Counted from the first letter of the stretch, positions 1-64,000 are shown. The stretch: DNA of 64,000 bases from an uncultured Thermoplasmata archaeon (GCA_963708255.1 CAVPSE010000002.1:373842-437841), one strand, 5' to 3'. The notes: generated from the sequence alone by a model not told the origin. Numbers and translations: made by a program.

Positions 1-1467
1 AACCTGTGCGACTGCCCGCCGTACAACGCGGACTTTGATGGGGACGAGATGAACCTCCACGTCCTCCAGAGCCAGGAGGCGAGGGCCGAGGCGAAGGTCC
101 TCATGAAGGTCGAGGAGCACATCCTCTCCCCCCGGTACGGCGGCCCGATCATCGGGATGCTGCACGACCACATCACGAGCGCCTTCCTGCTGACGTACCA
201 GAACCCCCGGTTCACCCGGAGCCAGGTCACGTACCTGCTCTCGAAGGTGAAGTACCCGATCCCGCCCCCGGCGGGGACCGAGAAGGACGGCACCGAGTAC
301 TGGACGGGCAAGCAGCTGTTCAGCCTCACCCTGCCGAAGGACCTCTCTCTCGAGTTCCGCTCCAACATCTGGAACCGGTGCGACTGCCCTCCGACCAACT
401 GCAAGCACGACAGCTACGTGGTGGTGGAGAGCGGGGTCCTGAAGGCCGGGACCATCGACGCGAAGGCGATCGCCTTCCAGAAGGGCGCCATCCTGGACGC
501 CATTGCCCGGAACAACGGCATGGCGCGCGCCCGGCAGTTCCTCGACGAGATGAGCCGTCTCTCGATCACCGCCATCGAGATGAAGGGCCTCTCGACGGGG
601 ATCGATGACGAGGACGTCCCCGAGGAGGCGAAGCGGGAGATCAACAGCGCTCTCAGCAAGGCGCGCGAGAAGGTCACCGAGTTCGTCGACCAGTACCTCG
701 AAGGGCCAGCTCGAACAGATGGCCGGCCGGTCGATCGAGGAGACGCTCGAGGTGATGGTCCGACGGGAGCTCGGGAAGGCGCGGGACGCCGCGGGCGACA
801 TCGCGGGCCGCTACCTCGGTCTCGAGAACCCCGCGGTGATCCTGGCGAAATCCGGGGCCCGGGGCTCCATGCTCAACCTGACCCAGATGGCGGGCGCCGT
901 CGGACAGCAGTCGGTGCGGGGCGAGCGGCTCCTGCGCGGCTACTTCAGCCGAACCCTCCCCCACTTCCGGCGGGGCGATCTCGGCGCCGACGCGCGCGGG
1001 TTCGTCTCCTCGTCGTACAAGCGCGGCCTCTCGCCGACGGAGGTACCTTCTTCCACTCCATGGGCGGACGCGAGGGTCTCGTGGACACGGCCGTCCGGAC
1101 GAGCCGGTCGGGGTACATGCAGCGCCGGCTCATCAACGCCCTCGAGGACCTGAAGGTCGCCGAGGACGGAACCGTCCGCAACACCGCCGGCACGGTCATC
1201 GAGTACAAGTACGGGGAGGACGGCATCGACCCGACCCGGTCGTTCCAGGGCGCTCCCGTGCCCTTGGATGAGGTCCTCGCCCACGTCCTCGGGCGCCGGG
1301 TGCGTCCCGACGTCGACTCCCGGGGGGAGCCCCTCTCCGGGGCGCCCACGGTCACGGAGGAGGAGATGGATCTCCTCGCCGAGGCCCAGCTCGAGGAGGA
1401 AGGCGACGAGGAGGAGACCGAGGAGTTCGGCACCCCCGAAGAGGGACCGGACTTCGGAGGCGAATGA
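1..1467 (+). CDS. rpoA1: DNA-directed RNA polymerase subunit A-prime, 5-prime truncated by the window edge; frame broken twice in this sequence
   Basis: Frame 1 from nt 1 reads [21 protein letters not shown] (catalytic NADFDGD). The middle part continues in the frame of ORF 605..1153 ([42 protein letters not shown]). It returns to frame 1 at [28 protein letters not shown]. Breaks lie at about 693-705 and at 1042-1047. Confidence 0.93.
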
Positions 1468-2765
1468 CGATGGCCGACGAGAAGAAGCCCGGGGCGCGCC
1501 GCCAGCTCGCCGACAAGATCCGCGAGGTGGCCCGCCGCGAGGGCGCGGCCCTCCCGCCGAGCCTGGTGGAGGAGCTCGCCGACCGGTTGGTCCACCTCAA
1601 GGTCACGCCGGCCGAGGTCACGAAGGTCACCAAGGCGGTCGCCGAACGGTTCCGCCGCGCGACCGTGGACGCCCACGAGTCGGTGGGGATCGTCGCCGCC
1701 CAGTCGATCGGCGAGCCGGGGACCCAGATGACGCTGAGGACGTTCCACTACGCGGGGGTCGCGGAGATGAACGTCACGCTCGGGCTGCCGAGGCTCATCG
1801 AGCTCGTGGACGCCCGGCGCGTTCCCTCGACGCCGATGATGACGATCTACTCCGACAAGAAGGTGAAGGCCGACCGGGACGCGGTGCAGAAGATCGCGCT
1901 CCAGGTCGAGGTCACGACCGTGCCGGACGTGGCGAGCATCGGGACCGTCGTGGAGGAACTGAAGGTCGTCGTCTCCCCCCAGGCCGCGCTCATGCAGGCC
2001 CGGGGCGTCAAGCGCGCCGACCTGGAGCGCGCCCTCGCGGAGGGGCTCGACGAGCGCTCCTTCAGGATGAGCAACGGGAGCGGCTCCGGCGAGACCCGTA
2101 CGTTCGAGATCCACCTCCTCGAGGCGGGGCACGAGAAGCTGCCGAAGCCGAAGAAGGACGAGATCGTCGAGGAGATGCCGTTCAAGAAGCTCCTCGAAGC
2201 CTCGGAAGAGGCGAAGGCCGTCCGGATCAAGGGCGTCACCAGCATCAAGCGGGCCCTGATCAAGAAGGAGAAGGACGAGTACGTGATCTACACCGAGGGG
2301 TCGAACCTGGAAGGGGTCCTCGGGATCCCCGGCGCCGACCCGGCCCGGACGACCACCAACTCGGTGTTCGAGATCTACAAGGTGTTCGGCGTGGAGGCGG
2401 CCCGGGCGGCCCTGATCCTGGAGGCGTCGCGGACGCTCTCGGAACAGGGGCTCGGCGTCGACATCCGGCACCTGATGCTCGTCTCCGACGTCATGACGAA
2501 CGAGGGGGACATCCGGGCCATCGGCCGGCACGGGATCTCCGGGAAGAAGACCAGCGTGCTCGCCCGGGCCGCCTTCGAGATCACCGCGGCGCACCTCCTT
2601 CGGGCCGCCATCACCGGCGAGGTGGACGAGCTGAAGGGCGTCGCGGAGAACATCATCGTCGGCCAGCCGATCACCCTCGGCACCGGCGCCGTCAACCTCA
2701 TCTACCGGCCCCCCACGCCGGTGAAGGCGAAGGACGTCCCGGCGGCGAAGGAAGTGGAGGCGTAG
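1464..2765 (+). CDS. rpoA2: DNA-directed RNA polymerase subunit A-double-prime
   Basis: ORF 1464..2765 contains [37 protein letters not shown] and [18 protein letters not shown]. The ATGA start/stop overlap with rpoA1 is typical of the archaeal split subunit. Confidence 0.95.
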
Positions 2766-2766
2766 G

Positions 2767-3057
2767 ATGGATCTCGCGCACGCGCTCAAGGTCGCCCTGC
2801 AGACCGGTACCGTCAAGGTCGGCGTCCACGAGGCGCTCGAGAGCGCCCAGGCGAAGAAGGCGCGGCTCCTGATCGTCTCGAAGAGCTGTCCGGAGAAGCG
2901 GCTGACCGGGGAGCGGAAGTTCGAGAAGATCCCGATCTACCACTACGAGGGGACCGCCGTGGAGCTCGGGGCGGCGTGCGGCAAGCCGTTCCCGATCAGC
3001 GCCCTCGCGGTGATCGATCCCGGCTCCTCGGCCCTCCTGACCCTCGAAACGGGCTAG
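2767..3057 (+). CDS. rpl30e: 50S ribosomal protein L30e
   Basis: A 96-aa ORF directly after rpoA2, the conserved archaeal position. The sequence (KVALQTGTVKVGVHEALESAQAKKARLLIVSKSCP ... YEGTAVELGAACGKPFPISALAVIDPG) is L30e/L7Ae-fold like. Confidence 0.85.
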   Translation: MDLAHALKVALQTGTVKVGVHEALESAQAKKARLLIVSKSCPEKRLTGERKFEKIPIYHYEGTAVELGAACGKPFPISALAVIDPGSSALLTLETG

Positions 3058-3077
3058 GCGATCGTCGGGCCCCTCGA

Positions 3078-3503
3078 ATGGCCGAGATCGCGTTCGACAC
3101 CCAGACCGTCGGGTACATCCGGCTCTTCGAGGAGCGGACCGGGGCGCGCGTGAAGGACTGCCTCGAGGCCGAGGACAAGCTCGTCTTCGTGGTCCAGCCC
3201 GGCGAGATCCCCAAGGCGGTCGGCCCCGGCGGGGTCCTGGTGGACCGCCTCAAGGGGATGCTGAAGAAGGAGATCATGGTCGTGGAGTTCTCGGAGGACC
3301 CGGGGACGTTCGCGAAGAACGTCTTCTTCGCCTATCAGCCGAGGTCGGTGGAGTTCGCGCCGAAGGGAAAGGGTCGCCACGCGACGGTGACCGTGGACCC
3401 GGCCTGGAAGGCCCGGGCGATCGGGAAGGCCGGCAAGAACCTGAAGATCGCCCGCGCCGTCCTCATGCGCCACTGCGACATCGTCTCCGTCAGCGTGGCG
3501 TGA
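3078..3503 (+). CDS. nusA: Archaeal NusA-like transcription termination/antitermination protein (two KH domains)
   Basis: Begins MAEIAFDTQTVGYIRLFEERTGARVKDC and contains GxxG-type KH signatures (VGPGGVLV, IGKAGKNLK). It occupies the conserved position after rpl30e. The start is taken at the internal ATG 3078 of ORF 2976..3503. Confidence 0.85.
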   Translation: MAEIAFDTQTVGYIRLFEERTGARVKDCLEAEDKLVFVVQPGEIPKAVGPGGVLVDRLKGMLKKEIMVVEFSEDPGTFAKNVFFAYQPRSVEFAPKGKGRHATVTVDPAWKARAIGKAGKNLKIARAVLMRHCDIVSVSVA

Positions 3504-3556
3504 CCCGGGCGTCCTGCCCCCGCTCGCCCGATTAATAGCGGGGAGGCTCCCCGGTC

Positions 3557-4273
3557 GTGGCCGACGCGGCGCCCCCGCGCATCGACATCGTCTTCTTCGA
3601 CCTGGGGGGCACCCTCCTCGAGGAGCGGCAGTTCGACGTCTGGCTCGAGGTCGCGGACCGCTCGGGGATCGCCCTGGACCCCGACCATCTTTCCCACGCC
3701 TACGAGGAGGTCAAGCGGGAGACCGACGCCCCCGTCGGCCGTCCCACGCTGGAGGAGTTCTGGCGGAAGGTCCTGGCCCGCGCCTCCGACGGGACCGTCC
3801 CCCCGACCGGGCTATCGGAGTTCCTCCGAGGGATCGGTTCGGTCCCCCCGAACCTCCGGCTCTTCTCCGATGCCCGACGGTGCCTCGAGGAGGTGGAGGC
3901 GCTCGGGCTCCGGCGCGGGGTGATCTCCAACTCCCGCTCCGAGGAGGGGGTCCGGGACCACCTCGCCCGGGCCGGTATCCTCGAAGGGCTCGACCCGATC
4001 GTCTCCTCCGGCACGGAGGGGGTATCGAAGCCGTCCCCCGAGCTGTTCCGTCGCGCTTCCGATCGGGCGCGGGTCCCCGCCTCCCGCTGCTTCTACGTGG
4101 GGGACCTCGCGAATACGGATGCCAAGGCCGCCATGTCGGCGGGCTTCCGCGCCGTCTGGCTCAACCGGGAAGGGACCGGGTTCGGGGACGACCCCCCCGA
4201 GATCACCTCCCTCACCGAGCTCCCGGGGTATCTCCAGCTCGCCGGACTGGTCGTCTCCGCTCCCGTTAAATAA
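3557..4273 (+). CDS. HAD-superfamily hydrolase (phosphatase-like)
   Basis: HAD motif I is VFFDLGGTLL, motif II is ISNS, and motifs III/IV are KPSPELF ... YVGDLANTD. GTG start; a TATA-like ATTAATAG lies 26 nt upstream. Confidence 0.8.
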   Translation: MADAAPPRIDIVFFDLGGTLLEERQFDVWLEVADRSGIALDPDHLSHAYEEVKRETDAPVGRPTLEEFWRKVLARASDGTVPPTGLSEFLRGIGSVPPNLRLFSDARRCLEEVEALGLRRGVISNSRSEEGVRDHLARAGILEGLDPIVSSGTEGVSKPSPELFRRASDRARVPASRCFYVGDLANTDAKAAMSAGFRAVWLNREGTGFGDDPPEITSLTELPGYLQLAGLVVSAPVK

Positions 4274-4457
4274 CACCCCCATCTGGCGCGCCTCACCGCC
4301 CGCGGGGCCCTTCGGGGAGACGCGGTCGGGGCGCCGCCACGGCGAGCCGGGGATCCATGATCCGTGCTCTTCCAAGGTGACGCCACAGATGGCCCGATGG
4401 GGCGTGGAGCCCCGAGAACCCCTCCCTGGCAACGGGGAGTGACCTCTCGGGACTGAC

Positions 4458-4473
4458 AGAGGAAGAGCCAGAT
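4458..4473 (+). promoter_or_regulatory. 5-prime half of the pre-16S processing helix
   Basis: AGAGGAAGAGCCAGAT (4458-4473) is complementary to ATCTGGCTCTTCCTCC (6081-6096), with 15 of 16 positions pairing. A second helix pairs TAGGATCG (4517-4524) with CGATCCTA (6060-6067). Confidence 0.7.
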
Positions 4474-4562
4474 ACGCTCGCCAGCTCAAATGCAAGAGCA
4501 AGAATATCCGCCAGTCTAGGATCGGTCTATCGATCGACAATACTCCGAATGAATGTGTAAGA

Positions 4563-6030
<1,468 letters not shown>

Positions 6031-6059
6031 AAGAGCGCCCTACGGGGCGACTCACGGAT

Positions 6060-6096
6060 CGATCCTAAGCGGACGAACGGATCTGGCTCTTCCTCC
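6060..6096 (+). promoter_or_regulatory. 3-prime half of the pre-16S processing helices
   Basis: The complement partners of 4458-4473 and 4517-4524 bracket the mature 16S, as expected for an archaeal bulge-helix-bulge processing stem. Confidence 0.7.
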
Positions 6097-6117
6097 ACCC
6101 ATCGGGTCCATCAACCC

Positions 6118-6123
6118 TTTTTT
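6118..6123 (+). terminator. Oligo-T tract downstream of the 16S gene (archaeal-type terminator candidate)
   Basis: A TTTTTT run in an otherwise GC-rich spacer. It lies about 90 nt after the 16S 3-prime end and just before the ribB TATA box. Confidence 0.5.
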
Positions 6124-6139
6124 GAGTAACTACGCTTAG

Positions 6140-6147
6140 TTTATAGG
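6140..6147 (+). promoter_or_regulatory. TATA box for the rib operon
   Basis: TTTATAGG lies 31 nt upstream of the ribB ATG (6171), which implies a leaderless or near-leaderless mRNA. Confidence 0.55.
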
Positions 6148-6170
6148 CCGACCCACTGCTGTACGGTCCG

Positions 6171-8685
<2,515 letters not shown>

Positions 8686-8723
8686 TAAGCGACTCCGACC
8701 CTCCCCGACGACCGGGGGGCATC

Positions 8724-9464
8724 TTGGGTCCTCGCTACCCGTTCGATGTGGTCGAATCCACCCAGGCCACGGCCCTCGAACGGGCGCGGCTCGGGGTCCC
8801 TGCGATGACCCGGTTCGTGGCTCGCCGTCAGACCGACGGCCGGGGCCGCCTCGACCACCCGTGGGAGTCCCCGTCCGGCAACCTGCACCTCTCCATCGTG
8901 ATCCCGGAGCCGAGCCGGGCGGTCACGCTGTTCCCGCTGGCCGTCGGCGCCGAGCTCGCCCTCGGGCTCGAGGCGCGCTACGGGATCCGGACCGTCCTGA
9001 AATGGCCCAACGACCTTCTCGTCCCCCGCCCGGGGGCCGCCCCGAGGAAGCTCGCCGGAGTGCTGGTGGACCGGGTCGAGGATCCGGTCCACGCCGGTCA
9101 CCTGGTGGTGGGGATCGGCGTCAACGTCGCCGCCCCGCGCTCGTGGTTCGGCCCCGAGCTCTCGGACCGGGTCGCGATCCTCTCCGAGCTGGTCGAGCCG
9201 GAACCGTCCGTCGAGGAGGTGGAGTCCGTGGCGACCGCCGCGGTCGACCGCGCCGCCGCGCTCCTGCGGACCGCCGAGGGCGCCGAGCGCGCCCTGGACC
9301 GGTGCCGCCGGGCGCTCTATGGCGTGGGCCGGCGGGTCCTCGTCGACGGCCGACCCGCCGGGACCCTGCAGGCGCTCGGGGACGACGGGACCCTCTGGGT
9401 GGGCGAGGAGACGTCCCCCGTCGCCGTACGGGCCGGGGACCTCACGGTGGTGGAGGAAGCGTGA
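8724..9464 (+). CDS. birA: Biotin--[acetyl-CoA-carboxylase] ligase
   Basis: Contains STQATA ... ARRQTDGRGRLDHPWESPSGNLHLS and LKWPNDLLV ... KLAGVLVD ... VVGIGVNV, the BirA catalytic core. TTG start. Confidence 0.88.
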   Translation: MGPRYPFDVVESTQATALERARLGVPAMTRFVARRQTDGRGRLDHPWESPSGNLHLSIVIPEPSRAVTLFPLAVGAELALGLEARYGIRTVLKWPNDLLVPRPGAAPRKLAGVLVDRVEDPVHAGHLVVGIGVNVAAPRSWFGPELSDRVAILSELVEPEPSVEEVESVATAAVDRAAALLRTAEGAERALDRCRRALYGVGRRVLVDGRPAGTLQALGDDGTLWVGEETSPVAVRAGDLTVVEEA

Positions 9465-11013
9465 CGAAGGCGTACGACCGCTGGCAGGTCCTGAAGCGTG
9501 CCTCCCGCGAGGGCGGCGGCGCCGAACGGGTCGCGAAGCACCGGGCCGCCGGGAAGCTGACGGCCCGGGAGCGGCTCGAGCAGTTCTTCGACCCGGGGAC
9601 GTTCGTCGAGATCGACCCGTTCGTGACCCATCGCGTCGATACGTTCGGGCTCGCCGAGCGGAGGATCCCGGGCGATGGCGTGGTCACGGGGTGGGGGGAG
9701 GTCGAGGGCCGACCGGTCTGCGCGTTCGCCCACGACGCGACCGTGTTCGGGGGCGCGCTCGGCGAGGCCCACGCGGGTAAGATGGTGAAGATCATGGAGA
9801 CCGCCCGCAAGGCGGGGGTCCCGATCGTGGGGCTCAACGACTCCGGCGGGGGCCCGGATCCAGGAGGGCGTGATGAGCCTGGGCGGGTACGGCGAGGTGT
9901 TCCTTCGGAACGTGACCCTCTCGGGAGTGGTCCCGCAGATCTCCCTCGTGCTCGGTCCGTGCGCCGGGGGTGCGGTCTACTCGCCGGCGCTCACCGACTT
10001 CGTCATCATGGCCCGGGGGCAGGGGCAGATGTTCATCACCGGGCCCGATGTGATCCGGTCCGTCACCCAGGAGGAGGTGACGGCGGAGGCGCTCGGGGGC
10101 GCTGACGCCCACGCCACCCACTCCGGGGTCTCCCACTTCACCGCCGAGAGCGACGTGGACGCGCTGGCGTTGGCGCGGCGACTCCTCGCGTACCTGCCGC
10201 TCAACAATCTCGAAGAGCCGCCGGGCGGTCCCGGCCATCGACCCTCCGGCGTCCGCGGCGGGCGAGCTCGCCCGGATCGTCCCCGAGAGCGCCGACGCCC
10301 CGTACGATGTGCATGAGGTGATCCAGCGCGTGCTGGACCCCGGCGAGTTCCTGGAGGTCCAGAAGGAGTGGGGTCCCAACATCGTCGTCGGGTTCACCCG
10401 GCTCGGAGGCCACCCGGTCGGGGTCGTCGCCAACCAGCCCGCGGTCCTGGCCGGCTGCCTCGACATCGTGGCGTCGGAGAAGGCGGCCCGGTTCGTCCGG
10501 TTCTGCGACGCGTTCAACCTCCCGCTCGTCACGCTCGTCGATGTGCCGGGGTTCCTGCCGGGGACCGCCCAGGAGTACGGGGGGATCATCCGGCACGGGG
10601 CGAAGCTGCTCTACGCCTACGCCGAGGCGACGGTGCCGAAGCTCACCGTGATCCTCCGCAAGGCGTACGGCGGCGCGTACGATGTGATGTGCTCGAAGCA
10701 CCTGGGCGGCGACCTCAACCTCGCCTGGCCTACCGCGGAGATCGCGGTGATGGGCGCCGACGGGGCCGTGAACATCCTGTTCCGCCGGGAGATCGACAAG
10801 GCGCCCCCGGCCGAGCGCGACGCGCTCCGCGCGCAGCTGGTCCGGAAGTACCAGGACGAGTTCCTGAACCCGTACCTCGCGGCCGAGCGCGGGTACATCG
10901 ATGACGTCATCGACCCGGCCGAGACCCGGGCGAAGCTATTGGCGGGGCTCAAACTGCTCGCCCCCAAGCGCGAGGACCGGCCGGCGAAGAAGCACGGCAA
11001 CGAGCCGCTCTAG
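9461..11013 (+). CDS. Acyl-CoA carboxyltransferase (12S / propionyl-CoA carboxylase beta / methylmalonyl-CoA decarboxylase alpha family); two frame breaks
   Basis: Three consecutive frames read [22 protein letters not shown] ... IVGLNDSGG | [17 protein letters not shown] ... [16 protein letters not shown] ... [10 protein letters not shown] | AIDPP ... [13 protein letters not shown] ... [13 protein letters not shown] ... [11 protein letters not shown]. The breaks are in the G5 run at 9848-9852 and at GGG 10223-10225. The GTGA start overlaps the birA stop. Confidence 0.9.
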
Positions 11014-11021
11014 GGGGCCCC

Positions 11022-12565
11022 GTGGTCGGGATCACCGAGACGGTGCTCAGGGACGGTCACCAGTCGCTGATCGCGACCCGCATGCGCACGAAGCACATGC
11101 TCCCGGCCGCCGAGCGCCTCGACCAGATCGGCTACCGGTCGCTGGAGGTGTGGGGCGGGGCGACGTTCGACGTCTGCCTCCGGTTCCTGAAGGAGGACCC
11201 GTGGGAGCGGCTCAGGCTCCTGAAGCGGCAGATGCCGCGCACGCCGCTCCAGATGCTGCTCCGCGGCCAGAACCTGGTCGGGTACCGCCACTACGCGGAC
11301 GACGTGGTGGAACGGTTCGTCGCTGAGGCGGCCCGCCAGGGGGTCGACATCTTCCGGGTGTTTGACGCGCTGAACGACGCCGGCAACATGCGCGTCGCCC
11401 TCGCGGCCGTCAAGAAGGCCGGCGCCCGGGCCCAGGGGACGATCTGCTACACGCGCTCGCCGGTCCACACCCTCGCCTCCTTCGTCGCCCTCGGGCGCAC
11501 CCTCGCCGAGATGGGCTCCGACGAGCTGTGCATCAAGGACATGGCGGGGTTCCTCCCCCCCTCCGAGGCCTCCGAACTGGTCCGCGCGCTGATCAAGGAG
11601 GTCGGTCTACCGGTCGTGGTCCACACCCACTCCTCCTCGGGAATGTCCACGCTCACGTGCCTCGCCGCCGCGGAGGCCGGCGCCACGGCCGTCGACGCCG
11701 CCCTCTCGCCGTTCGCCGGCGGGACCTCGCAGCCCCCGACGGAGACCCTGGTCGGCGCGATGCAGGGCGGGCCGCTCGACCCGCACCTCGATCTGGGCGC
11801 GCTCGCGGACCTCGCGGAGTACTTCCAGACGGTCCTCGAACACTACCGTCCGCTCCTCAACCTGCGCTCCCTCCAGACCGACCCGGGGATCTTGGTCCAC
11901 CAGGTCCCGGGGGGGATGCTCTCCAACCTCCTCTCCCAGCTCCAGGAGCAGGACGCGCTCGCGCGGCTCCCGGAGGTGCTCGCGGAGATCCCGCGCGTCC
12001 GGGCGGACCTCGGCTACCCGCCCCTGGTGACCCCGACGAGCCAGATCGTCGGGATCCAGGCCGTCTTCAATGTCCTGGTCGGGACCCGCTACGGGCAGAT
12101 CACCCGGGAGGTCCGCGACTACGTCAAGGGCCTCTACGGGAAACCTCCGGGCCCGATCGACCCCACCCTCGCCCGCCTCGTCCTCGGGAACGACCGCCCC
12201 ATCGCCGGCCGCCGGCGGACCTGCTCGGCCCCGAGCTCGGCACGGCCCTCGCCGAGCTGAGGGCCCTCGTCCCCGCCGCGGACGACGCCGAGCTCCTCGC
12301 CTATGCCCTGTTCCCGCCGGTCTACAAACGGTTCCTCGCCGACCGGAGCTCCGGCCTCACGCCGGAGGTCCTCGACGCCATCGCCCTGGGCGTGGTCGGG
12401 GCCCTGCGGGCCGCCCCCCCCGCCACCCCGGCCCCGACCATCCGCTCGGGGCCCGGGGCATCCGAGGGGGGCTCCGGCGTCAGCCCCTGGGCGCACCAGG
12501 GCCGCGCCCACCTGCAGTCCAACCGGAGGTGGATCGATGAGAGTCGCGCTCGTTCTCGACGGTGA
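11022..12565 (+). CDS. Carboxyltransferase 5S subunit / oxaloacetate decarboxylase alpha-like (pyruvate carboxylase subunit B family); one frame break near the C-terminus
   Basis: Contains ITETVLRDGHQSL, LEVWGGATFD, GQNLVGYRHY, CIKDMAGFL, HTHSSSGM and VHQVPGGMLSNL. After ...GNDRPIAG the sequence continues in the frame of ORF 11528..12565 (RPADLLGPEL ... LLAYALFPPVYKRFL). The break lies at about 12207-12218 and is consistent with a C missing from a C-run. The exact stop is uncertain. Confidence 0.85.
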
Positions 12566-13076
12566 GCCCTGGGAGGTCGAGGTCGACCTGGCCGCCGGCA
12601 CCGCCTCGGCGCGCGGCCGCTCCTTCCCCCTCAAAGTGGTCTCCGAAGGGCCGTCCCGCATCGAGCTCGAGATCGCCGGGGAGAAGGTCGTCGTGGAGGG
12701 ATGGCTCGCGACGGTGGCCTCGCCCACCGAGCCGGTCGCGGTGAACGGCGAGCGGTACCGGGTGGAGGCCCAGGCGAGCGAGTCCCGGGGCGCGGTTCGG
12801 GCCGTCGCCGCTCCCTCGCCGCCGAAGCCCATGGCGCCCCCGTCCTCCGGCGGGCCCGGCTCGGTGGTCGTTCCTCCCATGCCGGGACGCGTCGTCGAGC
12901 TGCGCGTCGCCGCCGGGGACCGGGTCACCAAGGGCCAGGTGCTCCTGGTGCTCGAGGCGATGAAGATGCGGAACGAGATCCTCAGCCCCACCGACGGCCG
13001 GGTCGCGGAGCTCACGGTGACCGCGGGCGCGAACGTCCGGGCCCGGGAGCCGATGCTCCGCATCCTCCCGGGCTGA
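12537..13076 (+). CDS. Biotin carboxyl carrier protein (1.3S-like biotinyl domain)
   Basis: The ATG is preceded by GGAGGTG. The C-terminal biotinyl domain has the VLLVLEAMKMRNEI motif (AMKM biotinylation site). It is the internal-start portion of ORF 12303..13076. Confidence 0.88.
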   Translation: MRVALVLDGEPWEVEVDLAAGTASARGRSFPLKVVSEGPSRIELEIAGEKVVVEGWLATVASPTEPVAVNGERYRVEAQASESRGAVRAVAAPSPPKPMAPPSSGGPGSVVVPPMPGRVVELRVAAGDRVTKGQVLLVLEAMKMRNEILSPTDGRVAELTVTAGANVRAREPMLRILPG

Positions 13077-13080
13077 GTCG

Positions 13081-13464
13081 TCAGGCCTCGGGGGCCCCGG
13101 GGGACGGGGGCGTCGAGCCGAGACGGTCCGCCTCTTCGACGGGGTCCTCGAACGGTTCGCTCTCATCGACCGGCTCGAGGGGGCTGTCGGTCGTCGGCGG
13201 GGGATCCGGTGTCGGCGTACCGTTGGACGCCGGGGCGGCCGTGGGGGCGGGCGGTGCGGCCCGGGGGGCTCGCGGCGCTGGCACATCGAGAGGACGCTGG
13301 GAGTAGGATCGAAGGTAGAACGCCGCCACCACGATCACCGGGACCATCGCGAGGAGGGAGAAGACCCGGAAGTGGAGCTCATAGAGGGCGGCGATCCCCC
13401 CGATCGTCGCCACGGCCAATATGCCGGTGGCGCTGGGCAGAGAGAGCCTCAGGAACGCGCCCAT
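13081..13464 (-). CDS. Hypothetical membrane protein with a Pro/acidic-rich tail
   Basis: A 127-aa ORF with two hydrophobic spans (ILAVATIGGIAALY, LLAMVPVIVVAAFYL) followed by a Pro/Ala/Asp/Glu-rich tail. Confidence 0.5.
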   Translation of the reverse strand: MGAFLRLSLPSATGILAVATIGGIAALYELHFRVFSLLAMVPVIVVAAFYLRSYSQRPLDVPAPRAPRAAPPAPTAAPASNGTPTPDPPPTTDSPLEPVDESEPFEDPVEEADRLGSTPPSPGAPEA

Positions 13465-13471
13465 CGTCGGT

Positions 13472-13795
13472 CTACAGGTGAAGGACGCTCCGGCCGCACG
13501 CCGGGCACATGACGGTTCCGGGTTCGAGAGGGGCCGCGCAGTACGCGCAGAAGCCGAGGGTGGAGCTCGAGGGGGTCGGTTCCCCGAACGGCAGCGGGGC
13601 CGAGGCCGCCGCGGGGGCGGTCCCGAACACCGGTCGGTTCATGGCGGGGAGGCGGTACACGTAGAACCCGACCACGAACCAGACCAGCAAGGCCCCGAGC
13701 AGCCAGAAGTACAGGGCAGGGACGTAGTAGTCGACCGCGATCGCCCCCACGCACGCGACGATGTAGAGCTGGATCACGAGGGTGCGGAGGATCAC
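13472..13795 (-). CDS. Hypothetical membrane protein with a C-terminal zinc ribbon
   Basis: A 107-aa ORF with hydrophobic spans (IVACVGAIAV, LYFWLLGALLVWFVVGFYVY), ending in CAYCAAPLEPGTVMCPACG (CxxC-x10-CxxC). Confidence 0.55.
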   Translation of the reverse strand: MILRTLVIQLYIVACVGAIAVDYYVPALYFWLLGALLVWFVVGFYVYRLPAMNRPVFGTAPAAASAPLPFGEPTPSSSTLGFCAYCAAPLEPGTVMCPACGRSVLHL

Positions 13796-13883
13796 GGGGG
13801 CCTCGGGCGGCGCCGCGCCTCGACCGCGGCGGCGCTACTTGTCGTTGCGGGTCCGGCCGAAGATCGAGCTCCGCGTCGTGTCC

Positions 13884-13893
13884 TTTCTTATAC
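13884..13893 (+). promoter_or_regulatory. TATA box for rtcB
   Basis: TTTCTTATAC lies about 27 nt upstream of the GTG start at 13915. Confidence 0.45.
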
Positions 13894-13914
13894 GCGACCC
13901 GGCTGGCGGCGCGC

Positions 13915-15375
13915 GTGCCGTCGACGGGAAAGGTCCCGAAGCTCGTCGAGCTCGACGAGTTCACGTTCCAGATCCCGATGGGCGAGGCGGAGGGGATGCG
14001 CGTCCCCGGGACCCTGTTCAGCAACCGGGCCCTCCTGGCCGCGGTGGAGGGCGACCCGTCCCTCCAGCAGCTCGCGAACGTGGCGACCCTCCCGGGGATC
14101 CAGCGCGAGGCCCTCGCCATGCCCGACATCCATTTCGGCTACGGATTCCCCGTCGGCGGCGTCGCCGCGTTCGATCTGACCGAGGGGGTCGTCTCCCCGG
14201 GCGGGATCGGCTATGACATCAACTGTGGCGTGCGGCTGATCCGTACCTCGCTGACCGTCGGCGAGGTCCGGCCCCTCCAGACCCAGCTCCTCGACTCCCT
14301 CTACCGGAGCGTGCCCAGCGGGGTCGGCTCCAAGGGCGGCGTGACGCTGAGCGGGACCGAGATCGACGAGGTATTGGCCGGCGGGGCCCGCTGGGCGGTC
14401 GAGCGCGGGTTCGGCCGTACCGAGGACCTCACCTTCCAGGAGGAGGAGGGTCGGCTCGCCAACGCGGACCCGTCCCACGTGGGGCCGGACGCCCGCAAGC
14501 GGGGGCTCCGGCAGCTCGGGACCCTCGGGTCCGGCAATCACTTCCTCGAGGTCCAGGCGGTCGATCAGGTGTTCGACGAGCCGTTCGCGAAGGCGATGGG
14601 TCTCGTCCCCGGGCACGTGGTCGTCATGCTCCACACAGGCTCCCGGGGCCTCGGACACCAGGTCGCGACCGACTACATCCGCCTCATGGATGAGCGGCTC
14701 CACCGGGAGGGGGTCACGCTCGTGGACCGGCAGCTGTCGTGCGCTCCGGTCGGCTCCGACGACGGCCAGCGGTACCTGACCGCGATGGCCGCGGGGGCGA
14801 ACTTCGCGTGGGCGAACCGTCAGGTGATCACGCACGGGGTGCGGACGTCGTTCCGGGACGTCTTCCACCGGTCCGACTCCGAGCTCGACCTGTCGGTGGT
14901 CTACGATATCGCGCACAACATCGCGAAGGTCGAGACCCACGCGACCGATACCGGTCCGCGTCCTTTGCTCGTCCACCGGAAGGGCGCCACCCGCGCCCTC
15001 CCTGCCGGGCGGGACGAGGTCCCGGCGGCGTACCGCTCGTATGGCCAGCCGGTGCTGATCCCCGGCGACATGGGGACCGCGAGCTACGTCCTGGCCGGCC
15101 TCCCGGGGTCTCTCACCCGCTCCTTCGGCTCCTCCTGCCACGGCGCGGGCCGGCGACTGTCCCGGCACGCCGCGGTCCGTGCGTTCCGGTACGAGGAGGT
15201 CACCCGGGCCCTCGCCGGTCACGGCATCACCGTGCGGGCCGCCTCCCGGGAAGGGGTCACCGAGGAAGCCCCCGGCGCCTACAAGGATGTGGAGGAGGTC
15301 GTGCGCGTCGCCGAGGGCGCGGGCCTCACCCGGCGCGTTGCCCGGCTGGTCCCCCTGGGCGTGGTCAAGGGGTGA
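13915..15375 (+). CDS. rtcB: RNA-splicing ligase RtcB (3-prime-phosphate/5-prime-hydroxy nucleic acid ligase)
   Basis: Contains MPDIHFGYGFPVGGVAA, GGIGYDINCGVR, LGSGNHFLEVQ, HTGSRGLGHQ, HNIAK, PGDMGT and SSCHGAGR, the full set of RtcB metal and GMP-histidine motifs. No intein is present. Confidence 0.95.
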   Translation: MPSTGKVPKLVELDEFTFQIPMGEAEGMRVPGTLFSNRALLAAVEGDPSLQQLANVATLPGIQREALAMPDIHFGYGFPVGGVAAFDLTEGVVSPGGIGYDINCGVRLIRTSLTVGEVRPLQTQLLDSLYRSVPSGVGSKGGVTLSGTEIDEVLAGGARWAVERGFGRTEDLTFQEEEGRLANADPSHVGPDARKRGLRQLGTLGSGNHFLEVQAVDQVFDEPFAKAMGLVPGHVVVMLHTGSRGLGHQVATDYIRLMDERLHREGVTLVDRQLSCAPVGSDDGQRYLTAMAAGANFAWANRQVITHGVRTSFRDVFHRSDSELDLSVVYDIAHNIAKVETHATDTGPRPLLVHRKGATRALPAGRDEVPAAYRSYGQPVLIPGDMGTASYVLAGLPGSLTRSFGSSCHGAGRRLSRHAAVRAFRYEEVTRALAGHGITVRAASREGVTEEAPGAYKDVEEVVRVAEGAGLTRRVARLVPLGVVKG

Positions 15376-18300
15376 TCGGGGGCGGCCGACGCCGCCTCCG
15401 CAGCGCGACGACGATCACCGTCGCGGCCACCGCGCCCCCCACGATCCCGCCGACGACCACCAGGTCGAGGGGCGTCCAGGCGGGGCCGGAGGGCGAGGTG
15501 ACCTGGACGATGCCCTCGGCAGACCCCCGGTAGAATCCGGTCGCGTTCACCCAGATGGGGAACTCCCCCGGGGTGGAGGGAGCCTGAAAGACGTACGGTT
15601 CCCCGTAGAACAGGCCGGTGGACACGAGGACGGCGGAGGACTGTTCGGTCAGCGTGACGTTCTCGTTCGAGCACCCGGTCACGCTGGCGGTGGAACAGTT
15701 CGCGATCGGGGTCACATACACCGAGATGGAGTCCCCGGACGAGACGATGGCCGGCGAGATCATCAGAAGCACCAGGACCGAGGTCGCGTTGAACGCCTGG
15801 AGCTCCCACCGGGTGGTGTTCGTGGTGCCGCGGTCGTCGGTCGCCGTCAGGGTGGCCGTGTAGTTGCCCCGGAGGGAGGACGTATGGTTGGCCCACGGGC
15901 CGGTCGCCCCGAGGCCGTCCCCGAACTGCCAGTCGTAGGTGTAGGGGGCGCCGTACCCCCCGCTCGCGTTGGCGTGGAACGCCACCGGGAACGGGACCAC
16001 GCCCGAAAGCACCCCGGGACCCCCCGTGAAGACGAGGGGCGCGATCGGGGGGCCGCTCACCAGAACGGTATGCGACCGGACCTGGACATCCCCGATCGAG
16101 TCCTGGCCCGTGTCGACGAGAGTGTACGCTCCGGGGCTGAAGTAGGTGTGGGAGGCGGTCAAGCCGGTGCTCCCGTTGCCGTCCCCGAACGACCAGCCGA
16201 CCTTCGCTCCGGGCATTCTCGAGGTCGCGGCCGAGGCACCGAGGACGTACGGAGTGCTGCCGCCCCCGCCGGTGACCTGGTCCGTCAGAGCAAGGGCGCT
16301 CGAGCGGCCGAAGAACGGGAAGGGGAGGGAGAAAGTGACGTTCGCGATCTCGCCGAGCGTGTCGCTGGCGTTCACCGTGATTGATAGGGGGCACCGGTCG
16401 GCCGCGAGGCAGCCGGTGGTGTACGATTGGGTCGGATCGTACCCGAACGACGAGTCGTTGTCCCCGAGCTGCCAGTCGTACTGGTACGCCCGTGGAGCCG
16501 AAGTTGGTAGAGGCGTCGAAGGCGACCACGTTCCCGGCGGCGGCGCCGGGCCCGAGCCCGACCTCCGCCGAGAGCCCGACCGGCGCCGGGGTCGCATTCG
16601 TGAGCACGTCGATGAGGAACGCGTGGGCCGCGGTCCCGTTCGACCCATCATGGACGACGCTACCGGCCACGTAGTAGCCGGGCGACGCGTACGTATGCAC
16701 CACCGCCGCGCCGATCGCAGGAGCGGAGCCGTCGCCGAACGTCCAGGTGGCGCTCGAGGTCGTACCGTTGCCACCGGAGGCGGTCACCCCGAAGTCGACC
16801 GTCAGCGGGGCCGCCCCGATGGGAGACGCGCCGGAGACGGGGGCTCCCGGCAGCTGAGCGTAGAACGCCCCGGTGAGGGCGGGGAAGGCAGTGATATTGA
16901 GCCACGTCGAGGCCTCCTGGCTCACGCTGTCGTTGGCGAAGAGGCGGATCGTGTGATTGCCAGGGATCCGGAAGATCCCGCACTGGCACTCGGTCACGTA
17001 CGGGTCGTCGCTCACGACCTGGACCGCGACCGGTCCCGCCGCTCCGAACGTCGACGCCGAGAGGTTGACGTTCGCCGGGAGGTCCATCGCCGCCGGCTCG
17101 GCCGGAAGGCTCACGGAGAGGGGTGTCTGCTCGGCGCACGAGGGCGAGCCGGCCCCTCCGACCGACACCGGCACCTCCAGCGAGGCGCCGCCATCGGACG
17201 GGGTCGCGGCGTCGGTCACAGTTACCACCGCGCAGAAGGCTCCGGCGAATCCGTACGCGTGGGTCCAGCTCGGGACCGTGGCGTTGCGGTAGTACGAGCC
17301 ATCCCCGAAGTCGAAGGCGTACAGGTACGGGGCGGTGCCGCCCGAGACGCTTGCGTCGAACGTCACGGGAGCGCCGAGCGGCACTGACGTGACGTTCAGG
17401 CTGAGCGCGACGGAGAGAGCGGCGCCGGTTCCGACGAGGACCAGCACCGGGGGCGACGCCGAGGAGTTTCCATCGACGTAGAACACCACGGCCCGGGCGT
17501 CGTACGCGGCCGCTGTCGTGTACGTATGTGCCAGCGACCCGTTGGTCGACCAGCTCGCGTTCCCATCCCCGTAGTCCACATCGTACCCCGCCACCGGTGC
17601 CGTTCCTGACGGGACGGAGGCGGTGAACCGGACCACCAGGGGGGCCGGTCCGATCCGTCCGGACGCCTCGAGGGACGGCGCGGCCGATGGGCCCAACCCG
17701 AGTCCGGTCGCCAGGGCGATTAGCAGCGCCGACGCGTTCGGGGTGCCGATCCCCGTCACCGGGTCCCAGCCGGGGCCGGCCGAGTACCCGTTCGAGCCTG
17801 AGCGGACATCATGGAAGTACTGGCCCGCCGTCGGGCCGCGGGCCAGAGCATAGAGCGACGGGTTGAGGAGCCCGAGGGGGCCCCCATGGATCTGGTCCGC
17901 GATCGCGGCATAGCCGGCCCAGATCGGGGTGGCGACGCTGGTGCCCACGACCCCGGTCGTGAAGCCGGACTGGATGATGGTCACCGGGTTCCCGCCATCG
18001 ACGGACACATCGGGGACCCCGCGGACCGCCGGGGCCGCGGGTACGCCCGGGGCGGCCTGCCAGAACGGGCGCGGGAACGGGGAGAACCCTCCTCCCGAGC
18101 CGCCCTGGTTCTGACACCCGGGCGACGTGGCCCCCGTAGAGTTGCCGGACCACGCCACCTCGCCGGCCCACTGGACCCCCTTGAGGGTCAGGTCCGTGGC
18201 GCCCACGCCCGTCGCATCGGGGTCCGAGGCTGGGTAGCTGGTCGAGTCCCCGGCGGTCCCCATCGCCGCGCCGCAGTCGCCGCTCGCGGCGAAGACGCCG

Positions 18301-19480
18301 ATGCCCTCGAGGGCCGCCGCTTCGAGCACGGGATGCAGGATCGCGTACGAGCCGTCCGAGGTCGCGTTGCACCCGGCGGAGCACGGCGTGGAGTAGGGGT
18401 TGAACGCGCCGACGTCCGGCTCTCCCCAGCTGAGGGAGATCACGTTCACGACCTGGTTCGCGACCAGCCAGTCGACAGAGAAGTACAGCCCCGCGGAAGC
18501 GTCCGGCGCGAACGTCATGTCGAGCGTGGCCCCGGGGGCGCTCGCCCGGGTCCATTCGAGGTCGAGCGCCTCCTCGGTGGCCCACCCCGTGGACGTCGAA
18601 TTCAGGTTGCGCTTGGTCGGGACAGGATAGAGGAAGCTCACGTTCCCCTTGGACAGCCCGAACATGGAGGCGAACGTCGCAAGGTCGCTCGACAGCGTCG
18701 ACTGTTTCTCCTGGCCATCGTAGGGATCCACGACCCCCACACGGACGCCCGAGCCGTTCTTCCCCGTCGAGTAGAGGCCGCTAACATTGTAGGCCGACGC
18801 GATCGCGCAGGGGGCGAACGGCTGCGCCCCTGTGCACCCGGCGGAAGCGGAGCCGGCGGCGGCGACCGAGTCGAATGGAACCACGGGGGTCTCGTTTCCC
18901 AGACCGAGCACGCCGGACCACGGGGCGACGGGGGGGAGCGTCGAGGGGGTCGGGTGACTGAAGAAGACCCGACCACCGGGCATGGTACTCCTCGAACTCA
19001 GTGTGGAAGGCCGCTGCGAGGATGGAGGAGGGGCCCTGGACCAAGAGCATCCAGTGGTCCGGGCTCGGTACGACGGAGGCCCCGGCCGCCTCGAAGTACC
19101 CGTACGGCCGCCTCGTATGAGGCGCTCGAGGGAGCGAACCGGGCGGCGACCTGTGCCGCCGTGAGGAACTGTCCGCGCTCGGGGCTGCCGGCCGAATACT
19201 CGAGGGCAAGCTGCCCCTGGAGTCCCGACGGGTCCGGAGAGGCGAGGGAGACCGCGACATCGAGGGGAAGGTTCGCGCCGAGGGGTCCCACCGCCCGAAC
19301 TCCCGGGCCGGGGATGAACGCGGGCGCCACCACAACCGGGCCCGTCGGTTGCGTGGAGCCCACGACCGTGAGGGAGGGAGCGACGGCCGAACCCAGGAGA
19401 CCCAGCGTTGGGACTCCCGCCAGCAACGCGACCGCGAGCGCCGCGACGATGACGAGGCCCCGGGTCCGCGCTCGGGTCAT
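15365..19480 (-). CDS. Giant secreted S53 (sedolisin/kumamolisin-type) peptidase with about six PKD-like repeats and a C-terminal TM anchor; three frame breaks
   Basis: The N-terminus has a signal/anchor (MTRARTRGLVIVAALAVALLAG) and a pro-kumamolisin-like prodomain (FLTAAQVAARFAPSSASYEAA ... LLVQGPSSILAAAFHTEFEEY). S53 motifs are EEALDLEW, AASGDCG and VVGTSVATPIWAGY. The repeats are of the form Y.(Y/F)DFGDG...H.Y. The C-terminal TM is LVVVGGIVGGAVAATVIVVAL followed by RRRRR. The gene is assembled from ORFs 18998..19480, 18781..19335, 15279..19556 and 15365..16774, with breaks at 19096-19101, 18984-18988 and 16483-16487. Confidence 0.85.
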
Positions 19481-19560
19481 CCTCCGTAGAGGAAGGGGCG
19501 CCGGCTATTACATCTCCCGTCTCCGTCCACCGTTCTCGCCCCGGACGCGCCGTCAACGCC

Positions 19561-19566
19561 TATAAC
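19561..19566 (+). promoter_or_regulatory. TATA box for the M50 protease gene, in a divergent intergenic region
   Basis: TATAAC lies 32 nt upstream of the TTG start at 19593. A second AT-rich element (GCTATTACAT, about 19504-19513) lies 25-30 nt upstream of the divergent S53 gene start at 19480. Confidence 0.4.
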
Positions 19567-19592
19567 CCGCCCCGGTTCCACTCGCTCGACCC

Positions 19593-20945
19593 TTGGACTA
19601 TCTCAACGGCTGGACGATCGCGCTCGTCCTGGTCATCGCCTACGCGGCCGTCGTCTACGGGCTGTACCGGTGGGGTCGGATCGGCCCGGACCGGTCGCTC
19701 AGCCTCCTGGGCCCCGCGCTGATGATCAAGACCCGGAAGGGTCGCGGGATGCTCGATGTGATCGGGCGATACCGCCGGTTCTGGAGCGCGGCCGGCGACC
19801 TCGGGATCCTCCTCGCGGCCCTGGCGATGGTGTCGGTCGTGGTGGTCCTGTGCCTCGACGCCGTCATCGCGCTCCGGGTCCCTGCCAGCGCCGCCCCGCC
19901 GGTCTCCGAGGCGCTCGGCATTCCGGGGATCAACCCGATCATTCCCGTCGGATACGGGCTCGTCGCGCTCATCGTAGGGGTCGTCCTGCACGAGCTGAGC
20001 CACGGGGTCGTGGCCCGTTCCCAGAAGATCGGGGTGAAGAGCCTCGGGATCCTCTGGTGCGTCATCCCCATCGGGGCGTTCGTCGAGCAGGATGACGCCG
20101 AGATGAACGCCGCCCCCCGGCGGAGCCGGGACCGTGTCGCCGCCGCCGGCGTGCTCGCCAACTTCGGCCTTACGGTCGTCTTCTTCCTGCTCCTCGCCGC
20201 CTCGGTCTCCTCCACGGTCCAGCCGAACGCGAACGGCGCCGGGATCGCCTACGTGGTCCCCGGCACGCCGGCCGCGAACGCCAGCCTCGCGGTCGGGGAC
20301 ATCATCACGGCGATCAACGGGACCCCGACCACCACCAACCAGGCGGTGATCGATATCCTCAGCAACGGAACACCGGGGCAAGCGGTCTCGCTGACCTACT
20401 ATGATCCCGGGGTCGGTTCGAGCGTGACGAAATCGATCACCCTCACCTCCCTCGCGTCGTACACGAACGTCTCGGCGGACCGGACCAAGGGGTTCCTCGG
20501 GATCTCGCTCCTGTTCCTCACCCCCACGGCGCTCAAGGGGATCCTGGTCGCGCCGTACGGCGCCCCGCAGGGGCCCCTGGTCGGCGGGACGTTCTGGGTG
20601 GTGCTTCCCCTCGCCGGGATCGAGCCGGTCCAGGGGAGCCTTACGAACTTCTATCATCTCAGTGGGCCCCTGGCGGGCCTCGGCACCGGCGGGTTCTGGG
20701 TCTACGCGAACCTTCTCTACTGGCTCGCCTGGATGAACTTCCTTTTGGGACTCTCCAACGCCCTTCCCCTGATCCCACTGGACGGCGGCCTGCTGTTCCG
20801 GGATTTCTCCGCGACCGTCGCATCGCGCCTCCGGAAGGGCTGGGACGCGGCCCGCCTCGACCGCTTCTCCGGCCAGGCGACGGTCGTCGCCTCCCTGCTC
20901 GTGGTGTTCCTGATCGTATGGCAGTTCATCGCGCCCCATCTCTAG
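19593..20945 (+). CDS. Site-2 protease family (M50) intramembrane metalloprotease with a PDZ domain
   Basis: Contains HELSHGVVA (HExxH within a TM span), a PDZ-like insert (GIAYVVPGTPAANASLAVGDIITAINGTP), NALPLIPLDGG (the NxxPxxxLDG motif), and multiple TM spans. Confidence 0.88.
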   Translation: MDYLNGWTIALVLVIAYAAVVYGLYRWGRIGPDRSLSLLGPALMIKTRKGRGMLDVIGRYRRFWSAAGDLGILLAALAMVSVVVVLCLDAVIALRVPASAAPPVSEALGIPGINPIIPVGYGLVALIVGVVLHELSHGVVARSQKIGVKSLGILWCVIPIGAFVEQDDAEMNAAPRRSRDRVAAAGVLANFGLTVVFFLLLAASVSSTVQPNANGAGIAYVVPGTPAANASLAVGDIITAINGTPTTTNQAVIDILSNGTPGQAVSLTYYDPGVGSSVTKSITLTSLASYTNVSADRTKGFLGISLLFLTPTALKGILVAPYGAPQGPLVGGTFWVVLPLAGIEPVQGSLTNFYHLSGPLAGLGTGGFWVYANLLYWLAWMNFLLGLSNALPLIPLDGGLLFRDFSATVASRLRKGWDAARLDRFSGQATVVASLLVVFLIVWQFIAPHL

Positions 20946-22062
20946 CCGAGCACGAGCTCCTCGGCCAGTACCCGTTCCTGCCCGGGGCGGAGGTCCTCGT
21001 GGCAGAGCTCTCCCCGTCGCTCCAGGACCTCCTGGAGGACCGGGTGCTGGAGCGTCCCCGGGCGCTGGGTCGGATGCGGGTCGACGCCGCGGTACGGGAC
21101 CCGACCGGCGCCGTGGAGGTGGAGGAGCTCGACCAGGCCTCCCCGCCGGAACGGTTCCTCTCGTTCGTGTACGCTCGCCTGCTCGTGTCGGCCGCCCCCT
21201 CACCCGCCGCGGTACGTCGGTGGGCCGTCGCGGAGGCGAAGCGGGCGTGGCGCCGCCTCGACGCGGCGCCCTCGGAGGAGCTCTGCGAGGTGGCGCGCCG
21301 GATGTCGTACGAGCTGGAGCCGGAGGGCACGCAGGTCCGGATCCGGCTCACCGACTACCTCCACCTGGCGACGCCCATCCGGGAGGCGGACTTCCACCTG
21401 GTCCGCCAGGCCGTCCGAGGCGGCCAGGTCCTCGTGACGCAAAAGCGGGCCGCCCGCCTCGTCCAGGAGGGGGTCCGGGTGACCCTGACCCCGCCCATCG
21501 CCCTGGACGCCGGGCTCCGGGGGGCGCTCGAGCGGACCGAGGGGGAGTTCCTGAAGGAGATCGCCGAACGGGTCCCGGCGCCGAGCCTGGACCGCGCCGG
21601 CCTCCCCGGGCCTCTTCGCCCCGACCTGTTCCCTCCGTGCATCCGCAAGATGCAGCGGATGCTCGAGGGGGGAGAGAACCTCTCCCACGCCGGTCGGTTC
21701 GCCCTCGCGGCGTTCCTGCACCGGGCGGGGGCACCGGCCGACGGGATCGTCGATGCGTTCCGGGGGGCGCCGGATTTTGACGAGTCGATCACCCGCTACC
21801 AGGTCGAGCACATTACGCAACGCGACGGGGGACGCGGCTACGAGCCCCCCGAGTGCGCCACGATCCGTACGCACGGGCTGTGCTTCCGGGAGGGGGACCC
21901 GTCCGCGCCCCGCGCCCCGGACCGGGGCCGGGACGACCTGTGCTTCGAGCCCTGGCTCCGCCACCCTGTCCAGGTACCTACCGGAAGCGCGGCGGAAGGG
22001 TCATGGAACGGGAGCGGGAGGAAGGGAGCGGTACGCCTGCCGCCCCCGCGCGATCGCCGTGA
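20918..22062 (+). CDS. priL: DNA primase large subunit PriL; 2-nt frame break near the C-terminus
   Basis: Contains FPPCIRKM ... GENLSHAGRFALAAFL ... YQVEHI ... YEPPECATIRTHGLC ... CFEPWLRHPVQ, which covers the Fe-S cluster cysteines. At CAGGTACCTAC (21973-21978) the frame is lost. Removing the flanking G and C gives ...HPVQYYRKRGGRV... ending at TGA 22060-22062 (frame of ORF 21853..22062). Confidence 0.85.
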
Positions 22063-22669
22063 TCTGCCCGGCGACCACAAAGTAGACCAGCAGAATATCG
22101 AGGGTGGTGAAGACCAACCCATCGATGTGGAACCGGGACCAGGGGGCGCTCGCGGCCCATGGCCACGGGAGGGAGAGGTCGAACTCGAGGAACGCGGCCG
22201 CGGCGAGGAGCAGGAGCCGGTCCGCGCGGGACAGCAGCCCCCCGTAGATCCGGCCGGCGCCCACGGCCTGGGCCTGGGTGCCCATGTAGCTTGCCAGCAG
22301 CAGGCTCACCAGCGCGGCGAGCGCGAGGTACGCGTTCGCGTACGAGGACACGGCCAGCCCGAGGAGCAGCAGCACGTCGGCGTACCGGTCCAGGACGTGA
22401 TCGACCAGGTCGCCACGGGCGGAGGTTCGGTTCGTCTTCCGGGCGACGTCCCCATCGACCACGTCGAAGACCCCCCCGAGGAAGACGAGGACCGTGACCG
22501 CGAGGAAGAGGAGCGGCGTGGAGAACCGGACGAGCGCCTCCACGGCCGCCGCGGCGGCGCAGAGCCCGAACGCGAGGAGGCTGAGCGAGTTGGGAGACCA
22601 GCCGAGGAACGGGCGGGAGATCCGATCCAGGTACGGCTGGATCCGGGTGCGGTACCCCTCCGCGACCAT
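22001..22669 (-). CDS. CDP-alcohol phosphatidyltransferase (archaetidylserine / archaetidylinositol-phosphate synthase family)
   Basis: Internal ATG of ORF 22001..23299. Contains DVVDGDVARKTNRTSARGDLVDHVLDRYAD (the D-G-x2-A-R-x8-G-x3-D-x3-D motif) and several TM spans. Confidence 0.85.
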   Translation of the reverse strand: MVAEGYRTRIQPYLDRISRPFLGWSPNSLSLLAFGLCAAAAAVEALVRFSTPLLFLAVTVLVFLGGVFDVVDGDVARKTNRTSARGDLVDHVLDRYADVLLLLGLAVSSYANAYLALAALVSLLLASYMGTQAQAVGAGRIYGGLLSRADRLLLLAAAAFLEFDLSLPWPWAASAPWSRFHIDGLVFTTLDILLVYFVVAGQITAIARGRQAYRSLPPAPVP

Positions 22670-22677
22670 CGGGCCCG

Positions 22678-23221
22678 CTACGGGGCCGGGCCCAAAAGAT
22701 AGTCGGTGACCCCCGGCTCCGCCAGCCAGTCGACGGTCCCGTACCGGCTCGGCGGCCGCCGTCGCAGCAGGTTCGCCACTTCCCGGGTGACGTCCTCGGG
22801 CCGTCGACCGGTGGTGTCCACCTCCCAGATCCGGGCGGCCCGGGCGGATCGCCTCGAGCAGGACGACATCGGTCGCCTCCGCCGCGACGTTCTCCTGGCG
22901 GTCGGCGGGGGTACCCCGCCCGGCCGCGGCCAGTCGGTGGCCCAGTTCCCGGGGGTCGCATCGCAGCACGACGACCTCCCGGACCGGGAGCAGGTGCGCG
23001 AGGTGGCCCACCAGGACGATCCGGTCCCCGAGGCGGGAGCTCCGGAGGGCTCGGGCGAGGGCGGAAAGATCGACCAGGACTTCGTTCCGCCGGCGGCGAC
23101 CGGCCCCGAGCGCGACGGCCAGGTCCCCGACCTCTACCGCCTGCCAGGAGGCCGGCAGTCCCCGCGCCACGGTGCTTTTGCCCGTTCCCGGCGTTCCGGT
23201 GATGGCGACCCGATGGGCCAA
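22678..23221 (-). CDS. Adenylate kinase isoenzyme 6 / Fap7-like P-loop kinase; one frame break
   Basis: The N-terminal part is VAITGTPGTGKSTVA (P-loop) ... VVVLRCDPRELGHRL ... ENVAAEA ... LLEAIR. It continues in ORF 22678..22869 (ARIWEVDTTGRRPEDVTREV...). The break lies in the C/G runs at about 22831-22847. The start is uncertain (TTG at 23221, 23260 or 23299). Confidence 0.65.
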
Positions 23222-23304
23222 CGCAGGCGCTCCTCGTCCGCCGGAACGGACCGCGCGCAAACGCGTTTCTCCGTCGACGGCGAAACGGAAAGGGGGCAAA
23301 GGTG

Positions 23305-23310
23305 TTTAAA
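23305..23310. promoter_or_regulatory. Palindromic TATA element (TTTAAA) in a divergent promoter region
   Basis: It is the only AT-rich element between the divergently transcribed AK6-like gene and the second S53 gene, and lies about 62 nt upstream of ATG 23372. Confidence 0.4.
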
Positions 23311-23371
23311 GAACCCCCAATATGGTTCGCCGCCCCGTCGAGGGGCCCCCGCCTTGGAGCCACACGTGACC

Positions 23372-26300
23372 ATGTTTGGAAGTTCAGCCGCCCCCCGTAC
23401 CGCACCCCCGCGCGCCGACCGGAGCTACCGCCGGAGCCTGGGGGCGTTCGTTATCGTGTTCGTGCTCGCCACCTCGGGGGTCCTCATCGCCGGATTCGGC
23501 AGCGCCTCGGCCGCCACGGTCGCTCCGGTCGGCCTCGCTTCCCCTCTGGCACCGTCCAACGCTCCGACCGGGATTCTCTCGGGCCCGGCCCTCCAGCAGG
23601 CCCCGCTCCATGTCCAGCCCGGCACCCCCCTCAACACCCTCTCGAACGTCACGGTGAACCATGTCGCCCCCCCAACCGACCCGTTCTCGTTCACCATCGG
23701 CTTCCAGATGCGCAACCAGCAGCAGCTGGAGCAGCTGGTCCAGGCCCAATCCTCCCCCGGCTCCCCCTTATTCCACCACTGGCTGACGCTCGATCAGGAG
23801 CGGGCCCAGTATGGTCCGGACCCGGTCGCCTACCAGGACTCGATCAACTACTTCACCTCCCTCGGATTCCAGGTCGAGACGAAGGGCCTCCTTTCGGTCT
23901 CCTTCACCGGGACCGTCGGCCAGACCGAGGGCGCGTTCCACACCACCCTCGACAATGTGAGCTACGGGAACGGCGCGAGTGGCGTGGTCAACGCCCAGCC
24001 CCTCTCTCTCCCCGCGCCGATCGCCCAGGGGACGGTCACGGTCAACGGCCTCAACCCGGCGGGGAACGCGAAGCCGACCTCCTACGTCGACCCCGCGGCG
24101 ATGCTCGACTTCGGGAAGCCGCAGCCGATGGCCAACGGGATCACGCCGCTCTCCCCCGTATCGATCCCCTTCGACGTAATCCAGGGGAACCTCTCGACCG
24201 TGTTCAACTTCAGTCAGGCCGGGTTCTTCTGGTTCGAGCACTTCTCCCTGAGCCAGAAGCGGACCGTCATCGACCAGATGATCACCCCCGGCTCCCTCGC
24301 CGTGATGTACAACGATAGCCAGCTCCTGAACCTGGGGTACAACGGCGACTCCACCGGCACTCCGATCACGATCGCGATCATCATGGCCGGCGGCATCAAC
24401 CCCGGCGATCTGCGGGACTACGCCTCCTTGGTGTGGAACAACCCGAACCAGATCATGAACCGACTGTCGACGGACCCGATCGACGGCTCGTTCACCACCA
24501 ACGGGACTCTGCCCTACACCGACGGGGCCTCTAGTGAGATGGCGCTCGACCTCGAGTTCTCCTCCACCCTGGCCCCGGCGGCCCACCTGCTGCCAACGTA
24601 CGGCCCGTGCCTCTGCACCAACGTCCTCGACGACGACTACGCGTCCCTCGAAAGCATGGCGAAGGCCCCGAACATTATCTCCAACTCCTGGGGCGGCTCC
24701 GAGGACACGTGGCCCGACCTATACGGCCCGTCGTACGACAACGCCCTCACCATGCACGACTACTTCGTCCTCCTCGACGCCCGGGGCTCCACCGTGATCG
24801 CCTCGAGCGGGGACGGCGGCGGGTTCGACACTGGCACGGGCATCCTTTCGGGCAGCTTCCCCGCGACGGACCCGTACGTCCTGTCGGTGAACGGCCTTCG
24901 GACGGTCGCCGCCGACGCCGCAGGGCAGTCGTTCGACACCACCACGGCCTACGGCCTGCTGAACGTCACCATCGGCGTCAACCCCCAGGCCCCGATCTCG
25001 AACCTGATCAACACCGCGGTCCACGCGGACCGCGCGGCGAGCATCGCGAGCCAATCCTACTGGTACGTCCCCTTCACGAACACGACGCTGACCAACGCGC
25101 CTCCCGAGGCATCGGGTGGGTTCGACACGAGCTACTGGTTCAACCAGAGCTGGTACGAGCACGGCTACAACATCCCTGACCTCGGACGGTCGCTGGGGAG
25201 CGGTGTCGCGGCGACGGCCGACTTCAACACGTCGATCTTCTTCGACGGAACCATGCAGTTCTTCTGGGGCGGAACGAGCTTCGCCTGCCCCGCCACCGCC
25301 GGCCTGTTGGCCGTGATCGAGGACTACCTCGTCGCCCACGGCAAGAGCGCCTACCTCGGCAACGGGAACGCGGTCGTCTACGATCTCTGGAACGCCTACA
25401 CGAACGGCAACCTAACCTACGACCCATTCTACCAGGTCACCAACGGGACCAGCTACTGGGGCAACTACGGGGTCGAGCACGGCTACGAGTTCCCCCCCGG
25501 TCAGAAGTTCCCGGTCAACGCCGAGAACACGACCACCTACGGGAACACCACTCCCGGCTGGAACCTCCCGACGGGGTTCGGCACGATCCTCGTTGACCGG
25601 TTCGCCATGGACATGCTGCAGCTCGAGAACATGCCCGGTACGTTCATGACCGTGAACGCTGCCGGGACGGCCTACGACGTGGGGGCCTGGGACTACATGT
25701 CCCTCAACCACACGTACTCGATCGACGTCAACACCACGAGCCTGATCGCCGCGAACAGCCCGACCGTAACGGTAGTCTTCCACCCGGAAACCGGCAGCCC
25801 GACGGCGATGCAGTTGCCGCTCACTCAGGTTCTGACCCCCGCCTCCGCAGAGAGGTTCAGCCTCAACACAGGGGTGTTCCCATTCACGAGCCCCGGGTTC
25901 GTCGTGTTCGAATTCGGGGACGCCTCCAACGCATCCCTCGGGTTCGCCTACGATTGGATCTCCTACCCGGTCCCGACGGGAACGCTCAACGTCACGGTGG
26001 TCCAGCCGACGGCTGGCACGGTCCTGAGCGGCTACCCCGAGTTCAACATTTGGCCCGGCGGGTTCTTCGCCCCGGTCTCGACCAACCCAAGCTGCTGCAC
26101 GAACGTCCCGAACACGTTCACCGTCCACGTGACGCTGAACGGGCAGGGCGTCTACGATGCCCAGGTGACGGCGACGGTCCCCAGCACCGCGGTCCTCGCG
26201 TGGCAGGGGTCCCGGGCGTACTCCGCGACCAACTCGTACGGGAACCCCCACGTAACGGCGACGACGACCCTCTCGTGGAGCTATACGAACGAGACCGGCT

Positions 26301-28341
26301 ACGCCGTGGTCTACACGTGGAACCTGGTCACGCCGACCGTCTACACGGTCGTGGCGTCGCTGGGCAGCTCTTTGGCGACGACCACCTACAACACGACCCC
26401 CGGCATCAACATCAAGACGACCGACGTCGGCGGCGGGCGGTACTCGGAGTTCAACACGATCTCCTACATCCTGACGAACCTGCGCCAGTCGAACAGCACG
26501 GCGAACCAGGCGATCTGGGCGCCGAACTCGCTCAACCAGTCCGGATACTACGACCTCCTGTACGGATGGCAGGGAGAGATCCTACCGGTCAGTACCAATT
26601 ACTACAATGGGTCGGTCGCCGGCGGCATCCACGTCTGGCTCGGATACTACGACTCCGGCGGGCAGAACAAGTTCTACACCTACGAGAGCTCTGGGGGCAT
26701 CGTCGGGGTCACCAACACCTCGGGGACGGCCAACAACACCGACCTCAACACGGGGACCGCCTCCATCTTCATCCCGGACAACCAGTCCGATTCGAACTGG
26801 TTCGTCATCCCAGGTGGGGCGAGCTTCGGTATCTCTGCGGTCGCTGCGTCGTACCCCGGCCAGTACAACCGGACGTTCGGCTACTCCGAGAGCTGCTTCA
26901 ACACCTACCCCAACCCCGTCCGGCCGGTCGCGGTCTGCCAGGTACAACGACTCCGAGCAGCGGAACTACACCGCCACTCCGATCATCGTGCTAGCGAACC
27001 CCGTCAACGTCACCACCCAGACCACGGCGGGGACGGCCCGGAGCTTCTTTGGGCTCGGCTCTCAGATCGCCCTCAACTTGAACGTCCAGCTCCCGGGAAA
27101 TGACCCATTCCTGAACGGGATCGGGACGAACTGGGACCCGTCCACGGAGCACGTCGTGACGGCGGAGGCCTATGTGGACAATGTCGCGGTAGCGAACCTG
27201 ACCCCGCCCCCGCAACCGTCGTGGCAGAACTTCACCATCCACGACAACCTCACCCAGTCGTTCGCTTCCGGGGTCCACACTCTCGAGGTGATCGTGCAGG
27301 ACTCCCTCGGCCACATCTTCACGCGAAGCCACACGTTCATCGTGGGGAGCATCGACCTCCTCGACCTGAACCTCTCGGACACCTACACGGTCCTCCCGTA
27401 CGACCTCAACTGGAGCTACTCCATCCCCTCGAACCTGATCGACAACCACACGTTCAGCCAGTCGATCGAGATCCAGTACCGAGGCGCCCGGCTGCGGGAC
27501 CAAGGCGGACCCGTGCCCGGTCGCGGTGAACCTGACGCTCCGCATCAAGGACGGGGTCGCGAACTACGGCCAGAACCTCAACCTGACGCTGCTCAACATG
27601 CAGCACTTCTACTCCGGTGCGGCCGAGCTGCCCCCCGGTCAGTATGCGGTGACCATCTGGCTCAATGCGAACCATTCGGGGAGCTTGGCGACGTCGGTCT
27701 CGACGTACTTCGTCTTCAACCCGCTCCAGGGCTCGATCAATGGGCCTTCGGAGAACGCGACCATCCCCGTGGGGAACGTGACGCTCTCGTACGCCTACTC
27801 GGGCGAGTACATCCAGAACGCAACCCTGTTCGTCTACCCCGTGGGCTCCACGTCCGCGGTCTTCTCGGCGGGCGCGTTCGTTCCGGGGATCGGCTCGAGC
27901 CTCCGGGGCGGCGCGGCGACGTGGACGGCCGTCACACCGGGAAGCTACGAGGTGGTCCTCGCGATCGGCGCCCCGTACGGGCATCTGAACGCCACCGCGA
28001 ACATCACCGTCGCGCTGACCACCGGGGCCACGTACATCAACCAGACCCACCCGAGCGGGGTCCTGGCCGGGGCGGCGGCGGCGACGACGGCCACGGTCCT
28101 GGCGATCATCGCGGCGATCATCGGCCTTCTACTGGGGTTGGTGGCAGCCCCCGCGCTCCGAGGTACCCCGAAGGGTTCCCAGCCCGTAGCGGCCGGCGCG
28201 GCGGCTCCCTGGCAGGAGGACCACGGCAAGCCCGGGACCACGTCCTCGGGCAAGCCCACGTGCCCGATCTGCCATGAGGCGTTCGAGACCGACTTCGCGC
28301 TCAAGCAGCACGAGAAGATCAGCCACGGGATCGAAGAGTAA
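23372..28341 (+). CDS. Giant secreted S53 (sedolisin-type) peptidase/glycoprotein with a C-terminal TM anchor and a cytoplasmic C2H2 zinc finger; two frame breaks
   Basis: Begins MFGSSAAP with an anchor (LGAFVIVFVLATSGVLIAGF), followed by a pro-kumamolisin-like domain (LFHHWLTLDQERAQYGPD ... SVSFTGTVGQTEGAFHT). S53 motifs are SSEMALDLEF, IASSGDGGG and WGGTSFACPATAGLLA. I counted more than 40 N-x-S/T sequons by eye. The TM is ATVLAIIAAIIGLLLGLVAAP and the tail is PWQ...KPTCPICHEAFETDFALKQHEKISHG. The gene is assembled from ORFs 22706..27103, 26607..28277 and 27526..28341, with breaks at 26941-26945 and 27476-27480. Confidence 0.85.
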
Positions 28342-28427
28342 CCAGTTCGTCCGGCCGGGCGGCCACGGCAGCCGCCCCGCGGATAAGCTCGCCCGACGGT
28401 GCGTCGTTCAACGGCTGTTCGCGAGAC

Positions 28428-28436
28428 ATTTAAGTA
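28428..28436 (+). promoter_or_regulatory. TATA box for the downstream glycoprotein gene
   Basis: ATTTAAGTA directly abuts the first ATG (28437). This favours the ATG at 28458 (MRRTSGMRSG...) as a leaderless start. Confidence 0.45.
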
Positions 28437-28457
28437 ATGCAAGTCGTGCCGGGGTCC

Positions 28458-29678
28458 ATGCGCCGAACTTCGGGTATGAGGTCCGGGACGATTGCGTTGG
28501 CCGCCGTGTTGGCTTTCACGGCCATGGCCGTGTTTGTCGGCATTGTCGGGATGGGGGGCTCCAGCGCCTCTCACCCAGTGGCCGCTCCCCTGAAGGCGCC
28601 GCACGCGGCTTTCCACGAGGCGCCGGCCGCCGGCAACGCTACGGCCTCGGTGGCCCTGACGAGCACGCCGCCCTTGTACATCCAGTTGCCGTACACCATC
28701 TCCTTCACCGTGACTGTCTCGAACGTGGTCTGGACCACGCTGAACGGTTCCCTGAACGTCCAGATCCGCGACGTGGCCAGCATCTGCCAGGGGGGCCTCG
28801 GTCTCAGTCTGCAGTGCCCGGCCGTCGTGAACATCAGCCTCAACAGCTCCCTCAAGAACGGCGTCAGTGACTACTCGACGACGATCACGACGACCAACCT
28901 CACCGCGCCCCAGTTCCGCGAGAGCTGCCCGGCGGGCGGTCCCCCGTGCACCTACGACAACGGGATCTTCCCGAACGACCAGTACCAGATCTTCGTCTTT
29001 GCATCCGCGAACAATTCGTTTTCGGCCGACACGGGCGTAGCGGAACAGACGGGCTACCTGATCACCTCGAACCCCACCGCCAGTCTCCTCGCGCCGACCG
29101 CGGGTAACTCGGTCTCGACCGGGAACGTGAGCGTCGCGATCAGCTATGGCGGCAGCTACGTGACGGGCGCGTCGATCGCCATCTACCCCGGCAGCACGAG
29201 CACGGGCTCCCCGGTCTATACCCAGAGCCTGTTCGCTCCGGGCGCGGGGACCCAGACGGTCGTGGCCGCCGCTCCCTGGGCGGTCGCGACCTCGGGCGCC
29301 TACCTCGCGGTGATCAACGTCACCACGCCGTACTCCACGACGTTCTTCAGCACCAGCCTCACCGTCGTGAGCGCCGGCGGCGGGATCGTCTACGTGAACA
29401 CCACGCAGTACCAGAACACCACCGGTGGCGGCGGCGGCAAGATCTTCGGTCTCACGACCCAGGTCGGAGGCACGGTCCTCCTCGTCGCGGGCCTGATCAT
29501 CGGTATGATCGTGGCGTTCATGCTCGGCATGATGATGTGGGGTGGCGCCCCCAAGTCCGGGAGCCCGGCCCAGCCGTGGCAGTCGAAGCCCACCAACGAG
29601 TGCAGCGTCTGCCACCAGACGTTCCCGACCGAGCAGGAGCTGAAGGACCACGCGAAGAGCGCCCACGGGATGTCCTAG
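28458..29678 (+). CDS. Membrane-anchored glycoprotein with a cytoplasmic C-terminal C2H2 zinc finger, paralogous to the stalk/TM/tail of the preceding S53 protein
   Basis: From ORF 28437..29678. The N-terminal anchor is IALAAVLAFTAMAVFVGIVG, the ectodomain is sequon-rich, and the TM is VLLVAGLIIGMIVAFMLGMMMW. The tail is PAQPWQSKPTNECSVCHQTFPTEQELKDHAKSAHG. The Ig-like segment GNVSVAISYGGSYVTGASIAIYPGSTS aligns with GNVTLSYAYSGEYIQNATLFVYPVGSTS in the upstream gene. Confidence 0.7.
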   Translation: MRRTSGMRSGTIALAAVLAFTAMAVFVGIVGMGGSSASHPVAAPLKAPHAAFHEAPAAGNATASVALTSTPPLYIQLPYTISFTVTVSNVVWTTLNGSLNVQIRDVASICQGGLGLSLQCPAVVNISLNSSLKNGVSDYSTTITTTNLTAPQFRESCPAGGPPCTYDNGIFPNDQYQIFVFASANNSFSADTGVAEQTGYLITSNPTASLLAPTAGNSVSTGNVSVAISYGGSYVTGASIAIYPGSTSTGSPVYTQSLFAPGAGTQTVVAAAPWAVATSGAYLAVINVTTPYSTTFFSTSLTVVSAGGGIVYVNTTQYQNTTGGGGGKIFGLTTQVGGTVLLVAGLIIGMIVAFMLGMMMWGGAPKSGSPAQPWQSKPTNECSVCHQTFPTEQELKDHAKSAHGMS

Positions 29679-29694
29679 GGCGATCGGCCGCTCC

Positions 29695-30999
29695 CTATCG
29701 AACCCCTTCCAATCCCAGCCGGGCGGTCAAACGCCCTGCTGGCCCAATTCGTTGTTTCGCCAGGTTCACTGGAACCGGAGGTGGTCGGTACTGGCGCCGC
29801 CATGCCAAAACCTCGCGGCCCACGCGTTCGTTCTGAAGCCCCGCCCGGACCAGCAGGTCCGATAGCCGCGGCATCTCCTCCGGCCGCAGGCCGAGCCGCG
29901 CGATCTCCGCGGTACCGAGCCGACCGATGAGGTCGGTCAGAAGCCGCTGCGACTCCCATCGTCGGGCCAGGGTGGCGGAGCCGACTCCATGACGCCGGCG
30001 GAGCTCCGGCACATCCATGATCGCCTGATGGGAACGGGTGAACCCGTCCGACTCGGCCAGGAACGGGAACCCCGCCGTCGAGAGGCTCTTGGCGAGCGCC
30101 TGGGCGTTGGCGATGGCCGTCCTGGCGTACTCCTCCCCGAACCGCTCGAGCTCCAGGAGGGTTTGGCCGAGGGCCGCGATCCGGTTCCAGTGGGCATTGT
30201 CGAAGATCCGCCAGACCAGCGCCGGCTCGAGCTGGGCGAACAGGTCCTCCCTATCGGTGACCAGGAGGCCGCCCTGGGGGCCCGGGAACGACTTGTGGGT
30301 GCTCCCGTAGACGACATCCGCCCCCTCCCGGATCGGGTCCTGGAACTGGCCCCCGGCGATGAGGCCGAGGACGTGCGAGGCGTCGTAGAGCACGAGGGCG
30401 TCCTGGGCGTGGGCCGCCTCGGCGATCTCCTTGAGAGGGTACGGGAACAGGAAGAAGCTCTGACCGAGGACGACGACGTGGGGCCGCTCCCGGCGGATCT
30501 CCTCCACGGCCTTCTCCGCGTCGACCCTGTAGCCGGGGCCGTCCGCCGGTAGCGGGCGGACCGTGTACCCGAACAGGGCGGGGAGGAAGCCGGGGGCGTA
30601 GCCGTCGTACCCTCCCTGGTCGGGCGCGATGGCGAGAATCTTGCCGCCCTTCGGCATCAGCGGGACGAGCGCGCTCATCGCGGCGATGTGCCCCGAAAGG
30701 GGACGGACGGTCGCGAACCGTCCGTGGAAGAGGCGGCGCGCGCTGGCGTCAGCGAGGGCCTCGATCTGGTCAGTGTACCGCGTGCCGGCGTAGGAGTTGT
30801 CGATGGACTCGCCGTGGAAGTCGGTGGTCAGCGGAAGCGTGTAGCGGCCCGCCAGGTCGCTCCCGAGATATCGTCGGGCGGTCGGGGAGAGCGCGTTCTC
30901 GCTCGGCAGGAGGTTGAACACCTCCCGCCCGCGCCACCGGTCGTGGGCCCGGACCAGCCGGGCGAGGCGGGTCTCCTCGTCAGTGGGCGCCGGCGGCAT
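29695..30999 (-). CDS. glyA: Serine hydroxymethyltransferase-family PLP enzyme
   Basis: Internal ATG of ORF 29695..31374. Contains FNLLPSENALSPTARRYLGSDLAGRY, VRPLSGHIAAM, YDASHVLGLIAGG and GSTHKSFPGPQGG (PLP lysine). It is divergent from canonical GlyA, so substrate specificity is not certain. Confidence 0.7.
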   Translation of the reverse strand: MPPAPTDEETRLARLVRAHDRWRGREVFNLLPSENALSPTARRYLGSDLAGRYTLPLTTDFHGESIDNSYAGTRYTDQIEALADASARRLFHGRFATVRPLSGHIAAMSALVPLMPKGGKILAIAPDQGGYDGYAPGFLPALFGYTVRPLPADGPGYRVDAEKAVEEIRRERPHVVVLGQSFFLFPYPLKEIAEAAHAQDALVLYDASHVLGLIAGGQFQDPIREGADVVYGSTHKSFPGPQGGLLVTDREDLFAQLEPALVWRIFDNAHWNRIAALGQTLLELERFGEEYARTAIANAQALAKSLSTAGFPFLAESDGFTRSHQAIMDVPELRRRHGVGSATLARRWESQRLLTDLIGRLGTAEIARLGLRPEEMPRLSDLLVRAGLQNERVGREVLAWRRQYRPPPVPVNLAKQRIGPAGRLTARLGLEGVR

Positions 31000-31570
31000 C
31001 GGACGCCGGAGGGGCGAGCCCCTCGAACCCCTGGGCGACCTTCCGGCGTTCTCGGTTCCCGCACCGGGGGCAGGACGGTTCCTTGCCGCCGAGCTGGAGC
31101 AGCCCGTGGCACGCGGTGCACCGGGCGGAAACGACCCCCAGCGTCGACGGTGCGGTGGTGAGCTTGATCGTCGGCTGGCTCTGGACGACCCGGGCGAGCA
31201 GGATGTCGCCGGACTGGAACTCGTCGGCCAGGCTCTCGGTGTAGCCGTCCTTCGCCTTGGAGATGTGGACGGTCCCCTCGGGGGCGCCGGGGACCGCGCG
31301 CCGGCCGGAGGCGAGGGAGAGGATGGTGCAGATCGCCATGGCGCTCTTGACCTCGTCCACGCGCGCGTAGACAACGTCGTCCTCGCCGATGTGCGGGATC
31401 GGGTGGATCGCCTCGACCCGGATCGCCTTGTCGCGGGGGTCGACGTGGCGGCGGCCCAGGAGGGCGGCGTAGATGCGGCCGTGGTCTTCGTACGTCCCCC
31501 GGCCCGGCACGAACTCCTCGGCGGTCCCGAGGAGGTCGCCGGGGAGGACGATCTCAGCGTTCGCGTTCAT
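30980..31570 (-). CDS. csl4: Exosome complex RNA-binding protein Csl4
   Basis: The N-terminal domain is VLPGDLLGTAEEFVPGRGTYEDHGRIYA. It has an S1-like core and a C-terminal zinc ribbon, CTACHGLLQLGGKEPSCPRCG. Confidence 0.85.
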   Translation of the reverse strand: MNANAEIVLPGDLLGTAEEFVPGRGTYEDHGRIYAALLGRRHVDPRDKAIRVEAIHPIPHIGEDDVVYARVDEVKSAMAICTILSLASGRRAVPGAPEGTVHISKAKDGYTESLADEFQSGDILLARVVQSQPTIKLTTAPSTLGVVSARCTACHGLLQLGGKEPSCPRCGNRERRKVAQGFEGLAPPASDAAGAH

Positions 31571-32177
31571 GGGGGGGTGCGGGCGCGAGGACCCAGAGGT
31601 CCACGGAGAGCTCCACCGAACGCTTCCGGTGGTGCGGAAACGTCCTCGGGAGCGACCAGGGGACCGGCTCGGTCGCCTCGATGCGCGCGTCGCGTGCGAC
31701 CGCGCGTTCTGCTATAAAGGTTCGGGAGGCGGCGAGCGAGAAGGCGTACACCCGTCGGCGGGCGAGGGTGAGCGCCGCCTCCCAGAACGGGCGGTCCGCG
31801 TGCCGGGTCTGGGCGCCGAACGGGGGGTTCATGACCACGGTCTCCGCCGGAACCGTGATCGACGCCACGTCCGCGAGCTCGAATCGGACGGTCACGCCGG
31901 CCCGCTCGGCGTTCCGGGTCGCCACCTCGAGCACCGCGGGGTCGCTGTCGACGCCCCGGACCTCTCGGGCCCCCAGGAGCGCCGCGCCGATGGCGAGAGT
32001 CCCCGGGCCGCACCCTAGGTCGAGGACCGACCGATCGACCAGGTCGTCCCGGCTGAGGGCCGCCCGGAGCAGGGCGGCCGCCGCCTCCGGGGGCGTGGCG
32101 ACCTGCTCCCGGTCGGCCCGGGGATCATGGAACGTATCGAGGCCGGCCAATGTGCGGAGGAGCTCGTGCGGCTTCAC
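31554..32177 (-). CDS. Predicted RNA (N6-adenine) methyltransferase, COG2263 / METTL5-like
   Basis: The SAM motif is VLDLGCGPGTLAIGAALLGA and the catalytic motif is VMNPPFG (NPPF). It occupies the conserved position next to csl4 in archaeal exosome-associated operons. Confidence 0.75.
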   Translation of the reverse strand: MKPHELLRTLAGLDTFHDPRADREQVATPPEAAAALLRAALSRDDLVDRSVLDLGCGPGTLAIGAALLGAREVRGVDSDPAVLEVATRNAERAGVTVRFELADVASITVPAETVVMNPPFGAQTRHADRPFWEAALTLARRRVYAFSLAASRTFIAERAVARDARIEATEPVPWSLPRTFPHHRKRSVELSVDLWVLAPAPPHERER

Positions 32178-32194
32178 GGTGCGGTGGGGGCCGA

Positions 32195-32308
32195 TGCGGG
32201 GAGCCGGATTTGAACCGGCGAACGCCTACGCGACAGGATATCCTCCGTCCCGGCGGTCCGCCGGGTCGGTTTAAGTCCTGCGCCGTTTCCGGGCTTGGCT
32301 ATCCCCGC
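32195..32308 (-). tRNA. tRNA-Leu (anticodon UAA) with a roughly 30-nt intron after position 37
   Basis: The reverse complement reads GCGGGGA-TA-GCC..GGC-G-CAGGA-CUUAAA[CCGACCCGGCGGACCGCCGGGACGGAGGAU]A-UCCUG-long variable arm-GCCGG-UUCAAAU-CCGGC-UCCCCGC-A. The 7-bp acceptor stem pairs perfectly, the T-loop is GTTCAAATC, the discriminator is A, and there is a class II variable arm. CCA is not encoded. Confidence 0.8.
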
Positions 32309-32312
32309 GCCG

Positions 32313-32609
32313 TCAGCGGGCGGGGGCCGCCGGCGCCTCTTCCTTCGCGGGGCGGCTCGGGGCGCGCTTGACGGAGACCCGCTTCGGGAAGTACTTCAGG
32401 AGCACGACGTCGTTGACCGCCGTCACCCACCGGTAGGGCACGTTGACCGGCTTGCTCTCCTCCACTAACAGCGGGCTGGATTCGGCGACGTAGAGACCGT
32501 CGATCTTGGCGCCGTCGACATCGACGACGACATTGTCGACCTCTCCCAGGAGGCGTCCATCGGGCGTGTAGATCTGCCGCTCCAGGAGTTCCGTCATCTC
32601 GACCAGCAT
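32313..32609 (-). CDS. PRC-barrel domain protein
   Basis: The 98-aa internal-start portion of ORF 32313..32927. The sequence is MLVEMTELLERQIYTPDGRLLGEVDNVVVDVDGAKIDGLYV ... VPYRWVTAVNDVVLLK, a typical small archaeal PRC-barrel layout. Confidence 0.65.
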   Translation of the reverse strand: MLVEMTELLERQIYTPDGRLLGEVDNVVVDVDGAKIDGLYVAESSPLLVEESKPVNVPYRWVTAVNDVVLLKYFPKRVSVKRAPSRPAKEEAPAAPAR

Positions 32610-32677
32610 GGGGTGCGCTTCCGTCGTCGGCAACGGGCCGACCCCCTCATATTCCTTTGGTCCGACTGGCGGGGTCG

Positions 32678-34469
32678 TTAGGGGGTCGGCGCTTCGTCGG
32701 TGGGGACGGGCGCGGCCTGCTTCACCTGGGCCCCGTAGAGCACCCGGAGCTCGTCGATGGTCGTGGCGTCGGTGGGTTTCTTGTCGGCCCGGAACCTGCC
32801 CGTGAACCTCGGGAACCGTAGGGCGAACCCGACCCCGGCCCGGATCCGTCCCATCCCCGCGTGGTGGATGGGGCTGAGCGAGAGCTCCGCGCCCCGGACC
32901 TCGAGGACGACCCCCGGCGTGAACCACTGATCCGGGGTGAGGCCGGTCACGACCCCGGGGGGCCGCTCCGAAACCTCGTACGGCTTCAGCATCTCCGGAA
33001 GCCTCGCGAGGGTGGCGTCATCGAACCCGCTACCGACCTTGCAGAACGACTCGAACCGGTCCTGGGCGGGGTCGTAGGCGGCCATCAGGAGCGCGCCCCA
33101 CCGACCGGCCCGTCGGCCGCGGCCGACGAACCCTCCGACGACGACCCCGTCGATCGAGTCCGCGAGACCGACGGTGTATTCCCGCTTGTACCTGATCCAC
33201 CAGAAGCCCCGGGCCCCCGCGCGGTACCGGCTCTCGTCCGAGAGGGACTTCGCCATGACCCCCTCGCCCCCGGCCGCGATCGACTGGTCGAAGAACGACT
33301 GGGCCTCCTCGACGCTCGACACGCGCTGCTGTTCGGCGAGCCGCACCCGCTCGCTCGGGACGACCAGGTCGCGGAGCCGCTCCCGCCGCTTCGGGAGGGG
33401 CTCATCGATCACCGGCCCGTCCGGGGCGAGCAGCACATCGAACAGGAACAGGCAGACCGGGATCTCGGTCTGGATGCGCTCGAGATCGTACTTTCGGCCT
33501 CGGCGGCGTGACACATCCTGGAACGGGCGGATCTCGTCGGTCTCCGGATCGATCGGGACGCACTCCCCCTCGACGATCGCGGGCCGGGCCTTCAAGGCCG
33601 TCGGCAAGGCGACCGACAGCTCCGGGAACTGGGCGGTGATGTCCTCGAGCCGACGGGAGAACAGTCGTGCGGGGCCGTCGGCCGGGACATGGGCCTGGAC
33701 CCGGAGACCGTCGTACTTGTACTCGAGCGCGGCCTCCCCCTCCATCCGCTTGAGCAGCTCGGGGAGGTCCTTCACCCGCTCCGCGAGCATGGGCCGGATC
33801 GGCCGTCCGACCTCGAGGTGGATGACCGAGAGGCCCTCCAGCCCCCCGTCGGCGAGCGCCGAGGCGACCAGCGCGAGGTCACTGCAGAGATTGAACGCCG
33901 CCTCGATCCTCTCGCGACCGTACCTGGTGCCGCCGGCCCACCGCTCGGCGAGAGCGTCGAGGATCGTCATCTCACGGACGCCGAGCCGAAGGCGCCCGAG
34001 CACGAATCGGGCCACGTACCGGGCCTCCTCCGGGGAGCAACGCGCGACGAGACCGGCAAGGAGCTGGATCTTCGCCTCCTGAGAGCCCTCGCCCGAGGCG
34101 GCAGCGATGGCGCGGAGCCCCTCGAATAGCTGACCGACCTCGAGCGCAGGGGCCGTGGTCGGGAGTCGTCCCCGCCCGAGCTCCTCGGCTGTCGTTCCCA
34201 GATCGCCGGACGCCCTCAGGTGGGCGGCGACCTCCTCTTCCGGCCGACCGAGGGCGATCGCGACGGACCGCCGGGCCAGGGAGTCGGCAACGCCCAGCTC
34301 GACCCCGCCGTACTCGGGGGCCAGCAGTCCCTGCGACAGGTAGAGGACCTCGGGCAGTTCGGCGCGAGGTACAGGTCCGGAAGAGGTCGGCGAGCAGGGT
34401 CCGGGTCTCGAGCCGCTTGCGGGTCGCCTCGATCTTCGAGTAGACCGCGACCAGGTCAGCGAACCGCAC
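32678..34469 (-). CDS. lig: ATP-dependent DNA ligase; one frame break in the N-terminal DNA-binding domain
   Basis: Contains EYKYDGLRVQAH (KxDG adenylation site), FLFDVL, EGVMAK, WIRYKREY and RFPRF. The N-terminus is VRFADLVAVYSKIEATRKRLE...LADLFRTC (frame of ORF 33972..34529), then ...RAELPEVLYLSQGLLAPEYGG...EARYVARFVLGRLRLGV in the frame of ORF 32678..34015. The break is at GGTAC 34368-34372. Confidence 0.9.
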
Positions 34470-35151
34470 GCCGGCTCCCCTCCTCGACGGCCCTGCGGAG
34501 GACCCGAAGGTTGGGGGCCACCTCACCACCGACGAATACGGAGTTGCCGCAGACGAAGAACGTCGCCCCAGCCGCCGACGCCGCGGGGGCCGTCTCCGGG
34601 GTGATCCCGCCGTCGATCGACACGTCGGCCCTGGATCCGATCGTGTCGAGCTGGTCCCGCGCCGAGCGGACCTTGGGAAGCACGGTCGGGATGAACTTCT
34701 GGCCGGAGAACCCCGGTTCGACGCTCATGACAAGCACCTGCTCGACCTGGTCGATCCAGGGATCCACTTTCTCGATGGGGGTCCCGGGTTTGATCGCCGC
34801 CCCGACCCCAAGGCCCCGATCGTGGACCTGCCGGATGACCTCCCGGGGCTCATCAGAGGACTCCATGTGGAAGACGAGGGTCTGTCCGCCGGCCCGCGCG
34901 AACGCGTCTACGTACTGGGCCGGGTGGGAGACCATCAGGTGGATGTCGAGCGGCAACTTGGTCCTCGCCCGGACGGCCGCCACGAGGGCGGGGCCGAAGG
35001 AGATGTTCGGGACGAAATGGCCGTCCATCACGTCGAGGTGGAGCGCGTCCGCGCCGGCGGCCTCGCAGAGGCGGATCGCCTGCGCGAGGTCGGCGAAGTC
35101 AGCGCTTAGCAACGACGGGGCGAGCCGGAGCCTTCGCTCTGACGTCGCCAC
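34456..35151 (-). CDS. rpe: Ribulose-phosphate 3-epimerase
   Basis: Contains APSLLSADFADL, LHLDVMDGHFVPNISFG, DIHLMV, VLVMSVEPGFSGQKF and VSIDGGI. Confidence 0.92.
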   Translation of the reverse strand: MATSERRLRLAPSLLSADFADLAQAIRLCEAAGADALHLDVMDGHFVPNISFGPALVAAVRARTKLPLDIHLMVSHPAQYVDAFARAGGQTLVFHMESSDEPREVIRQVHDRGLGVGAAIKPGTPIEKVDPWIDQVEQVLVMSVEPGFSGQKFIPTVLPKVRSARDQLDTIGSRADVSIDGGITPETAPAASAAGATFFVCGNSVFVGGEVAPNLRVLRRAVEEGSRRAVR

Positions 35152-35172
35152 GGGCTTCCGATTCGCTAAGGG

Positions 35173-35180
35173 TATAAATA
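35173..35180. promoter_or_regulatory. Strong TATA element (TATAAATA) in a divergent promoter region
   Basis: It lies 22-29 nt from the rpe start at 35151 (leaderless on the minus strand) and 60 nt upstream of the binding-protein ATG at 35240. Confidence 0.55.
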
Positions 35181-35239
35181 CTACCTGACGAGTTCGGGGC
35201 CTAAGTTCCGGTAACTCCGGAGACTTTGGGGAAAACCGT

Positions 35240-38200
35240 ATGGAAGAGTTGAACCGCGCGAGCCTCGGGCGTACAATGCAGCCCCGTGGGCTCTCGGGAA
35301 TGCTGGCAGCCGTCGTGATGGTCGTCGTGATCTTGGTCGTCGGGGGGGCCGGCTATTTTGCCCTCAACGGTACCGGCGGCGGGGGCAACGGCGGAACCAC
35401 CACGGGATCGACTGTCTCGTGCGCACCGGCGTCGAGCCCGATCTGTCAGGCGGCCACGGCGGCACACGATGTAACCCTCTCCGTGCCGTTCAAGTCCGTC
35501 CAGCAGGGCAACCCTGTGCCCTTCACGGCGAGCCTCCCCTCGTCGGAGTCCGCCAGTTCGTTCAACTTTAACTTTGGTGACGGCGCCTCCTCGGGAGCGA
35601 CCACGAGCTCCCAGGTGACGCACACCTACAGCAACCCCGGCTCGTTCATCGCCTCGGTGAACGCGACCGTCAAGGGCGCTGTCCACGACAACTACCACTC
35701 CCTGGTCCTGGTCACCGTTCTCGGGTCCTCGTCCGCGTCCAACTCCGCGAACGTCCCGACGGTCTCGGGGACCATCACGGCCAACAGCACGTCTACCTCC
35801 AACCCGACGGCTGTGATCCAGACGAACCAGTTCGTCACCCTCTCCGGGAGTTACACGGGTGCGCCGACAAATCCGCTCTACACCCCCCAGGCACCCACGT
35901 GGTCGGCCCTCCCGACCGGTGTCACCGTGTCCTCGACCGTGTCGACGGCTACCTCGGCGAGCGGCGAGTTCACCTTCGCCGGCGCGGGCGCGTTCACCCT
36001 CGTCTTCGTCGGCTCGGCCTTGGGTCCCGCCGGTGTTGTAGCCTACCAGAACTACAGCTGGACCGTCTTCGTGGCGGCCACGGGCTCCACGGCGGGCCTC
36101 GCCGGAAGCGCGGTCGTCAGCAGCCCCCACCCAGGCTCGCTCGACGTCTACGAGCTCGCTCCGGGCGGGTCGAACTCGGAGGACCCGGCCATCGACTACG
36201 AGACAGTCGGGGCGGAGATCATCGAGAACGTCTACCAGCCGTTGATCGCCTACAACGGCAGCGAGACGGGCCCAACCCCCTCGAACTACGTCCCGATGCT
36301 CGCGACGTGCGTACCGGGCAGCACGATTGGCGCCAACAACTGCCAGTCGATGTATGGCTCCACGATGGTTTCGGGCTCCGACTACACTTTCGCGATCAGC
36401 AAGGCCGCCAAGTTCTACGACCCGGGCACCGGTAACAGCTGGTCCGTCTACCCGACGGACGTGGTGTTCTCGCTGGCCCGGACGATGGCGTTCTCCACGA
36501 ACCCCGGCGTCGGCGCGAACAACGGGTGGATCCTGACGCAGTCCCTGCTCCCGACGGGGAACCAAGGCTGGAGCACGCTCCACTATCCGTTCAACAACAC
36601 GCCGGAGAACGTGATGTCGTCCATGACCATCAACGACAGCACCGCGTGCGGCGCGACGGTGATGGCCAACTCGAACGGCTGCGTCACGTTCCACGTGACC
36701 GGCGGCGGCCAGAGCTGGCCGTACTTCCTTGAGCTCGTCGGGGACTGGCTCGGTGGCGCGATCGAGCCGTGCGGCTGGTTCTCGGCGTCGGCTCAGGGCG
36801 CGGGCATCCCGGTACTGGACAGCGGGCAACTCCTCCGGCAGCGGTGACCACCCCTGTGCCGCGATGGGTTCCGCCGGTTGGGGCGTCGCCCCGGCCAGCG
36901 TTCCCGCCACGGGCTGGGACTCCTGGGAGCTGGCAGCTTCCGCGCCGCCCTTCGTGGGCAACGTCCAGTACCACATGGCCGGCACCGGCCCCTACGCCCT
37001 GAAGAGCCTCCTGCCCGCCACGAGCTACACGCTGGAGGCGAACCCTGCCTACGTCGCGAATCCCTTCTGCTCGTGGGCAGGATGCGCCCCAGCAGCGGGA
37101 GCCTATGTGCCGAGCGTCTCCGTGACCTGGGAGACGAGCCAGGTACCGGGGGAGCAGGCCTACGAGTCCGGGACCGCTGACTTTGCCTCGATCCCGAGCA
37201 CGGACACCTCGTTCCTGCTACAGCTGTTGGCGCAGGGGAAAGTGCTGGCGACGAGTTTCCCGTCGATCAGCATTTTCTTCTTCCCGTACAACCTGTACTT
37301 CAACAAGGCAGGGGCCGCGACCTACACGACGAACCCGATCACCATCCCGTCGGACTTCTTCGGGAACGTCGGCATTCGGCAGTTCTTCACCCACGCCTAC
37401 CCGTACAACACGGTGGAGCAGACCATCAACACGAAGGACGGGATCCAGTATTTGTTCAACTACGGCGGGGCGATCCCGCAGTACATGGCCAACTACTACC
37501 CGACCAACGTGAGCTGGCCGACCGGTGACCCGTCGTCCTCGGCGACGACCCCGGGCACCGCCGCGTGGTGGTGGGCGCAGGTGACTGACTCCTCGAGCCC
37601 GTACTACGACGCGAACGTGACGAGCCAGTGCACGACCTCGTCGCCCTGCCAGCTGCCGTTCTTCGGCGAGACCGGCGCACCCGGCCTCGATGAGGCGACG
37701 GCGCTGTGGGCGTCGGAGATCAACCAGCTGTCGGGCGGGAAGATCAAGGTGAGCGTGGTGGACATCAACTTCATCACGCTGGTGATCAACTCGGCGTATT
37801 CGGGCCCCTACAACAACCCGATGCCGTTCTTCACCCTCGGCTGGGCACCGGACTACCCCGACCCGACGGACTACGTGGCGCCGCTGTACCTGCCCGACAA
37901 CACCTACACCGCGGGCGACGCGCTGAACGAGCAGCTCCAGAACCCGGAGTATATCGACGGGTCGTGCCACTCGTACGCGAGCATGGCCGACTTCTACTAC
38001 TGGGCGAACCTGGCGAGCGCGACGAACGGCGCGGGCGGGATCCCGAACAACTGCCAGGGAGCCGCCTACGACGCGATGCTGGTGGGGCTGGCGAACGCCT
38101 CGACCCTCGCCGCGGGCCCCCAGCGGGTGCTGGTGTACAACCTCGCCGAGCAGATCGCGAACGGCCTGGCCCTCTACACCTACTGGGGCCAGCAGAACAC

Positions 38201-38312
38201 GATCGTCTCGACGGCCGCGTGGATCGTGCCGCAGTCGTACAACCCGAACGTGACCATCGGTGGCGGATCGGACTCGACCTGGTACAGCATCACGGGGAAC
38301 AACATCATCTAG
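35240..38312 (+). CDS. Giant ABC-transporter substrate-binding protein (family 5, oligopeptide/dipeptide type) with an N-terminal anchor and a PKD-like extension; one frame break
   Basis: The anchor is MLAAVVMVVVILVVGGAGYF and the PKD-like motif is FNFNFGDGASSGATTSSQVTHTYSNPGSFIASVNATV. The SBP_bac_5-like core includes EDPAIDYETVGAEIIENVYQPLIAYNG ... FTLGWAPDYPDPTDYVAPLY. ORFs 35240..36847 and 36729..38312 join at GGTAC 36811-36815 (GIP-YWTAGNSSGSGDHPCAA, supported by the paralog at 58916). Confidence 0.8.
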
Positions 38313-38350
38313 GTCGGCCCCGAGGTTCCGGCGTAACCCCTTCCTTGCCT

Positions 38351-38373
38351 CCGCGGCCCATCGAGGGCCGCGG
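38351..38373. terminator. Perfect 9-bp GC hairpin between convergent genes
   Basis: CCGCGGCCC-ATCGA-GGGCCGCGG. Confidence 0.45.
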
Positions 38374-38393
38374 GGGTTCTGATTATCCTAGGC

Positions 38394-38428
38394 GGGCGGA
38401 ACGGCCTATAGGGAGCGCCGTTCCGCCC
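38394..38428. terminator. Perfect 12-bp hairpin between convergent genes
   Basis: GGGCGGAACGGC-CTATAGGGAGC-GCCGTTCCGCCC. Confidence 0.45.
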
Positions 38429-38452
38429 GGCCCGGGCGTCCGGCGCAAAGAT

Positions 38453-38879
38453 CTACAGGAACTCGTCGGGGTTGGGGCCGACGACCTCGTTACCGAAGGG
38501 GTCGACGCCGGCCCGGTCCCGTTCCCCTTCGGGGGTCCAGCGGCCGAACCGGACGGGACGAAAGACGGTAGGGTGGAAGGTGCCGGACCGGCTCTCGCGG
38601 TCCGGGTGCGGGCGGTACCGAGAGGTACTGCCAGGCCAGGATCTCGAGATAAATGGCGAGGACCACGCCGGCGAAGACGAACGGATCGATCGGCTGGAGT
38701 CCCGTCACCAGGAGGAGGACGTCCGCGATGAAGAACCCGAGGGCGAGGTACGCCTTGGCGAGCGAGCCCCGGGCCCACTCCGCCCAGCTGGGGCCGGGCT
38801 CCTGGACGGCGGATCGGCGGGTCTCCGGGTCGACGTCAGCGATCCCGAAGAACTCCTTCAATCGCCCGCGGAGCGACAT
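38453..38879 (-). CDS. Small membrane protein at the distal end of the opp-type operon; one frame break
   Basis: ORF 38490..38879 (MSLRGRLKEFFGIADVD ... two TM spans ... EILAWQYLS). After GGTACC 38614-38619, the +1 frame (YRPHPDRESRSGTFHPTVFRPVRFGRWTPEGERDRAGVDPFGNEVVGPNPDEFL, stop 38453-38455) has much higher third-position G+C than the nominal frame. Confidence 0.5.
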
Positions 38880-38891
38880 CCGCGGGACCCC

Positions 38892-40100
38892 CTAGGAACC
38901 CACGTAGGCGCCGACCGGGGCGACCGCCGGGGTCGGGCCGGGGGCGGGCTCCGCTACGACATTGCCGATGCCTTCCGGGGCGGGGTACAGGTGGCAGGCG
39001 ACCCAGTGGTCGGTGCGCACCTGGATGAGGGGAGGCTCGACCTTCGAGCAGACCGGCATCACGGCCGGGCAACGGGTGTGGAACCGGCACCCCGGCGGGG
39101 GGGCCGCGGGGCTCGGGACGTCCCCACTCAGGAGGATCCGTTCGCGATTGAGCGTCGGGTCCGGGATGGGGATGGCTGCCAGGAGCGCCTGGGTGTACGG
39201 GTGCATCGGGCGGGCGAAGAGGGCCTCGGTCGGGGCCCGCTCGACCACCTTGCCCAGGTACATCACCACGACGCGGCGGGCCATGGCGCGGATCACGGAG
39301 AGGTGGTGGGAGATGAACAGGTAGGCGAGGCCCTGTTCCTCCTGGAGCTTCTTCAGGATGTTCAGGATCTGGGCCTGGACCGAGACATCGAGGGCGCTCG
39401 TCGGCTCGTCGAGGACGATGAAGTCGGGCCGGAGCGCCAGGGCCCGTGCGATGCCGATCCGCTGCCGCTGGCCACCCGAGAACTCGTGGGGGAACCGCCA
39501 GAGGTGCTCCGGATTGAGGCCGACGGCCTGCAGGAGCTCGGCCACGCGCTGGTAGCGTTGCGCCGGCTTGCCCAGGTGATGGATCTCCAGCGGCTCGGCC
39601 ACGATGTCCCGGATGAGCATCCGAGGGCTGAGGGAGGAGAACGGGTCCTGGAAGACGATCTGGAGCTTGGAGCGGGTGTCGCGCATCCGCTTCCCGTGCA
39701 TCCGGTAGACCGAGTACCGGTTCGCGAACCCATCGAGCTCCCGAAGCATCCCCTCCGATCCCTTCGGCAGCCGCTTGTCGGGCGAGTCAAGCGCCTGGTA
39801 CTGGGGGCCGAGGGTTTCGTAGATGGTGTTGAGCCGTGCTACGACCTCCGGGGGAGGCCGGAAGAACGTGTGGCCGCTGGTAGGCTCGATGAGGCGGAGC
39901 ATGAGGCGGGCGACCGTGGTCTTTCCGCAGCCGGATTCGCCCACGAGACCGACCGTCTCGCCGGCCTGGACATCGAAGCTCACGCCGTCGACCGATCGAA
40001 CGTCGCCGATGTGCTGGCTCAGGAGCCCGCCACGGATCGGGAAGTACTTGCGGAGGTTCCGGACCGAAAGAAGGACCGGTGCGCCGCCGTCGTTGTCCAT
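38892..40100 (-). CDS. oppF: Oligopeptide/dipeptide ABC transporter ATP-binding protein (OppF/DppF type) with a long internal insert
   Basis: Walker A is GESGCGKTT, the signature is [15 protein letters not shown], and Walker B is [12 protein letters not shown]. The C-terminal oligopeptide-ATPase domain has [10 protein letters not shown] ... [12 protein letters not shown]. An insert of roughly 60 aa lies between Walker A and the Q-loop. Confidence 0.88.
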
Positions 40101-40121
40101 GGGGGGTCCTATGCCTCCGTC

Positions 40122-41757
40122 CTATCCTTGGGCCAGCGGTCCGTTGTACAGGAAGCAGGCGACGGTGTGGCCATCGCCCTCGAGCGTCATCGGGGGTCGC
40201 TTCTCCTTGCAGATCGGCATGGCGTGGGGGCAGCGCGGATGGAAGCGGCAGCCAGAGGGTGGATAAATGAGGTTGGGCACGGACCCAGGGATCGACTCGA
40301 GCTTCTTGTCCGGCTGGTCCATCCGGGGGATCGAGTTGAGCAGCCCCTGGCTGTACGGGTGGAGCGGGTGACCATAGAGCTCCCGGACCGGCGCGATCTC
40401 CACGATGTTGCCCGCGTACATGACGGCGACACGGTCCGCGACCTCGGCGATCACCCCGAGGTCGTGGGTGATCAGAAGGATGGCTGTCCCGTGCCGGGTC
40501 TTCAGGTCCCTCATCAGCTGAAGGATCTGGGCCTGGATGGTGACGTCGAGGGCCGTCGTGGGCTCGTCCGCGATGAGCAGCTCCGGCTCCGCGGAGAGCG
40601 CCATGGCGATCATCACCCGCTGGAGCATTCCGCCCGACAGTTCATGCGGGTAGCCGCGCGCGACCTGGACAGGGTTCGCGATCCGGACCCCCTCCAGGAG
40701 GCCGACCGTCCGCCAGAACGTCTCCGCGGTCAAGGGCTTGCGAACGTGCCCGCGAACGCCCCATAGCCGGAACTGGAGGTTCCGGAGCCGCTGGCTGAGC
40801 TGACGGGCGTGGATGCTACGGATGGCCCGCCCGGCGGACTTGCCGAAGCGCATCTCGGAGAGGAACGCCGCCTGGAGGGACTCGACGAGCTTGATCCGCT
40901 GGAGATCGCGGCGCAGGAACGAGCGCTGAAGCCCCGTCAACTCGAGCCTGCCGGAGCGCCCGCTTGAGCTCGGGAACCTTGCGAACCGGGGTCCGACCAG
41001 CTCATGCGGAAGATGTAGAACGCCTGGGTGCCGAACGACGGCACACGGACCGCCTCCGCGAGCTTCTGGCAGGCCGTCCGCAAGGTAGCGGAATTGTTCT
41101 GGCGGGCCACCCGGACGACCTCGTCGATCGCCGGCGGGACCCCCGGGCCGCGGGGGGTCGCGCCCAGGAGGGTCTCGATGATCTCCTCGCCGCGGTGGAG
41201 CAGCAGGGCCTCCGAGATCTGGTCCGAGATGGAGAAGATCGGGTTGAGGGCACTGGTCGGCTCCTGGAAGATCATGGAGATCCCCCCGCCCCGGACCGAC
41301 GTCATCCGGTCCTGACCGGCCTTGATCCTCGAGAACTTCCGCTTGACCTTGACCCGGTTCGTCTTCTTGAGCGGGTGGAACGACGCTTCCCGGTCGATCC
41401 CCCACAACAGATTGGCACCCTTGAACAGGATCATCCCGTCCATGATGCGGCCGGGCGGGTCCGCGATGAGCTTGGTGATCGAGAAGGCGGTGACGCTCTT
41501 TCCGCACCCTGTCTCCCCGACCAGGCCGACCGTCTCGCCCCTTCGGATGTTGAAGGAGACCCCATCGAGGGCTTTCACGACCCCGTCGTAGGTGAAGAAG
41601 TAGGTCCGCAGGTTCCGGACGTCCAGGATGACGTCCGCGGTCGCGGGGTGGGCCGCGGCGAGCGGGGGAGTCTCCGCTCGGCTCGCCGGGGGAGGGGCCG
41701 GCTCGGAGGGGCTCGGGGTAAGTTCCGAGATGGCAGATTTGGAAGCGGCGGCCGTAC
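40122..41757 (-). CDS. oppD: Oligopeptide/dipeptide ABC transporter ATP-binding protein (OppD/DppD type); frame break(s), with no canonical start codon found
   Basis: The N-terminal part (frame of ORF 40937..41578, extendable upstream) is [48 protein letters not shown] ... [14 protein letters not shown]. The C-terminal part (ORF 40122..41507) is [19 protein letters not shown] ... [12 protein letters not shown] ... [11 protein letters not shown] ... GCRFHPRCP. The frames join at about 40945-41000, by one -1 or two +1 events. There is no ATG, GTG or TTG in frame between the oppC stop and 41578. Confidence 0.8.
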
Positions 41758-41762
41758 TCAGC

Positions 41763-42938
41763 TCACCTCCGGAGCCTCGGGTCGAGAGCGTCCCGCAAGC
41801 CGTCGGAGAGGAAGTTCACGGAGATCGCGAAGGCGAAGAGCGTGGCCCCCGGGAAGAACAGCTGCCACCAGGGGAAGATGCAGGTGGTCCCGCTCAGGGC
41901 CGCGACCTGACATGTGGTGATCAGTCCCTGGATCGGGGCGATAGCAGCGGCCGAGATGGATCCCCATTCTGGGAAGTAGGCCGAGGGGAAGATGTGGTAG
42001 CCCAGGAATACGATGGCGCCGAGGGCGAGGGGGATCGAGCCCACGTCCAGGGAGAGCTGGACGAAGACCGGGAACACGCTGTTCGGGACGATGTGACGGA
42101 GGAGGATACGTCCAGAACGGGCCCCGCTGGCCCGGGACGCCTCGACGTACTTCTGCTCCCGCGTCACCAAGACCTGGCCCCGGACGATGCGCGTGTACGA
42201 TCGGCCAGAACGTGACCACGAACGCGCCCATCAAAAGGAGCACTCGACCGGTCAGGGTGGGGATCGAACTTCCGATCACCGCCAGGAGAACGAGCACCAG
42301 CAAGAGCCCAGGGATCGAGAGGAAGATGTCGGTGATACGCATGATGAACTCGTCCACCAGCCCCCCGAAGTAGCCGGCCGTGGAGCCGAGAAGGAGTCCG
42401 ATGGCGGCGCCCGACAGCACGATCCCGCTGGCGATCCCGAGCGACCAGGGGGCGCCTTTGACCAACCCTGCGAAGATGTTGTAGAAGTACTGATTGTTGG
42501 TGGTCTCGAGCGAGCCGAACGGCAACGGGCCGGTTTGGAAAGTTCCGAAGCTGAAGGTGGGCGGCACGATGCCGGGATTATTTGGATCGGTAGGGTAGCA
42601 GTTCGCGGCGGGCGGGGGCGTGCCGCTCGCGGTACGTACACACCGGGATGCAGCCGCCGGTCGCGCCGGTGGAGGGCAGGCCGCCGCCCGATGTACGAGC
42701 CGCAGTAGAGCTGGAGCTGGTCCGAGGGGGCCGGGTAGGTGAACGAATAGACCGCGACGAAAACGAAGAAAACGATGATCCCGAGGCCGACCATCGCGAG
42801 GGTGTTTCGGCTCAGGAAGTACCACGTGCGCTTCAGTTGGGCGATCCGGGGGTTCGGTCGTCGCCCCTTCCGGATGGGGGGCCCCGCGGGGATCTTCTCC
42901 GTAGCAAGAGGGCTGCCCAGCGCGGGTGTGGTGCTCAT
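41763..42938 (-). CDS. oppC: Oligopeptide ABC transporter permease (OppC/DppC type); three frame breaks
   Basis: The pieces read MSTTPALGS...RNTLAMVGLGIIVFFVFVAVY | ...GGLPSTGATGGCIPVCTY | ...NQYFYNIFAGLVKGAPWSLGIASGIV...TDIFLSIPGLLLVLVLLAVIG...TFWPI | YTRIVRGQVLVTREQKYVEASRASGAR...LRHIVPNS...FLSDGLRDALDPRLRR. The breaks lie at about 42690-42705, at 42631-42635 and at about 42195-42200. Confidence 0.85.
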
Positions 42939-44136
42939 CCCAACCTCACTCGGGGGTCCAGGTAAGCGTACAGGATATCCACGATGATGTTCGCGATGAC
43001 GACGATGATGGTGAACAGGAGCGTGGAGCCGAAGATGAGTCCGTAGTCATACGGTCGGCTGGATGGAGAGGGCCAGCATGAGGCCGATCCCTTTGAGACC
43101 GAACACCTCCTCGATGATGGGGAAACCCCCGATGAACCCAGCGAAGGTAAGCCCGAGCACGGTCACCGTGACGTTCAACGAGTTCCGACCGGCGTGACGG
43201 TTCACCACCCGTGACTCGGTCACCCCTTTGGCGCGAGCGGTCCGGACGAAGTCCATGTTCAGGACCTCGAGCATGCTGTTCCGGACGAACCGAAGGATGG
43301 AAGCCACCGCCCCGAACGCGATGACGGCGGCGGGGATCAGCATCCGGAACACGGTGTCGCCCGGCAAGCCAATACTGGCCGTGGGCCAGCGCATCGATTG
43401 TAGGAAAACCGGTGGGTGTCGAATCGAACTCCTGGTGAGGACCGATGACCCAGGTCGGATAGCTGCCCGACGGGAAGCAGGCCGGCTGGGGCCAGGAACC
43501 GAAGAACTGGTAGTACGGGAAGGAGTGGTCGTTGCACTGGGGCGTGAACCCACCGCCGATCGTCGTGGCAGCGACGAGGGCCAGGGTGGCGAGGATGAAA
43601 CCTGGGAGCGCGAATCCTGAGAACGAAAGGACCCGGGCTCCTTGATCGATCGGGCGATTCCGGTAGACCGCCGAATAATTTCCTATCGGGATGGCGATCA
43701 GGAGAATGATGGTCAGAGAGATGGCCGCGAGCTCGAGCGTGTAGGGGAGGTACCAGGAGAGCACCGTCGCGACGGGGAGCTGCTGATCCCCGAACTCCGC
43801 CTGAGAGGCGGCGCTGTGCGGACCCGTGTAACCCCACTGAAGTGTCAGGCTATCGTAGATGTAGGTCACCCATTGGACCTCGATCGGCCGATCGAGCCCT
43901 AAGCGATGGACGCCCGCCGTGTAGGCCGGGTTGGGACAGGTCCCTGTCGCATTGGGATTTCCGAGCTTGTTGCAGGCGATGGTCGGGGCGTACCCGAGCT
44001 TGTTCGGCCCGATCTCGGAGATGAGGCGGTCGGTGATCCCGAGCTGGGAGGTGACCGCGAAGGTGATCGTCATCACCCCGATGATGACCGGGATCAGGAG
44101 CAGGGCGCGGCGCACGATGTAAACCCACATCTTCAT
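42935..44136 (-). CDS. oppB: Oligopeptide ABC transporter permease (OppB/DppB type); two frame breaks
   Basis: Begins MKMWVYIVRRALLLIPVIIGVMTITFAV, continues through MLIPAAVIAFGAVASILRFVRNSMLEVLNMDFVRTARAKGVTESRVVNRHAGRNSL...EEVFGLKGIGLML, and ends DYGLIFGSTLLFTIIVVIANIIVDILYAYLDPRVRLG. The ATGA overlap joins it to oppC. The breaks lie at about 43360-43395 and about 43048-43058. Confidence 0.85.
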
Positions 44137-44195
44137 CGTGACAACCCCCGAGAGCGCCGGCGGATGACGCCGACTGTCGTCCGATTCAAGCGCCC

Positions 44196-44212
44196 CTATA
44201 TAGAGATTTAAT
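44196..44212 (-). promoter_or_regulatory. AT-rich TATA region upstream of the opp-type operon
   Basis: The reverse complement reads ATTAAATCTCTATATAG and lies about 60-75 nt upstream of the oppB ATG (44136). It is the only AT-rich block in the spacer. Confidence 0.45.
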
Positions 44213-44245
44213 GACGCGTAGCACGCCGGAGAGCCGCACGGGCCT

Positions 44246-44623
44246 TCATAGCAGGTCGAGGCTGCCCGTGAGAGCGTCCAGCTCGATTCCCGGTGCGGGG
44301 CCGAGGCCCAGGACCGTCCGGGTCCCCGGGGCAACCTCGGTCAATCCCGCGTCCTCGACGAACACGGCGGGGATCCCATGCGCCTTCGCCTCCCGGGCGA
44401 GGGTCTCCATCTCCGACAGGCTCGGCACCACGAGAGCGATCTTCTTCTGACCCGTCTGGAGCCAGCTGTCCAGGACAGGTCCTCCCCGTCGGACGGCCTC
44501 CTGGTAGAGCATCACGGCCGCGTGGGCGACCTGCACTGCCGCCTTCCCCGACGTAAGTCGAAGCTCCCCCCGGACGACGAACACCATCTTGGGCGGGGGA
44601 CCCCGGGGTCCCTTAGAGGGCAT
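44246..44623 (-). CDS. pth2: Peptidyl-tRNA hydrolase, archaeal type (Pth2)
   Basis: Contains MVFVVRGELRLTSGKAAVQVAHAAV ... WLQTGQKKIALVVPS ... AKAHGIPAVFVEDAGLTEVAPGTRTVLGLGPAP. An alternative start lies at 44587. Confidence 0.88.
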   Translation of the reverse strand: MPSKGPRGPPPKMVFVVRGELRLTSGKAAVQVAHAAVMLYQEAVRRGGPVLDSWLQTGQKKIALVVPSLSEMETLAREAKAHGIPAVFVEDAGLTEVAPGTRTVLGLGPAPGIELDALTGSLDLL

Positions 44624-45150
44624 AGTCAGCCTCCCGGGCACTTCGGAGGGAATCGCGTTCGCGGCCCAGCCGCTCGAGTTCCCCACGGATCCGCTCCGAC
44701 TCGTCGGAGTCCCGGCTCGTTCGGAGCGCATGCTGGAGGCGACGTTCCTCCCGGGCCAGTGCCTCGGCCTGCCGGATCGCCTCCCAGCCTCCGCCCTCAC
44801 CGCCGGATGGGTCCGGAGCCGGGGCGGCCGGTGGGGATCGGGCGAACCCCCGTCGCGCCACCGCGACGACCCCGGCGATCACGGTGACCACCGCGAGGGT
44901 CCCTTCGAGGACCGGATCGGTCCACGCCGCGGAGAACCCGGTCCCGCTCAGGTTGAGGAGGACCGACCCGAAAAGGACCGTATACGCAGTGCTGAGCACG
45001 ACCGATAGGGCGGCGGTCTCGACCGCTCGGGTCAGTCCGTCCGCCCCGGCGACGCGCCATTCAGGGAAGAGGGCCCGCGCGGTGAAGAACCCCGGCAGCA
45101 CGAAGAGCAGGAGGAGGCCGACGACGGTCTCCAACGGGGAGTACCGACAT
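44613..45150 (-). CDS. Hypothetical membrane protein with a charged coiled-coil-like C-terminus; frame break after codon 2
   Basis: ATG at 45148-45150. ATG TCG G TAC TCC reads MS then YSPLETVVGLLLLFVLPGFFTARALFPEW... once one base at GTACC 45141-45145 is skipped. It otherwise appears only as the tail of the run-on ORF 44613..46499. Confidence 0.5.
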
Positions 45151-45159
45151 GGCGGCTCG

Positions 45160-46499
45160 CTACGGCGGGGGGTGCTCCGCCCGAGAACTGTCGTTCGAGC
45201 TGGCGCCGGAGCTTCCGGTTGGATGCGATGCCGTGCGCCGCCTTCCGGGTGGAATCGTAGTACCGGAGCAATGCACGGACCTCCTGGGGTTTCTGGCCGC
45301 TCCCACGGGCGATCCGGTGGATCCGGTCTCCCTTGATCAGGTGGGGATCGTCGAGCTCGCCCGGGGTCATGGAGTCGAGGATCGCCCGGAAGCGGGCGAG
45401 CCGGGCCTGGGTGTCCTTCATCTGACCATCGTCGAGCTTGGCGCCGCCCAGGCTCGGGAAAAGGCACATCAGCTTCGAGAAGGGACCCATCTGTCCCAAC
45501 GAGTCCAGTTGGGCCCGCATGTCCCGGAGCGTGAACCGCCCCGTCATCATCTTCTCGGCGGCCTTCTGCGCCTGGTCCTTGTCCGCGAGCTCCTCGAACC
45601 GCTCGAGGAGGGTCTGGATGTCCCCCATCCCGAGGAGGCGCGAGACGAACCGGGTCGGATCGAACCGCTCGAGCTCGTCCAAGTGTTCGCCGGTCCCGAT
45701 GAACACGATCGGGGCGCCGCTGACGGCGACGGCCGAGAGCGCGCCACCGCCCTTCGCCGAGCCGTCGAGCTTGGTGAGGATGACGCCGGTGAGACCGACG
45801 GCCTGGTGGAAGGCACTGGCGCTCCGGCCAGCGGTTTGTCCCATGGCGGCGTCGAGCACGAGGAGGACCTCGTCCGGCTGGAGGACGGCTTTCACCCGGG
45901 CCAGTTCGGCGATGAGGTCCGGATCGATCCCCGACCGCCCGGCGGTATCGACGATCACGGCGAGATGGGGCGGGAACTTGGCGAGCGCTTCCTGGACGAT
46001 GACCTCGGCTCGCATCTCGCCGCGGTGGCAGTAGAACTCGCACCCGACCTTCTTGGAGAGCTGCTCGAGCTGGTCGACGGCCGCCGGGCGGTGCACGTCG
46101 GCCGCGACGAGGCCCACGCGGACGCCCTTCTTCTGGAAGTAGCGGGCGAGCTTGCCGGCCGTCGTGGTCTTGCCCTGGCCGAACAGGCCCGCCAGGAGGA
46201 TCCTTCGGGGACGCAGCTCGAAGACCCGGTCCTTCCCAAGGATCCCTCGGATCTCCTCGTAGATGATCCGGACCAGGAAATCTCGGACGCTCGCGCCGGC
46301 GGGAGGCTTCTCGTCCTTGGCCCGCTTCTTGACCCGTTGCGTGAGCTCGAGGGCGAGCTGGACGTTGACGTCGGATTGCAGGAGGGCACGCTGGATGTCC
46401 CGCGACGACCTCGTTCAGGAGCTCATCGTCGACCGAGGAGCCCCGGGCGATCTTCTGGAGGACACCGCGGAGGGACTTTCCGAGGGCATCCAGCACCAT
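45160..46499 (-). CDS. srp54: Signal recognition particle protein SRP54; two frame breaks
   Basis: The N-terminus is MVLDALGKSLRGVLQKIARGSSVDDELLNEVV. The rest reads RDIQRALLQSDVNVQLA ... LLAGLFGQGKTTTAGKLA ... VIVDTAGR ... LTKLDGSAKGGGALS ... the M-domain. The breaks lie at about 46398-46408 and in the G6 run at 45167-45172. With one G fewer the ORF ends ...QFSGGAPPP at TAG 45160-45162. Confidence 0.88.
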
Positions 46500-46628
46500 C
46501 GAGCCGCCGCCGGTCCTGACGAGGAGACCGACCCTTCTTTATCTTTGGGGCCCGCCCCGTCCTGAGACGTCGCGACGCCCGTGCGAGGACGACGCACCCG
46601 CGCGTAACGTTCTTAACGCATTCGCAGG

Positions 46629-48104
46629 GTGAGACAGATGGCCCCCATGGTCGCAGCCCCCGCCAACGCCCCGAAGGCGCCACCCCCCAAGCTCAACCCG
46701 GTGCGCGTGCCGATCGTAGAGGAGCCGGTGCCCGTCCGGGTCGAGGATTTCCGGGAGGTCCTGCACGCTTACTCGAAAGAGGACGCGATCCTGGAGGCGA
46801 AGCGGTGCATCCAGTGTCGGCGCCCGTGGTGCGTGGAGGCGTGCCCGATCTCGCAGGATTGCCGCGAGTACATCAAGCTCGTGGCCGACAACGATTTCGA
46901 CGGAGCGGCCCGGGTCACGATCCGCGACAATCCGCTCTCCACCTGCCTCTGCAAGGTCTGCTACCACTACTGCGAGGACTCCTGCGTGGTGAAGAAGAAG
47001 GGCGTCCCCATCGCGATCCGGCACCTCAAGCGGGCCTCCCTCGAGCTGGGGAACGCCGACCTCGCGTACGTCGCCTCCAAGCCGAAGAACCAGCGTGTCG
47101 CCGTCGTCGGCGGGGGACCGGCAGGGATCATGATGGCCTGGGAGCTGGGCATCCGGGGGTACTCGGTCACGGTCTTCGAGCAGGAGAAGTTCCTCGGCGG
47201 GCTCATGCAGACGATCCCCGCTTACCGGATGACCGACGTCGATGTCCAGGTCGACAAGGCAAGGTTCCGGGACCTCGATGTCACCTGGCTCACGGACACC
47301 CGGGTGGGGGTCGACTACCCTCCGCGGGCGCTCCTCCTGCAGGGGTACGAGGCCGTGTTCATCTCGATCGGCACGTCGATGCACCGGGTCCTGAACGTCC
47401 CCGGCGAACAGATCCCCGGCGTCGTGCCCGCCCTGCAGCTGCTCAAGGCGATCAACCATGGCGAGCAGGTCACGGTCGGACAGCGTGTCGTCGTGATCGG
47501 TGGGGGCGACGTCGCGATGGACGCCGTTCGTAGCGCCCTGCGGCTCTCCCATGGTGGCGATGTTACCCTCGTGTACCGGCGTGGGCGGGAGGAGATGCCC
47601 GCCGATCCCGAGGAGATCCACGGGGCTGAACACGAAGGGATCCACTTCCTTTTCCAGCGCGCCCCCGTCGAGATCGTGGGAGACGGCCACGTGACCGGCC
47701 TTGTGGTCCAGACCATGGAGCTGGGACCCCCGGACGCGGGCGGTCGGCGGGCCCCGGTCCCCGTCGTCGGTTCCGAGACGACCCTACCGTGCGATACGGT
47801 CATCGTGGCGGTCGGTCAGAAAGCCGACCTCCGTGGCTTCACACCGGATCTCGATCTCAAGATCACCTCCCAAGGCTGGCCCGAGGGGAAGGGACATGGG
47901 TTCGCGACGTCGATCCCGGGTGTATTCGCGGCGGGGGGACGCTCCGTGGTCTACGCGATGGGGACCGCGACGCAGGCGGCCGAGGCCGTCGACGAGTACC
48001 TTTGCGAGCGCCGGGGAGCTGCGAAGGAGCCGCGCCCCGACCCGCTCGGGGGACCGGAGCCGTACAAGCTGCCCGCAGGGTACACCGCTCCGATTCGGGT
48101 CTGA
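46629..48104 (+). CDS. GltD-family NAD(P)H-dependent oxidoreductase (glutamate synthase small-subunit-like / SudA-like) with Fe-S cluster motifs
   Basis: The Cys clusters are CIQCRRPWCVEACP and CKVCYHYCEDSC. The dinucleotide folds are VAVVGGGPAGIMMA and VVVIGGGDVAMDA, followed by GVFAAGG. The ATG at 46638 lies 28 nt after an AT-rich element and is an alternative start. Confidence 0.8.
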   Translation: MRQMAPMVAAPANAPKAPPPKLNPVRVPIVEEPVPVRVEDFREVLHAYSKEDAILEAKRCIQCRRPWCVEACPISQDCREYIKLVADNDFDGAARVTIRDNPLSTCLCKVCYHYCEDSCVVKKKGVPIAIRHLKRASLELGNADLAYVASKPKNQRVAVVGGGPAGIMMAWELGIRGYSVTVFEQEKFLGGLMQTIPAYRMTDVDVQVDKARFRDLDVTWLTDTRVGVDYPPRALLLQGYEAVFISIGTSMHRVLNVPGEQIPGVVPALQLLKAINHGEQVTVGQRVVVIGGGDVAMDAVRSALRLSHGGDVTLVYRRGREEMPADPEEIHGAEHEGIHFLFQRAPVEIVGDGHVTGLVVQTMELGPPDAGGRRAPVPVVGSETTLPCDTVIVAVGQKADLRGFTPDLDLKITSQGWPEGKGHGFATSIPGVFAAGGRSVVYAMGTATQAAEAVDEYLCERRGAAKEPRPDPLGGPEPYKLPAGYTAPIRV

Positions 48105-48133
48105 ACGGACGGGCGCGCTCGGCCCCCAAACCC

Positions 48134-48140
48134 CTTTATC
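48134..48140 (+). promoter_or_regulatory. TATA box for the third S53 gene
   Basis: CTTTATC lies about 30 nt upstream of the TTG at 48166. Confidence 0.45.
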
Positions 48141-48165
48141 GAGCCGGCCCCCATCGAGAACTCGT

Positions 48166-50882
48166 TTGTCGCAGGTACGCGGACCGGTCCGAATCGCCGG
48201 GCTTCTGCTCGCTGCACTGCTCCTGACCCTCCCGGGGACGTTAGCTTCCGGCGCCCGGTGTCGGCCGGACCGGCGGGGGCCGCCCTCCATCCTGGATCGG
48301 CTCTGACCAGCGTGGCCCCATCCGAGCTCGCCCAGATCCTCAGCGAACCGTGGACCGCCCGGGCGGGGTACGACCCGACCATCGCGGGGGCGGTCGACGG
48401 GGTGACCCCCGTTTCCGGCGGAGACATCCCGGTCGTGCTCACGCTTCAGCCGGCCAACCCCGATTTCCTGTCGGCGTCCGCCGGACCCTCGCTCAATCAG
48501 AGCCAGATTGGGACGGAGTACGGGGTCTCGGCGTCGTCGTACTCGGCCCTGATCCAGTACTTCACCGCTCGCGGGCTCACCGTGAGCCACACGTGGCCCA
48601 ATCGGCTGTTCCTATCGCTGGAGGGAACCGCCTCCGCGATCGGGGCCGCTTTCGGGACGACGCTCGAGGCGGGGACGTATGGCGGTCGGGCGGTCCAGTT
48701 CCCGATGACGGCTCCATCGCTCCCGCCGGCATTGCAGCTCGAGATTTCGGCGGTCTCGGGACTTAGCCAGGGGTTCACTCCGTTCACGGTCCCGCTGCTG
48801 CCGGCCGGTATAACGCACCCTGCCCAGGGTCGGACCACCACGACCGTCACCCCCTCCGCGGCCCACCTCCTCTATGGTCTCAATGGGCTCTACAACTACT
48901 CGGGCGGCCCGCGGTGGGCGACCGGGGTGGGGATCGCTACGATCCTCTGGGGCGAAGGGTACGACCCGGCCGACCTCCGGGGGTTCTTCGCGAGCTACTA
49001 CCCAGGGGGGTTCCCGGCCGTCACGATCCAGGCGTACCCCGTGGACGGCGCCCAGGCGCCCTCGGCGAGCGCGCTCAACGACCCGAGCAATGTCACCTCC
49101 GAGATGACGCTCGATATCGAATGGGCGGGGTCCGCCGCGCCCGGGGCCACCATCGACGCCGTGTACGCCCCGGACGGGCCCGCCTCCGACGGATACTCCC
49201 CGACCGACGCATCGCTCGAAGACGCCCTGAACACCGCGAGCCAGCAGGTCTCCGGGGTCCAGGTCATCAGCATGTCGTTCGGGAGCCCCGACGGCCAGGA
49301 CCTTTCGTTCCAGGCCGCGTACGAGACGGCGCTGAAGGCCGCGCAGATGGCGGGCCAGACCGTGCTCGTCGCCTCCGGGGACAACGGTGGCGTCGCCGGT
49401 TCCGCCTGCAATGGGGTGCTCGCGCCGGAGTACCCGGCCGCTTCCCAGTGGGTCGTCGCCGTCGGCGGGACGGCCCCGGTCATCAGTGAGAACGCCTTGG
49501 GCACCGTGACAGGGCTCGATAGTGAGGGGGCGTGGAACCGCTCCGGTGGGGGATACTCCCTCACCTATGCCAATCCCTCCTGGCAGTTGACGGGCTCCGG
49601 CCCCGGGCCTTCGCAGACGAAGCATCGCGGGATCCCCGACGTGGCGGGCCCGGCGCAGGACAACATCTTCTACTTCAACGGCGCCGAGGCGGCGGGAGCG
49701 GGCACCAGCTTCGCCGCGCCGTTCTGGGCCGGCATCGTCGCGGAGATGGACTCGATCCGGGGGAGCTCCCTGGGGTGGATCACGCCACGGCTCTACTCGG
49801 TCGGCCTGGATGAGCAGAAAGGGACCGCCGCCCCCGGTATCGCCGATGTCACCGGGGGCGGCAACTGCCTTGGGACCGCCACGGCCGGCTGGGACACCGC
49901 GACCGGCTGGGGGACGCCACGGGCCAGTTTCCTCTACCCGGACCTCGTCCAGACGTTCGTCAACGTTACCCTCAGTACGTCCGCGTCCAGTGTTGCGCCG
50001 GGGGGCTCGTTCTCGGCCCTGGCGACGATCACGAACGCGACCGACCATGTTCCCCTCGCGGGCCTCAACGTCACGATCACGGTGGACACGCCCGGGTATG
50101 TCGGACCGTGCGGAGGCCCGTTCGCGAACACCCCCCTGATCACGGACTCCAACGGGACGGTCTCGGCCAGCGTGTCGATCCCGAGCTGCTACCTGGGGTC
50201 GTCGGCGGCGGTCACCGCCACCGTCTCCGGCAAGTTCTACGGCACGAGCTCGCTGACCGTCCACGTCAATCTCGTGGGGCTTTCCAAGCTCCTCGCGATC
50301 GTCCAGGTGTTCCCGTACAACGTTCTCACCTTCGCCGTCCTCGTCATCCTCGTCGCGGTCGTCGGCTGGCGGATCGGGGAATGGAATCACCGCCGTCGCA
50401 TGCGGAAGTCGCTCGGGAACGGTCCTCCCGCGGCGCGTCCGCGTCCCGCGCCGCCGGTGGCGACCCCACCGCCGGCCTCCACCGCCGCGCTGCCCGTGGC
50501 CGCTGCTCCGGTCGTCTCCGCCGTCGCACCCGCTCCTGAAACGCCACTCCCCGACGGGCCGGGAACTACGGTGGCTCTGGAACCCAGCCAGACAGCGCCC
50601 GTGACGGGGGAACCAGTTCCGACGGGCGCGCCGGAGCCGACCGCGGAGGAGGCACCGACCGATGCGGCCCCGGCCGAGGTCGAAGTCCCCGACCATGTCG
50701 CCGGCACCTCGGAGTGGACCGCCCCGCCCCCCGTGGGCGACGCCGCCCCGGGCTCCCCCGAGGTGCCCGACCATGTGGCCGGCTTCCCCGGCCCGACCCC
50801 ACCCGCGCTCTGCCCCAGCTGCGGGGCCGCCCTCCCCGGCGACTCGGTCACCTGCCCGAACTGCGGCGCGTCCGTATCGTAG
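48166..50882 (+). CDS. Secreted S53 (sedolisin-type) peptidase with a C-terminal TM anchor and a Pro/Ala-rich cytoplasmic tail ending in a zinc ribbon; one frame break after the signal peptide
   Basis: The signal peptide, in the frame of ORF 47701..48306, is RIAGLLLAALLLTLPGTLASGA. ORF 48258..50882 then carries a prodomain (IQYFTARGLTVSH...SLEGTASAIGAAFGT) and the S53 motifs SEMTLDIEWAGS, VASGDNGG and GAGTSFAAPFWAGIVA. The TM is VLTFAVLVILVAVVGW and the tail ends CPSCGAALPGDSVTCPNCG. The break lies at the C-run 48254-48256, consistent with one missing C. Confidence 0.85.
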
Positions 50883-50894
50883 CGAGGGAGCATC

Positions 50895-50902
50895 CCTATA
50901 GC
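50895..50902 (+). promoter_or_regulatory. TATA box for ACT-domain gene 1
   Basis: CCTATAGC lies about 30 nt upstream of the GTG at 50926. Confidence 0.45.
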
Positions 50903-50925
50903 CCGCAGCCCCGTCCGCGACTCCT

Positions 50926-51660
50926 GTGCCCGCGGCGCGGACCGGCGTGACGGCGGCCGACGCAAGTCGCGCCTACGTAGACGACCACCCGTCCATCCGC
51001 GAGGTGCTGCGCGCCGACCTGCTCAACTACACGGCCCTCGCCCGGAAGCTCCGCGCCGAGCTGGACCTACGGAACGAGGAGGCGGTGACGATCGCCTGTC
51101 GACGCTACCAGCGGGAGCTCGCGACGGACCGGCCCGAGCTGGCGGCGATCCGACAGCTCCTCTCCGAGAGCCGCCTGCAGGTCCGCTCGGGCGTAGCGCT
51201 CGTCCGGGTCCGCGATGAGTTCGAGGTCGCTCCCCGGCTCCTCGATCTCGCCCGTCGGACGCTGCCCTCCCACGGTCCGAGTCAGGTGTTCCAGGTGTAC
51301 CAGGGCACCCGCGCGACGACGATCCTCTGCCAGGAGAGCTTCCTCTCGACCCTTCTCCCTGAGATCCCGGCCCGCCTTCGGATGGGGGTGGAGAAGGGCC
51401 TCGCGATCATCGCCTTCCGGAGCAGCCCCACCGTGGCGGAGACTCCCGGCGTCCTCGCGTACATGGCGGAGGCCCTCTACCAGAGCGGGATCAACTGCCT
51501 CGAGACGGTCAGCGTGCACACCGACTCGATGTTCCTGTTCCGGGACCGGGACGTGATCCGCGCCTACCAGGTTCTCTCGTCCCTCGTACCGGCGGCCTCC
51601 CGCAGCGTGCCGGCCACCGGCGCCGGAGTCGCCCGGGCAACACTCCAGTCCCGAGAGTGA
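50926..51660 (+). CDS. ACT-domain protein, putative amino-acid-responsive regulator (COG2150-like); paralog 1
   Basis: A 244-aa ORF. The N-terminal helix-rich part is YVDDHPSIREVLRADLLNYTALARKL. The C-terminal ACT-like part is ETPGVLAYMAEALYQSGINCLETVSVHTDSMFLFRDRDVIRAYQVL. It lies directly upstream of argC, and the paralog is at 58109. Confidence 0.6.
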   Translation: MPAARTGVTAADASRAYVDDHPSIREVLRADLLNYTALARKLRAELDLRNEEAVTIACRRYQRELATDRPELAAIRQLLSESRLQVRSGVALVRVRDEFEVAPRLLDLARRTLPSHGPSQVFQVYQGTRATTILCQESFLSTLLPEIPARLRMGVEKGLAIIAFRSSPTVAETPGVLAYMAEALYQSGINCLETVSVHTDSMFLFRDRDVIRAYQVLSSLVPAASRSVPATGAGVARATLQSRE

Positions 51661-51718
51661 CCCAAGCGGGACACCACGCTCAAGGGTGGGGGGCGCCCAT
51701 TTCCCCTTCTCCAACGAA

Positions 51719-52729
51719 ATGGCGACCGCGGTGGTGCTCGGCGCGAGCGGGTACCTCGGTGGGGAGTTGCTGCGTCTTCTCAGTGATCATCCCGAGATCG
51801 ACGTAGTGGCCGCGGTTTCCCAGAGCCAGGCGGGGAAGCGGCTCGGCGACGTTGCCCCGAACCTGGGCCGTTTCGAGGACCTTGTGCTCCTCCCGGACGC
51901 GTCCTCGGTCAACGCCGACCTGGCGTTCCTCGCCCAGCCCGCGGGAGAGGCGTTGCGCACGGCGCCCGGCCTGCTCGAGCGCGGCATCCGAGTGATCGAT
52001 CTAGGGGCCGACTACCGGATCCAGGACGCCGCTCAGTATGAGCGGGCCTACGGACGGCCCCACACCGATCCCGAGAACCTTGCGAAGGCGGCCTACGGGC
52101 TTCCGGAGCTGTTCCGATCAGAGATCGCCGGGGCGCGCCTGGTCGCGAACCCCGGCTGCTACCCGACCGCGACGCTGCTCGCGCTGGCACCCTTGGTCAA
52201 GCGGGGCCTCCTCGCCGGGCCGGTCGTCGTCGACGCCAAGAGCGGCACGTCGGGCGCCGGAGCGGCGCCGAGCGTGACGAGCCACCACCCCGAGGCGGCC
52301 GGCACCGTCTGGCCGTACGGCCTCCCGGTCCACCGCCACCTACCCGAGATGGAGGGGATCCTTGGTCGGATAGGGCCGGCCCCTTCGCTCGTTTTCGTCC
52401 CGCACATGGTCCCCCTCGTGCGAGGGATCCTGTGTTCGATCTACCCGACCGCTCGTGACACTTTCGACGCCTCCGCCTGGGCCGGTTACCTTGCCGATGC
52501 GTACGCAGGGAGCCCGTTCGTCCGCGTCGGCGCCGTCCCCCGGATGCCGTGGGCGAGCGGAACGAACCGGTGTTACCTCTCGGTGAGCTCGGTCGGCGCG
52601 GCTCCCGTTCTCTTCAGTGTGCTCGATAATCTCGGCAAGGGCGGGGCGGCCCAGGCGATCCAGAACGCGAACATCCTCTTCGGCTGGGACGAACGGACCG
52701 GCCTCGGTCGCTCGGGGTTCGGGATCTAG
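51719..52729 (+). CDS. argC: N-acetyl-gamma-glutamyl-phosphate reductase
   Basis: Contains VVLGASGYLGGELLRLL and VANPGCYPTATLLALAPL (active-site Cys), then DAKSGTSGAG, HRHLPE and DNLGKGGAAQAIQNAN. The ORF opens at 51686; the ATG at 51719 is preferred. Confidence 0.92.
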   Translation: MATAVVLGASGYLGGELLRLLSDHPEIDVVAAVSQSQAGKRLGDVAPNLGRFEDLVLLPDASSVNADLAFLAQPAGEALRTAPGLLERGIRVIDLGADYRIQDAAQYERAYGRPHTDPENLAKAAYGLPELFRSEIAGARLVANPGCYPTATLLALAPLVKRGLLAGPVVVDAKSGTSGAGAAPSVTSHHPEAAGTVWPYGLPVHRHLPEMEGILGRIGPAPSLVFVPHMVPLVRGILCSIYPTARDTFDASAWAGYLADAYAGSPFVRVGAVPRMPWASGTNRCYLSVSSVGAAPVLFSVLDNLGKGGAAQAIQNANILFGWDERTGLGRSGFGI

Positions 52730-53973
52730 ATGCTGACCATCGCAGGGGGCGTCACGGCACCGAAGGGGTTCCGGGCCGGTGGAGTGAGCTGTGGCATCAA
52801 GCGCAGCGGCCGGCCGGACCTGTCGGCGGTCGTCTCCGAGACGGTCTGCACGGCGGCCGGTGTCTTCACGACGAACAGGGTCCGCGCCGCCCCGGTCGAG
52901 ATCGGGGAGGGACTTCTCCGGACCTCCCGGGACCGGATCCGAGGCGTCCTCGCGATCTCCGGTGTCGCCAACGCGATGACCGGCGCCGAAGGGATCTCCG
53001 ACAATCGGGTGGTCCTCGCCGCCGCCGAGCAGGCCCTCGGGCTCCCCGAAGGGAGCCTGCTGCCCCAGTGCACCGGCGTGATCGGTCCCAGGATCCCCAT
53101 GGAGAAGGTCCTGGCCGGGCTCCCGCACCTGTCGAACGGCCTGACCGGCGGCCTCGAGGGCGGCGAGCGCGCGGCCCACGCGATCCTCACCACCGACACG
53201 CGGTCGAAGGAGGCCGCGGTCCAGGTCCGTCTTCGGGGCGGCGGCACCGTCCGTATCGCCGGGATGGCGAAGGGGAGCGGGATGATCGCGCCCCGGATGG
53301 CCGCGCCCCACGCCACCACGCTGGCCACGGTCACCACCGACGCGTCGATCGACGCCGGCGCCTTGGGGACCCTGTTGGCCAAGGGCGCGGACGCGACCTT
53401 CAACATGATCAGCGTCGACGGCGACACCAGCACGAACGACACGGTCTACGCTCTCGCGAACGGCGCGAGCGGAACTCCGGACGCGTCGGACGACCCGGGG
53501 TTCCGGGCGGGGCTTTACGCGGTGCTCGAGTCCCTCGCGAAGCAAGTGGCCCACGACGGTGAAGGGGCCACCAAGCTCCTGACGGTCCATGTGAAAGGCG
53601 CCCGGAACGTGGCCGACGCCCGGGCGGCGGCGCGGGCTGTCGTCTCCTCCACCCTCGTGAAGGCCGCGCTGTTCGGCGCGGACCCGAACGTGGGCCGCAT
53701 TGCCTGCGCCCTCGGGTACTCCGGGGCACGCCTCGACCCGGCCGACATCAGCGTCTCGATCCTCCGCCCCCGGACCCGGTTCCTCTGATCGTCGATGGCC
53801 GTCCCGCGCCGGGCCTCGACAACGGCGGGGGCCAGCGGGTCCGAGACCTGTTGCGCCAGCTCGACGAGGTCCCCTTAGAGGTCCGCTTGAAGGAAGGGCG
53901 GGCGTCGGCCACGGCCTGGGGCTGCGACCTCTCCTACGCTTACGTCCAGATCAACGCGGCGTACCGAACATGA
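52730..53973 (+). CDS. argJ: Bifunctional glutamate N-acetyltransferase / amino-acid acetyltransferase ArgJ; frame break(s) near the C-terminus
   Basis: Contains [61 protein letters not shown] (autoproteolytic T) and [11 protein letters not shown]. After ...ISVSI the proper end, [13 protein letters not shown]...[19 protein letters not shown], is in another frame, with its stop at 53971-53973. The break lies at about 53765-53785. Confidence 0.9.
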
Positions 53974-54805
53974 ACCGAACGAACGAACCCTGGGTCCTGA
54001 AGGTCGGCGGCCGGGAGCTTCTCCCGGGCCGGCTCTTGCCGAGCTCTCGACGATCGTCGCCCGCGCGGTCGGTGCCGGACGTTCGCTGGTGGTCGTCCAC
54101 GGCGGTGGCGATGAGGTCACCGACCGGGCCGCCGAGCTGGGCCTCCCGACGGAGAAGATCGGGGGGCAGCGTGTCACCAACGACGCGATGCTCGAGGTCG
54201 TCAGCGAGGTGCTGGTCGGTCGGGTCGGGGTCCGGCTCGTGAACGCCCTCGAGGGGGCGGGGGTGCCAGCGGTCGGGCTCTCGGGCCTCTCCGGCCAGAT
54301 GCTCCGCGTCGTCCCCGGGGGTCACCCACCGGGAAGCCTCGGCTGGGTGGGCGTCCCGGCCCACGTGCGACCCACGCTCCTCCACCGCTTGCTCGACGAC
54401 GGCCTGACCCCCGTCATCGCCCCGCTGGGGACCGACGGGAACGGCGGCGTGTACAACGTCAACGCCGACGTGGCGGCCGGGGCGATCGCCGCCTCGCTCG
54501 GGGCCCACCTTGTTCTCCTCACGGATGTTCCAGCGGTCCGAGGACCGGACGGGTCCCCCGTCGAGGAGCTGGCCGAGAGCCGCGCTCGCCAGCTGCTCGC
54601 GGCCGGCACGGCCCGCGATGGGATGATCCCGAAATTGGAGGCTGCGATCTCCGGCCTTCGGGGTGGCGCGAGCTCGGTCTGGATCGGCAACCTCTCGGGT
54701 CTCACCGAGGATGGGCCACGACCCGGCGCCGGCACGCGGGTCGTCCGCGGGCCACGTCTCGCGGGGTCCGTCGCGCACCGGCCCCTCCACCAGGGGAACG
54801 CATGA
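53970..54805 (+). CDS. argB: Acetylglutamate kinase; one frame break near the N-terminus
   Basis: The ATGA start overlaps the argJ stop. It reads [20 protein letters not shown], then (frame of ORF 54089..54805) [30 protein letters not shown] ... GQRVT ... VIAPLG ... [13 protein letters not shown] ... GMIPKL. The break is at 54027-54031, where a C-run is one base short. Confidence 0.9.
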
Positions 54806-56075
54806 ACGGCGCCGCTCGAACGGCCGGGCACGTCGTCCTCGCGTACTCCGGCGGCCTCGACACGTCGGTCGCCATCTCATGGATCAAAGAGCAGTACCAC
54901 GCCGAGGTGACCGCCCTGAGCGTGAACGTAGGCCAGGAAGGGGAGCTGGCCGGTGCCCTCGACAGGGCCCGCGCCAACGGGGCCAAGGATGCTCGTCTCA
55001 TCGATGCCCGGGAGACGTTCGTGACCGAGTTCCTCTGGCCGGCCGTGGCGGCGAACGCCCTCTACCAGGGAGTCTATCCTCTCTCGACGGCGCTCGCGCG
55101 CCCTCTGATCGCCCGGACCCTCGCCGAGGAGGCGCTCCAGGTCGGGGCGGACTCGGTCGCCCACGGCTGCACCGGCAAGGGGAACGACCAGGTCCGGTTC
55201 GACGTGGCCCTCCACACTCTCGCGCCATCCTTGCGGATCATCGCCCCGGTCCGCGAGTGGAACATGAACCGGGACGATGAGATCCAGGTACGCCCATGAT
55301 CGGGGCATCCAGATCCGGGTGACCCAGGCCTCTCCGTACTCGGTCGACGAGAACCTGTGGGGCCGATCCATCGAGGGCGGCCGCCTCGAGGACCCGTCCC
55401 AGCCGGCTCCGGAAGAGGTATTCGACTGGACCCACCACCCCGAAGAGTGGCCCAGGTCCCCGGAGGAGCTCCGCCTCACGTTCGAGGCGGGGGTCCCCAC
55501 CCGCATCGATGGGCAGCGCCTGGACCCTGTGACGCTCGTCCGCACGATGAACCAGCGCGCCGGCGCCCACGGGGTGGGACGCATCGATCACGTGGAGGAC
55601 CGTGTGATCGGGATCAAGTCCCGCGAGACGTACCGAGTGCCCGGGCGCGATGGCCATCCTGGAGGCCCACCGGGCCCTGGAAAGCCTCGTCCACCCTCGG
55701 GACCTCCTGAGCTTCAAGGCGAGCGTCGACCGACGCTTCTCCGACCTGGTCTATGAGGGGCTCTGGTTCAGCCCGCTACGGATCGCTCTCAGCGCGTTCG
55801 TCGCCGCCACCCAGCCGGTCGTCACCGGCGACGTGACGCTGCGGCTCTACCAGGGAACGGTCCGGGCCATCGGCCGGGAATCGCCGTACCTCGCTCCTCG
55901 CCCGGAGCTCGCAACGTTCGGCCGCGGGAGCGAGTTCCCCCAGGAGCTCGCCGTCGGCTTCATCCACCTCTACGGACTGCCCAACCAGCTCGCGCACGCG
56001 CGGCGCTCCCAGGCCGCGGGCGACGGGCCCGAGGCCCGAACCGGTGCTGCGCGAACGGTTCCGCCGACCGCTTGA
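54802..56075 (+). CDS. argG: Argininosuccinate synthase; two frame breaks
   Basis: The three pieces read VVLAYSGGLDTSVAISW ... HGCTGKGNDQVRFD ... REWNMNRDDEIQ | YAHDRGIQIRVT..PYSVDENLWGRSIEGG ... GRIDHVEDRVIGIKSRETY | ECPGAMAILEAHRALESL ... The breaks are at GGTAC 55287-55291 and GTACC 55630-55634. The ATGA overlap joins it to argB. Confidence 0.9.
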
Positions 56076-57568
56076 TCGGGCCGCCGCGCGGCTCTCGGAG
56101 TCGACCCGGGAGGATGCGGCCCTGTTGCCGCACGACCTGTGGGGCTCCCTCGCGCATGCCCGGATGCTCGGCCAGACCGGGATCATCCCGGCCGCGTCCG
56201 CCCGCCGGATCGAGGCAGGTCTACGGGGTCTTGCTCGGGAGGCCGCGCGGGGCCGGTTCCCCCTCGACCCGGCGCTCGAGGACGTCCACCTGAACGTCGA
56301 GGACGCGCTGACCCGACGGATCGGTCCGGACGGCGAACGTCTCCACACGGCCCGCAGCCGCAACGACCAGGTGGCGACGGACCTGCTCACGTACCGGCCG
56401 GGACGCCTTGCTCGCCCTCGAGCTCGCCACGCTCGCCGTCGCCGACGCGCTCTCGACGGCGGCCCGGGGTCCAGACGGCCGCAACGTCGTCGATGGCTGG
56501 ACCCACCTCCAGCCGGCCCAGCGACTCTACTGGGGCCAGATCCTCGGCACCCACGCGCTGCGGTTCGTGCGGGACGCGGAGCGGTTCTCCGCCCTCCGTC
56601 GACGATCCGATCGGTCGCCCCTCGGGAGCGGCGCGATCGCGGGGAGCTCATTGCCGATCGACCGGCGGCTCACCGCGCGGCTCCTCGGCTTCGGGTCGCC
56701 CACGGCGAGTTCGCTGGACGCGGTCTCGGACCGGGACGCGGCGGCCGAGACCCTCTTCGGTCTCGCCCTCCTCGCGACCCACGCCTCCGCGCTCGCGGAG
56801 GAGCTGGTCCTCGGTTCCATGCCCGGAGGTCCAACGGGTCCATCTCGCCGACGAGTTCGTCACGACGAGCTCGTTGATGCCCCACAAGCGAAACCCCGAT
56901 CTCGCGGAGCTCGCCCGGGCGGAAGCGTCGCCGGCGGTAGGGCGGCTCGTCAGCCACCTCTCCCTGCTGAAGGGGCTCCCCGCGGGGTACCAGCGAGACC
57001 TCCAGGTCGGCAAGCCGCTGCTCATCGAGGGGGTGGACCGGGGTTTGGGGGTTCTCGAGGTCCTGCGGGGGATGGTCGCGTCGGCGAGGTTCCTCTCACC
57101 TCCGTCCTCCGCTCCGGGGACGACCGGGTCCGTCGAACTGGCGGACGCCCTGGTCCGGGCAGGCGTCCCCTTCCGGTCCGCTCATGCCCGGGTCGGCCGT
57201 TGGCTATCGGCCCGGGAGAAAGGGCCCGGAGCGCTCCCTCCGAGAGGGAGATCGTCCGAGAGTTCCCGGAACTTGCCGCGGCTGGGTTCCACTGGCCGGC
57301 CCCCCACGAGGAGCCGGAGCGTCGACGCTCCCAGGGAGGGAGCTCCTGGCCTCAGGTCGAGCGGCTCCTCGGGGAGGTGGGCCGGCGATCCCAGAGCGCC
57401 CGGGCCGAAGCGGAACAGGAGATCCGCCGGCTCGCCCGGCTACGGACCGCGCTCGGGGCGTACCCGCCGGCGTTCCTGGGCCAGTTCACGTCGCGAGGGG
57501 TTCCGGCTCCGGCGCCCGCGGGGCGCGGGGAGCGGCGGTCGACGGCACGGCGGCGGCCTGCCCGGTGA
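56044..57568 (+). CDS. argH: Argininosuccinate lyase; three or four frame breaks, C-terminal end uncertain
   Basis: The pieces read WGSLAHARMLGQTGII ... HTARSRNDQVATDLLTY | GRDALLALELATL ... THLQPAQ ... SPLGSGAIAGSS ... | ...TSSLMPHKRNPDLAELARAE ... GYQRDLQ ... FRSAHARVG ... | ...ERRRSQGGSSWPQVERLL. The breaks lie at GTACC 56391-56395, at about 56824-56830 and at about 57225-57245. Confidence 0.88.
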
Positions 57569-57851
57569 GCGCCCCCTGCAAGAGGACAGACCGCTCCCGG
57601 GCGCTCAGGCCGGGGTGCTGTCCGTAGAGGTGGATCTCGAGACTGGCCCGGGTCGCGTACTCGCGCTGGCACACGGGGCATAGGAAGACCTGCGCCTCGC
57701 CGGTGAACCGGGCGCATCGGCAGTTCATGACGTGGCAGGGCATCGGGGTGGATCGGTCCCGGGGCCGGCTGAAGTGGCGCCGCAATCGACCATCCTGAGG
57801 GGCGAGGAGGTAGTGGCTTGCCCGGAGGTGGTCGCAGCCCTGGCACGGCAT
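57486..57851 (-). CDS. Small Cys/His-rich protein with a classical C2H2 zinc finger
   Basis: Within ORF 57486..57977, the ATG at 57851 is preferred because the TATA-like AATATAT (57976-57982) abuts the ORF's TTG start. The sequence is MPCQGCDHLRASHY...PCHVMNCRCARF...LCPVCQREYATRASLEIHLYGQH, which fits C-x2-C-x3-Y-x5-L-x2-H-x4-H. It is convergent with argH and overlaps its 3-prime end. Confidence 0.6.
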   Translation of the reverse strand: MPCQGCDHLRASHYLLAPQDGRLRRHFSRPRDRSTPMPCHVMNCRCARFTGEAQVFLCPVCQREYATRASLEIHLYGQHPGLSARERSVLLQGALTGQAAAVPSTAAPRAPRAPEPEPLAT

Positions 57852-57975
57852 CAGCCTCAGATGGCGGCGCTGTGTGACCACGGTTCGGGGCTCCCTTCGA
57901 GGGCCGGCGCCCGTGACCACGTCGACCCGACGACGCAGGCGGGGTGGGGCCCTTCTCCCGCCCTTGCCACGGCTC

Positions 57976-57982
57976 AATATAT
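57976..57982. promoter_or_regulatory. AT-rich TATA-like element between divergent genes
   Basis: AATATAT is the only AT-rich block between the zinc-finger gene (minus strand) and ACT-domain paralog 2 (plus strand). Confidence 0.4.
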
Positions 57983-58108
57983 CCCCAATGTCGCCCGCGC
58001 GACAAGTCGTCTCACGACGAACCTCGCCGTGCTAAGGGGTGTTCACTCCCCCCGACGTGGTCCAGCAATGTTCATGGACCCGACGAGGATCGGCCGGCCG
58101 AGAGGCCC

Positions 58109-58804
58109 TTGGGAGAAGTTCGGTCGCCCGGACCCACCGCCGCCGAGGTGACGCGGCGGTACATCGAGGAGCATCCGGCGATCCGGGATTGCCTGGGGTA
58201 CAACATCGTCAACTTCACCTCGCTCGCCCGGAAGATCCGCAGCGAGACCGGGCTCGCCAACCAGGAGGCGGTGGAGGTCGCCCTTCGTAGGTACCAACGC
58301 CAGATGAAGGCCGGCGCCACGCTCGAGGGTCGGGTCCTCGCGGTGGTGCGGGCGAGCCGGCTCGAGGTCCGGACCCGGGTCGCCATCATCACCGCCCGCA
58401 ACGACTGGGACATGCTCGCCAACGTGCTCGAGGCCGGTCGGACCCTGCTCGCGGACCGCCGGCACCTGCTCCAACTCCTTCAGGGTCCGGGGGCGATCAC
58501 GATCCTGTGCGAAGAGGACCTGGTGGATTCGGTGCTCGCCTCGGTCGGCAAGCGCGGCACGCTGGGGGTCCACCGCCAGTTGTCGGCCCTCACCGTCCGG
58601 AGCCCGGAGGACATCGTCGAGACTCCGGGAGTCCTCGCGTATCTCGCGGGCGCGCTCTTCCGCGCCGGGATCAACAGCCTCGAGCTGATGAGCGTCTACA
58701 CCGACTCCACGTTCGTAGTCCGGGAGAACGACGTCCTCCACGCGTTCCGGGTCCTGTCGGGTCTCGTGCACCCGCCGGTGGCCCCCGGCGATACGGTCGG
58801 GTAG
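58109..58804 (+). CDS. ACT-domain protein, putative amino-acid-responsive regulator; paralog 2
   Basis: The TTG at 58109 within ORF 57944..58804 gives MGEVRSPGPTAAEVTRRYIEEHPAIRDCLGYNIVNFTSLARKI, which is colinear with paralog 1. The C-terminus, ETPGVLAYLAGALFRAGINSLELMSVYTDSTFVVRENDVLHAFRVL, matches paralog 1 closely. Confidence 0.6.
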   Translation: MGEVRSPGPTAAEVTRRYIEEHPAIRDCLGYNIVNFTSLARKIRSETGLANQEAVEVALRRYQRQMKAGATLEGRVLAVVRASRLEVRTRVAIITARNDWDMLANVLEAGRTLLADRRHLLQLLQGPGAITILCEEDLVDSVLASVGKRGTLGVHRQLSALTVRSPEDIVETPGVLAYLAGALFRAGINSLELMSVYTDSTFVVRENDVLHAFRVLSGLVHPPVAPGDTVG

Positions 58805-58845
58805 CGTGCGAATCTCGCTCTCGCCGAATGGCGCGGCCGCTGAGG

Positions 58846-58853
58846 TATATATA
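58846..58853 (+). promoter_or_regulatory. TATA box (TATATATA) for the second binding-protein gene
   Basis: It lies 63-70 nt upstream of ATG 58916, the same long-leader architecture as the paralog at 35240. Both leaders end with TTGGGGAA 7-9 nt before the ATG. Confidence 0.5.
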
Positions 58854-58915
58854 CGTCGATAGCTAGGTGCCCTCCCCGAGCCGAGTTGTTTCGATCTCGG
58901 GCATTGGGGAAGTAG

Positions 58916-61900
58916 ATGTCGTCCGTCGGGGAGTCCCATTCGCCGGTCCACCGCCGTCTTAACCGCCGCGCCCTGTCACCGATCACCTCTGCCGTCGTCA
59001 TCGTGGTGGTTCTGGCCCTCGTCGGGGTCGCCACCTACGGGGTCATGGGCGGATTCTCCTCGAACGGTCCGGTCACCAGCTGCCGAGCCGGTGACCTCCT
59101 TCGTGTGCGGCCAGTTCGTGAATCTCCACGACGTGAGCCTCCTGGTCCCGTTCAAGTCGGTCCAGCAGGGCAGCGCGGTCCCCTTCACGGTCTCCCTCCC
59201 CCCGTCTGAGAACCCTACCAAGGTCACGCTGAACTACGGCGACGGCTCCTCCCCCGTCTCCGCCAGCGGCACTTCCCTCAGCTACAACTACTCCCACCCT
59301 GGGACGTACATCGTCGAGGCCCAGGCGACGGTCAACGGCCTCATCCATGACAACCTGCCCCATCTGACGGTCCTGACCGTGAGCCCGGCGTACAGGTCCG
59401 GGTCGGTCGGCAACCTCCCGTCCGTGGTCGGCGCCCTCACCGGGAACTCCACCACCGCGGTCGGCTCCACGGGTGCCACCGCGGTCCTTCACTCCGCGCA
59501 GTCGGTCTCCATCAACGGCTCCTACTCCTCCGCCCCGACCAACCCCCAGTTCTCCCCGGTCGCCCCGATGCTGCTCGCGCCGGGCGGCTCGTTCGTGTCG
59601 AATGAGTCGGGCGCCACCTGGGCCTCAGGCACGGTCAGCTACACGAACCCGGGCACCTACGACATCACCTTTGTCGGGGCGTCCCAGAGCGGGAACGTGA
59701 CGCTCTATCAGAACTATACGTGGACCGTCTTCGTGGCGGCCACGGGAACCGTCGTGGGCGCGGCCGGCGTGAGCCGGTCGGTCTCCCCGCACCCCGGACA
59801 GCTCGAGTTCTTCGAGCTCGCGCCCGGCGGCGCGGCCAGCGAGGACCCGGCGATCGACTACGAGACGGTCGGCATGGAACCGATCTTCAACGTGTACCAG
59901 ACCCTGATCTCTTACAACGGGACGGCCTCCGGGCCGACCCCGAACGACTTCATCCCCAACCTCGCGACGTGCGTGCCCGGGAGCCCCCAGTGCACGAACC
60001 TGTATGGCCACCCGCTCGTCAACGCCAACGGGACCGCGTTCACGTTCGTGATCAATCCGAACTCGTCGTTCTACGACGGAGCGACCCAGAAGAGCTGGGG
60101 CGTATGGCCGACAGACGTCCTGTTCTCCTACGCACGGACGATGGGCTTCTCGACCCTTCCATGTGTCTCGTGCAACAACGGCTGGATCATCGCCCAGGCC
60201 CTCCTGAGCGCGGGCAGCGCGACCTGGGACGCCATCCACTCGACGTACAACAACACGCCGCAGAACATCCTCAGCTCCATCCAGCTCAATGACTCGAGCA
60301 CGAGCCTGGGCGACGCGGCATGCCCCGCCGCCGCGCTCGACAACCCGGCCGTGTCGCACGGCTGCGTGACGTTCACCGCCAACGGCAACGGGCACCTCTG
60401 GCCGTACTTCCTTGAGCTGGTTGCCGACGCCCAGGGCGGCTCGATCGTCTCGTGCGGCTGGTTCTCGGCCTCGGGCCAGGGAGCGGGGATCCCGTCCTGG
60501 ACCTCCGGCAACTCCACGGGTTCCGGCGACCACCCCTGCGCCGCCCCCGGCAGCCCCGGCTGGGGTGAGCCCGCCGCCCTGATCCCGGCCGAAGGCTGGG
60601 ACCAGTGGGAGCAGCTCGGGAGCGGTTCGTTCGGCTACTTCCTCGGAAAGGTCCAGTGGGCGATGCTCGGGAGCGGCCCGTACTATGCCTCGGCCTACTC
60701 CGTCGGGATCTCCTACACCCTGAAGGCGAACCCGGCCTACCAACAGAACATGTTCTGCACCTGGAAGGGGTGCGAGCCGAAGGCAGGCAACTACGCGAAC
60801 CAGGTCTCCGTGACGTGGGAGACCTCGGCCACCCCCGGGGAGGATGCTCTCGTCGCCGGCGCCGCGGACGGCGCCTCGGTGCCGACCCAGGACCTGTCGC
60901 TGCTCCTCCAGCTGATCAACCAGGGGAAGGTCAACGCCGTGAGCGCCCCGACCCTCACGATCGGCTTCTATCCGTTCAACCTGCAGTTCAGCGTCGGCGC
61001 CGCGCAGAAGTTCACCACGAACCCGATCAGCGTGAGCAGCGACTGGTTCAGCTACCTCGGGATGCGGGAGTTCTTCGCCCGCGCCTACCCGTACCAGACG
61101 GTGGAGCAGTCGATCAACACCCGGGACGGGATCCAGTTCTCGTTCGACTACGGCGGGGCGATCCCCCAGTTCATGGCGAACTACTACCCGACCAACATCG
61201 CGTGGCCCAGCACGGACCCTTGCTCGGACCCGACCAGCTCCGCCTGCCCCATCTACTGGTGGGACCAGATGCAGAACGTCGGGGGCCCGTACTACGATGC
61301 GGAGGTGGCCCAGTGCAGTACCGAGCAACCCCTGCCAGATGCCGATGTTCGGGGAGACCGGCTCGGCCACGAACGATGAGATCATGTCCCTCTGGGCGAG
61401 CTCCGTCTCGTCGATCACCAACGGGGCCGTCAAGGTCTCCCCGGTGGACATCAACTTCGTCGACGTGCTGATCAACTCCGAGTCGACCGGCCCGGGCGCG
61501 AACCCGATGCCGTTGTACTCGCTCGGATGGGCGCCGGACTACCCCGACCCCACGGACTACGTGGCGCCCCTCTACGCGGCCAACGGTACGTATGCCTACG
61601 GCGACGCTCTGGCAGAAACGTTCTACACGCCTCCGTTCAGCTCCGGCTGCAACGTGACGGCCCCCGATTACAACTACTTCGCCAACTCCACCACGTGGGG
61701 CAACAACTGCCAGGGCGAGGCGTACAAGGCGATGCTCAACGTCCTGGGGATCGCGTCGGTGACCTCGCCGGGACCCTACCGTGTCCTGCTCTACGACATC
61801 GCGGAGAAGATCGCGAACCAGCTCGCGCTGTATGTCTATAGCGGGCAGTCGAACCTGGTCGCGACCGCCGCGTCGTGGATCGACATCAACTCGGTCGACA

Positions 61901-61983
61901 CCAACGTGACGGTCGGGGGCGGCGGCATCTCCGCGTTCTACTGGCTGACGGGCAACGGCGTCCAGTACGCCGGCTCGACGTAG
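58916..61983 (+). CDS. Giant ABC-transporter substrate-binding protein (family 5), paralog of 35240..38312; two frame breaks
   Basis: The anchor is AVVIVVVLALVGVATYGVMGG. The rest is colinear with the paralog (LLVPFKSVQQGSAVPF, LNYGDGSSPVSASGTSLSYNYSHPGTYIVEAQATV, EDPAIDYETVGMEPIFNVYQTLISYNG, YSLGWAPDYPDPTDYVAPLY). It is assembled from ORFs 58916..59209, 59091..61379 and 61297..61983, with breaks at about 59080-59086 and at GTACC 61318-61322. Confidence 0.8.
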
Positions 61984-62001
61984 TCGACGCGGCCGAAACC
62001 C

Positions 62002-62009
62002 CTTTAATC
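62002..62009 (+). promoter_or_regulatory. TATA box for pheS
   Basis: CTTTAATC lies 27 nt upstream of the GTG at 62031. Confidence 0.45.
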
Positions 62010-62030
62010 GGGGCCCCCGCTCGGCGAGCC

Positions 62031-63554
62031 GTGACGGACGACGACGGGAGCCCCTCGGCGGCGCCGGTCACGCTCTCCGAGCCCGAACGGCGGCTCCTCC
62101 GGGAGCTCCAGCGGGCCCCCGACGAGCGTCGGGACGAGGAGGAGCTCGCGCGGGCGCTCGACCTCCCCGTGGAGACCGCCCGCGGCAGCCTCCAGCGACT
62201 GCGGGCGAAGCATCTCGCGGTCGCCGAGGAGACCAGCACCTCCACCCCCCGGCTCACCCGGCGGGGGCAGGAGCTTCTGGCCGAAGGGCTCCCGGAGCGG
62301 CGCCTCCTGAAGATCCTTACGACGGCCGGCCCCGAGGGCCTCGGGCCGGAGGCCCTCGAGGCGGCCGGCATTCGCGGGGAGGAGCGCTCCGCCGCCATCG
62401 GGATCCTGCGACGCCGCCGGCTGCTATCCGACGGCGTGCCGTTCCGTCTCGCCCCCGGCGGTTCCCTGCCGGACCAGCTCCCCGAGGAACGCGCACTGCG
62501 CGATGTGGCGGACGGTTCTCCCGAGGTCGATGCGACCAGCCTCGCCGCGCTCCAGAAGCGCGGCCTCGCCTCCGTCGAGCGGAGCGTGGAACGGCACTGG
62601 GCCCCCTCCGACGAGGGTCGAAGGATGTCGGTCCCCGTCGACGATACTCCGACGATCGGCGCCATGACCCCGGAGCTGTTGCTCAGCGGCGCTTGGCGCG
62701 GGAGCGCGTTCCGGCCATACGATGTCCGGGCCCCGGTCCCGTACATCGGCGGAGCCCGCCCCCACCCCTACCTCGCGTGGGTGCGGGAGTTCGAGGAGAT
62801 CCTGATCGGGCTCGGCTTCGTGCAGTCCGAGGGGCCCCTCCTGGAGACGGAGTTCTGGAACGCGGATGTCCTCAACATGCCCCAGGAGCACCCGGCCCGG
62901 TCGATCCACGACGTGCTCGGTGTCCGGGGCGTCCAGGGTCACGCGCCCCCGAGCGAGCTGCTCGAGCGTGTCGCGGCGGTCCACGAGGGCCGGGCGCTCC
63001 CCGGGGAATCTCACCCCGTCGGACCTGGCTGGCGGTACCCGTACGATCGGGCCCTCGCGGGGCGTCCGGTCCTGCGCTCCCAGACCACGGCGGTCTCGGC
63101 AAGGTTCCTGGCCGCCCATCCGACCCCCCCGTTCCGCATGTACTGCCTCGACCGAAACTTCCGGCGCGAGGAGCTCGATGCGACCCACCACATCGAGTTC
63201 GGCCAGTGCGAGGGTCTCCTCGGCGAAGAGGGGATCACGTTGCGCCATCTCGTGGGGATGTTCCGGGAGCTGGCGGCCGCGATCGGGATCCGGGATCTCA
63301 AGATCCGCCCCAGCTACTTCCCATTCACCGAGCCTTCCGTGGAGGGATACGTCCGGCATCCCCGGCTCGGATGGATCGAGGTGTTCCCGGGCGGGTTGTT
63401 CCGGCCCGAGGTCCTCCGGCCCCTCGGGATCGAGGTCCCCGTGGCCGCCTGGGGGATCGGGGTCACCCGGCTCGCCATGATCTCGCTCGGCGTCTCGGAC
63501 ATCCGTGACCTGTTCGTGGACGACCTCGAGCGGCTGACCGGTCGGGAGGGGTAG
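62031..63554 (+). CDS. pheS: Phenylalanine--tRNA ligase alpha subunit
   Basis: GTG start within ORF 61875..63554. Class II motifs are HPYLAWVREFEEILIGLGF, MPQEHPARSIHD, LRSQTT, FRREELDATHHIEFGQCEG, PSYFPFTEPSVE and WGIGVTRLAM. The winged-helix-like N-terminal repeats are typical of archaeal PheS. Confidence 0.92.
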   Translation: MTDDDGSPSAAPVTLSEPERRLLRELQRAPDERRDEEELARALDLPVETARGSLQRLRAKHLAVAEETSTSTPRLTRRGQELLAEGLPERRLLKILTTAGPEGLGPEALEAAGIRGEERSAAIGILRRRRLLSDGVPFRLAPGGSLPDQLPEERALRDVADGSPEVDATSLAALQKRGLASVERSVERHWAPSDEGRRMSVPVDDTPTIGAMTPELLLSGAWRGSAFRPYDVRAPVPYIGGARPHPYLAWVREFEEILIGLGFVQSEGPLLETEFWNADVLNMPQEHPARSIHDVLGVRGVQGHAPPSELLERVAAVHEGRALPGESHPVGPGWRYPYDRALAGRPVLRSQTTAVSARFLAAHPTPPFRMYCLDRNFRREELDATHHIEFGQCEGLLGEEGITLRHLVGMFRELAAAIGIRDLKIRPSYFPFTEPSVEGYVRHPRLGWIEVFPGGLFRPEVLRPLGIEVPVAAWGIGVTRLAMISLGVSDIRDLFVDDLERLTGREG

Positions 63555-63555
63555 C

Positions 63556-64000
63556 GTGCCGCAGTCCACGATCGATCTTCCCCGCCTGATGGAGCTCCTC
63601 CCGCGGCCGCTCACCCACGAACAGCTCTCCGAGGTCCTGTGGAGCTCCAAGGCGGAGCTCGGGGCGATCGAGGGAGAGGAGGCCCGGATCGAGTGCACGG
63701 CGGACCGGCTCGACCTGCTCTGCGAGGGTGGGCTGGGCCTCCACCTTCAGGGGGTCCTCGGTGGACCCCAGGGGATGGCCCCGCTGGGCTCCGGCCACGC
63801 GAGAGTCCCGATGACCCTGCAGGTCGATCCATCGGTCGCCCCGCTGCGCCCGGCGATCGCTGCGGTGGTCGTGACGCCGCCAGATGGCCGCCAGCTCGAC
63901 GCGGGCCTGCTGGCCGAGGCCGTGCGGTTCCAGGAGTTGCTGCACGCCACGTACGGGGCGAACCGGCGGATCGCGAGCCTCGGGATCTACCCGATGGCCC
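63556..64000 (+). CDS. pheT: Phenylalanine--tRNA ligase beta subunit, 3-prime truncated by the window edge
   Basis: The GTG lies 2 nt after the pheS stop. The open frame runs to the window end (VPQSTIDLPRLMELL ... IECTADRLDLLCEGGLGLHLQGVLG ... LLAEAVRFQELLHATYGANRRIASLGIYP). Third-position G+C is high and the position after pheS is the conserved one. Confidence 0.75.
   Translation, partial: MPQSTIDLPRLMELLPRPLTHEQLSEVLWSSKAELGAIEGEEARIECTADRLDLLCEGGLGLHLQGVLGGPQGMAPLGSGHARVPMTLQVDPSVAPLRPAIAAVVVTPPDGRQLDAGLLAEAVRFQELLHATYGANRRIASLGIYPMA

Follow-up and report, generated by a model that had tools for sequence, protein, structure and literature searches.

Why should a stretch of archaeal DNA that carries genes such as rpoA1, priL, and argG contain so many broken reading frames, and why do the breaks gather at one palindrome? 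The window, meaning the whole stretch analyzed here, is 64 kb of a 1.66-Mb contig of a Thermoplasmata MAG (69% GC), and it was compared with one collinear relative and further relatives by frameshift-aware protein-to-DNA alignment. The closest relative, of soil metagenome origin, has intact genes collinear with those of the window at ~82 to 83% nucleotide identity, and proteins identical to its own are found in assemblies made independently from several samples. The relatives used for orthologue comparison share 75 to 94% protein identity with the window, and all comparators are apparently short-read assemblies. No assembly of the same species was present in the collections searched, and the comparison rests on relatives. 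Curation of the whole window yielded 36 indels that break a reading frame (31 are insertions, 5 deletions), or about one per 1.7 kb.

The breaks are strongly tied to GTAC. The original prediction placed about half of them at this motif, and 21 of the 36 indeed have a GTAC no more than 3 nt away (1.64 expected; P ~ 2e-19), 16 of them within 1 nt (1.08 expected; P ~ 2e-15). Among all 136 strand-collapsed 4-mers in the window, GTAC ranks first for events within 1 nt, making it the top outlier. Thirteen of the 31 insertions are flush with GTAC, placed uniquely or best as G/GTAC or GTAC/C, compared with 1.7% of G/C runs (P ~ 1.5e-15), and on the plus strand these flush events are balanced between the 5' and 3' sides (6 versus 7). 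GTAC had been expected once per 350 to 400 bp; it is in fact more common, with 249 sites or one per 257 bp, and the enrichment is still overwhelming. About 8% of the GTAC sites in the window are affected, and AGTAC is found on one strand at 9 of 11 affected sites, compared with a background of 33%.

Positions of frame-breaking indels and 16S rRNA differences in the window, with the best placement of the surplus base
Locus	Position	Strand	Event	Placement
rpoA1	693..697		GTACC	surplus C at 696/697; alternative 701-707
rpoA1	1042..1047		GGTACC, extra base each flank	1042/3 and 1046/7, unique best; natural sequence AGTACT
16S rRNA	5170..5175	+	C inserted within conserved GGTAC	5173; window GGTCAC
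16S rRNA	5206..5211	+	G run short by one base	G6 versus G7 (L007, Rfam consensus)
First S53 gene	16483..16491		+1 at or adjoining GGTAC	spread over 16487-16495
First S53 gene	18982..18988		+1 adjoining GGTAC	best, A at 18982; GG placement -5
First S53 gene	19096..19105		+1 within GTACCCGTAC	flat
priL	21973..21978		GGTACC, extra base each flank	21973/4 and 21977/8, unique best pair; natural sequence AGTACT
Second S53 gene	26941..26945		GGTAC	surplus G at 26941/2, unique best, margin at least 4; relative CAG-TAC
Second S53 gene	27476..27480		GTACC	surplus C at 27479/80, unique best; relative CAGTAC-GAGG
SHMT (glyA)	29787..29791	-	GGTAC, residue 405 of 410	surplus G at 29787/8
DNA ligase	34368..34375		+1 just 3' of GGTAC on + strand	34373-5
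PKD/SBP_bac_5 binding protein 1	36811..36815		GGTAC	surplus G at 36811/2, unique best
141-aa protein	38614..38620		+1	best, G at 38620, directly after GGTACC
oppC	42195..42200		+1	best, A at 42200, 2 nt 3' of a GTAC
oppC	42630..42635		+1	best, C at 42630, directly 5' of GGTAC; GG placement -8
DUF1616 membrane protein	45141..45146	-	+1, codons 2-3	sense ATGT[C]GGTAC
argG	55287..55291		GGTAC	surplus G at 55287/8, unique best; two relatives CCA-GTACGCC
argG	55630..55634		GTACC	surplus C at 55633/4, unique best
argH	56391..56395		GTACC	surplus C at 56394/5, unique best
PKD/SBP_bac_5 binding protein 2	61318..61323		GTACC	surplus C, tied best at 61321-3; G at 61323 scores equally
Non-GTAC	9847-52		+1	
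Non-GTAC	10223-5		+1	
Non-GTAC	12212		-1	
Non-GTAC	22837-8		+1	
Non-GTAC	31578		-1	
Non-GTAC	40949-52		+1	
Non-GTAC	40984-91		+1	
Non-GTAC	42685-7		-2 or +1	
Non-GTAC	43055-6		+1	
Non-GTAC	43359-64		+1	
Non-GTAC	46403-5		+1	
Non-GTAC	53777-8		-1	
Non-GTAC	54023-9		-1	
Non-GTAC	56822-6		+1	
Non-GTAC	59083-4		+1	

At each of the 17 GTACs listed in the original prediction, the alignments against relatives do place a frame break within 3 nt. The accompanying claim that the surplus base is always the flush G or C stands in part. It is the unique best solution at the second rpoA1 site and in priL, the second S53 gene, binding protein 1, argG, and argH, is tied for best in binding protein 2, and is favored at the first rpoA1 site, where it scores best against relative L089 and -2 against L088. 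In DNA ligase, the 141-aa protein, and the second oppC site of the table the surplus is probably another neighboring base, the DUF1616 protein is open to either reading at 45144-6, and the three sites of the first S53 gene have no firm placement because the sole orthologue, from L009, is only 50% identical. Altogether, a neighboring base other than the flush G or C is the surplus one at about 6 to 8 GTAC-proximal sites. Absent from the earlier list were the flush case in SHMT and the insertion within GGTAC of the 16S rRNA gene.

In rpoA1 and priL, two independent AGTACT palindromes are each extended by one base at either end. The pair of placements at the second rpoA1 site is the unique best in two relatives, three relatives read GAG-TAC-TTC there, and the repaired 15-letter stretch matches a solved RNAP A' chain. 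At the first site, repair yields QYSKGQLE, which aligns without gaps to YKRGELE of the Thermococcus kodakarensis RNAP A' chain (4qiw_A), and the repaired rpoA1 is gap-free against this chain over 237 aa. Repair of priL yields HPVQYYRKRGGRV, compared with HPLQYYRLRGGRV in the relative, and the site reads CAG-TAC-TAT in L007. In DNA ligase, placement at the flush G scores -13 and gives FRTCTR versus the conserved FRxVPR; the conserved FRTVPRAEL is restored solely by deletion at 34373-5, where the sense strand has a surplus C or T. The CC placement in the 141-aa protein scores -14 against one relative with 72% identity. Removing the C from the DUF1616 gene gives MWYSPLE as in the relatives, and removing a G gives MSYSPLE.

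Are these bases present in the organism? The effect is independent of coding, since a GTAC-linked insertion also hits the noncoding 16S rRNA gene: a C lies between the T and A of GTAC, at a position where L007 (96% identical) reads GGT-AC and the archaeal SSU consensus of Rfam has GGU.AC, with the window base shown as an insert. A second 16S difference, the shortening of G7 to G6, is an ordinary homopolymer error. The extra bases are best read as sequencing or consensus errors, absent from the organism's DNA, with the genes unbroken. This is supported by orthologues in other assemblies that do not contain the extra bases, by the colinearity of the repaired genes with those of relatives and of the repaired rpoA1 with the solved RNA polymerase, by the insertion in 16S rRNA, and by the two palindromes hit on both flanks.

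If the bases were real mutations, the genes could be pseudogenes of a decaying lineage, or GTAC could suffer damage or misrepair through a GTAC-specific endonuclease or glycosylase; archaeal restriction enzymes specific for GTAC do exist, for example PabI, which cleaves GTA/C. This would, however, require rpoA1, priL, DNA ligase, SRP54, SHMT, and argG/argH all to be inactive in one 64-kb stretch, and we consider it highly improbable. Each break lies between 40-aa stretches of equally high protein identity on its upstream and downstream sides, so conservation is not lost beyond the lesions, and decay by stop codons or substitutions is not visible in the alignments. Genome decay would also not tie lesions to a motif, with GTAC first among 4-mers, and ordinary homopolymer length errors are found alongside, indicating general consensus inaccuracy. 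The earlier view that the affected genes are not pseudogenes agrees with the equal conservation on each side of the breaks, and both this reading of the bases and recoding are effectively excluded.

Recoding was the other route by which real bases could be tolerated. The affected genes are essential, with strong conservation before and after the breaks, and real extra bases would require some rescue at GTAC, whether by programmed frameshifting, by bypassing, or by editing of the transcript. Yet the same kind of insertion is found in the 16S rRNA gene, the events are mixed (+1, paired at two GTACs, as well as -1 and one -2) with varying bases and offsets, and the orthologues are in frame without the extra base, none of them carrying the shift site. 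For some 36 breaks in 64 kb, the rescue would have to operate throughout the genome, and no mechanism of that kind is known; the probability that we assign to recoding is negligible. Codon phase is uninformative on this point, because GTAC mostly arises as NNG-TAC. Known recoding sites, such as prfB (+1) and dnaX (-1), resemble the window in that a gene is read across what looks like a break in its frame, but they are conserved in orthologues, work in one direction, have a slippery or stimulatory context, and act on mRNA only; none of these features holds in the window.

Fifteen of the 36 frame-breaking indels are not at GTAC. CCGG lies within 1 nt of 9 of these 15 (2.1 expected) and is possibly a second motif with a weaker, similar effect. 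The non-GTAC indels are located in C/G-rich runs, and the insertion at 59083/4, CTG[C]CGAG, has a C/GAG context that is common to three GTAC events.

What makes GTAC error prone? The reading that we favor is that these are consensus errors of an indel-prone, presumably long-read assembly, probably triggered by cytosine modification at GTAC. The breaks, their placement, their enrichment, and their absence from orthologues and from the rRNA consensus are observed, and the modification and the platform are inferred. The likeliest trigger would be m4C or m5C carried by each strand of GTAC. It would distort the raw signal or kinetics at some of the sites, with a preference for AGTAC contexts, so that the consensus would tip to an insertion at ~8% of GTAC sites. 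In most cases the G or C bounding GTAC is doubled, on one strand or the other and at times on both; more rarely, a different base is inserted 1 to 3 nt from GTAC or inside the motif. The original prediction that the base opposite a modified cytosine is duplicated fits the 13 flush G/C cases but not the other-base insertions near GTAC or the 16S C between T and A. Since bases other than the flush G or C are also inserted, one simple mechanism fails to cover all cases. The modification step is further weakened by the small share of GTAC sites affected, by a window that encodes no DNA methyltransferase, by the nearly expected frequency of GTAC (O/E, 0.95), and by the prevalence of substitutions among published methylation-linked nanopore errors (PMC11610603). 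By analogy, modification of GTAC in this organism is plausible, because archaea are known to have methyltransferases that place m4C, m5C, or m6A in GTAC. A bolder version, that the insertions are the footprint of a bulkier-than-methyl cytosine modification on GTAC, and perhaps CCGG, in a soil Thermoplasmata lineage, is very unlikely; if true, a new archaeal DNA modification system would be detectable from assembly errors alone.

The same consensus errors could also arise without any modification, from a base-caller, polisher, or assembler bias for k-mers like AGTAC/K and C/GAG at low coverage. Such a bias would suit the small proportion of GTACs affected, the influence of their flanks, the C/GAG insertion away from GTAC, and the other indels in C/G-rich runs. 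The 64-kb window, a small part of the 1.66-Mb contig, encodes no DNA methyltransferase, which also suits it; the sole methyltransferase in the window is a small class I SAM enzyme below every NCBIfam cutoff. Base-callers, though, are trained on unmodified GTAC from many genomes, and a generic bias toward insertions at GTAC would be notorious. Both enriched motifs, GTAC and CCGG, are moreover short palindromes that archaeal m4C enzymes are known to target (PMC11033074), and organism-specific, motif-bound errors are the recognized signature of modification (PMC11610603). We therefore regard an artifact of context alone as unlikely, albeit not far-fetched. Whatever their trigger, GTAC-linked errors matter for curation, and their biological interest is low.

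Among known systems, a close parallel is offered by the errors that DNA modification causes in nanopore reads and assemblies, which are systematic, motif bound, and strand specific (Liu et al. 2024, Genome Res, PMC11610603; Lohde et al. 2024, PMC11610573). In both, a short organism-specific motif is involved, and the error follows one of its strands, so that in a palindrome it shows on either flank; it also persists in the consensus at a subset of sites. The published methylation-linked errors are mostly substitutions (G>A, C>T) (PMC11610603), whereas the signature in the window is the insertion of single bases. Frameshifts of long-read-only MAGs (Sereika et al. 2022, PMC9262707; proovframe preprint, 10.1101/2021.08.23.457338) have a similar density, about one per 1 to 2 kb, and likewise truncate or split genes that are restored by homologue-guided repair; the non-GTAC breaks and the 16S G7-to-G6 error fit this class. 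Classical long-read MAG indels, in contrast, are in homopolymers and are often deletions, while insertions make up 31 of the 36 events here, chiefly where a single G or C, a run of length 1, borders a palindrome. A type II GTAC restriction-modification system (RsaI, MjaV, or PabI type) would frequently, though not obligatorily, leave its target depleted, but GTAC is not depleted (O/E of 0.95 in the window, 0.97 in the relative); CTAG alone is, at 0.33. As for the archaeal GTAC methyltransferases, the window has neither such a gene nor restriction-type avoidance of GTAC. Yet the palindrome targeted by these enzymes, including M.MjaV, M.MhuII, and M.MlaZII (m4C), M.PabI (GTm6AC), and Nitrososphaera M.NviEN76ORF23050P (m5C), is identical to the window's hotspot, and CCGG, the m4C target of M.MjaVI, which Methanocaldococcus jannaschii also has, is its possible second motif (PMC11033074).

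Frame breaks in the window fall at GTAC far more often than expected. Each gene of the relatives was run against the window with a frameshift-tolerant protein-to-DNA dynamic-programming aligner, and for each frameshift all one-base (or two-base) repairs were scored by agreement with the relative's protein in the 12 residues to either side, giving a set of equally good positions; DNA-level alignments were also inspected. The catalogue holds 36 well-supported frame-breaking indels, approximately one per 1.7 kb; 31 are insertions, 4 delete one base, and 1 deletes two bases. Six regions with compensating events or poor alignment (6464-6482, 8676-8729, 13825-13894, 16019-16052, 48248-48293, and 57215-57245) were left out of the counts, and none of these events is at a GTAC. 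The spectrum is heavily biased toward insertions (31 versus 5 deletions), which is unusual for long-read consensus sequences, in which homopolymer deletions are commonly reported.

The original prediction placed about half of the breaks at GTAC, and the catalogue bears this out: 21 of the 36 events are no more than 3 nt from a GTAC versus 1.64 expected (P~2e-19), and 16 lie within 1 nt versus 1.08 expected (P~2e-15). When events were compared across all 136 strand-collapsed 4-mers, much as had been proposed in advance for the whole genome, GTAC (with the overlapping GGTA) ranked first in the window. Among the insertions, 13 of 31 extend a G or C run flush with GTAC, while flush runs make up 1.7% of G/C runs overall (P~1.5e-15). 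Approximately 19 of the 249 GTAC sites are affected (8%). The spacing of 350 to 400 bp first assumed for GTAC was a mononucleotide expectation and has to be corrected to the actual 257 bp, which leaves the conclusion unaffected.

The window has a G+C content of 69.1%, and its 64 kb also contain 68 GGTAC, 76 GTACC, and 19 GGTACC motifs. CTAG is strongly depleted (observed/expected [O/E] 0.33 in the window and 0.25 in the closest relative); GTAC, CCGG, and GATC are without depletion. The host is an archaeon, judging from the Pfam content of the window: RNA polymerase A'/A'', RtcB, ATP-dependent DNA ligase, SRP54, and arg genes, together with S53 pro-kumamolisin-type peptidases and PKD/SBP_bac_5 binding proteins. 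Thermoplasmata MAGs give the best protein matches. The contig carrying the window is 1,657,015 bp long, and its ligase and ArgJ are on record solely in truncated form, at 445 and 352 aa; a look-up of the window's own ligase fragment returned no record. Protein searches with ligase and ArgJ gave no match above 94% identity, and a check by independent chemistry in another assembly of the species was therefore precluded. The closest relative is GCA_037025085.1 (contig JBAIIC010000001.1, 2.16 Mb) from Centralia coal-fire soil metagenomes, whose proteins have identical copies on contigs of several independent samples. It is collinear with the window from 22.7 to 64 kb at ~82 to 83% nucleotide identity, and every gene there is intact. 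Further comparator sequences from relatives span 42.7 to 59.4 kb (L170), 4.4 to 22.8 kb by synteny (L007, L008, and L009), and rpoA1/A'' (L087 to L089).

Three very large secreted S53 proteins with a pro-kumamolisin activation domain are encoded at 15653-19471 (-), 23372-28338 (+), and 48181-50876 (+), and two PKD-plus-SBP_bac_5 fusion binding proteins of ~1020 aa at 35240-38309 (+) and 58916-61980 (+), one of them adjoining an opp-type ABC transporter. Together, these genes suggest a peptide-scavenging lifestyle.

Insertions at or near GTAC and examples of indels away from it, in window positions
Class	Position	Detail
Flush insertion	696/7	Favored, not unique
Flush insertions, both flanks	1042/3 and 1046/7	Best repair
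Flush insertions, both flanks	21973/4 and 21977/8	Best repair
Flush insertion	26941/2	Best or co-best repair
Flush insertion	27479/80	Best or co-best repair
Flush insertion, SHMT	29787/8	Best or co-best repair
Flush insertion	36811/2	Best or co-best repair
Flush insertion	55287/8	Best or co-best repair
Flush insertion	55633/4	Best or co-best repair
Flush insertion	56394/5	Best or co-best repair
Flush insertion	61321-3	Co-best; G at 61323 equal in score
Non-flush insertion	18982	A, 2 nt before GGTAC
Non-flush insertion	38620	G after GGTACC
Non-flush insertion	42200	A, 2 nt after a GTAC
Non-flush insertion	42630	C before GGTAC
Insertion	45144-6	ATGT[C]GGTAC versus ATGTGGTAC in relatives; flush alternative costs a W-to-S change
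Non-GTAC indel	10223-5	Typical CCGG case (CCGG to CCCGG or CCGGG)
Non-GTAC indel	40984-91	
Non-GTAC indel	43359-64	Typical CCGG case (CCGG to CCCGG or CCGGG)
Non-GTAC indel	54023-9	
Non-GTAC indel	56822-6	Typical CCGG case (CCGG to CCCGG or CCGGG)

Removal of a G directly before GTAC or a C directly after it is the best or co-best repair for 13 insertions. Two natural AGTACT palindromes carry a surplus base on both flanks: in DNA alignments, the window reads GAGGTACCTTC at 1042-1047 versus GAG-TAC-TTC in three relatives, and CAGGTACCTAC at 21973-21978 versus CAG-TAC-TAT in the relative. The repaired rpoA1 aligns with 4qiw_A, the A' chain of Thermococcus kodakarensis RNAP, over 237 residues with no gap, YSKGQLE included. 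The repaired priL reads HPVQYYRKRGGRV versus HPLQYYRLRGGRV in the relative; a sequence search of the PDB with priL gave no match. The sites originally listed do have breaks at GTAC, but the list lacked the SHMT event. Duplication of the base opposite a modified cytosine, as first proposed, fits the 13 flush events out of 21 at GTAC; the other 8 are non-flush or ambiguous in placement. In the ligase, FRTVPRAEL, conserved in the three closest homologues, is regained only by removal at 34373-5 of one C or the T of ACC-T-GTAC (sense strand), and taking out the G of GGTAC yields FRTCTR. Placement at 16489 and 19102 in the first S53 gene is ambiguous because the orthologue is only 50% identical.

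Could the surplus bases be real? A complete archaeal 16S rRNA gene lies at 4563-6030 and stands alone, with no 23S, 5S, or tRNA gene anywhere in the 64 kb. Set against L007, a relative's sequence 96% identical to it, and against the consensus of Rfam SSU_rRNA_archaea, the gene differs by exactly two indels: an extra C within a conserved GGTAC, giving GGT[C]AC at position 5173, and a homopolymer deletion from G7 to G6 at 5206-5211. Ribosomal recoding cannot rescue an rRNA gene. Since an rRNA gene is hit, insertions and deletions are mixed, and the inserted bases vary, a recoding mechanism is excluded for practical purposes. Codon phase was dropped as an argument against recoding, being uninformative in this high-GC3 genome, where GTAC is almost always NNG-TAC. 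The pseudogene reading, already doubted at the outset, is rejected because protein identity to relatives does not differ between the 40 residues preceding each break and the 40 following it and because rpoA1, priL, lig, SRP54, glyA, and argG/argH are among the affected genes. The reading of the surplus bases as a systematic consensus error, as in the original prediction, is well supported, and the frame breaks are no real biology of the genes.

Among the 15 indels away from GTAC (9847-59084), 9 can be placed no more than 1 nt from a CCGG versus 2.1 expected (P=5e-5, or about 0.007 once corrected for 136 k-mers), and therefore CCGG is possibly a second, lower-rate hotspot; ~0.8% of its 1,084 sites are affected. 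The association with homopolymers of at least 3 bases is weaker (8 versus 4.4 expected). CCGG may be a second error-prone, possibly modified, palindrome.

Flush events on the + strand are balanced between the 5' flank (6) and the 3' flank (7), and the natural neighbor on the inserted side is T in 7 events, G in 6, and A or C in none. AGTAC on one strand accounts for 9 of 11 affected sites versus 33% of all sites, which suggests that certain flanks are preferred or that the effective motif is longer than GTAC. The longer motifs CAGTAC and CCAGTAC were rejected because many such sites are unaffected (CAGTAC sites are hit in only ~7 of 25 cases), leaving a preference for AGTAC alone. The 696 event (693-697) also sits at a natural AGTACT, like both double-flank events, and AGTACT sites are hit in 3 of 10 cases. 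A non-GTAC insertion at 59083-59084, CTG[C]CGAG, has the same junction of C with GAG as GTAC[C]GAG at 27479, 55633, and 61321, a hint of some contribution from local k-mer context. From 22.7 to 64 kb, GTAC in comparators L001/L167 faces ATAC or GTAT in the window 16 times and the reverse holds 6 times, a weak hint, insufficient to claim, that GTAC is also miscalled by G>A or C>T besides the insertions.

In annotation, no fewer than 21 genes of the 64 kb would appear as split, truncated, or pseudogenes, though they are almost certainly intact, including rpoA1, priL, DNA ligase, SRP54, SHMT, argJ/B/G/H, opp permease genes, acyl-CoA carboxyltransferase, three S53 peptidases, and two binding proteins. 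For the MAG as a whole, the errors affect completeness estimates based on genes, the number of pseudogenes, metabolic reconstruction, and rRNA phylogeny, and curation of the contig calls for polishing with short reads or for modification-aware polishing or re-basecalling. Motif-locked frame breaks can flag assembly artefacts cheaply, and perhaps methylation motifs as well.

Another question is what triggers the errors. DNA modification at GTAC might lead to motif-bound insertions, and we infer such a trigger from errors that are motif-specific, palindrome-symmetric, and apparently organism-specific; that archaeal methyltransferases are known to target GTAC also speaks for it. The biological content of the pattern is only indirect: it predicts a GTAC-specific, and maybe also a CCGG-specific, cytosine methyltransferase in the lineage. 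No DNA methyltransferase is encoded within the 64-kb window, whose sole methyltransferase, a small class-I SAM enzyme at 31570-32165, reaches none of the NCBIfam cut-offs, and there is no GTAC avoidance as a sign of restriction (O/E 0.95 in the window). In nanopore reads, DNA modification causes motif-bound, strand-specific systematic errors (PMC11610603), which favors modification, but those published are mostly substitutions whereas the errors here are insertions, which counts against it. Context bias of the base-caller or polisher alone, acting without modification, is a serious rival, if the less likely one in our estimate. The methyltransferase predicted under a modification trigger would, if real, only add one more ordinary representative to a known class of enzymes: archaeal GTAC methyltransferases include the m4C enzymes M.MjaV, M.MhuII, and M.MlaZII, an m5C enzyme of Nitrososphaera, and the m6A enzyme M.PabI, and M. 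jannaschii has CCGG m4C (M.MjaVI) alongside GTAC m4C (PMC11033074).

What the first reader, a model, noticed from the sequence alone, without database searches (positions are those of the whole stretch)
28080..29678. Classical C2H2 zinc fingers as the cytoplasmic tails of two adjacent membrane-anchored surface glycoproteins
The giant S53 protein ends with a TM helix (ATVLAIIAAIIGLLLGLVAAP), then ...APWQEDHGKPGTTSSGKPT-CPICHEAFETDFALKQHEKISH-GIEE (finger at 28261-28326). The next gene ends with a TM helix (VLLVAGLIIGMIVAFMLGMMMW), then ...PAQPWQSKPTNE-CSVCHQTFPTEQELKDHAKSAH-GMS (finger at 29601-29666).

Both fit the eukaryote-style TFIIIA consensus exactly: C-x2-C-x3-F-x5-L-x2-H-x4-H. They also share a PWQ motif between the TM helix and the finger. 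The Ig-like stalk preceding the TM helix is homologous between the two proteins, so the stalk-TM-PWQ-finger module has been duplicated as a unit.

C2H2 fingers are uncommon in prokaryotes. I am not aware of them being described as the intracellular tail of single-pass, heavily glycosylated extracellular proteins. The topology (large ectodomain, one TM helix, a roughly 45-aa nucleic-acid-binding-type tail) resembles membrane-tethered transcription factors, or a sorting or cytoskeleton-docking signal.
Basis: partly seen in the sequence, partly recalled or inferred. Interest (0 to 1): 0.8.

Follow-up and report, generated by a model that had tools for sequence, protein, structure and literature searches.

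The report
Zinc-finger tails on archaeal surface proteins
Two neighbouring surface proteins of an acid-soil archaeon (a giant acid protease and a smaller Ig-like protein) each end in a membrane-spanning helix followed by a short intracellular tail with one classical C2H2 zinc finger, an undescribed architecture conserved across the whole order, whose finger looks built to bind a protein rather than DNA.

Summary
Both C-x2-C-x3-F-x5-L-x2-H-x4-H motifs sit where stated (28261-28326 and 29601-29666), 4 and 3 residues before the stop codons, each 21-46 residues after a C-terminal transmembrane helix.

They are not chance. 34 of 35 homologues of the 413-aa protein keep the finger, as do about 118 cluster representatives (type A). 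21 orthologues or copies of the S53 protease gene keep their own version (type B).

All 41 genome loci come from Thermoplasmata MAGs, several of them published Lutacidiplasmatales genomes. The gene pair occupies the same housekeeping neighbourhood in all of them.

The finger is the best-conserved part of the protein (66% identity against 28% for the ectodomain). AlphaFold predicts a beta-beta-alpha fold. Glycosylation-site distribution, flanking charges and the acid-protease ectodomains all place the tail in the cytoplasm.

The fingers are acidic (net charge -1.3 and -0.9, against +2.25 for DNA-binding control fingers). The transmembrane helix carries a near-invariant GxxxG. I therefore read the module as an oligomerising membrane anchor whose zinc knob docks an unknown cytoplasmic protein. 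A released transcription factor is less likely.

The window's S53 gene has two 1-nt insertions that orthologues lack. These are probably assembly errors.

No description of this architecture was found in the literature searched.

The parts
23372..28341 (+). Giant membrane-anchored S53 (sedolisin/kumamolisin-type) peptidase gene, about 1650 aa. It is read in three frames in this window because of two 1-nt insertions.
   Evidence: Pro-kumamolisin activation domain, E = 5.9e-21. Kumamolisin match with the catalytic motifs SEMALDLE, SNSWGG, SSGDGG and GGTSFACP. It aligns end to end with the intact 1689-aa orthologue in L043 at about 80% identity, in frames 3/1/2.
23438..23494 (+). N-terminal hydrophobic signal/anchor segment of the S53 protein (LGAFVIVFVLATSGVLIAG), preceded by basic residues.
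   Evidence: Hydropathy scan and motif coordinates.
26937..26941 (+). Frameshift 1: an extra G (TGCCAGGTAC, against TGCCA-GTAC in the orthologue).
   Evidence: DNA alignment with L043; frame change seen by tblastn.
27477..27481 (+). Frameshift 2: an extra C (CAGTACCGAGG, against CAGTA-CGAGG in the orthologue).
   Evidence: DNA alignment with L043; frame change seen by tblastn.
27526..28089 (+). Membrane-proximal beta-sandwich/stalk region of the S53 protein, homologous to the ectodomain of the next gene.
   Evidence: BLASTP, 28% identity, E = 4e-24, against residues 133-413 of the 413-aa protein. Weak PKD-domain hit.
28090..28152 (+). C-terminal TM helix of the S53 protein, with GxxxG (IGLLLGL).
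   Evidence: Hydropathy 2.78. GxxxG is present in 21 of 21 type B tails.
28204..28215 (+). APWQ linker motif. The family form is [PA]-W-[EQD]-E.
   Evidence: 21 of 21 type B tails keep [PA]W.
28261..28326 (+). Type B C2H2 finger CPICHEAFETDFALKQHEKISH, followed by the conserved acidic C-terminus GIEE (28327-28338).
   Evidence: Family consensus is C-x-[VI]-C-[HKQ]-[ED]-x-F-[ES]-T-x-[FY]-A-L-x-Q-H-x-K-I-x-H-G-I-E-E, in 21 tail sequences from 20 fetched loci plus the window (19 distinct).
28429..28437 (+). TATA-box-like TTTAAGTAA in the 95-nt spacer between the two genes. It suggests the second gene has its own promoter, if translation starts at ATG 28476.
   Evidence: Sequence. The database entry for the window's own protein (P0001, 400 aa) corresponds to a start at 28476. 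The promoter role is inference only.
28437..29678 (+). Type A gene: 413-aa (or 400-aa) single-pass surface protein. It has a signal/anchor helix, two beta-sandwich domains, a stalk, a TM helix, a linker and a C2H2 finger.
   Evidence: AlphaFold model: helix 17-34, beta domains 69-311 with pLDDT above 90, disordered 316-336, helix 341-368, finger 387-410. Foldseek returns only macroglobulin/Ig-like sandwiches. 35 homologues.
29457..29540 (+). TM helix of the type A protein, with invariant G352 and G356 (GLIIG).
   Evidence: GxxxG is present in 114 of 118 family members.
29571..29582 (+). QPWQ linker motif. Q379 and W381 are invariant in the 53-sequence alignment.
   Evidence: 118 of 118 keep [PAQ]W.
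29601..29666 (+). Type A C2H2 finger CSVCHQTFPTEQELKDHAKSAH, followed by GMS and the stop codon.
   Evidence: C, C, F, H and H are 100% conserved and L/M is 100% in 118 sequences. Predicted beta-beta-alpha fold with pLDDT about 84-90.

Best explanation
The two genes encode cell-surface proteins of a Lutacidiplasmatales-type Thermoplasmata archaeon that share a duplicated membrane-anchor module. One is an S53 acid protease of about 1650 aa. The other is a 413-aa protein with two beta-sandwich domains.

The module consists of:
- a sequon-rich stalk;
- one TM helix with a GxxxG packing motif;
- a basic/Trp juxtamembrane turn;
- a flexible P/A/S/T-rich linker of 21-46 residues containing an invariant P-W;
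- a single classical C2H2 zinc finger at the extreme C-terminus.

Shown or strongly supported: the fingers are real, cytoplasmic and the most conserved part of the protein. They come in two long-lived paralogous flavours. Type A sits on the Ig-like protein and its thermopsin- or DUF4397-bearing relatives. Type B sits on the S53 giant.

Inferred: the TM helices pack through GxxxG into homo- or hetero-oligomers. The zinc-stabilised acidic knob, held a few nanometres under the membrane, docks a conserved cytoplasmic protein that is still unknown, such as a cortical, cytoskeletal or assembly factor. This would fix, cluster or position the surface protease complex. The finger would therefore act as a protein-binding module, as some eukaryotic single C2H2 fingers do, and not as a DNA reader.
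For: Reality and conservation:
- 34 of 35 full-length homologues (33-100% identity) end in ...GRMMWG..PAQPW...NECSVCHQ[ST]F.TE.ELK[DE]H.K.AHGM.
- An exhaustive profile search of 1.84 billion representatives gave 309 hits at E <= 1e-10. About 80 of the top 150 are single-stretch, full-module, C-terminal matches.
- Adding the and homologues gives 119 family members of 67-1198 aa.
- 21 type B tail sequences, from 20 fetched loci plus the window, have their own consensus.
- Pairwise identity rises from 28% in the ectodomain to 56% in the TM helix and 66% in the finger.

Fold:
- AlphaFold predicts beta-beta-alpha after the TM helix.
- The Foldseek matches listed are almost all C2H2 fingers, the close ones at 0.6-1.7 A over 25-29 residues. 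They include the ADR1 H-x4-H finger and the Rab5-binding EEA1 finger.
- The tail profile hits PDB C2H2 proteins down to E = 6.5e-8.

Topology:
- Sequon density is 3.5 per 100 aa before the TM helix and 0.1 per 100 aa after it.
- Net charge is +1.75 in the 15 residues after the helix and 0.03 in the 15 before it.
- 98 of 108 Met-starting members have an N-terminal hydrophobic segment.
- The ectodomains are S53 and thermopsin acid peptidases.

Protein binding rather than DNA binding:
- Finger net charge is -1.3 (type A, range -3 to 0) and -0.9 (type B). 966 control fingers from poly-zinc-finger hits average +2.25, and only 10% of them are <= -1.
- The helix contact positions are T/S, E/A/D, E, E/A/D in type A and T, F/Y, A, Q in type B.
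- Non-structural surface residues are strongly conserved, and differently so in A and B.

Oligomerisation: GxxxG is present in 114 of 118 type A and 21 of 21 type B helices.

Core role: there is one type A locus per genome in 41 genomes, always in the same M50-PriL-...-SHMT-Csl4-ligase neighbourhood.
Against: - No partner has been identified and no conserved neighbouring gene suggests one. The neighbours are housekeeping genes.
- Two lineages have lost the type A finger while keeping the TM helix and P-W (L040/P0033 and L041/P0040). The finger is therefore not indispensable.
- Zinc binding, topology and glycosylation are all predictions.
- The Pfam zf-C2H2 models stay below their gathering scores.
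- A single acidic finger could still bind RNA or DNA with help from a partner.
- GxxxG is common in TM helices generally.
- In this window the S53 copy may be a pseudogene.
Confidence: 0.5

Rival explanations
1. Membrane-tethered signalling factor. The ectodomain is shed, and an intramembrane protease then cuts the Gly-containing TM helix. The candidate protease is the M50/PDZ site-2 protease encoded three to four genes upstream. The roughly 45-aa zinc-finger peptide is released and regulates transcription, directly or by binding a regulator. This would couple extracellular proteolysis or peptide supply to gene expression.
For: - An M50 peptidase with PDZ domains lies at 19593-20945 and holds the same relative position in related genomes.
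- The TM helix has invariant glycines.
- A conserved G-[LFV]-[ST] motif lies about 8-10 residues outside the membrane and could be a shedding site.
- C2H2 fingers are typically found in transcription factors.
Against: - The M50 gene is part of a block of housekeeping genes whose order is conserved as a whole, so its proximity is not specific.
- The tail has a single finger, acidic net charge, no basic flank and an acidic recognition helix.
- Single fingers need basic extensions or partner fingers for specific DNA binding (established knowledge, e.g. GAGA factor, Ros).
- There is no evidence of cleavage.
Confidence: 0.12
2. Passive topogenic plug or rivet. The finger has no specific partner. 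A small, quickly folding zinc domain simply keeps the C-terminus in the cytoplasm and makes the single-helix anchor of a large glycosylated ectodomain harder to pull out.
For: - The domain is tiny, terminal and close to the membrane.
- Only one or two basic residues follow the helix.
- Two lineages manage without the type A finger.
- No partner gene is evident.
Against: - A plug would need only the zinc ligands and the hydrophobic core. Yet surface positions (S-V between the cysteines, T at -1, E at +3, K between the histidines, the G-M or G-I-E-E ends, and the linker P-W) are conserved over a depth at which the ectodomain falls to 28% identity.
- These positions are conserved differently in the two paralogues.
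Confidence: 0.15
3. Direct nucleic-acid tether. The finger binds chromosomal DNA or an RNA (for example its own mRNA or ribosomes) at the membrane.
For: The profile of the finger matches DNA-binding C2H2 arrays. An archaeal-virus C2H2 protein, AFV1p06, binds DNA (PMC3541406).
Against: Net charge is acidic, with E/D at the base-contacting helix positions, a single finger and a neutral P/A/S/T linker. Control DNA-binding fingers average +2.25.
Confidence: 0.07
4. C-terminal sorting signal. A sortase-like enzyme such as an archaeosortase removes the helix and tail and lipid-anchors the ectodomain.
For: The module is C-terminal and shared by several secreted proteins. Some members have P-G-F or P-G-L about 8-10 residues before the helix.
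Against: - Known sorting signals end a few basic residues after the helix. Here a tail of 46-71 residues with a folded, conserved domain follows.
- No PGF-CTERM or other sorting-signal model in NCBIfam hits the proteins at E <= 1.
- The pre-helix motif is not conserved as PGF.
Confidence: 0.05
5. The CxxCH in both tails (CSVCH, CPICH) is a c-type haem attachment site on the outside of the cell, not a zinc finger.
For: Both window tails contain CxxCH. Weak hits to the Geobacter CxxxxCH/CxxCH multihaem model (E = 0.01-0.1).
Against: - The His after the second Cys is present in only 65% of type A and 53% of type B fingers. The rest have G, K, Q or N, while both distal histidines are 100% conserved.
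- Topology indicators place the tail inside.
- The predicted fold is beta-beta-alpha.
Confidence: 0.01

Closest known systems
Classical (TFIIIA/Zif268-type) C2H2 zinc fingers, Pfam zf-C2H2 clan
   Same: Exact C-x2-C-x3-F-x5-L-x2-H-x4-H pattern. Predicted beta-beta-alpha fold superposing on solved fingers at about 1 A (1paa, 2drp). The tail profile cross-hits eukaryote-type poly-finger proteins and PDB fingers.
   Different: There is one finger only and no TGEKP-type linker. The net charge is acidic. It sits at the cytoplasmic end of a single-pass archaeal surface protein. It scores below the Pfam gathering cut-offs.
Single C2H2 fingers used for protein binding, e.g. the EEA1 N-terminal finger that binds Rab5-GTP (PDB 3mjh)
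   Same: An isolated C2H2 finger acting, by my inference, as a protein-docking knob next to a membrane. 3mjh is among the structural matches (TM-score 0.72-0.77 normalised to the target, rmsd 1.6-1.8 A).
   Different: There is no sequence relationship beyond the fold. EEA1 is a soluble eukaryotic tether. No GTPase or other partner is known here.
C2H2 proteins of archaeal viruses (AFV1p06, PMC3541406; double-finger protein PDB 2wbt)
   Same: Eukaryote-type C2H2 fold in the archaeal world. 2wbt appears among the fold matches.
   Different: Those are small, soluble, basic DNA-binding proteins of crenarchaeal viruses. Here the finger is fused to a membrane anchor of cellular surface enzymes and is acidic. 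No viral contig carries the module.
CdpC, the haloarchaeal zinc-finger membrane anchor of FtsZ1 (bioRxiv 10.64898/2026.07.16.738847)
   Same: A precedent for an archaeal, membrane-associated zinc domain that binds a cytoskeletal protein rather than nucleic acid.
   Different: CdpC has zinc ribbons (C3H and C4) and binds the membrane through an amphipathic helix. It is entirely cytoplasmic and is not homologous.
Membrane-anchored acid peptidases of acidophilic archaea (S53 sedolisins, A5 thermopsins)
   Same: The ectodomains are S53 or thermopsin (P0077). These are the peptidase families reported as prevalent extracellular enzymes of Lutacidiplasmatales (PMC9287336).
   Different: That paper's main text does not contain the word 'zinc', so the finger tail is not described there. 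The anchor module is the new element.
SlaA/SlaB-type two-gene surface layers of Sulfolobales (from my own knowledge, not tested)
   Same: An adjacent pair made of a protein of about 1500 aa and one of about 400 aa with a C-terminal TM anchor. Both are predicted to be heavily N-glycosylated.
   Different: There is no sequence or fold match. Here both partners are membrane-anchored, and the large one is a protease. Lattice formation is unknown.

Membership tests
Classical C2H2 zinc finger | Ligand spacing C-x2-4-C-x12-H-x3-5-H | tested here: met
   Both window tails, and 118 type A plus 21 type B sequences, have C-x2-C-x12-H-x4-H with 100% conserved ligands.
Classical C2H2 zinc finger | Conserved hydrophobic core (aromatic at C2+4, Leu at H1-3) | tested here: met
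   F is 100% and L/M is 100% in type A. F is 95% and L/M is 100% in type B.
Classical C2H2 zinc finger | Beta-hairpin plus alpha-helix (beta-beta-alpha) fold | tested here: met
   AlphaFold predicts it, with pLDDT about 84-90 in the finger. Foldseek superposes it on solved fingers at 0.6-1.7 A, although Foldseek E-values are not significant for so short a domain.
Classical C2H2 zinc finger | Score above the curated Pfam threshold | tested here: not met
   Best scores are 15-24 bits against cut-offs of 25-27, with E = 3e-5 to 2e-2. This is common for single divergent fingers. The profile-to-PDB search gives E = 6.5e-8.
Classical C2H2 zinc finger | Binds one Zn(II) through Cys2His2 | not testable with these tools
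   Needs metal analysis of the peptide.
DNA-binding C2H2 transcription factor | Basic surface, two or more fingers or a basic flank, and polar/basic residues at helix positions -1, 2, 3, 6 | tested here: not met
   One finger. Net charge -1.3 (A) and -0.9 (B), against +2.25 for 966 control fingers. Helix positions are T, E/A/D, E, E/A/D in type A and T, F/Y, A, Q in type B. The linker is neutral.
C-terminal protein-sorting signals (PGF-CTERM/archaeosortase and relatives) | Signature motif, TM helix and a short basic cluster at the very C-terminus, recognised by curated models | tested here: not met
   The tail after the helix is 46-71 residues and contains a folded domain. No NCBIfam sorting-signal model hits.
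c-type cytochrome haem-binding site | Invariant CxxCH on the extracytoplasmic side | tested here: not met
   The His at that position is present in 65% (A) and 53% (B) only. The tail is predicted to be cytoplasmic.
Substrates of regulated intramembrane proteolysis (site-2 protease) | Single TM helix with helix-destabilising residues, an effector domain on the cytoplasmic side, a site-2 protease present, and demonstrated cleavage | tested here: inconclusive
   Glycines in the helix and an M50/PDZ gene nearby in conserved synteny. The synteny is generic and cleavage cannot be tested.
Peptidase S53 (sedolisin/kumamolisin), for the giant protein | Pro-kumamolisin activation domain and the catalytic Glu, Asp, Asp, Ser motifs | tested here: met
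   PF09286, E = 5.9e-21. Aligns to kumamolisin with E-x3-D, SxSWGG, GDxG and GGTS conserved. The frame is interrupted twice in this window.
Ros/MucR-type prokaryotic zinc finger | Globular domain of about 58 aa with a basic region; hit to the Pfam ROS_MUCR model | tested here: not met
   No such hit among the Pfam results at E <= 1. The predicted domain is a minimal 25-aa beta-beta-alpha.

The most novel reading that the evidence does not exclude
The tail is the output end of an archaeal transmembrane signalling pathway built on a eukaryote-type zinc finger. After ectodomain shedding, possibly by the surface proteases themselves, the syntenic M50/PDZ site-2 protease releases the finger peptide. 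The peptide then reprogrammes gene expression. This would be a Notch/SREBP-like relay in an archaeon, linking extracellular protein degradation to the cytoplasm.
Probability: 0.1. Interest if true: 0.85.

Novelty: new variant of a known kind. Interest (0 to 1): 0.55.

Why it matters
C2H2 fingers are the emblematic eukaryotic DNA-binding domain, and few have been studied in archaea. Here a classical finger is a lineage-wide, strongly conserved cytoplasmic tail on extracellular acid proteases and an Ig-like surface protein. It is found throughout an abundant but uncultured order of acid-soil archaea.

This matters in three ways:
- It defines an unannotated family. All members are currently labelled 'hypothetical protein'.
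- It gives a concrete handle for finding what lies under the membrane of these archaea: the finger is a ready-made bait.
- It adds a clear prokaryotic case of a C2H2 finger probably used for protein docking rather than DNA binding.

It also bears on how the peptide-scavenging machinery of these soil archaea is held at the cell surface.

Tried and rejected
- A word-indexed profile search with the tail alignment returned only six short or partial proteins and missed the known family, so it was uninformative. The exhaustive HMMER search replaced it.
- P0041, a 51-aa stand-alone protein with a similar finger, looked like a possible soluble relative. It sits among bacterial response-regulator genes and was dropped.
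- P0173, a 672-aa protein with a type B tail and no Pfam hit, looked like a new ectodomain. It is a fragment of the S53 giant.
- Clustering the ectodomains to count independent fusions gave one single-linkage cluster plus one singleton among the type A set. The module is therefore not spread over many unrelated ectodomains. I found only the beta-sandwich family (with or without thermopsin or DUF4397) and the S53 giant.
- Foldseek on the full 413-aa model returned only generic macroglobulin/Ig-like sandwiches and no functional clue.
- NCBIfam has no model for the proteins.
- A scan of viral contigs found nothing.
- The genes inserted between the type A gene and SHMT in some genomes differ from each other and are lineage-specific, so they are not partner candidates.
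- Literature searches for membrane-anchored C2H2 fingers in archaea or Thermoplasmata found no description.
- The haem-c reading of CxxCH was considered and rejected.

Full report
**What is there**

The window has about 70% G+C and carries archaeal housekeeping genes. Each has a strongly hydrophobic helix, a short linker containing P-W-Q, then CPICHEAFETDFALKQHEKISH (28261-28326) or CSVCHQTFPTEQELKDHAKSAH (29601-29666). The stop codons follow 4 and 3 residues later.

A six-frame scan finds only three C-x2-C-x12-H-x3-5-H motifs in the window. Shuffles give 0.18 on average, and the stricter pattern with the F and L core residues gives none in 200 shuffles. The third motif belongs to an unrelated soluble protein at 57486-57977(-).

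**The two genes**

The first gene is a giant S53 peptidase.
- It has a pro-kumamolisin activation domain (E = 5.9e-21).
- It aligns to kumamolisin with the catalytic E-x3-D, SxSWGG, GDxG and GGTS motifs intact.
- In this window it has to be read in three frames.
- An intact 1689-aa orthologue (L043, about 80% identical) shows why. There are two single-base insertions: an extra G at about 26940 and an extra C at about 27479.
- The neighbouring AAA_18 gene carries a similar frameshift at about 22834, and the argininosuccinate lyase gene near 56-57.6 kb is split between frames.
- The most economical reading is indel errors in the assembly, although a recent pseudogene cannot be excluded.
- The tail is in frame with the stalk and TM helix, and it is present in every intact orthologue, so it is not a frame artefact.

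The second gene encodes a 413-aa protein, or 400 aa from the ATG at 28476. The AlphaFold model built on 53 homologues shows the following:
- an N-terminal hydrophobic helix;
- two confident beta-sandwich domains (residues 69-311, pLDDT above 90);
- a disordered stalk;
- a TM helix (341-368);
- a disordered linker;
- a beta-beta-alpha finger (387-410).

Foldseek finds only macroglobulin/Ig-like sandwiches for the ectodomain. The membrane-proximal 271 residues of the S53 protein align with residues 133-413 of this protein (28% identity, E = 4e-24). The alignment runs through the helix, PWQ and finger.

**Conservation and distribution**

- 34 of 35 homologues of the 413-aa protein (down to 33% identity) end in an almost invariant ...LLVVGLIIGMIVAL.LGRMMWG...PAQPW...NECSVCHQ[ST]F.TE.ELK[DE]H.K.AHGM.
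- An exhaustive HMMER search with the 72-position module profile against 1.84 billion representatives gave 309 hits at E <= 1e-10. The top 150 split into two groups. About 80 are proteins that match the whole module once, at their C-terminus. The rest are poly-finger proteins that match only the finger part. The second group shows how classical the finger is.
- A scan of one genome per prokaryotic species found 41 loci. All are in Thermoplasmata MAGs, and no genome gave two loci. Several carry the names of the published Lutacidiplasmatales genomes (AcS5-107, SubAcS15-31 and others).
- Gene order is conserved. The usual order is M50/PDZ protease, PriL, CDP-alcohol phosphatidyltransferase, AAA_18, then [S53 giant], [type A gene], then SHMT, Csl4, methyltransferase, PRC barrel and DNA ligase. 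In a few loci these flanking blocks lie on the other side.
- About half the genomes have the S53 giant. It always ends in its own tail flavour: TM helix with GxxxG...KPWEE..., C.[VI]C[HKQ][ED].F[ES]T.[FY]AL.QH.KI.HGIEE.
- In other lineages the slot holds one type A gene whose ectodomain also carries a thermopsin domain (P0077, 1198 aa) or DUF4397.
- Across 53 aligned type A proteins, mean pairwise identity is 28% in the beta domains, 44% in the stalk, 56% in the helix, 46% in the linker and 66% in the finger.
- Two lineages have lost the type A finger but kept the helix, the P-W and the type B finger.

**Is it a zinc finger, and on which side of the membrane?**

The ligands and the hydrophobic core are 100% conserved. 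AlphaFold predicts beta-beta-alpha. The structural matches listed are almost all solved C2H2 fingers, the close ones at about 1 A. The profile hits PDB fingers down to E = 6.5e-8. Pfam zf-C2H2 models hit but stay under their gathering scores. No NCBIfam model exists.

Both window tails contain CxxCH, which could suggest haem attachment. That histidine is present in only 65% (type A) and 53% (type B) of family members, so haem attachment is not the conserved function.

Four lines of evidence place the tail in the cytoplasm:
- In 119 members, N-x-S/T sequons occur at 3.5 per 100 residues before the helix and 0.1 per 100 after it.
- Net charge is +1.75 in the 15 residues after the helix and 0.03 in the 15 before it.
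- 98 of the 108 members that start with Met have an N-terminal hydrophobic segment.
- The ectodomains are acid peptidases, which work outside an acidophile's near-neutral cytoplasm (established knowledge; PMC9287336).

**How it most likely works**

The facts above are shown or strongly predicted. What follows is inference.

The finger is acidic. Net charge is -1.3 for type A and -0.9 for type B. For 966 fingers taken from the poly-finger hits it is +2.25 (sd 2.0), and only 10% of those are <= -1. The helix positions that read DNA in classical fingers are T/S, E/A/D, E, E/A/D in type A and T, F/Y, A, Q in type B. There is only one finger, and the linker is neutral and P/A/S/T-rich. This argues against direct nucleic-acid binding.

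Surface residues that are not needed for folding are nevertheless conserved, and conserved differently in the two paralogues. These include S-V between the cysteines, the lysine between the histidines, the terminal G-M or G-I-E-E, and the linker P-W. This argues for specific binding surfaces rather than a mere plug.

The helix carries GxxxG in 114 of 118 type A and 21 of 21 type B sequences, which suggests helix-helix packing.

My best reading is an oligomerising anchor module that holds acid proteases and their Ig-like companion at the cell surface. Its cytoplasmic zinc knob would dock a conserved but unidentified cytoplasmic protein. Precedents for zinc domains used this way include the Rab5-binding C2H2 finger of EEA1, which appears among the fold matches, and the haloarchaeal FtsZ1 anchor CdpC, which uses a different zinc fold.

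**Rivals**

- A site-2-protease-released signalling peptide is the most interesting alternative. The M50/PDZ gene is syntenic, but so is the whole block of housekeeping genes, and the finger does not look like a DNA reader.
- A passive plug explains the losses in two lineages but not the conserved surface.
- A processed sorting signal does not fit the long folded tail or the lack of model hits.
- Haem binding and chance are effectively excluded.

**Novelty**

Full-text searches found no description of a C2H2 finger as the tail of an archaeal membrane or surface protein. The Lutacidiplasmatales paper reports the S53 and thermopsin peptidases, and its main text does not contain the word 'zinc'. 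The databases name these proteins 'hypothetical'.

The fold is known; the architecture and its lineage-wide conservation are new. I therefore rate it a new variant of a known kind. It is of moderate-to-good interest and is limited by the unknown partner.

Noticed in passing
window 57486-57977 (-), finger at 57615-57680: A third C2H2 motif (CPVCQREYATRASLEIHLYGQH) lies in a small soluble Cys/His-rich protein with no TM helix. It has 47 homologues of about 90-165 aa at 52-99% identity in Thermoplasmata/Lutacidiplasmatales MAGs. One of them is labelled 'uncharacterized C2H2 Zn-finger protein'. It is a separate conserved C2H2 family in the same lineage and a possible DNA-binding regulator.
   Followed up: partly
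window 22681-23221 (-), break near 22834: The AAA_18 (adenylate-kinase-like) gene is split between two frames compared with its 180-aa orthologue in L043. As a result it reads through as one 432-aa ORF with the CDP-alcohol phosphatidyltransferase gene. This is another single-base indel within 6 kb of the two in the S53 gene, which suggests an indel-prone assembly.
   Followed up: partly
window about 56139-57683 (+): The argininosuccinate-lyase-like gene appears in at least two overlapping frames (ORFs 56408..57568 and 56139..57683 each carry part of the lyase sequence). This points to one or more further frameshifts.
   Followed up: no
L040 about 6001-6150 and L041 about 6001-6210 (also P0033, P0040): Two lineages have lost the type A finger. 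One has a degenerate remnant (SEPMSSSEQESKDHPKTPGM). The other has a Ser/Thr-rich tail instead. Both keep the TM helix, the P-W motif and the type B finger on the S53 gene. They are natural knock-outs that could be used to find co-lost partner genes.
   Followed up: partly
L047 6001-9597 (P0077), L020, L025: In some relatives the same genomic slot holds a single 1200-1430-aa gene, and there is no S53 gene. In P0077 (L047) this gene combines a thermopsin (A5) peptidase domain with the beta-sandwich stalk, TM helix and type A finger. The protease partner of the anchor module has therefore been exchanged during evolution.
   Followed up: partly
window 19593-20945 (+): An M50 site-2-type metalloprotease with PDZ domains lies three to four genes upstream. 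It keeps that position in related genomes (L027, L029, L036, L047). This may be only conserved gene order, but it is the obvious candidate if the tails are ever released.
   Followed up: partly
window 32313-32700 (-): A PRC-barrel protein gene lies in the conserved block downstream. In haloarchaea, small PRC-barrel proteins (CdpB1/2/3) are cell-division proteins according to the CdpC preprint. No link to the tails was tested.
   Followed up: no
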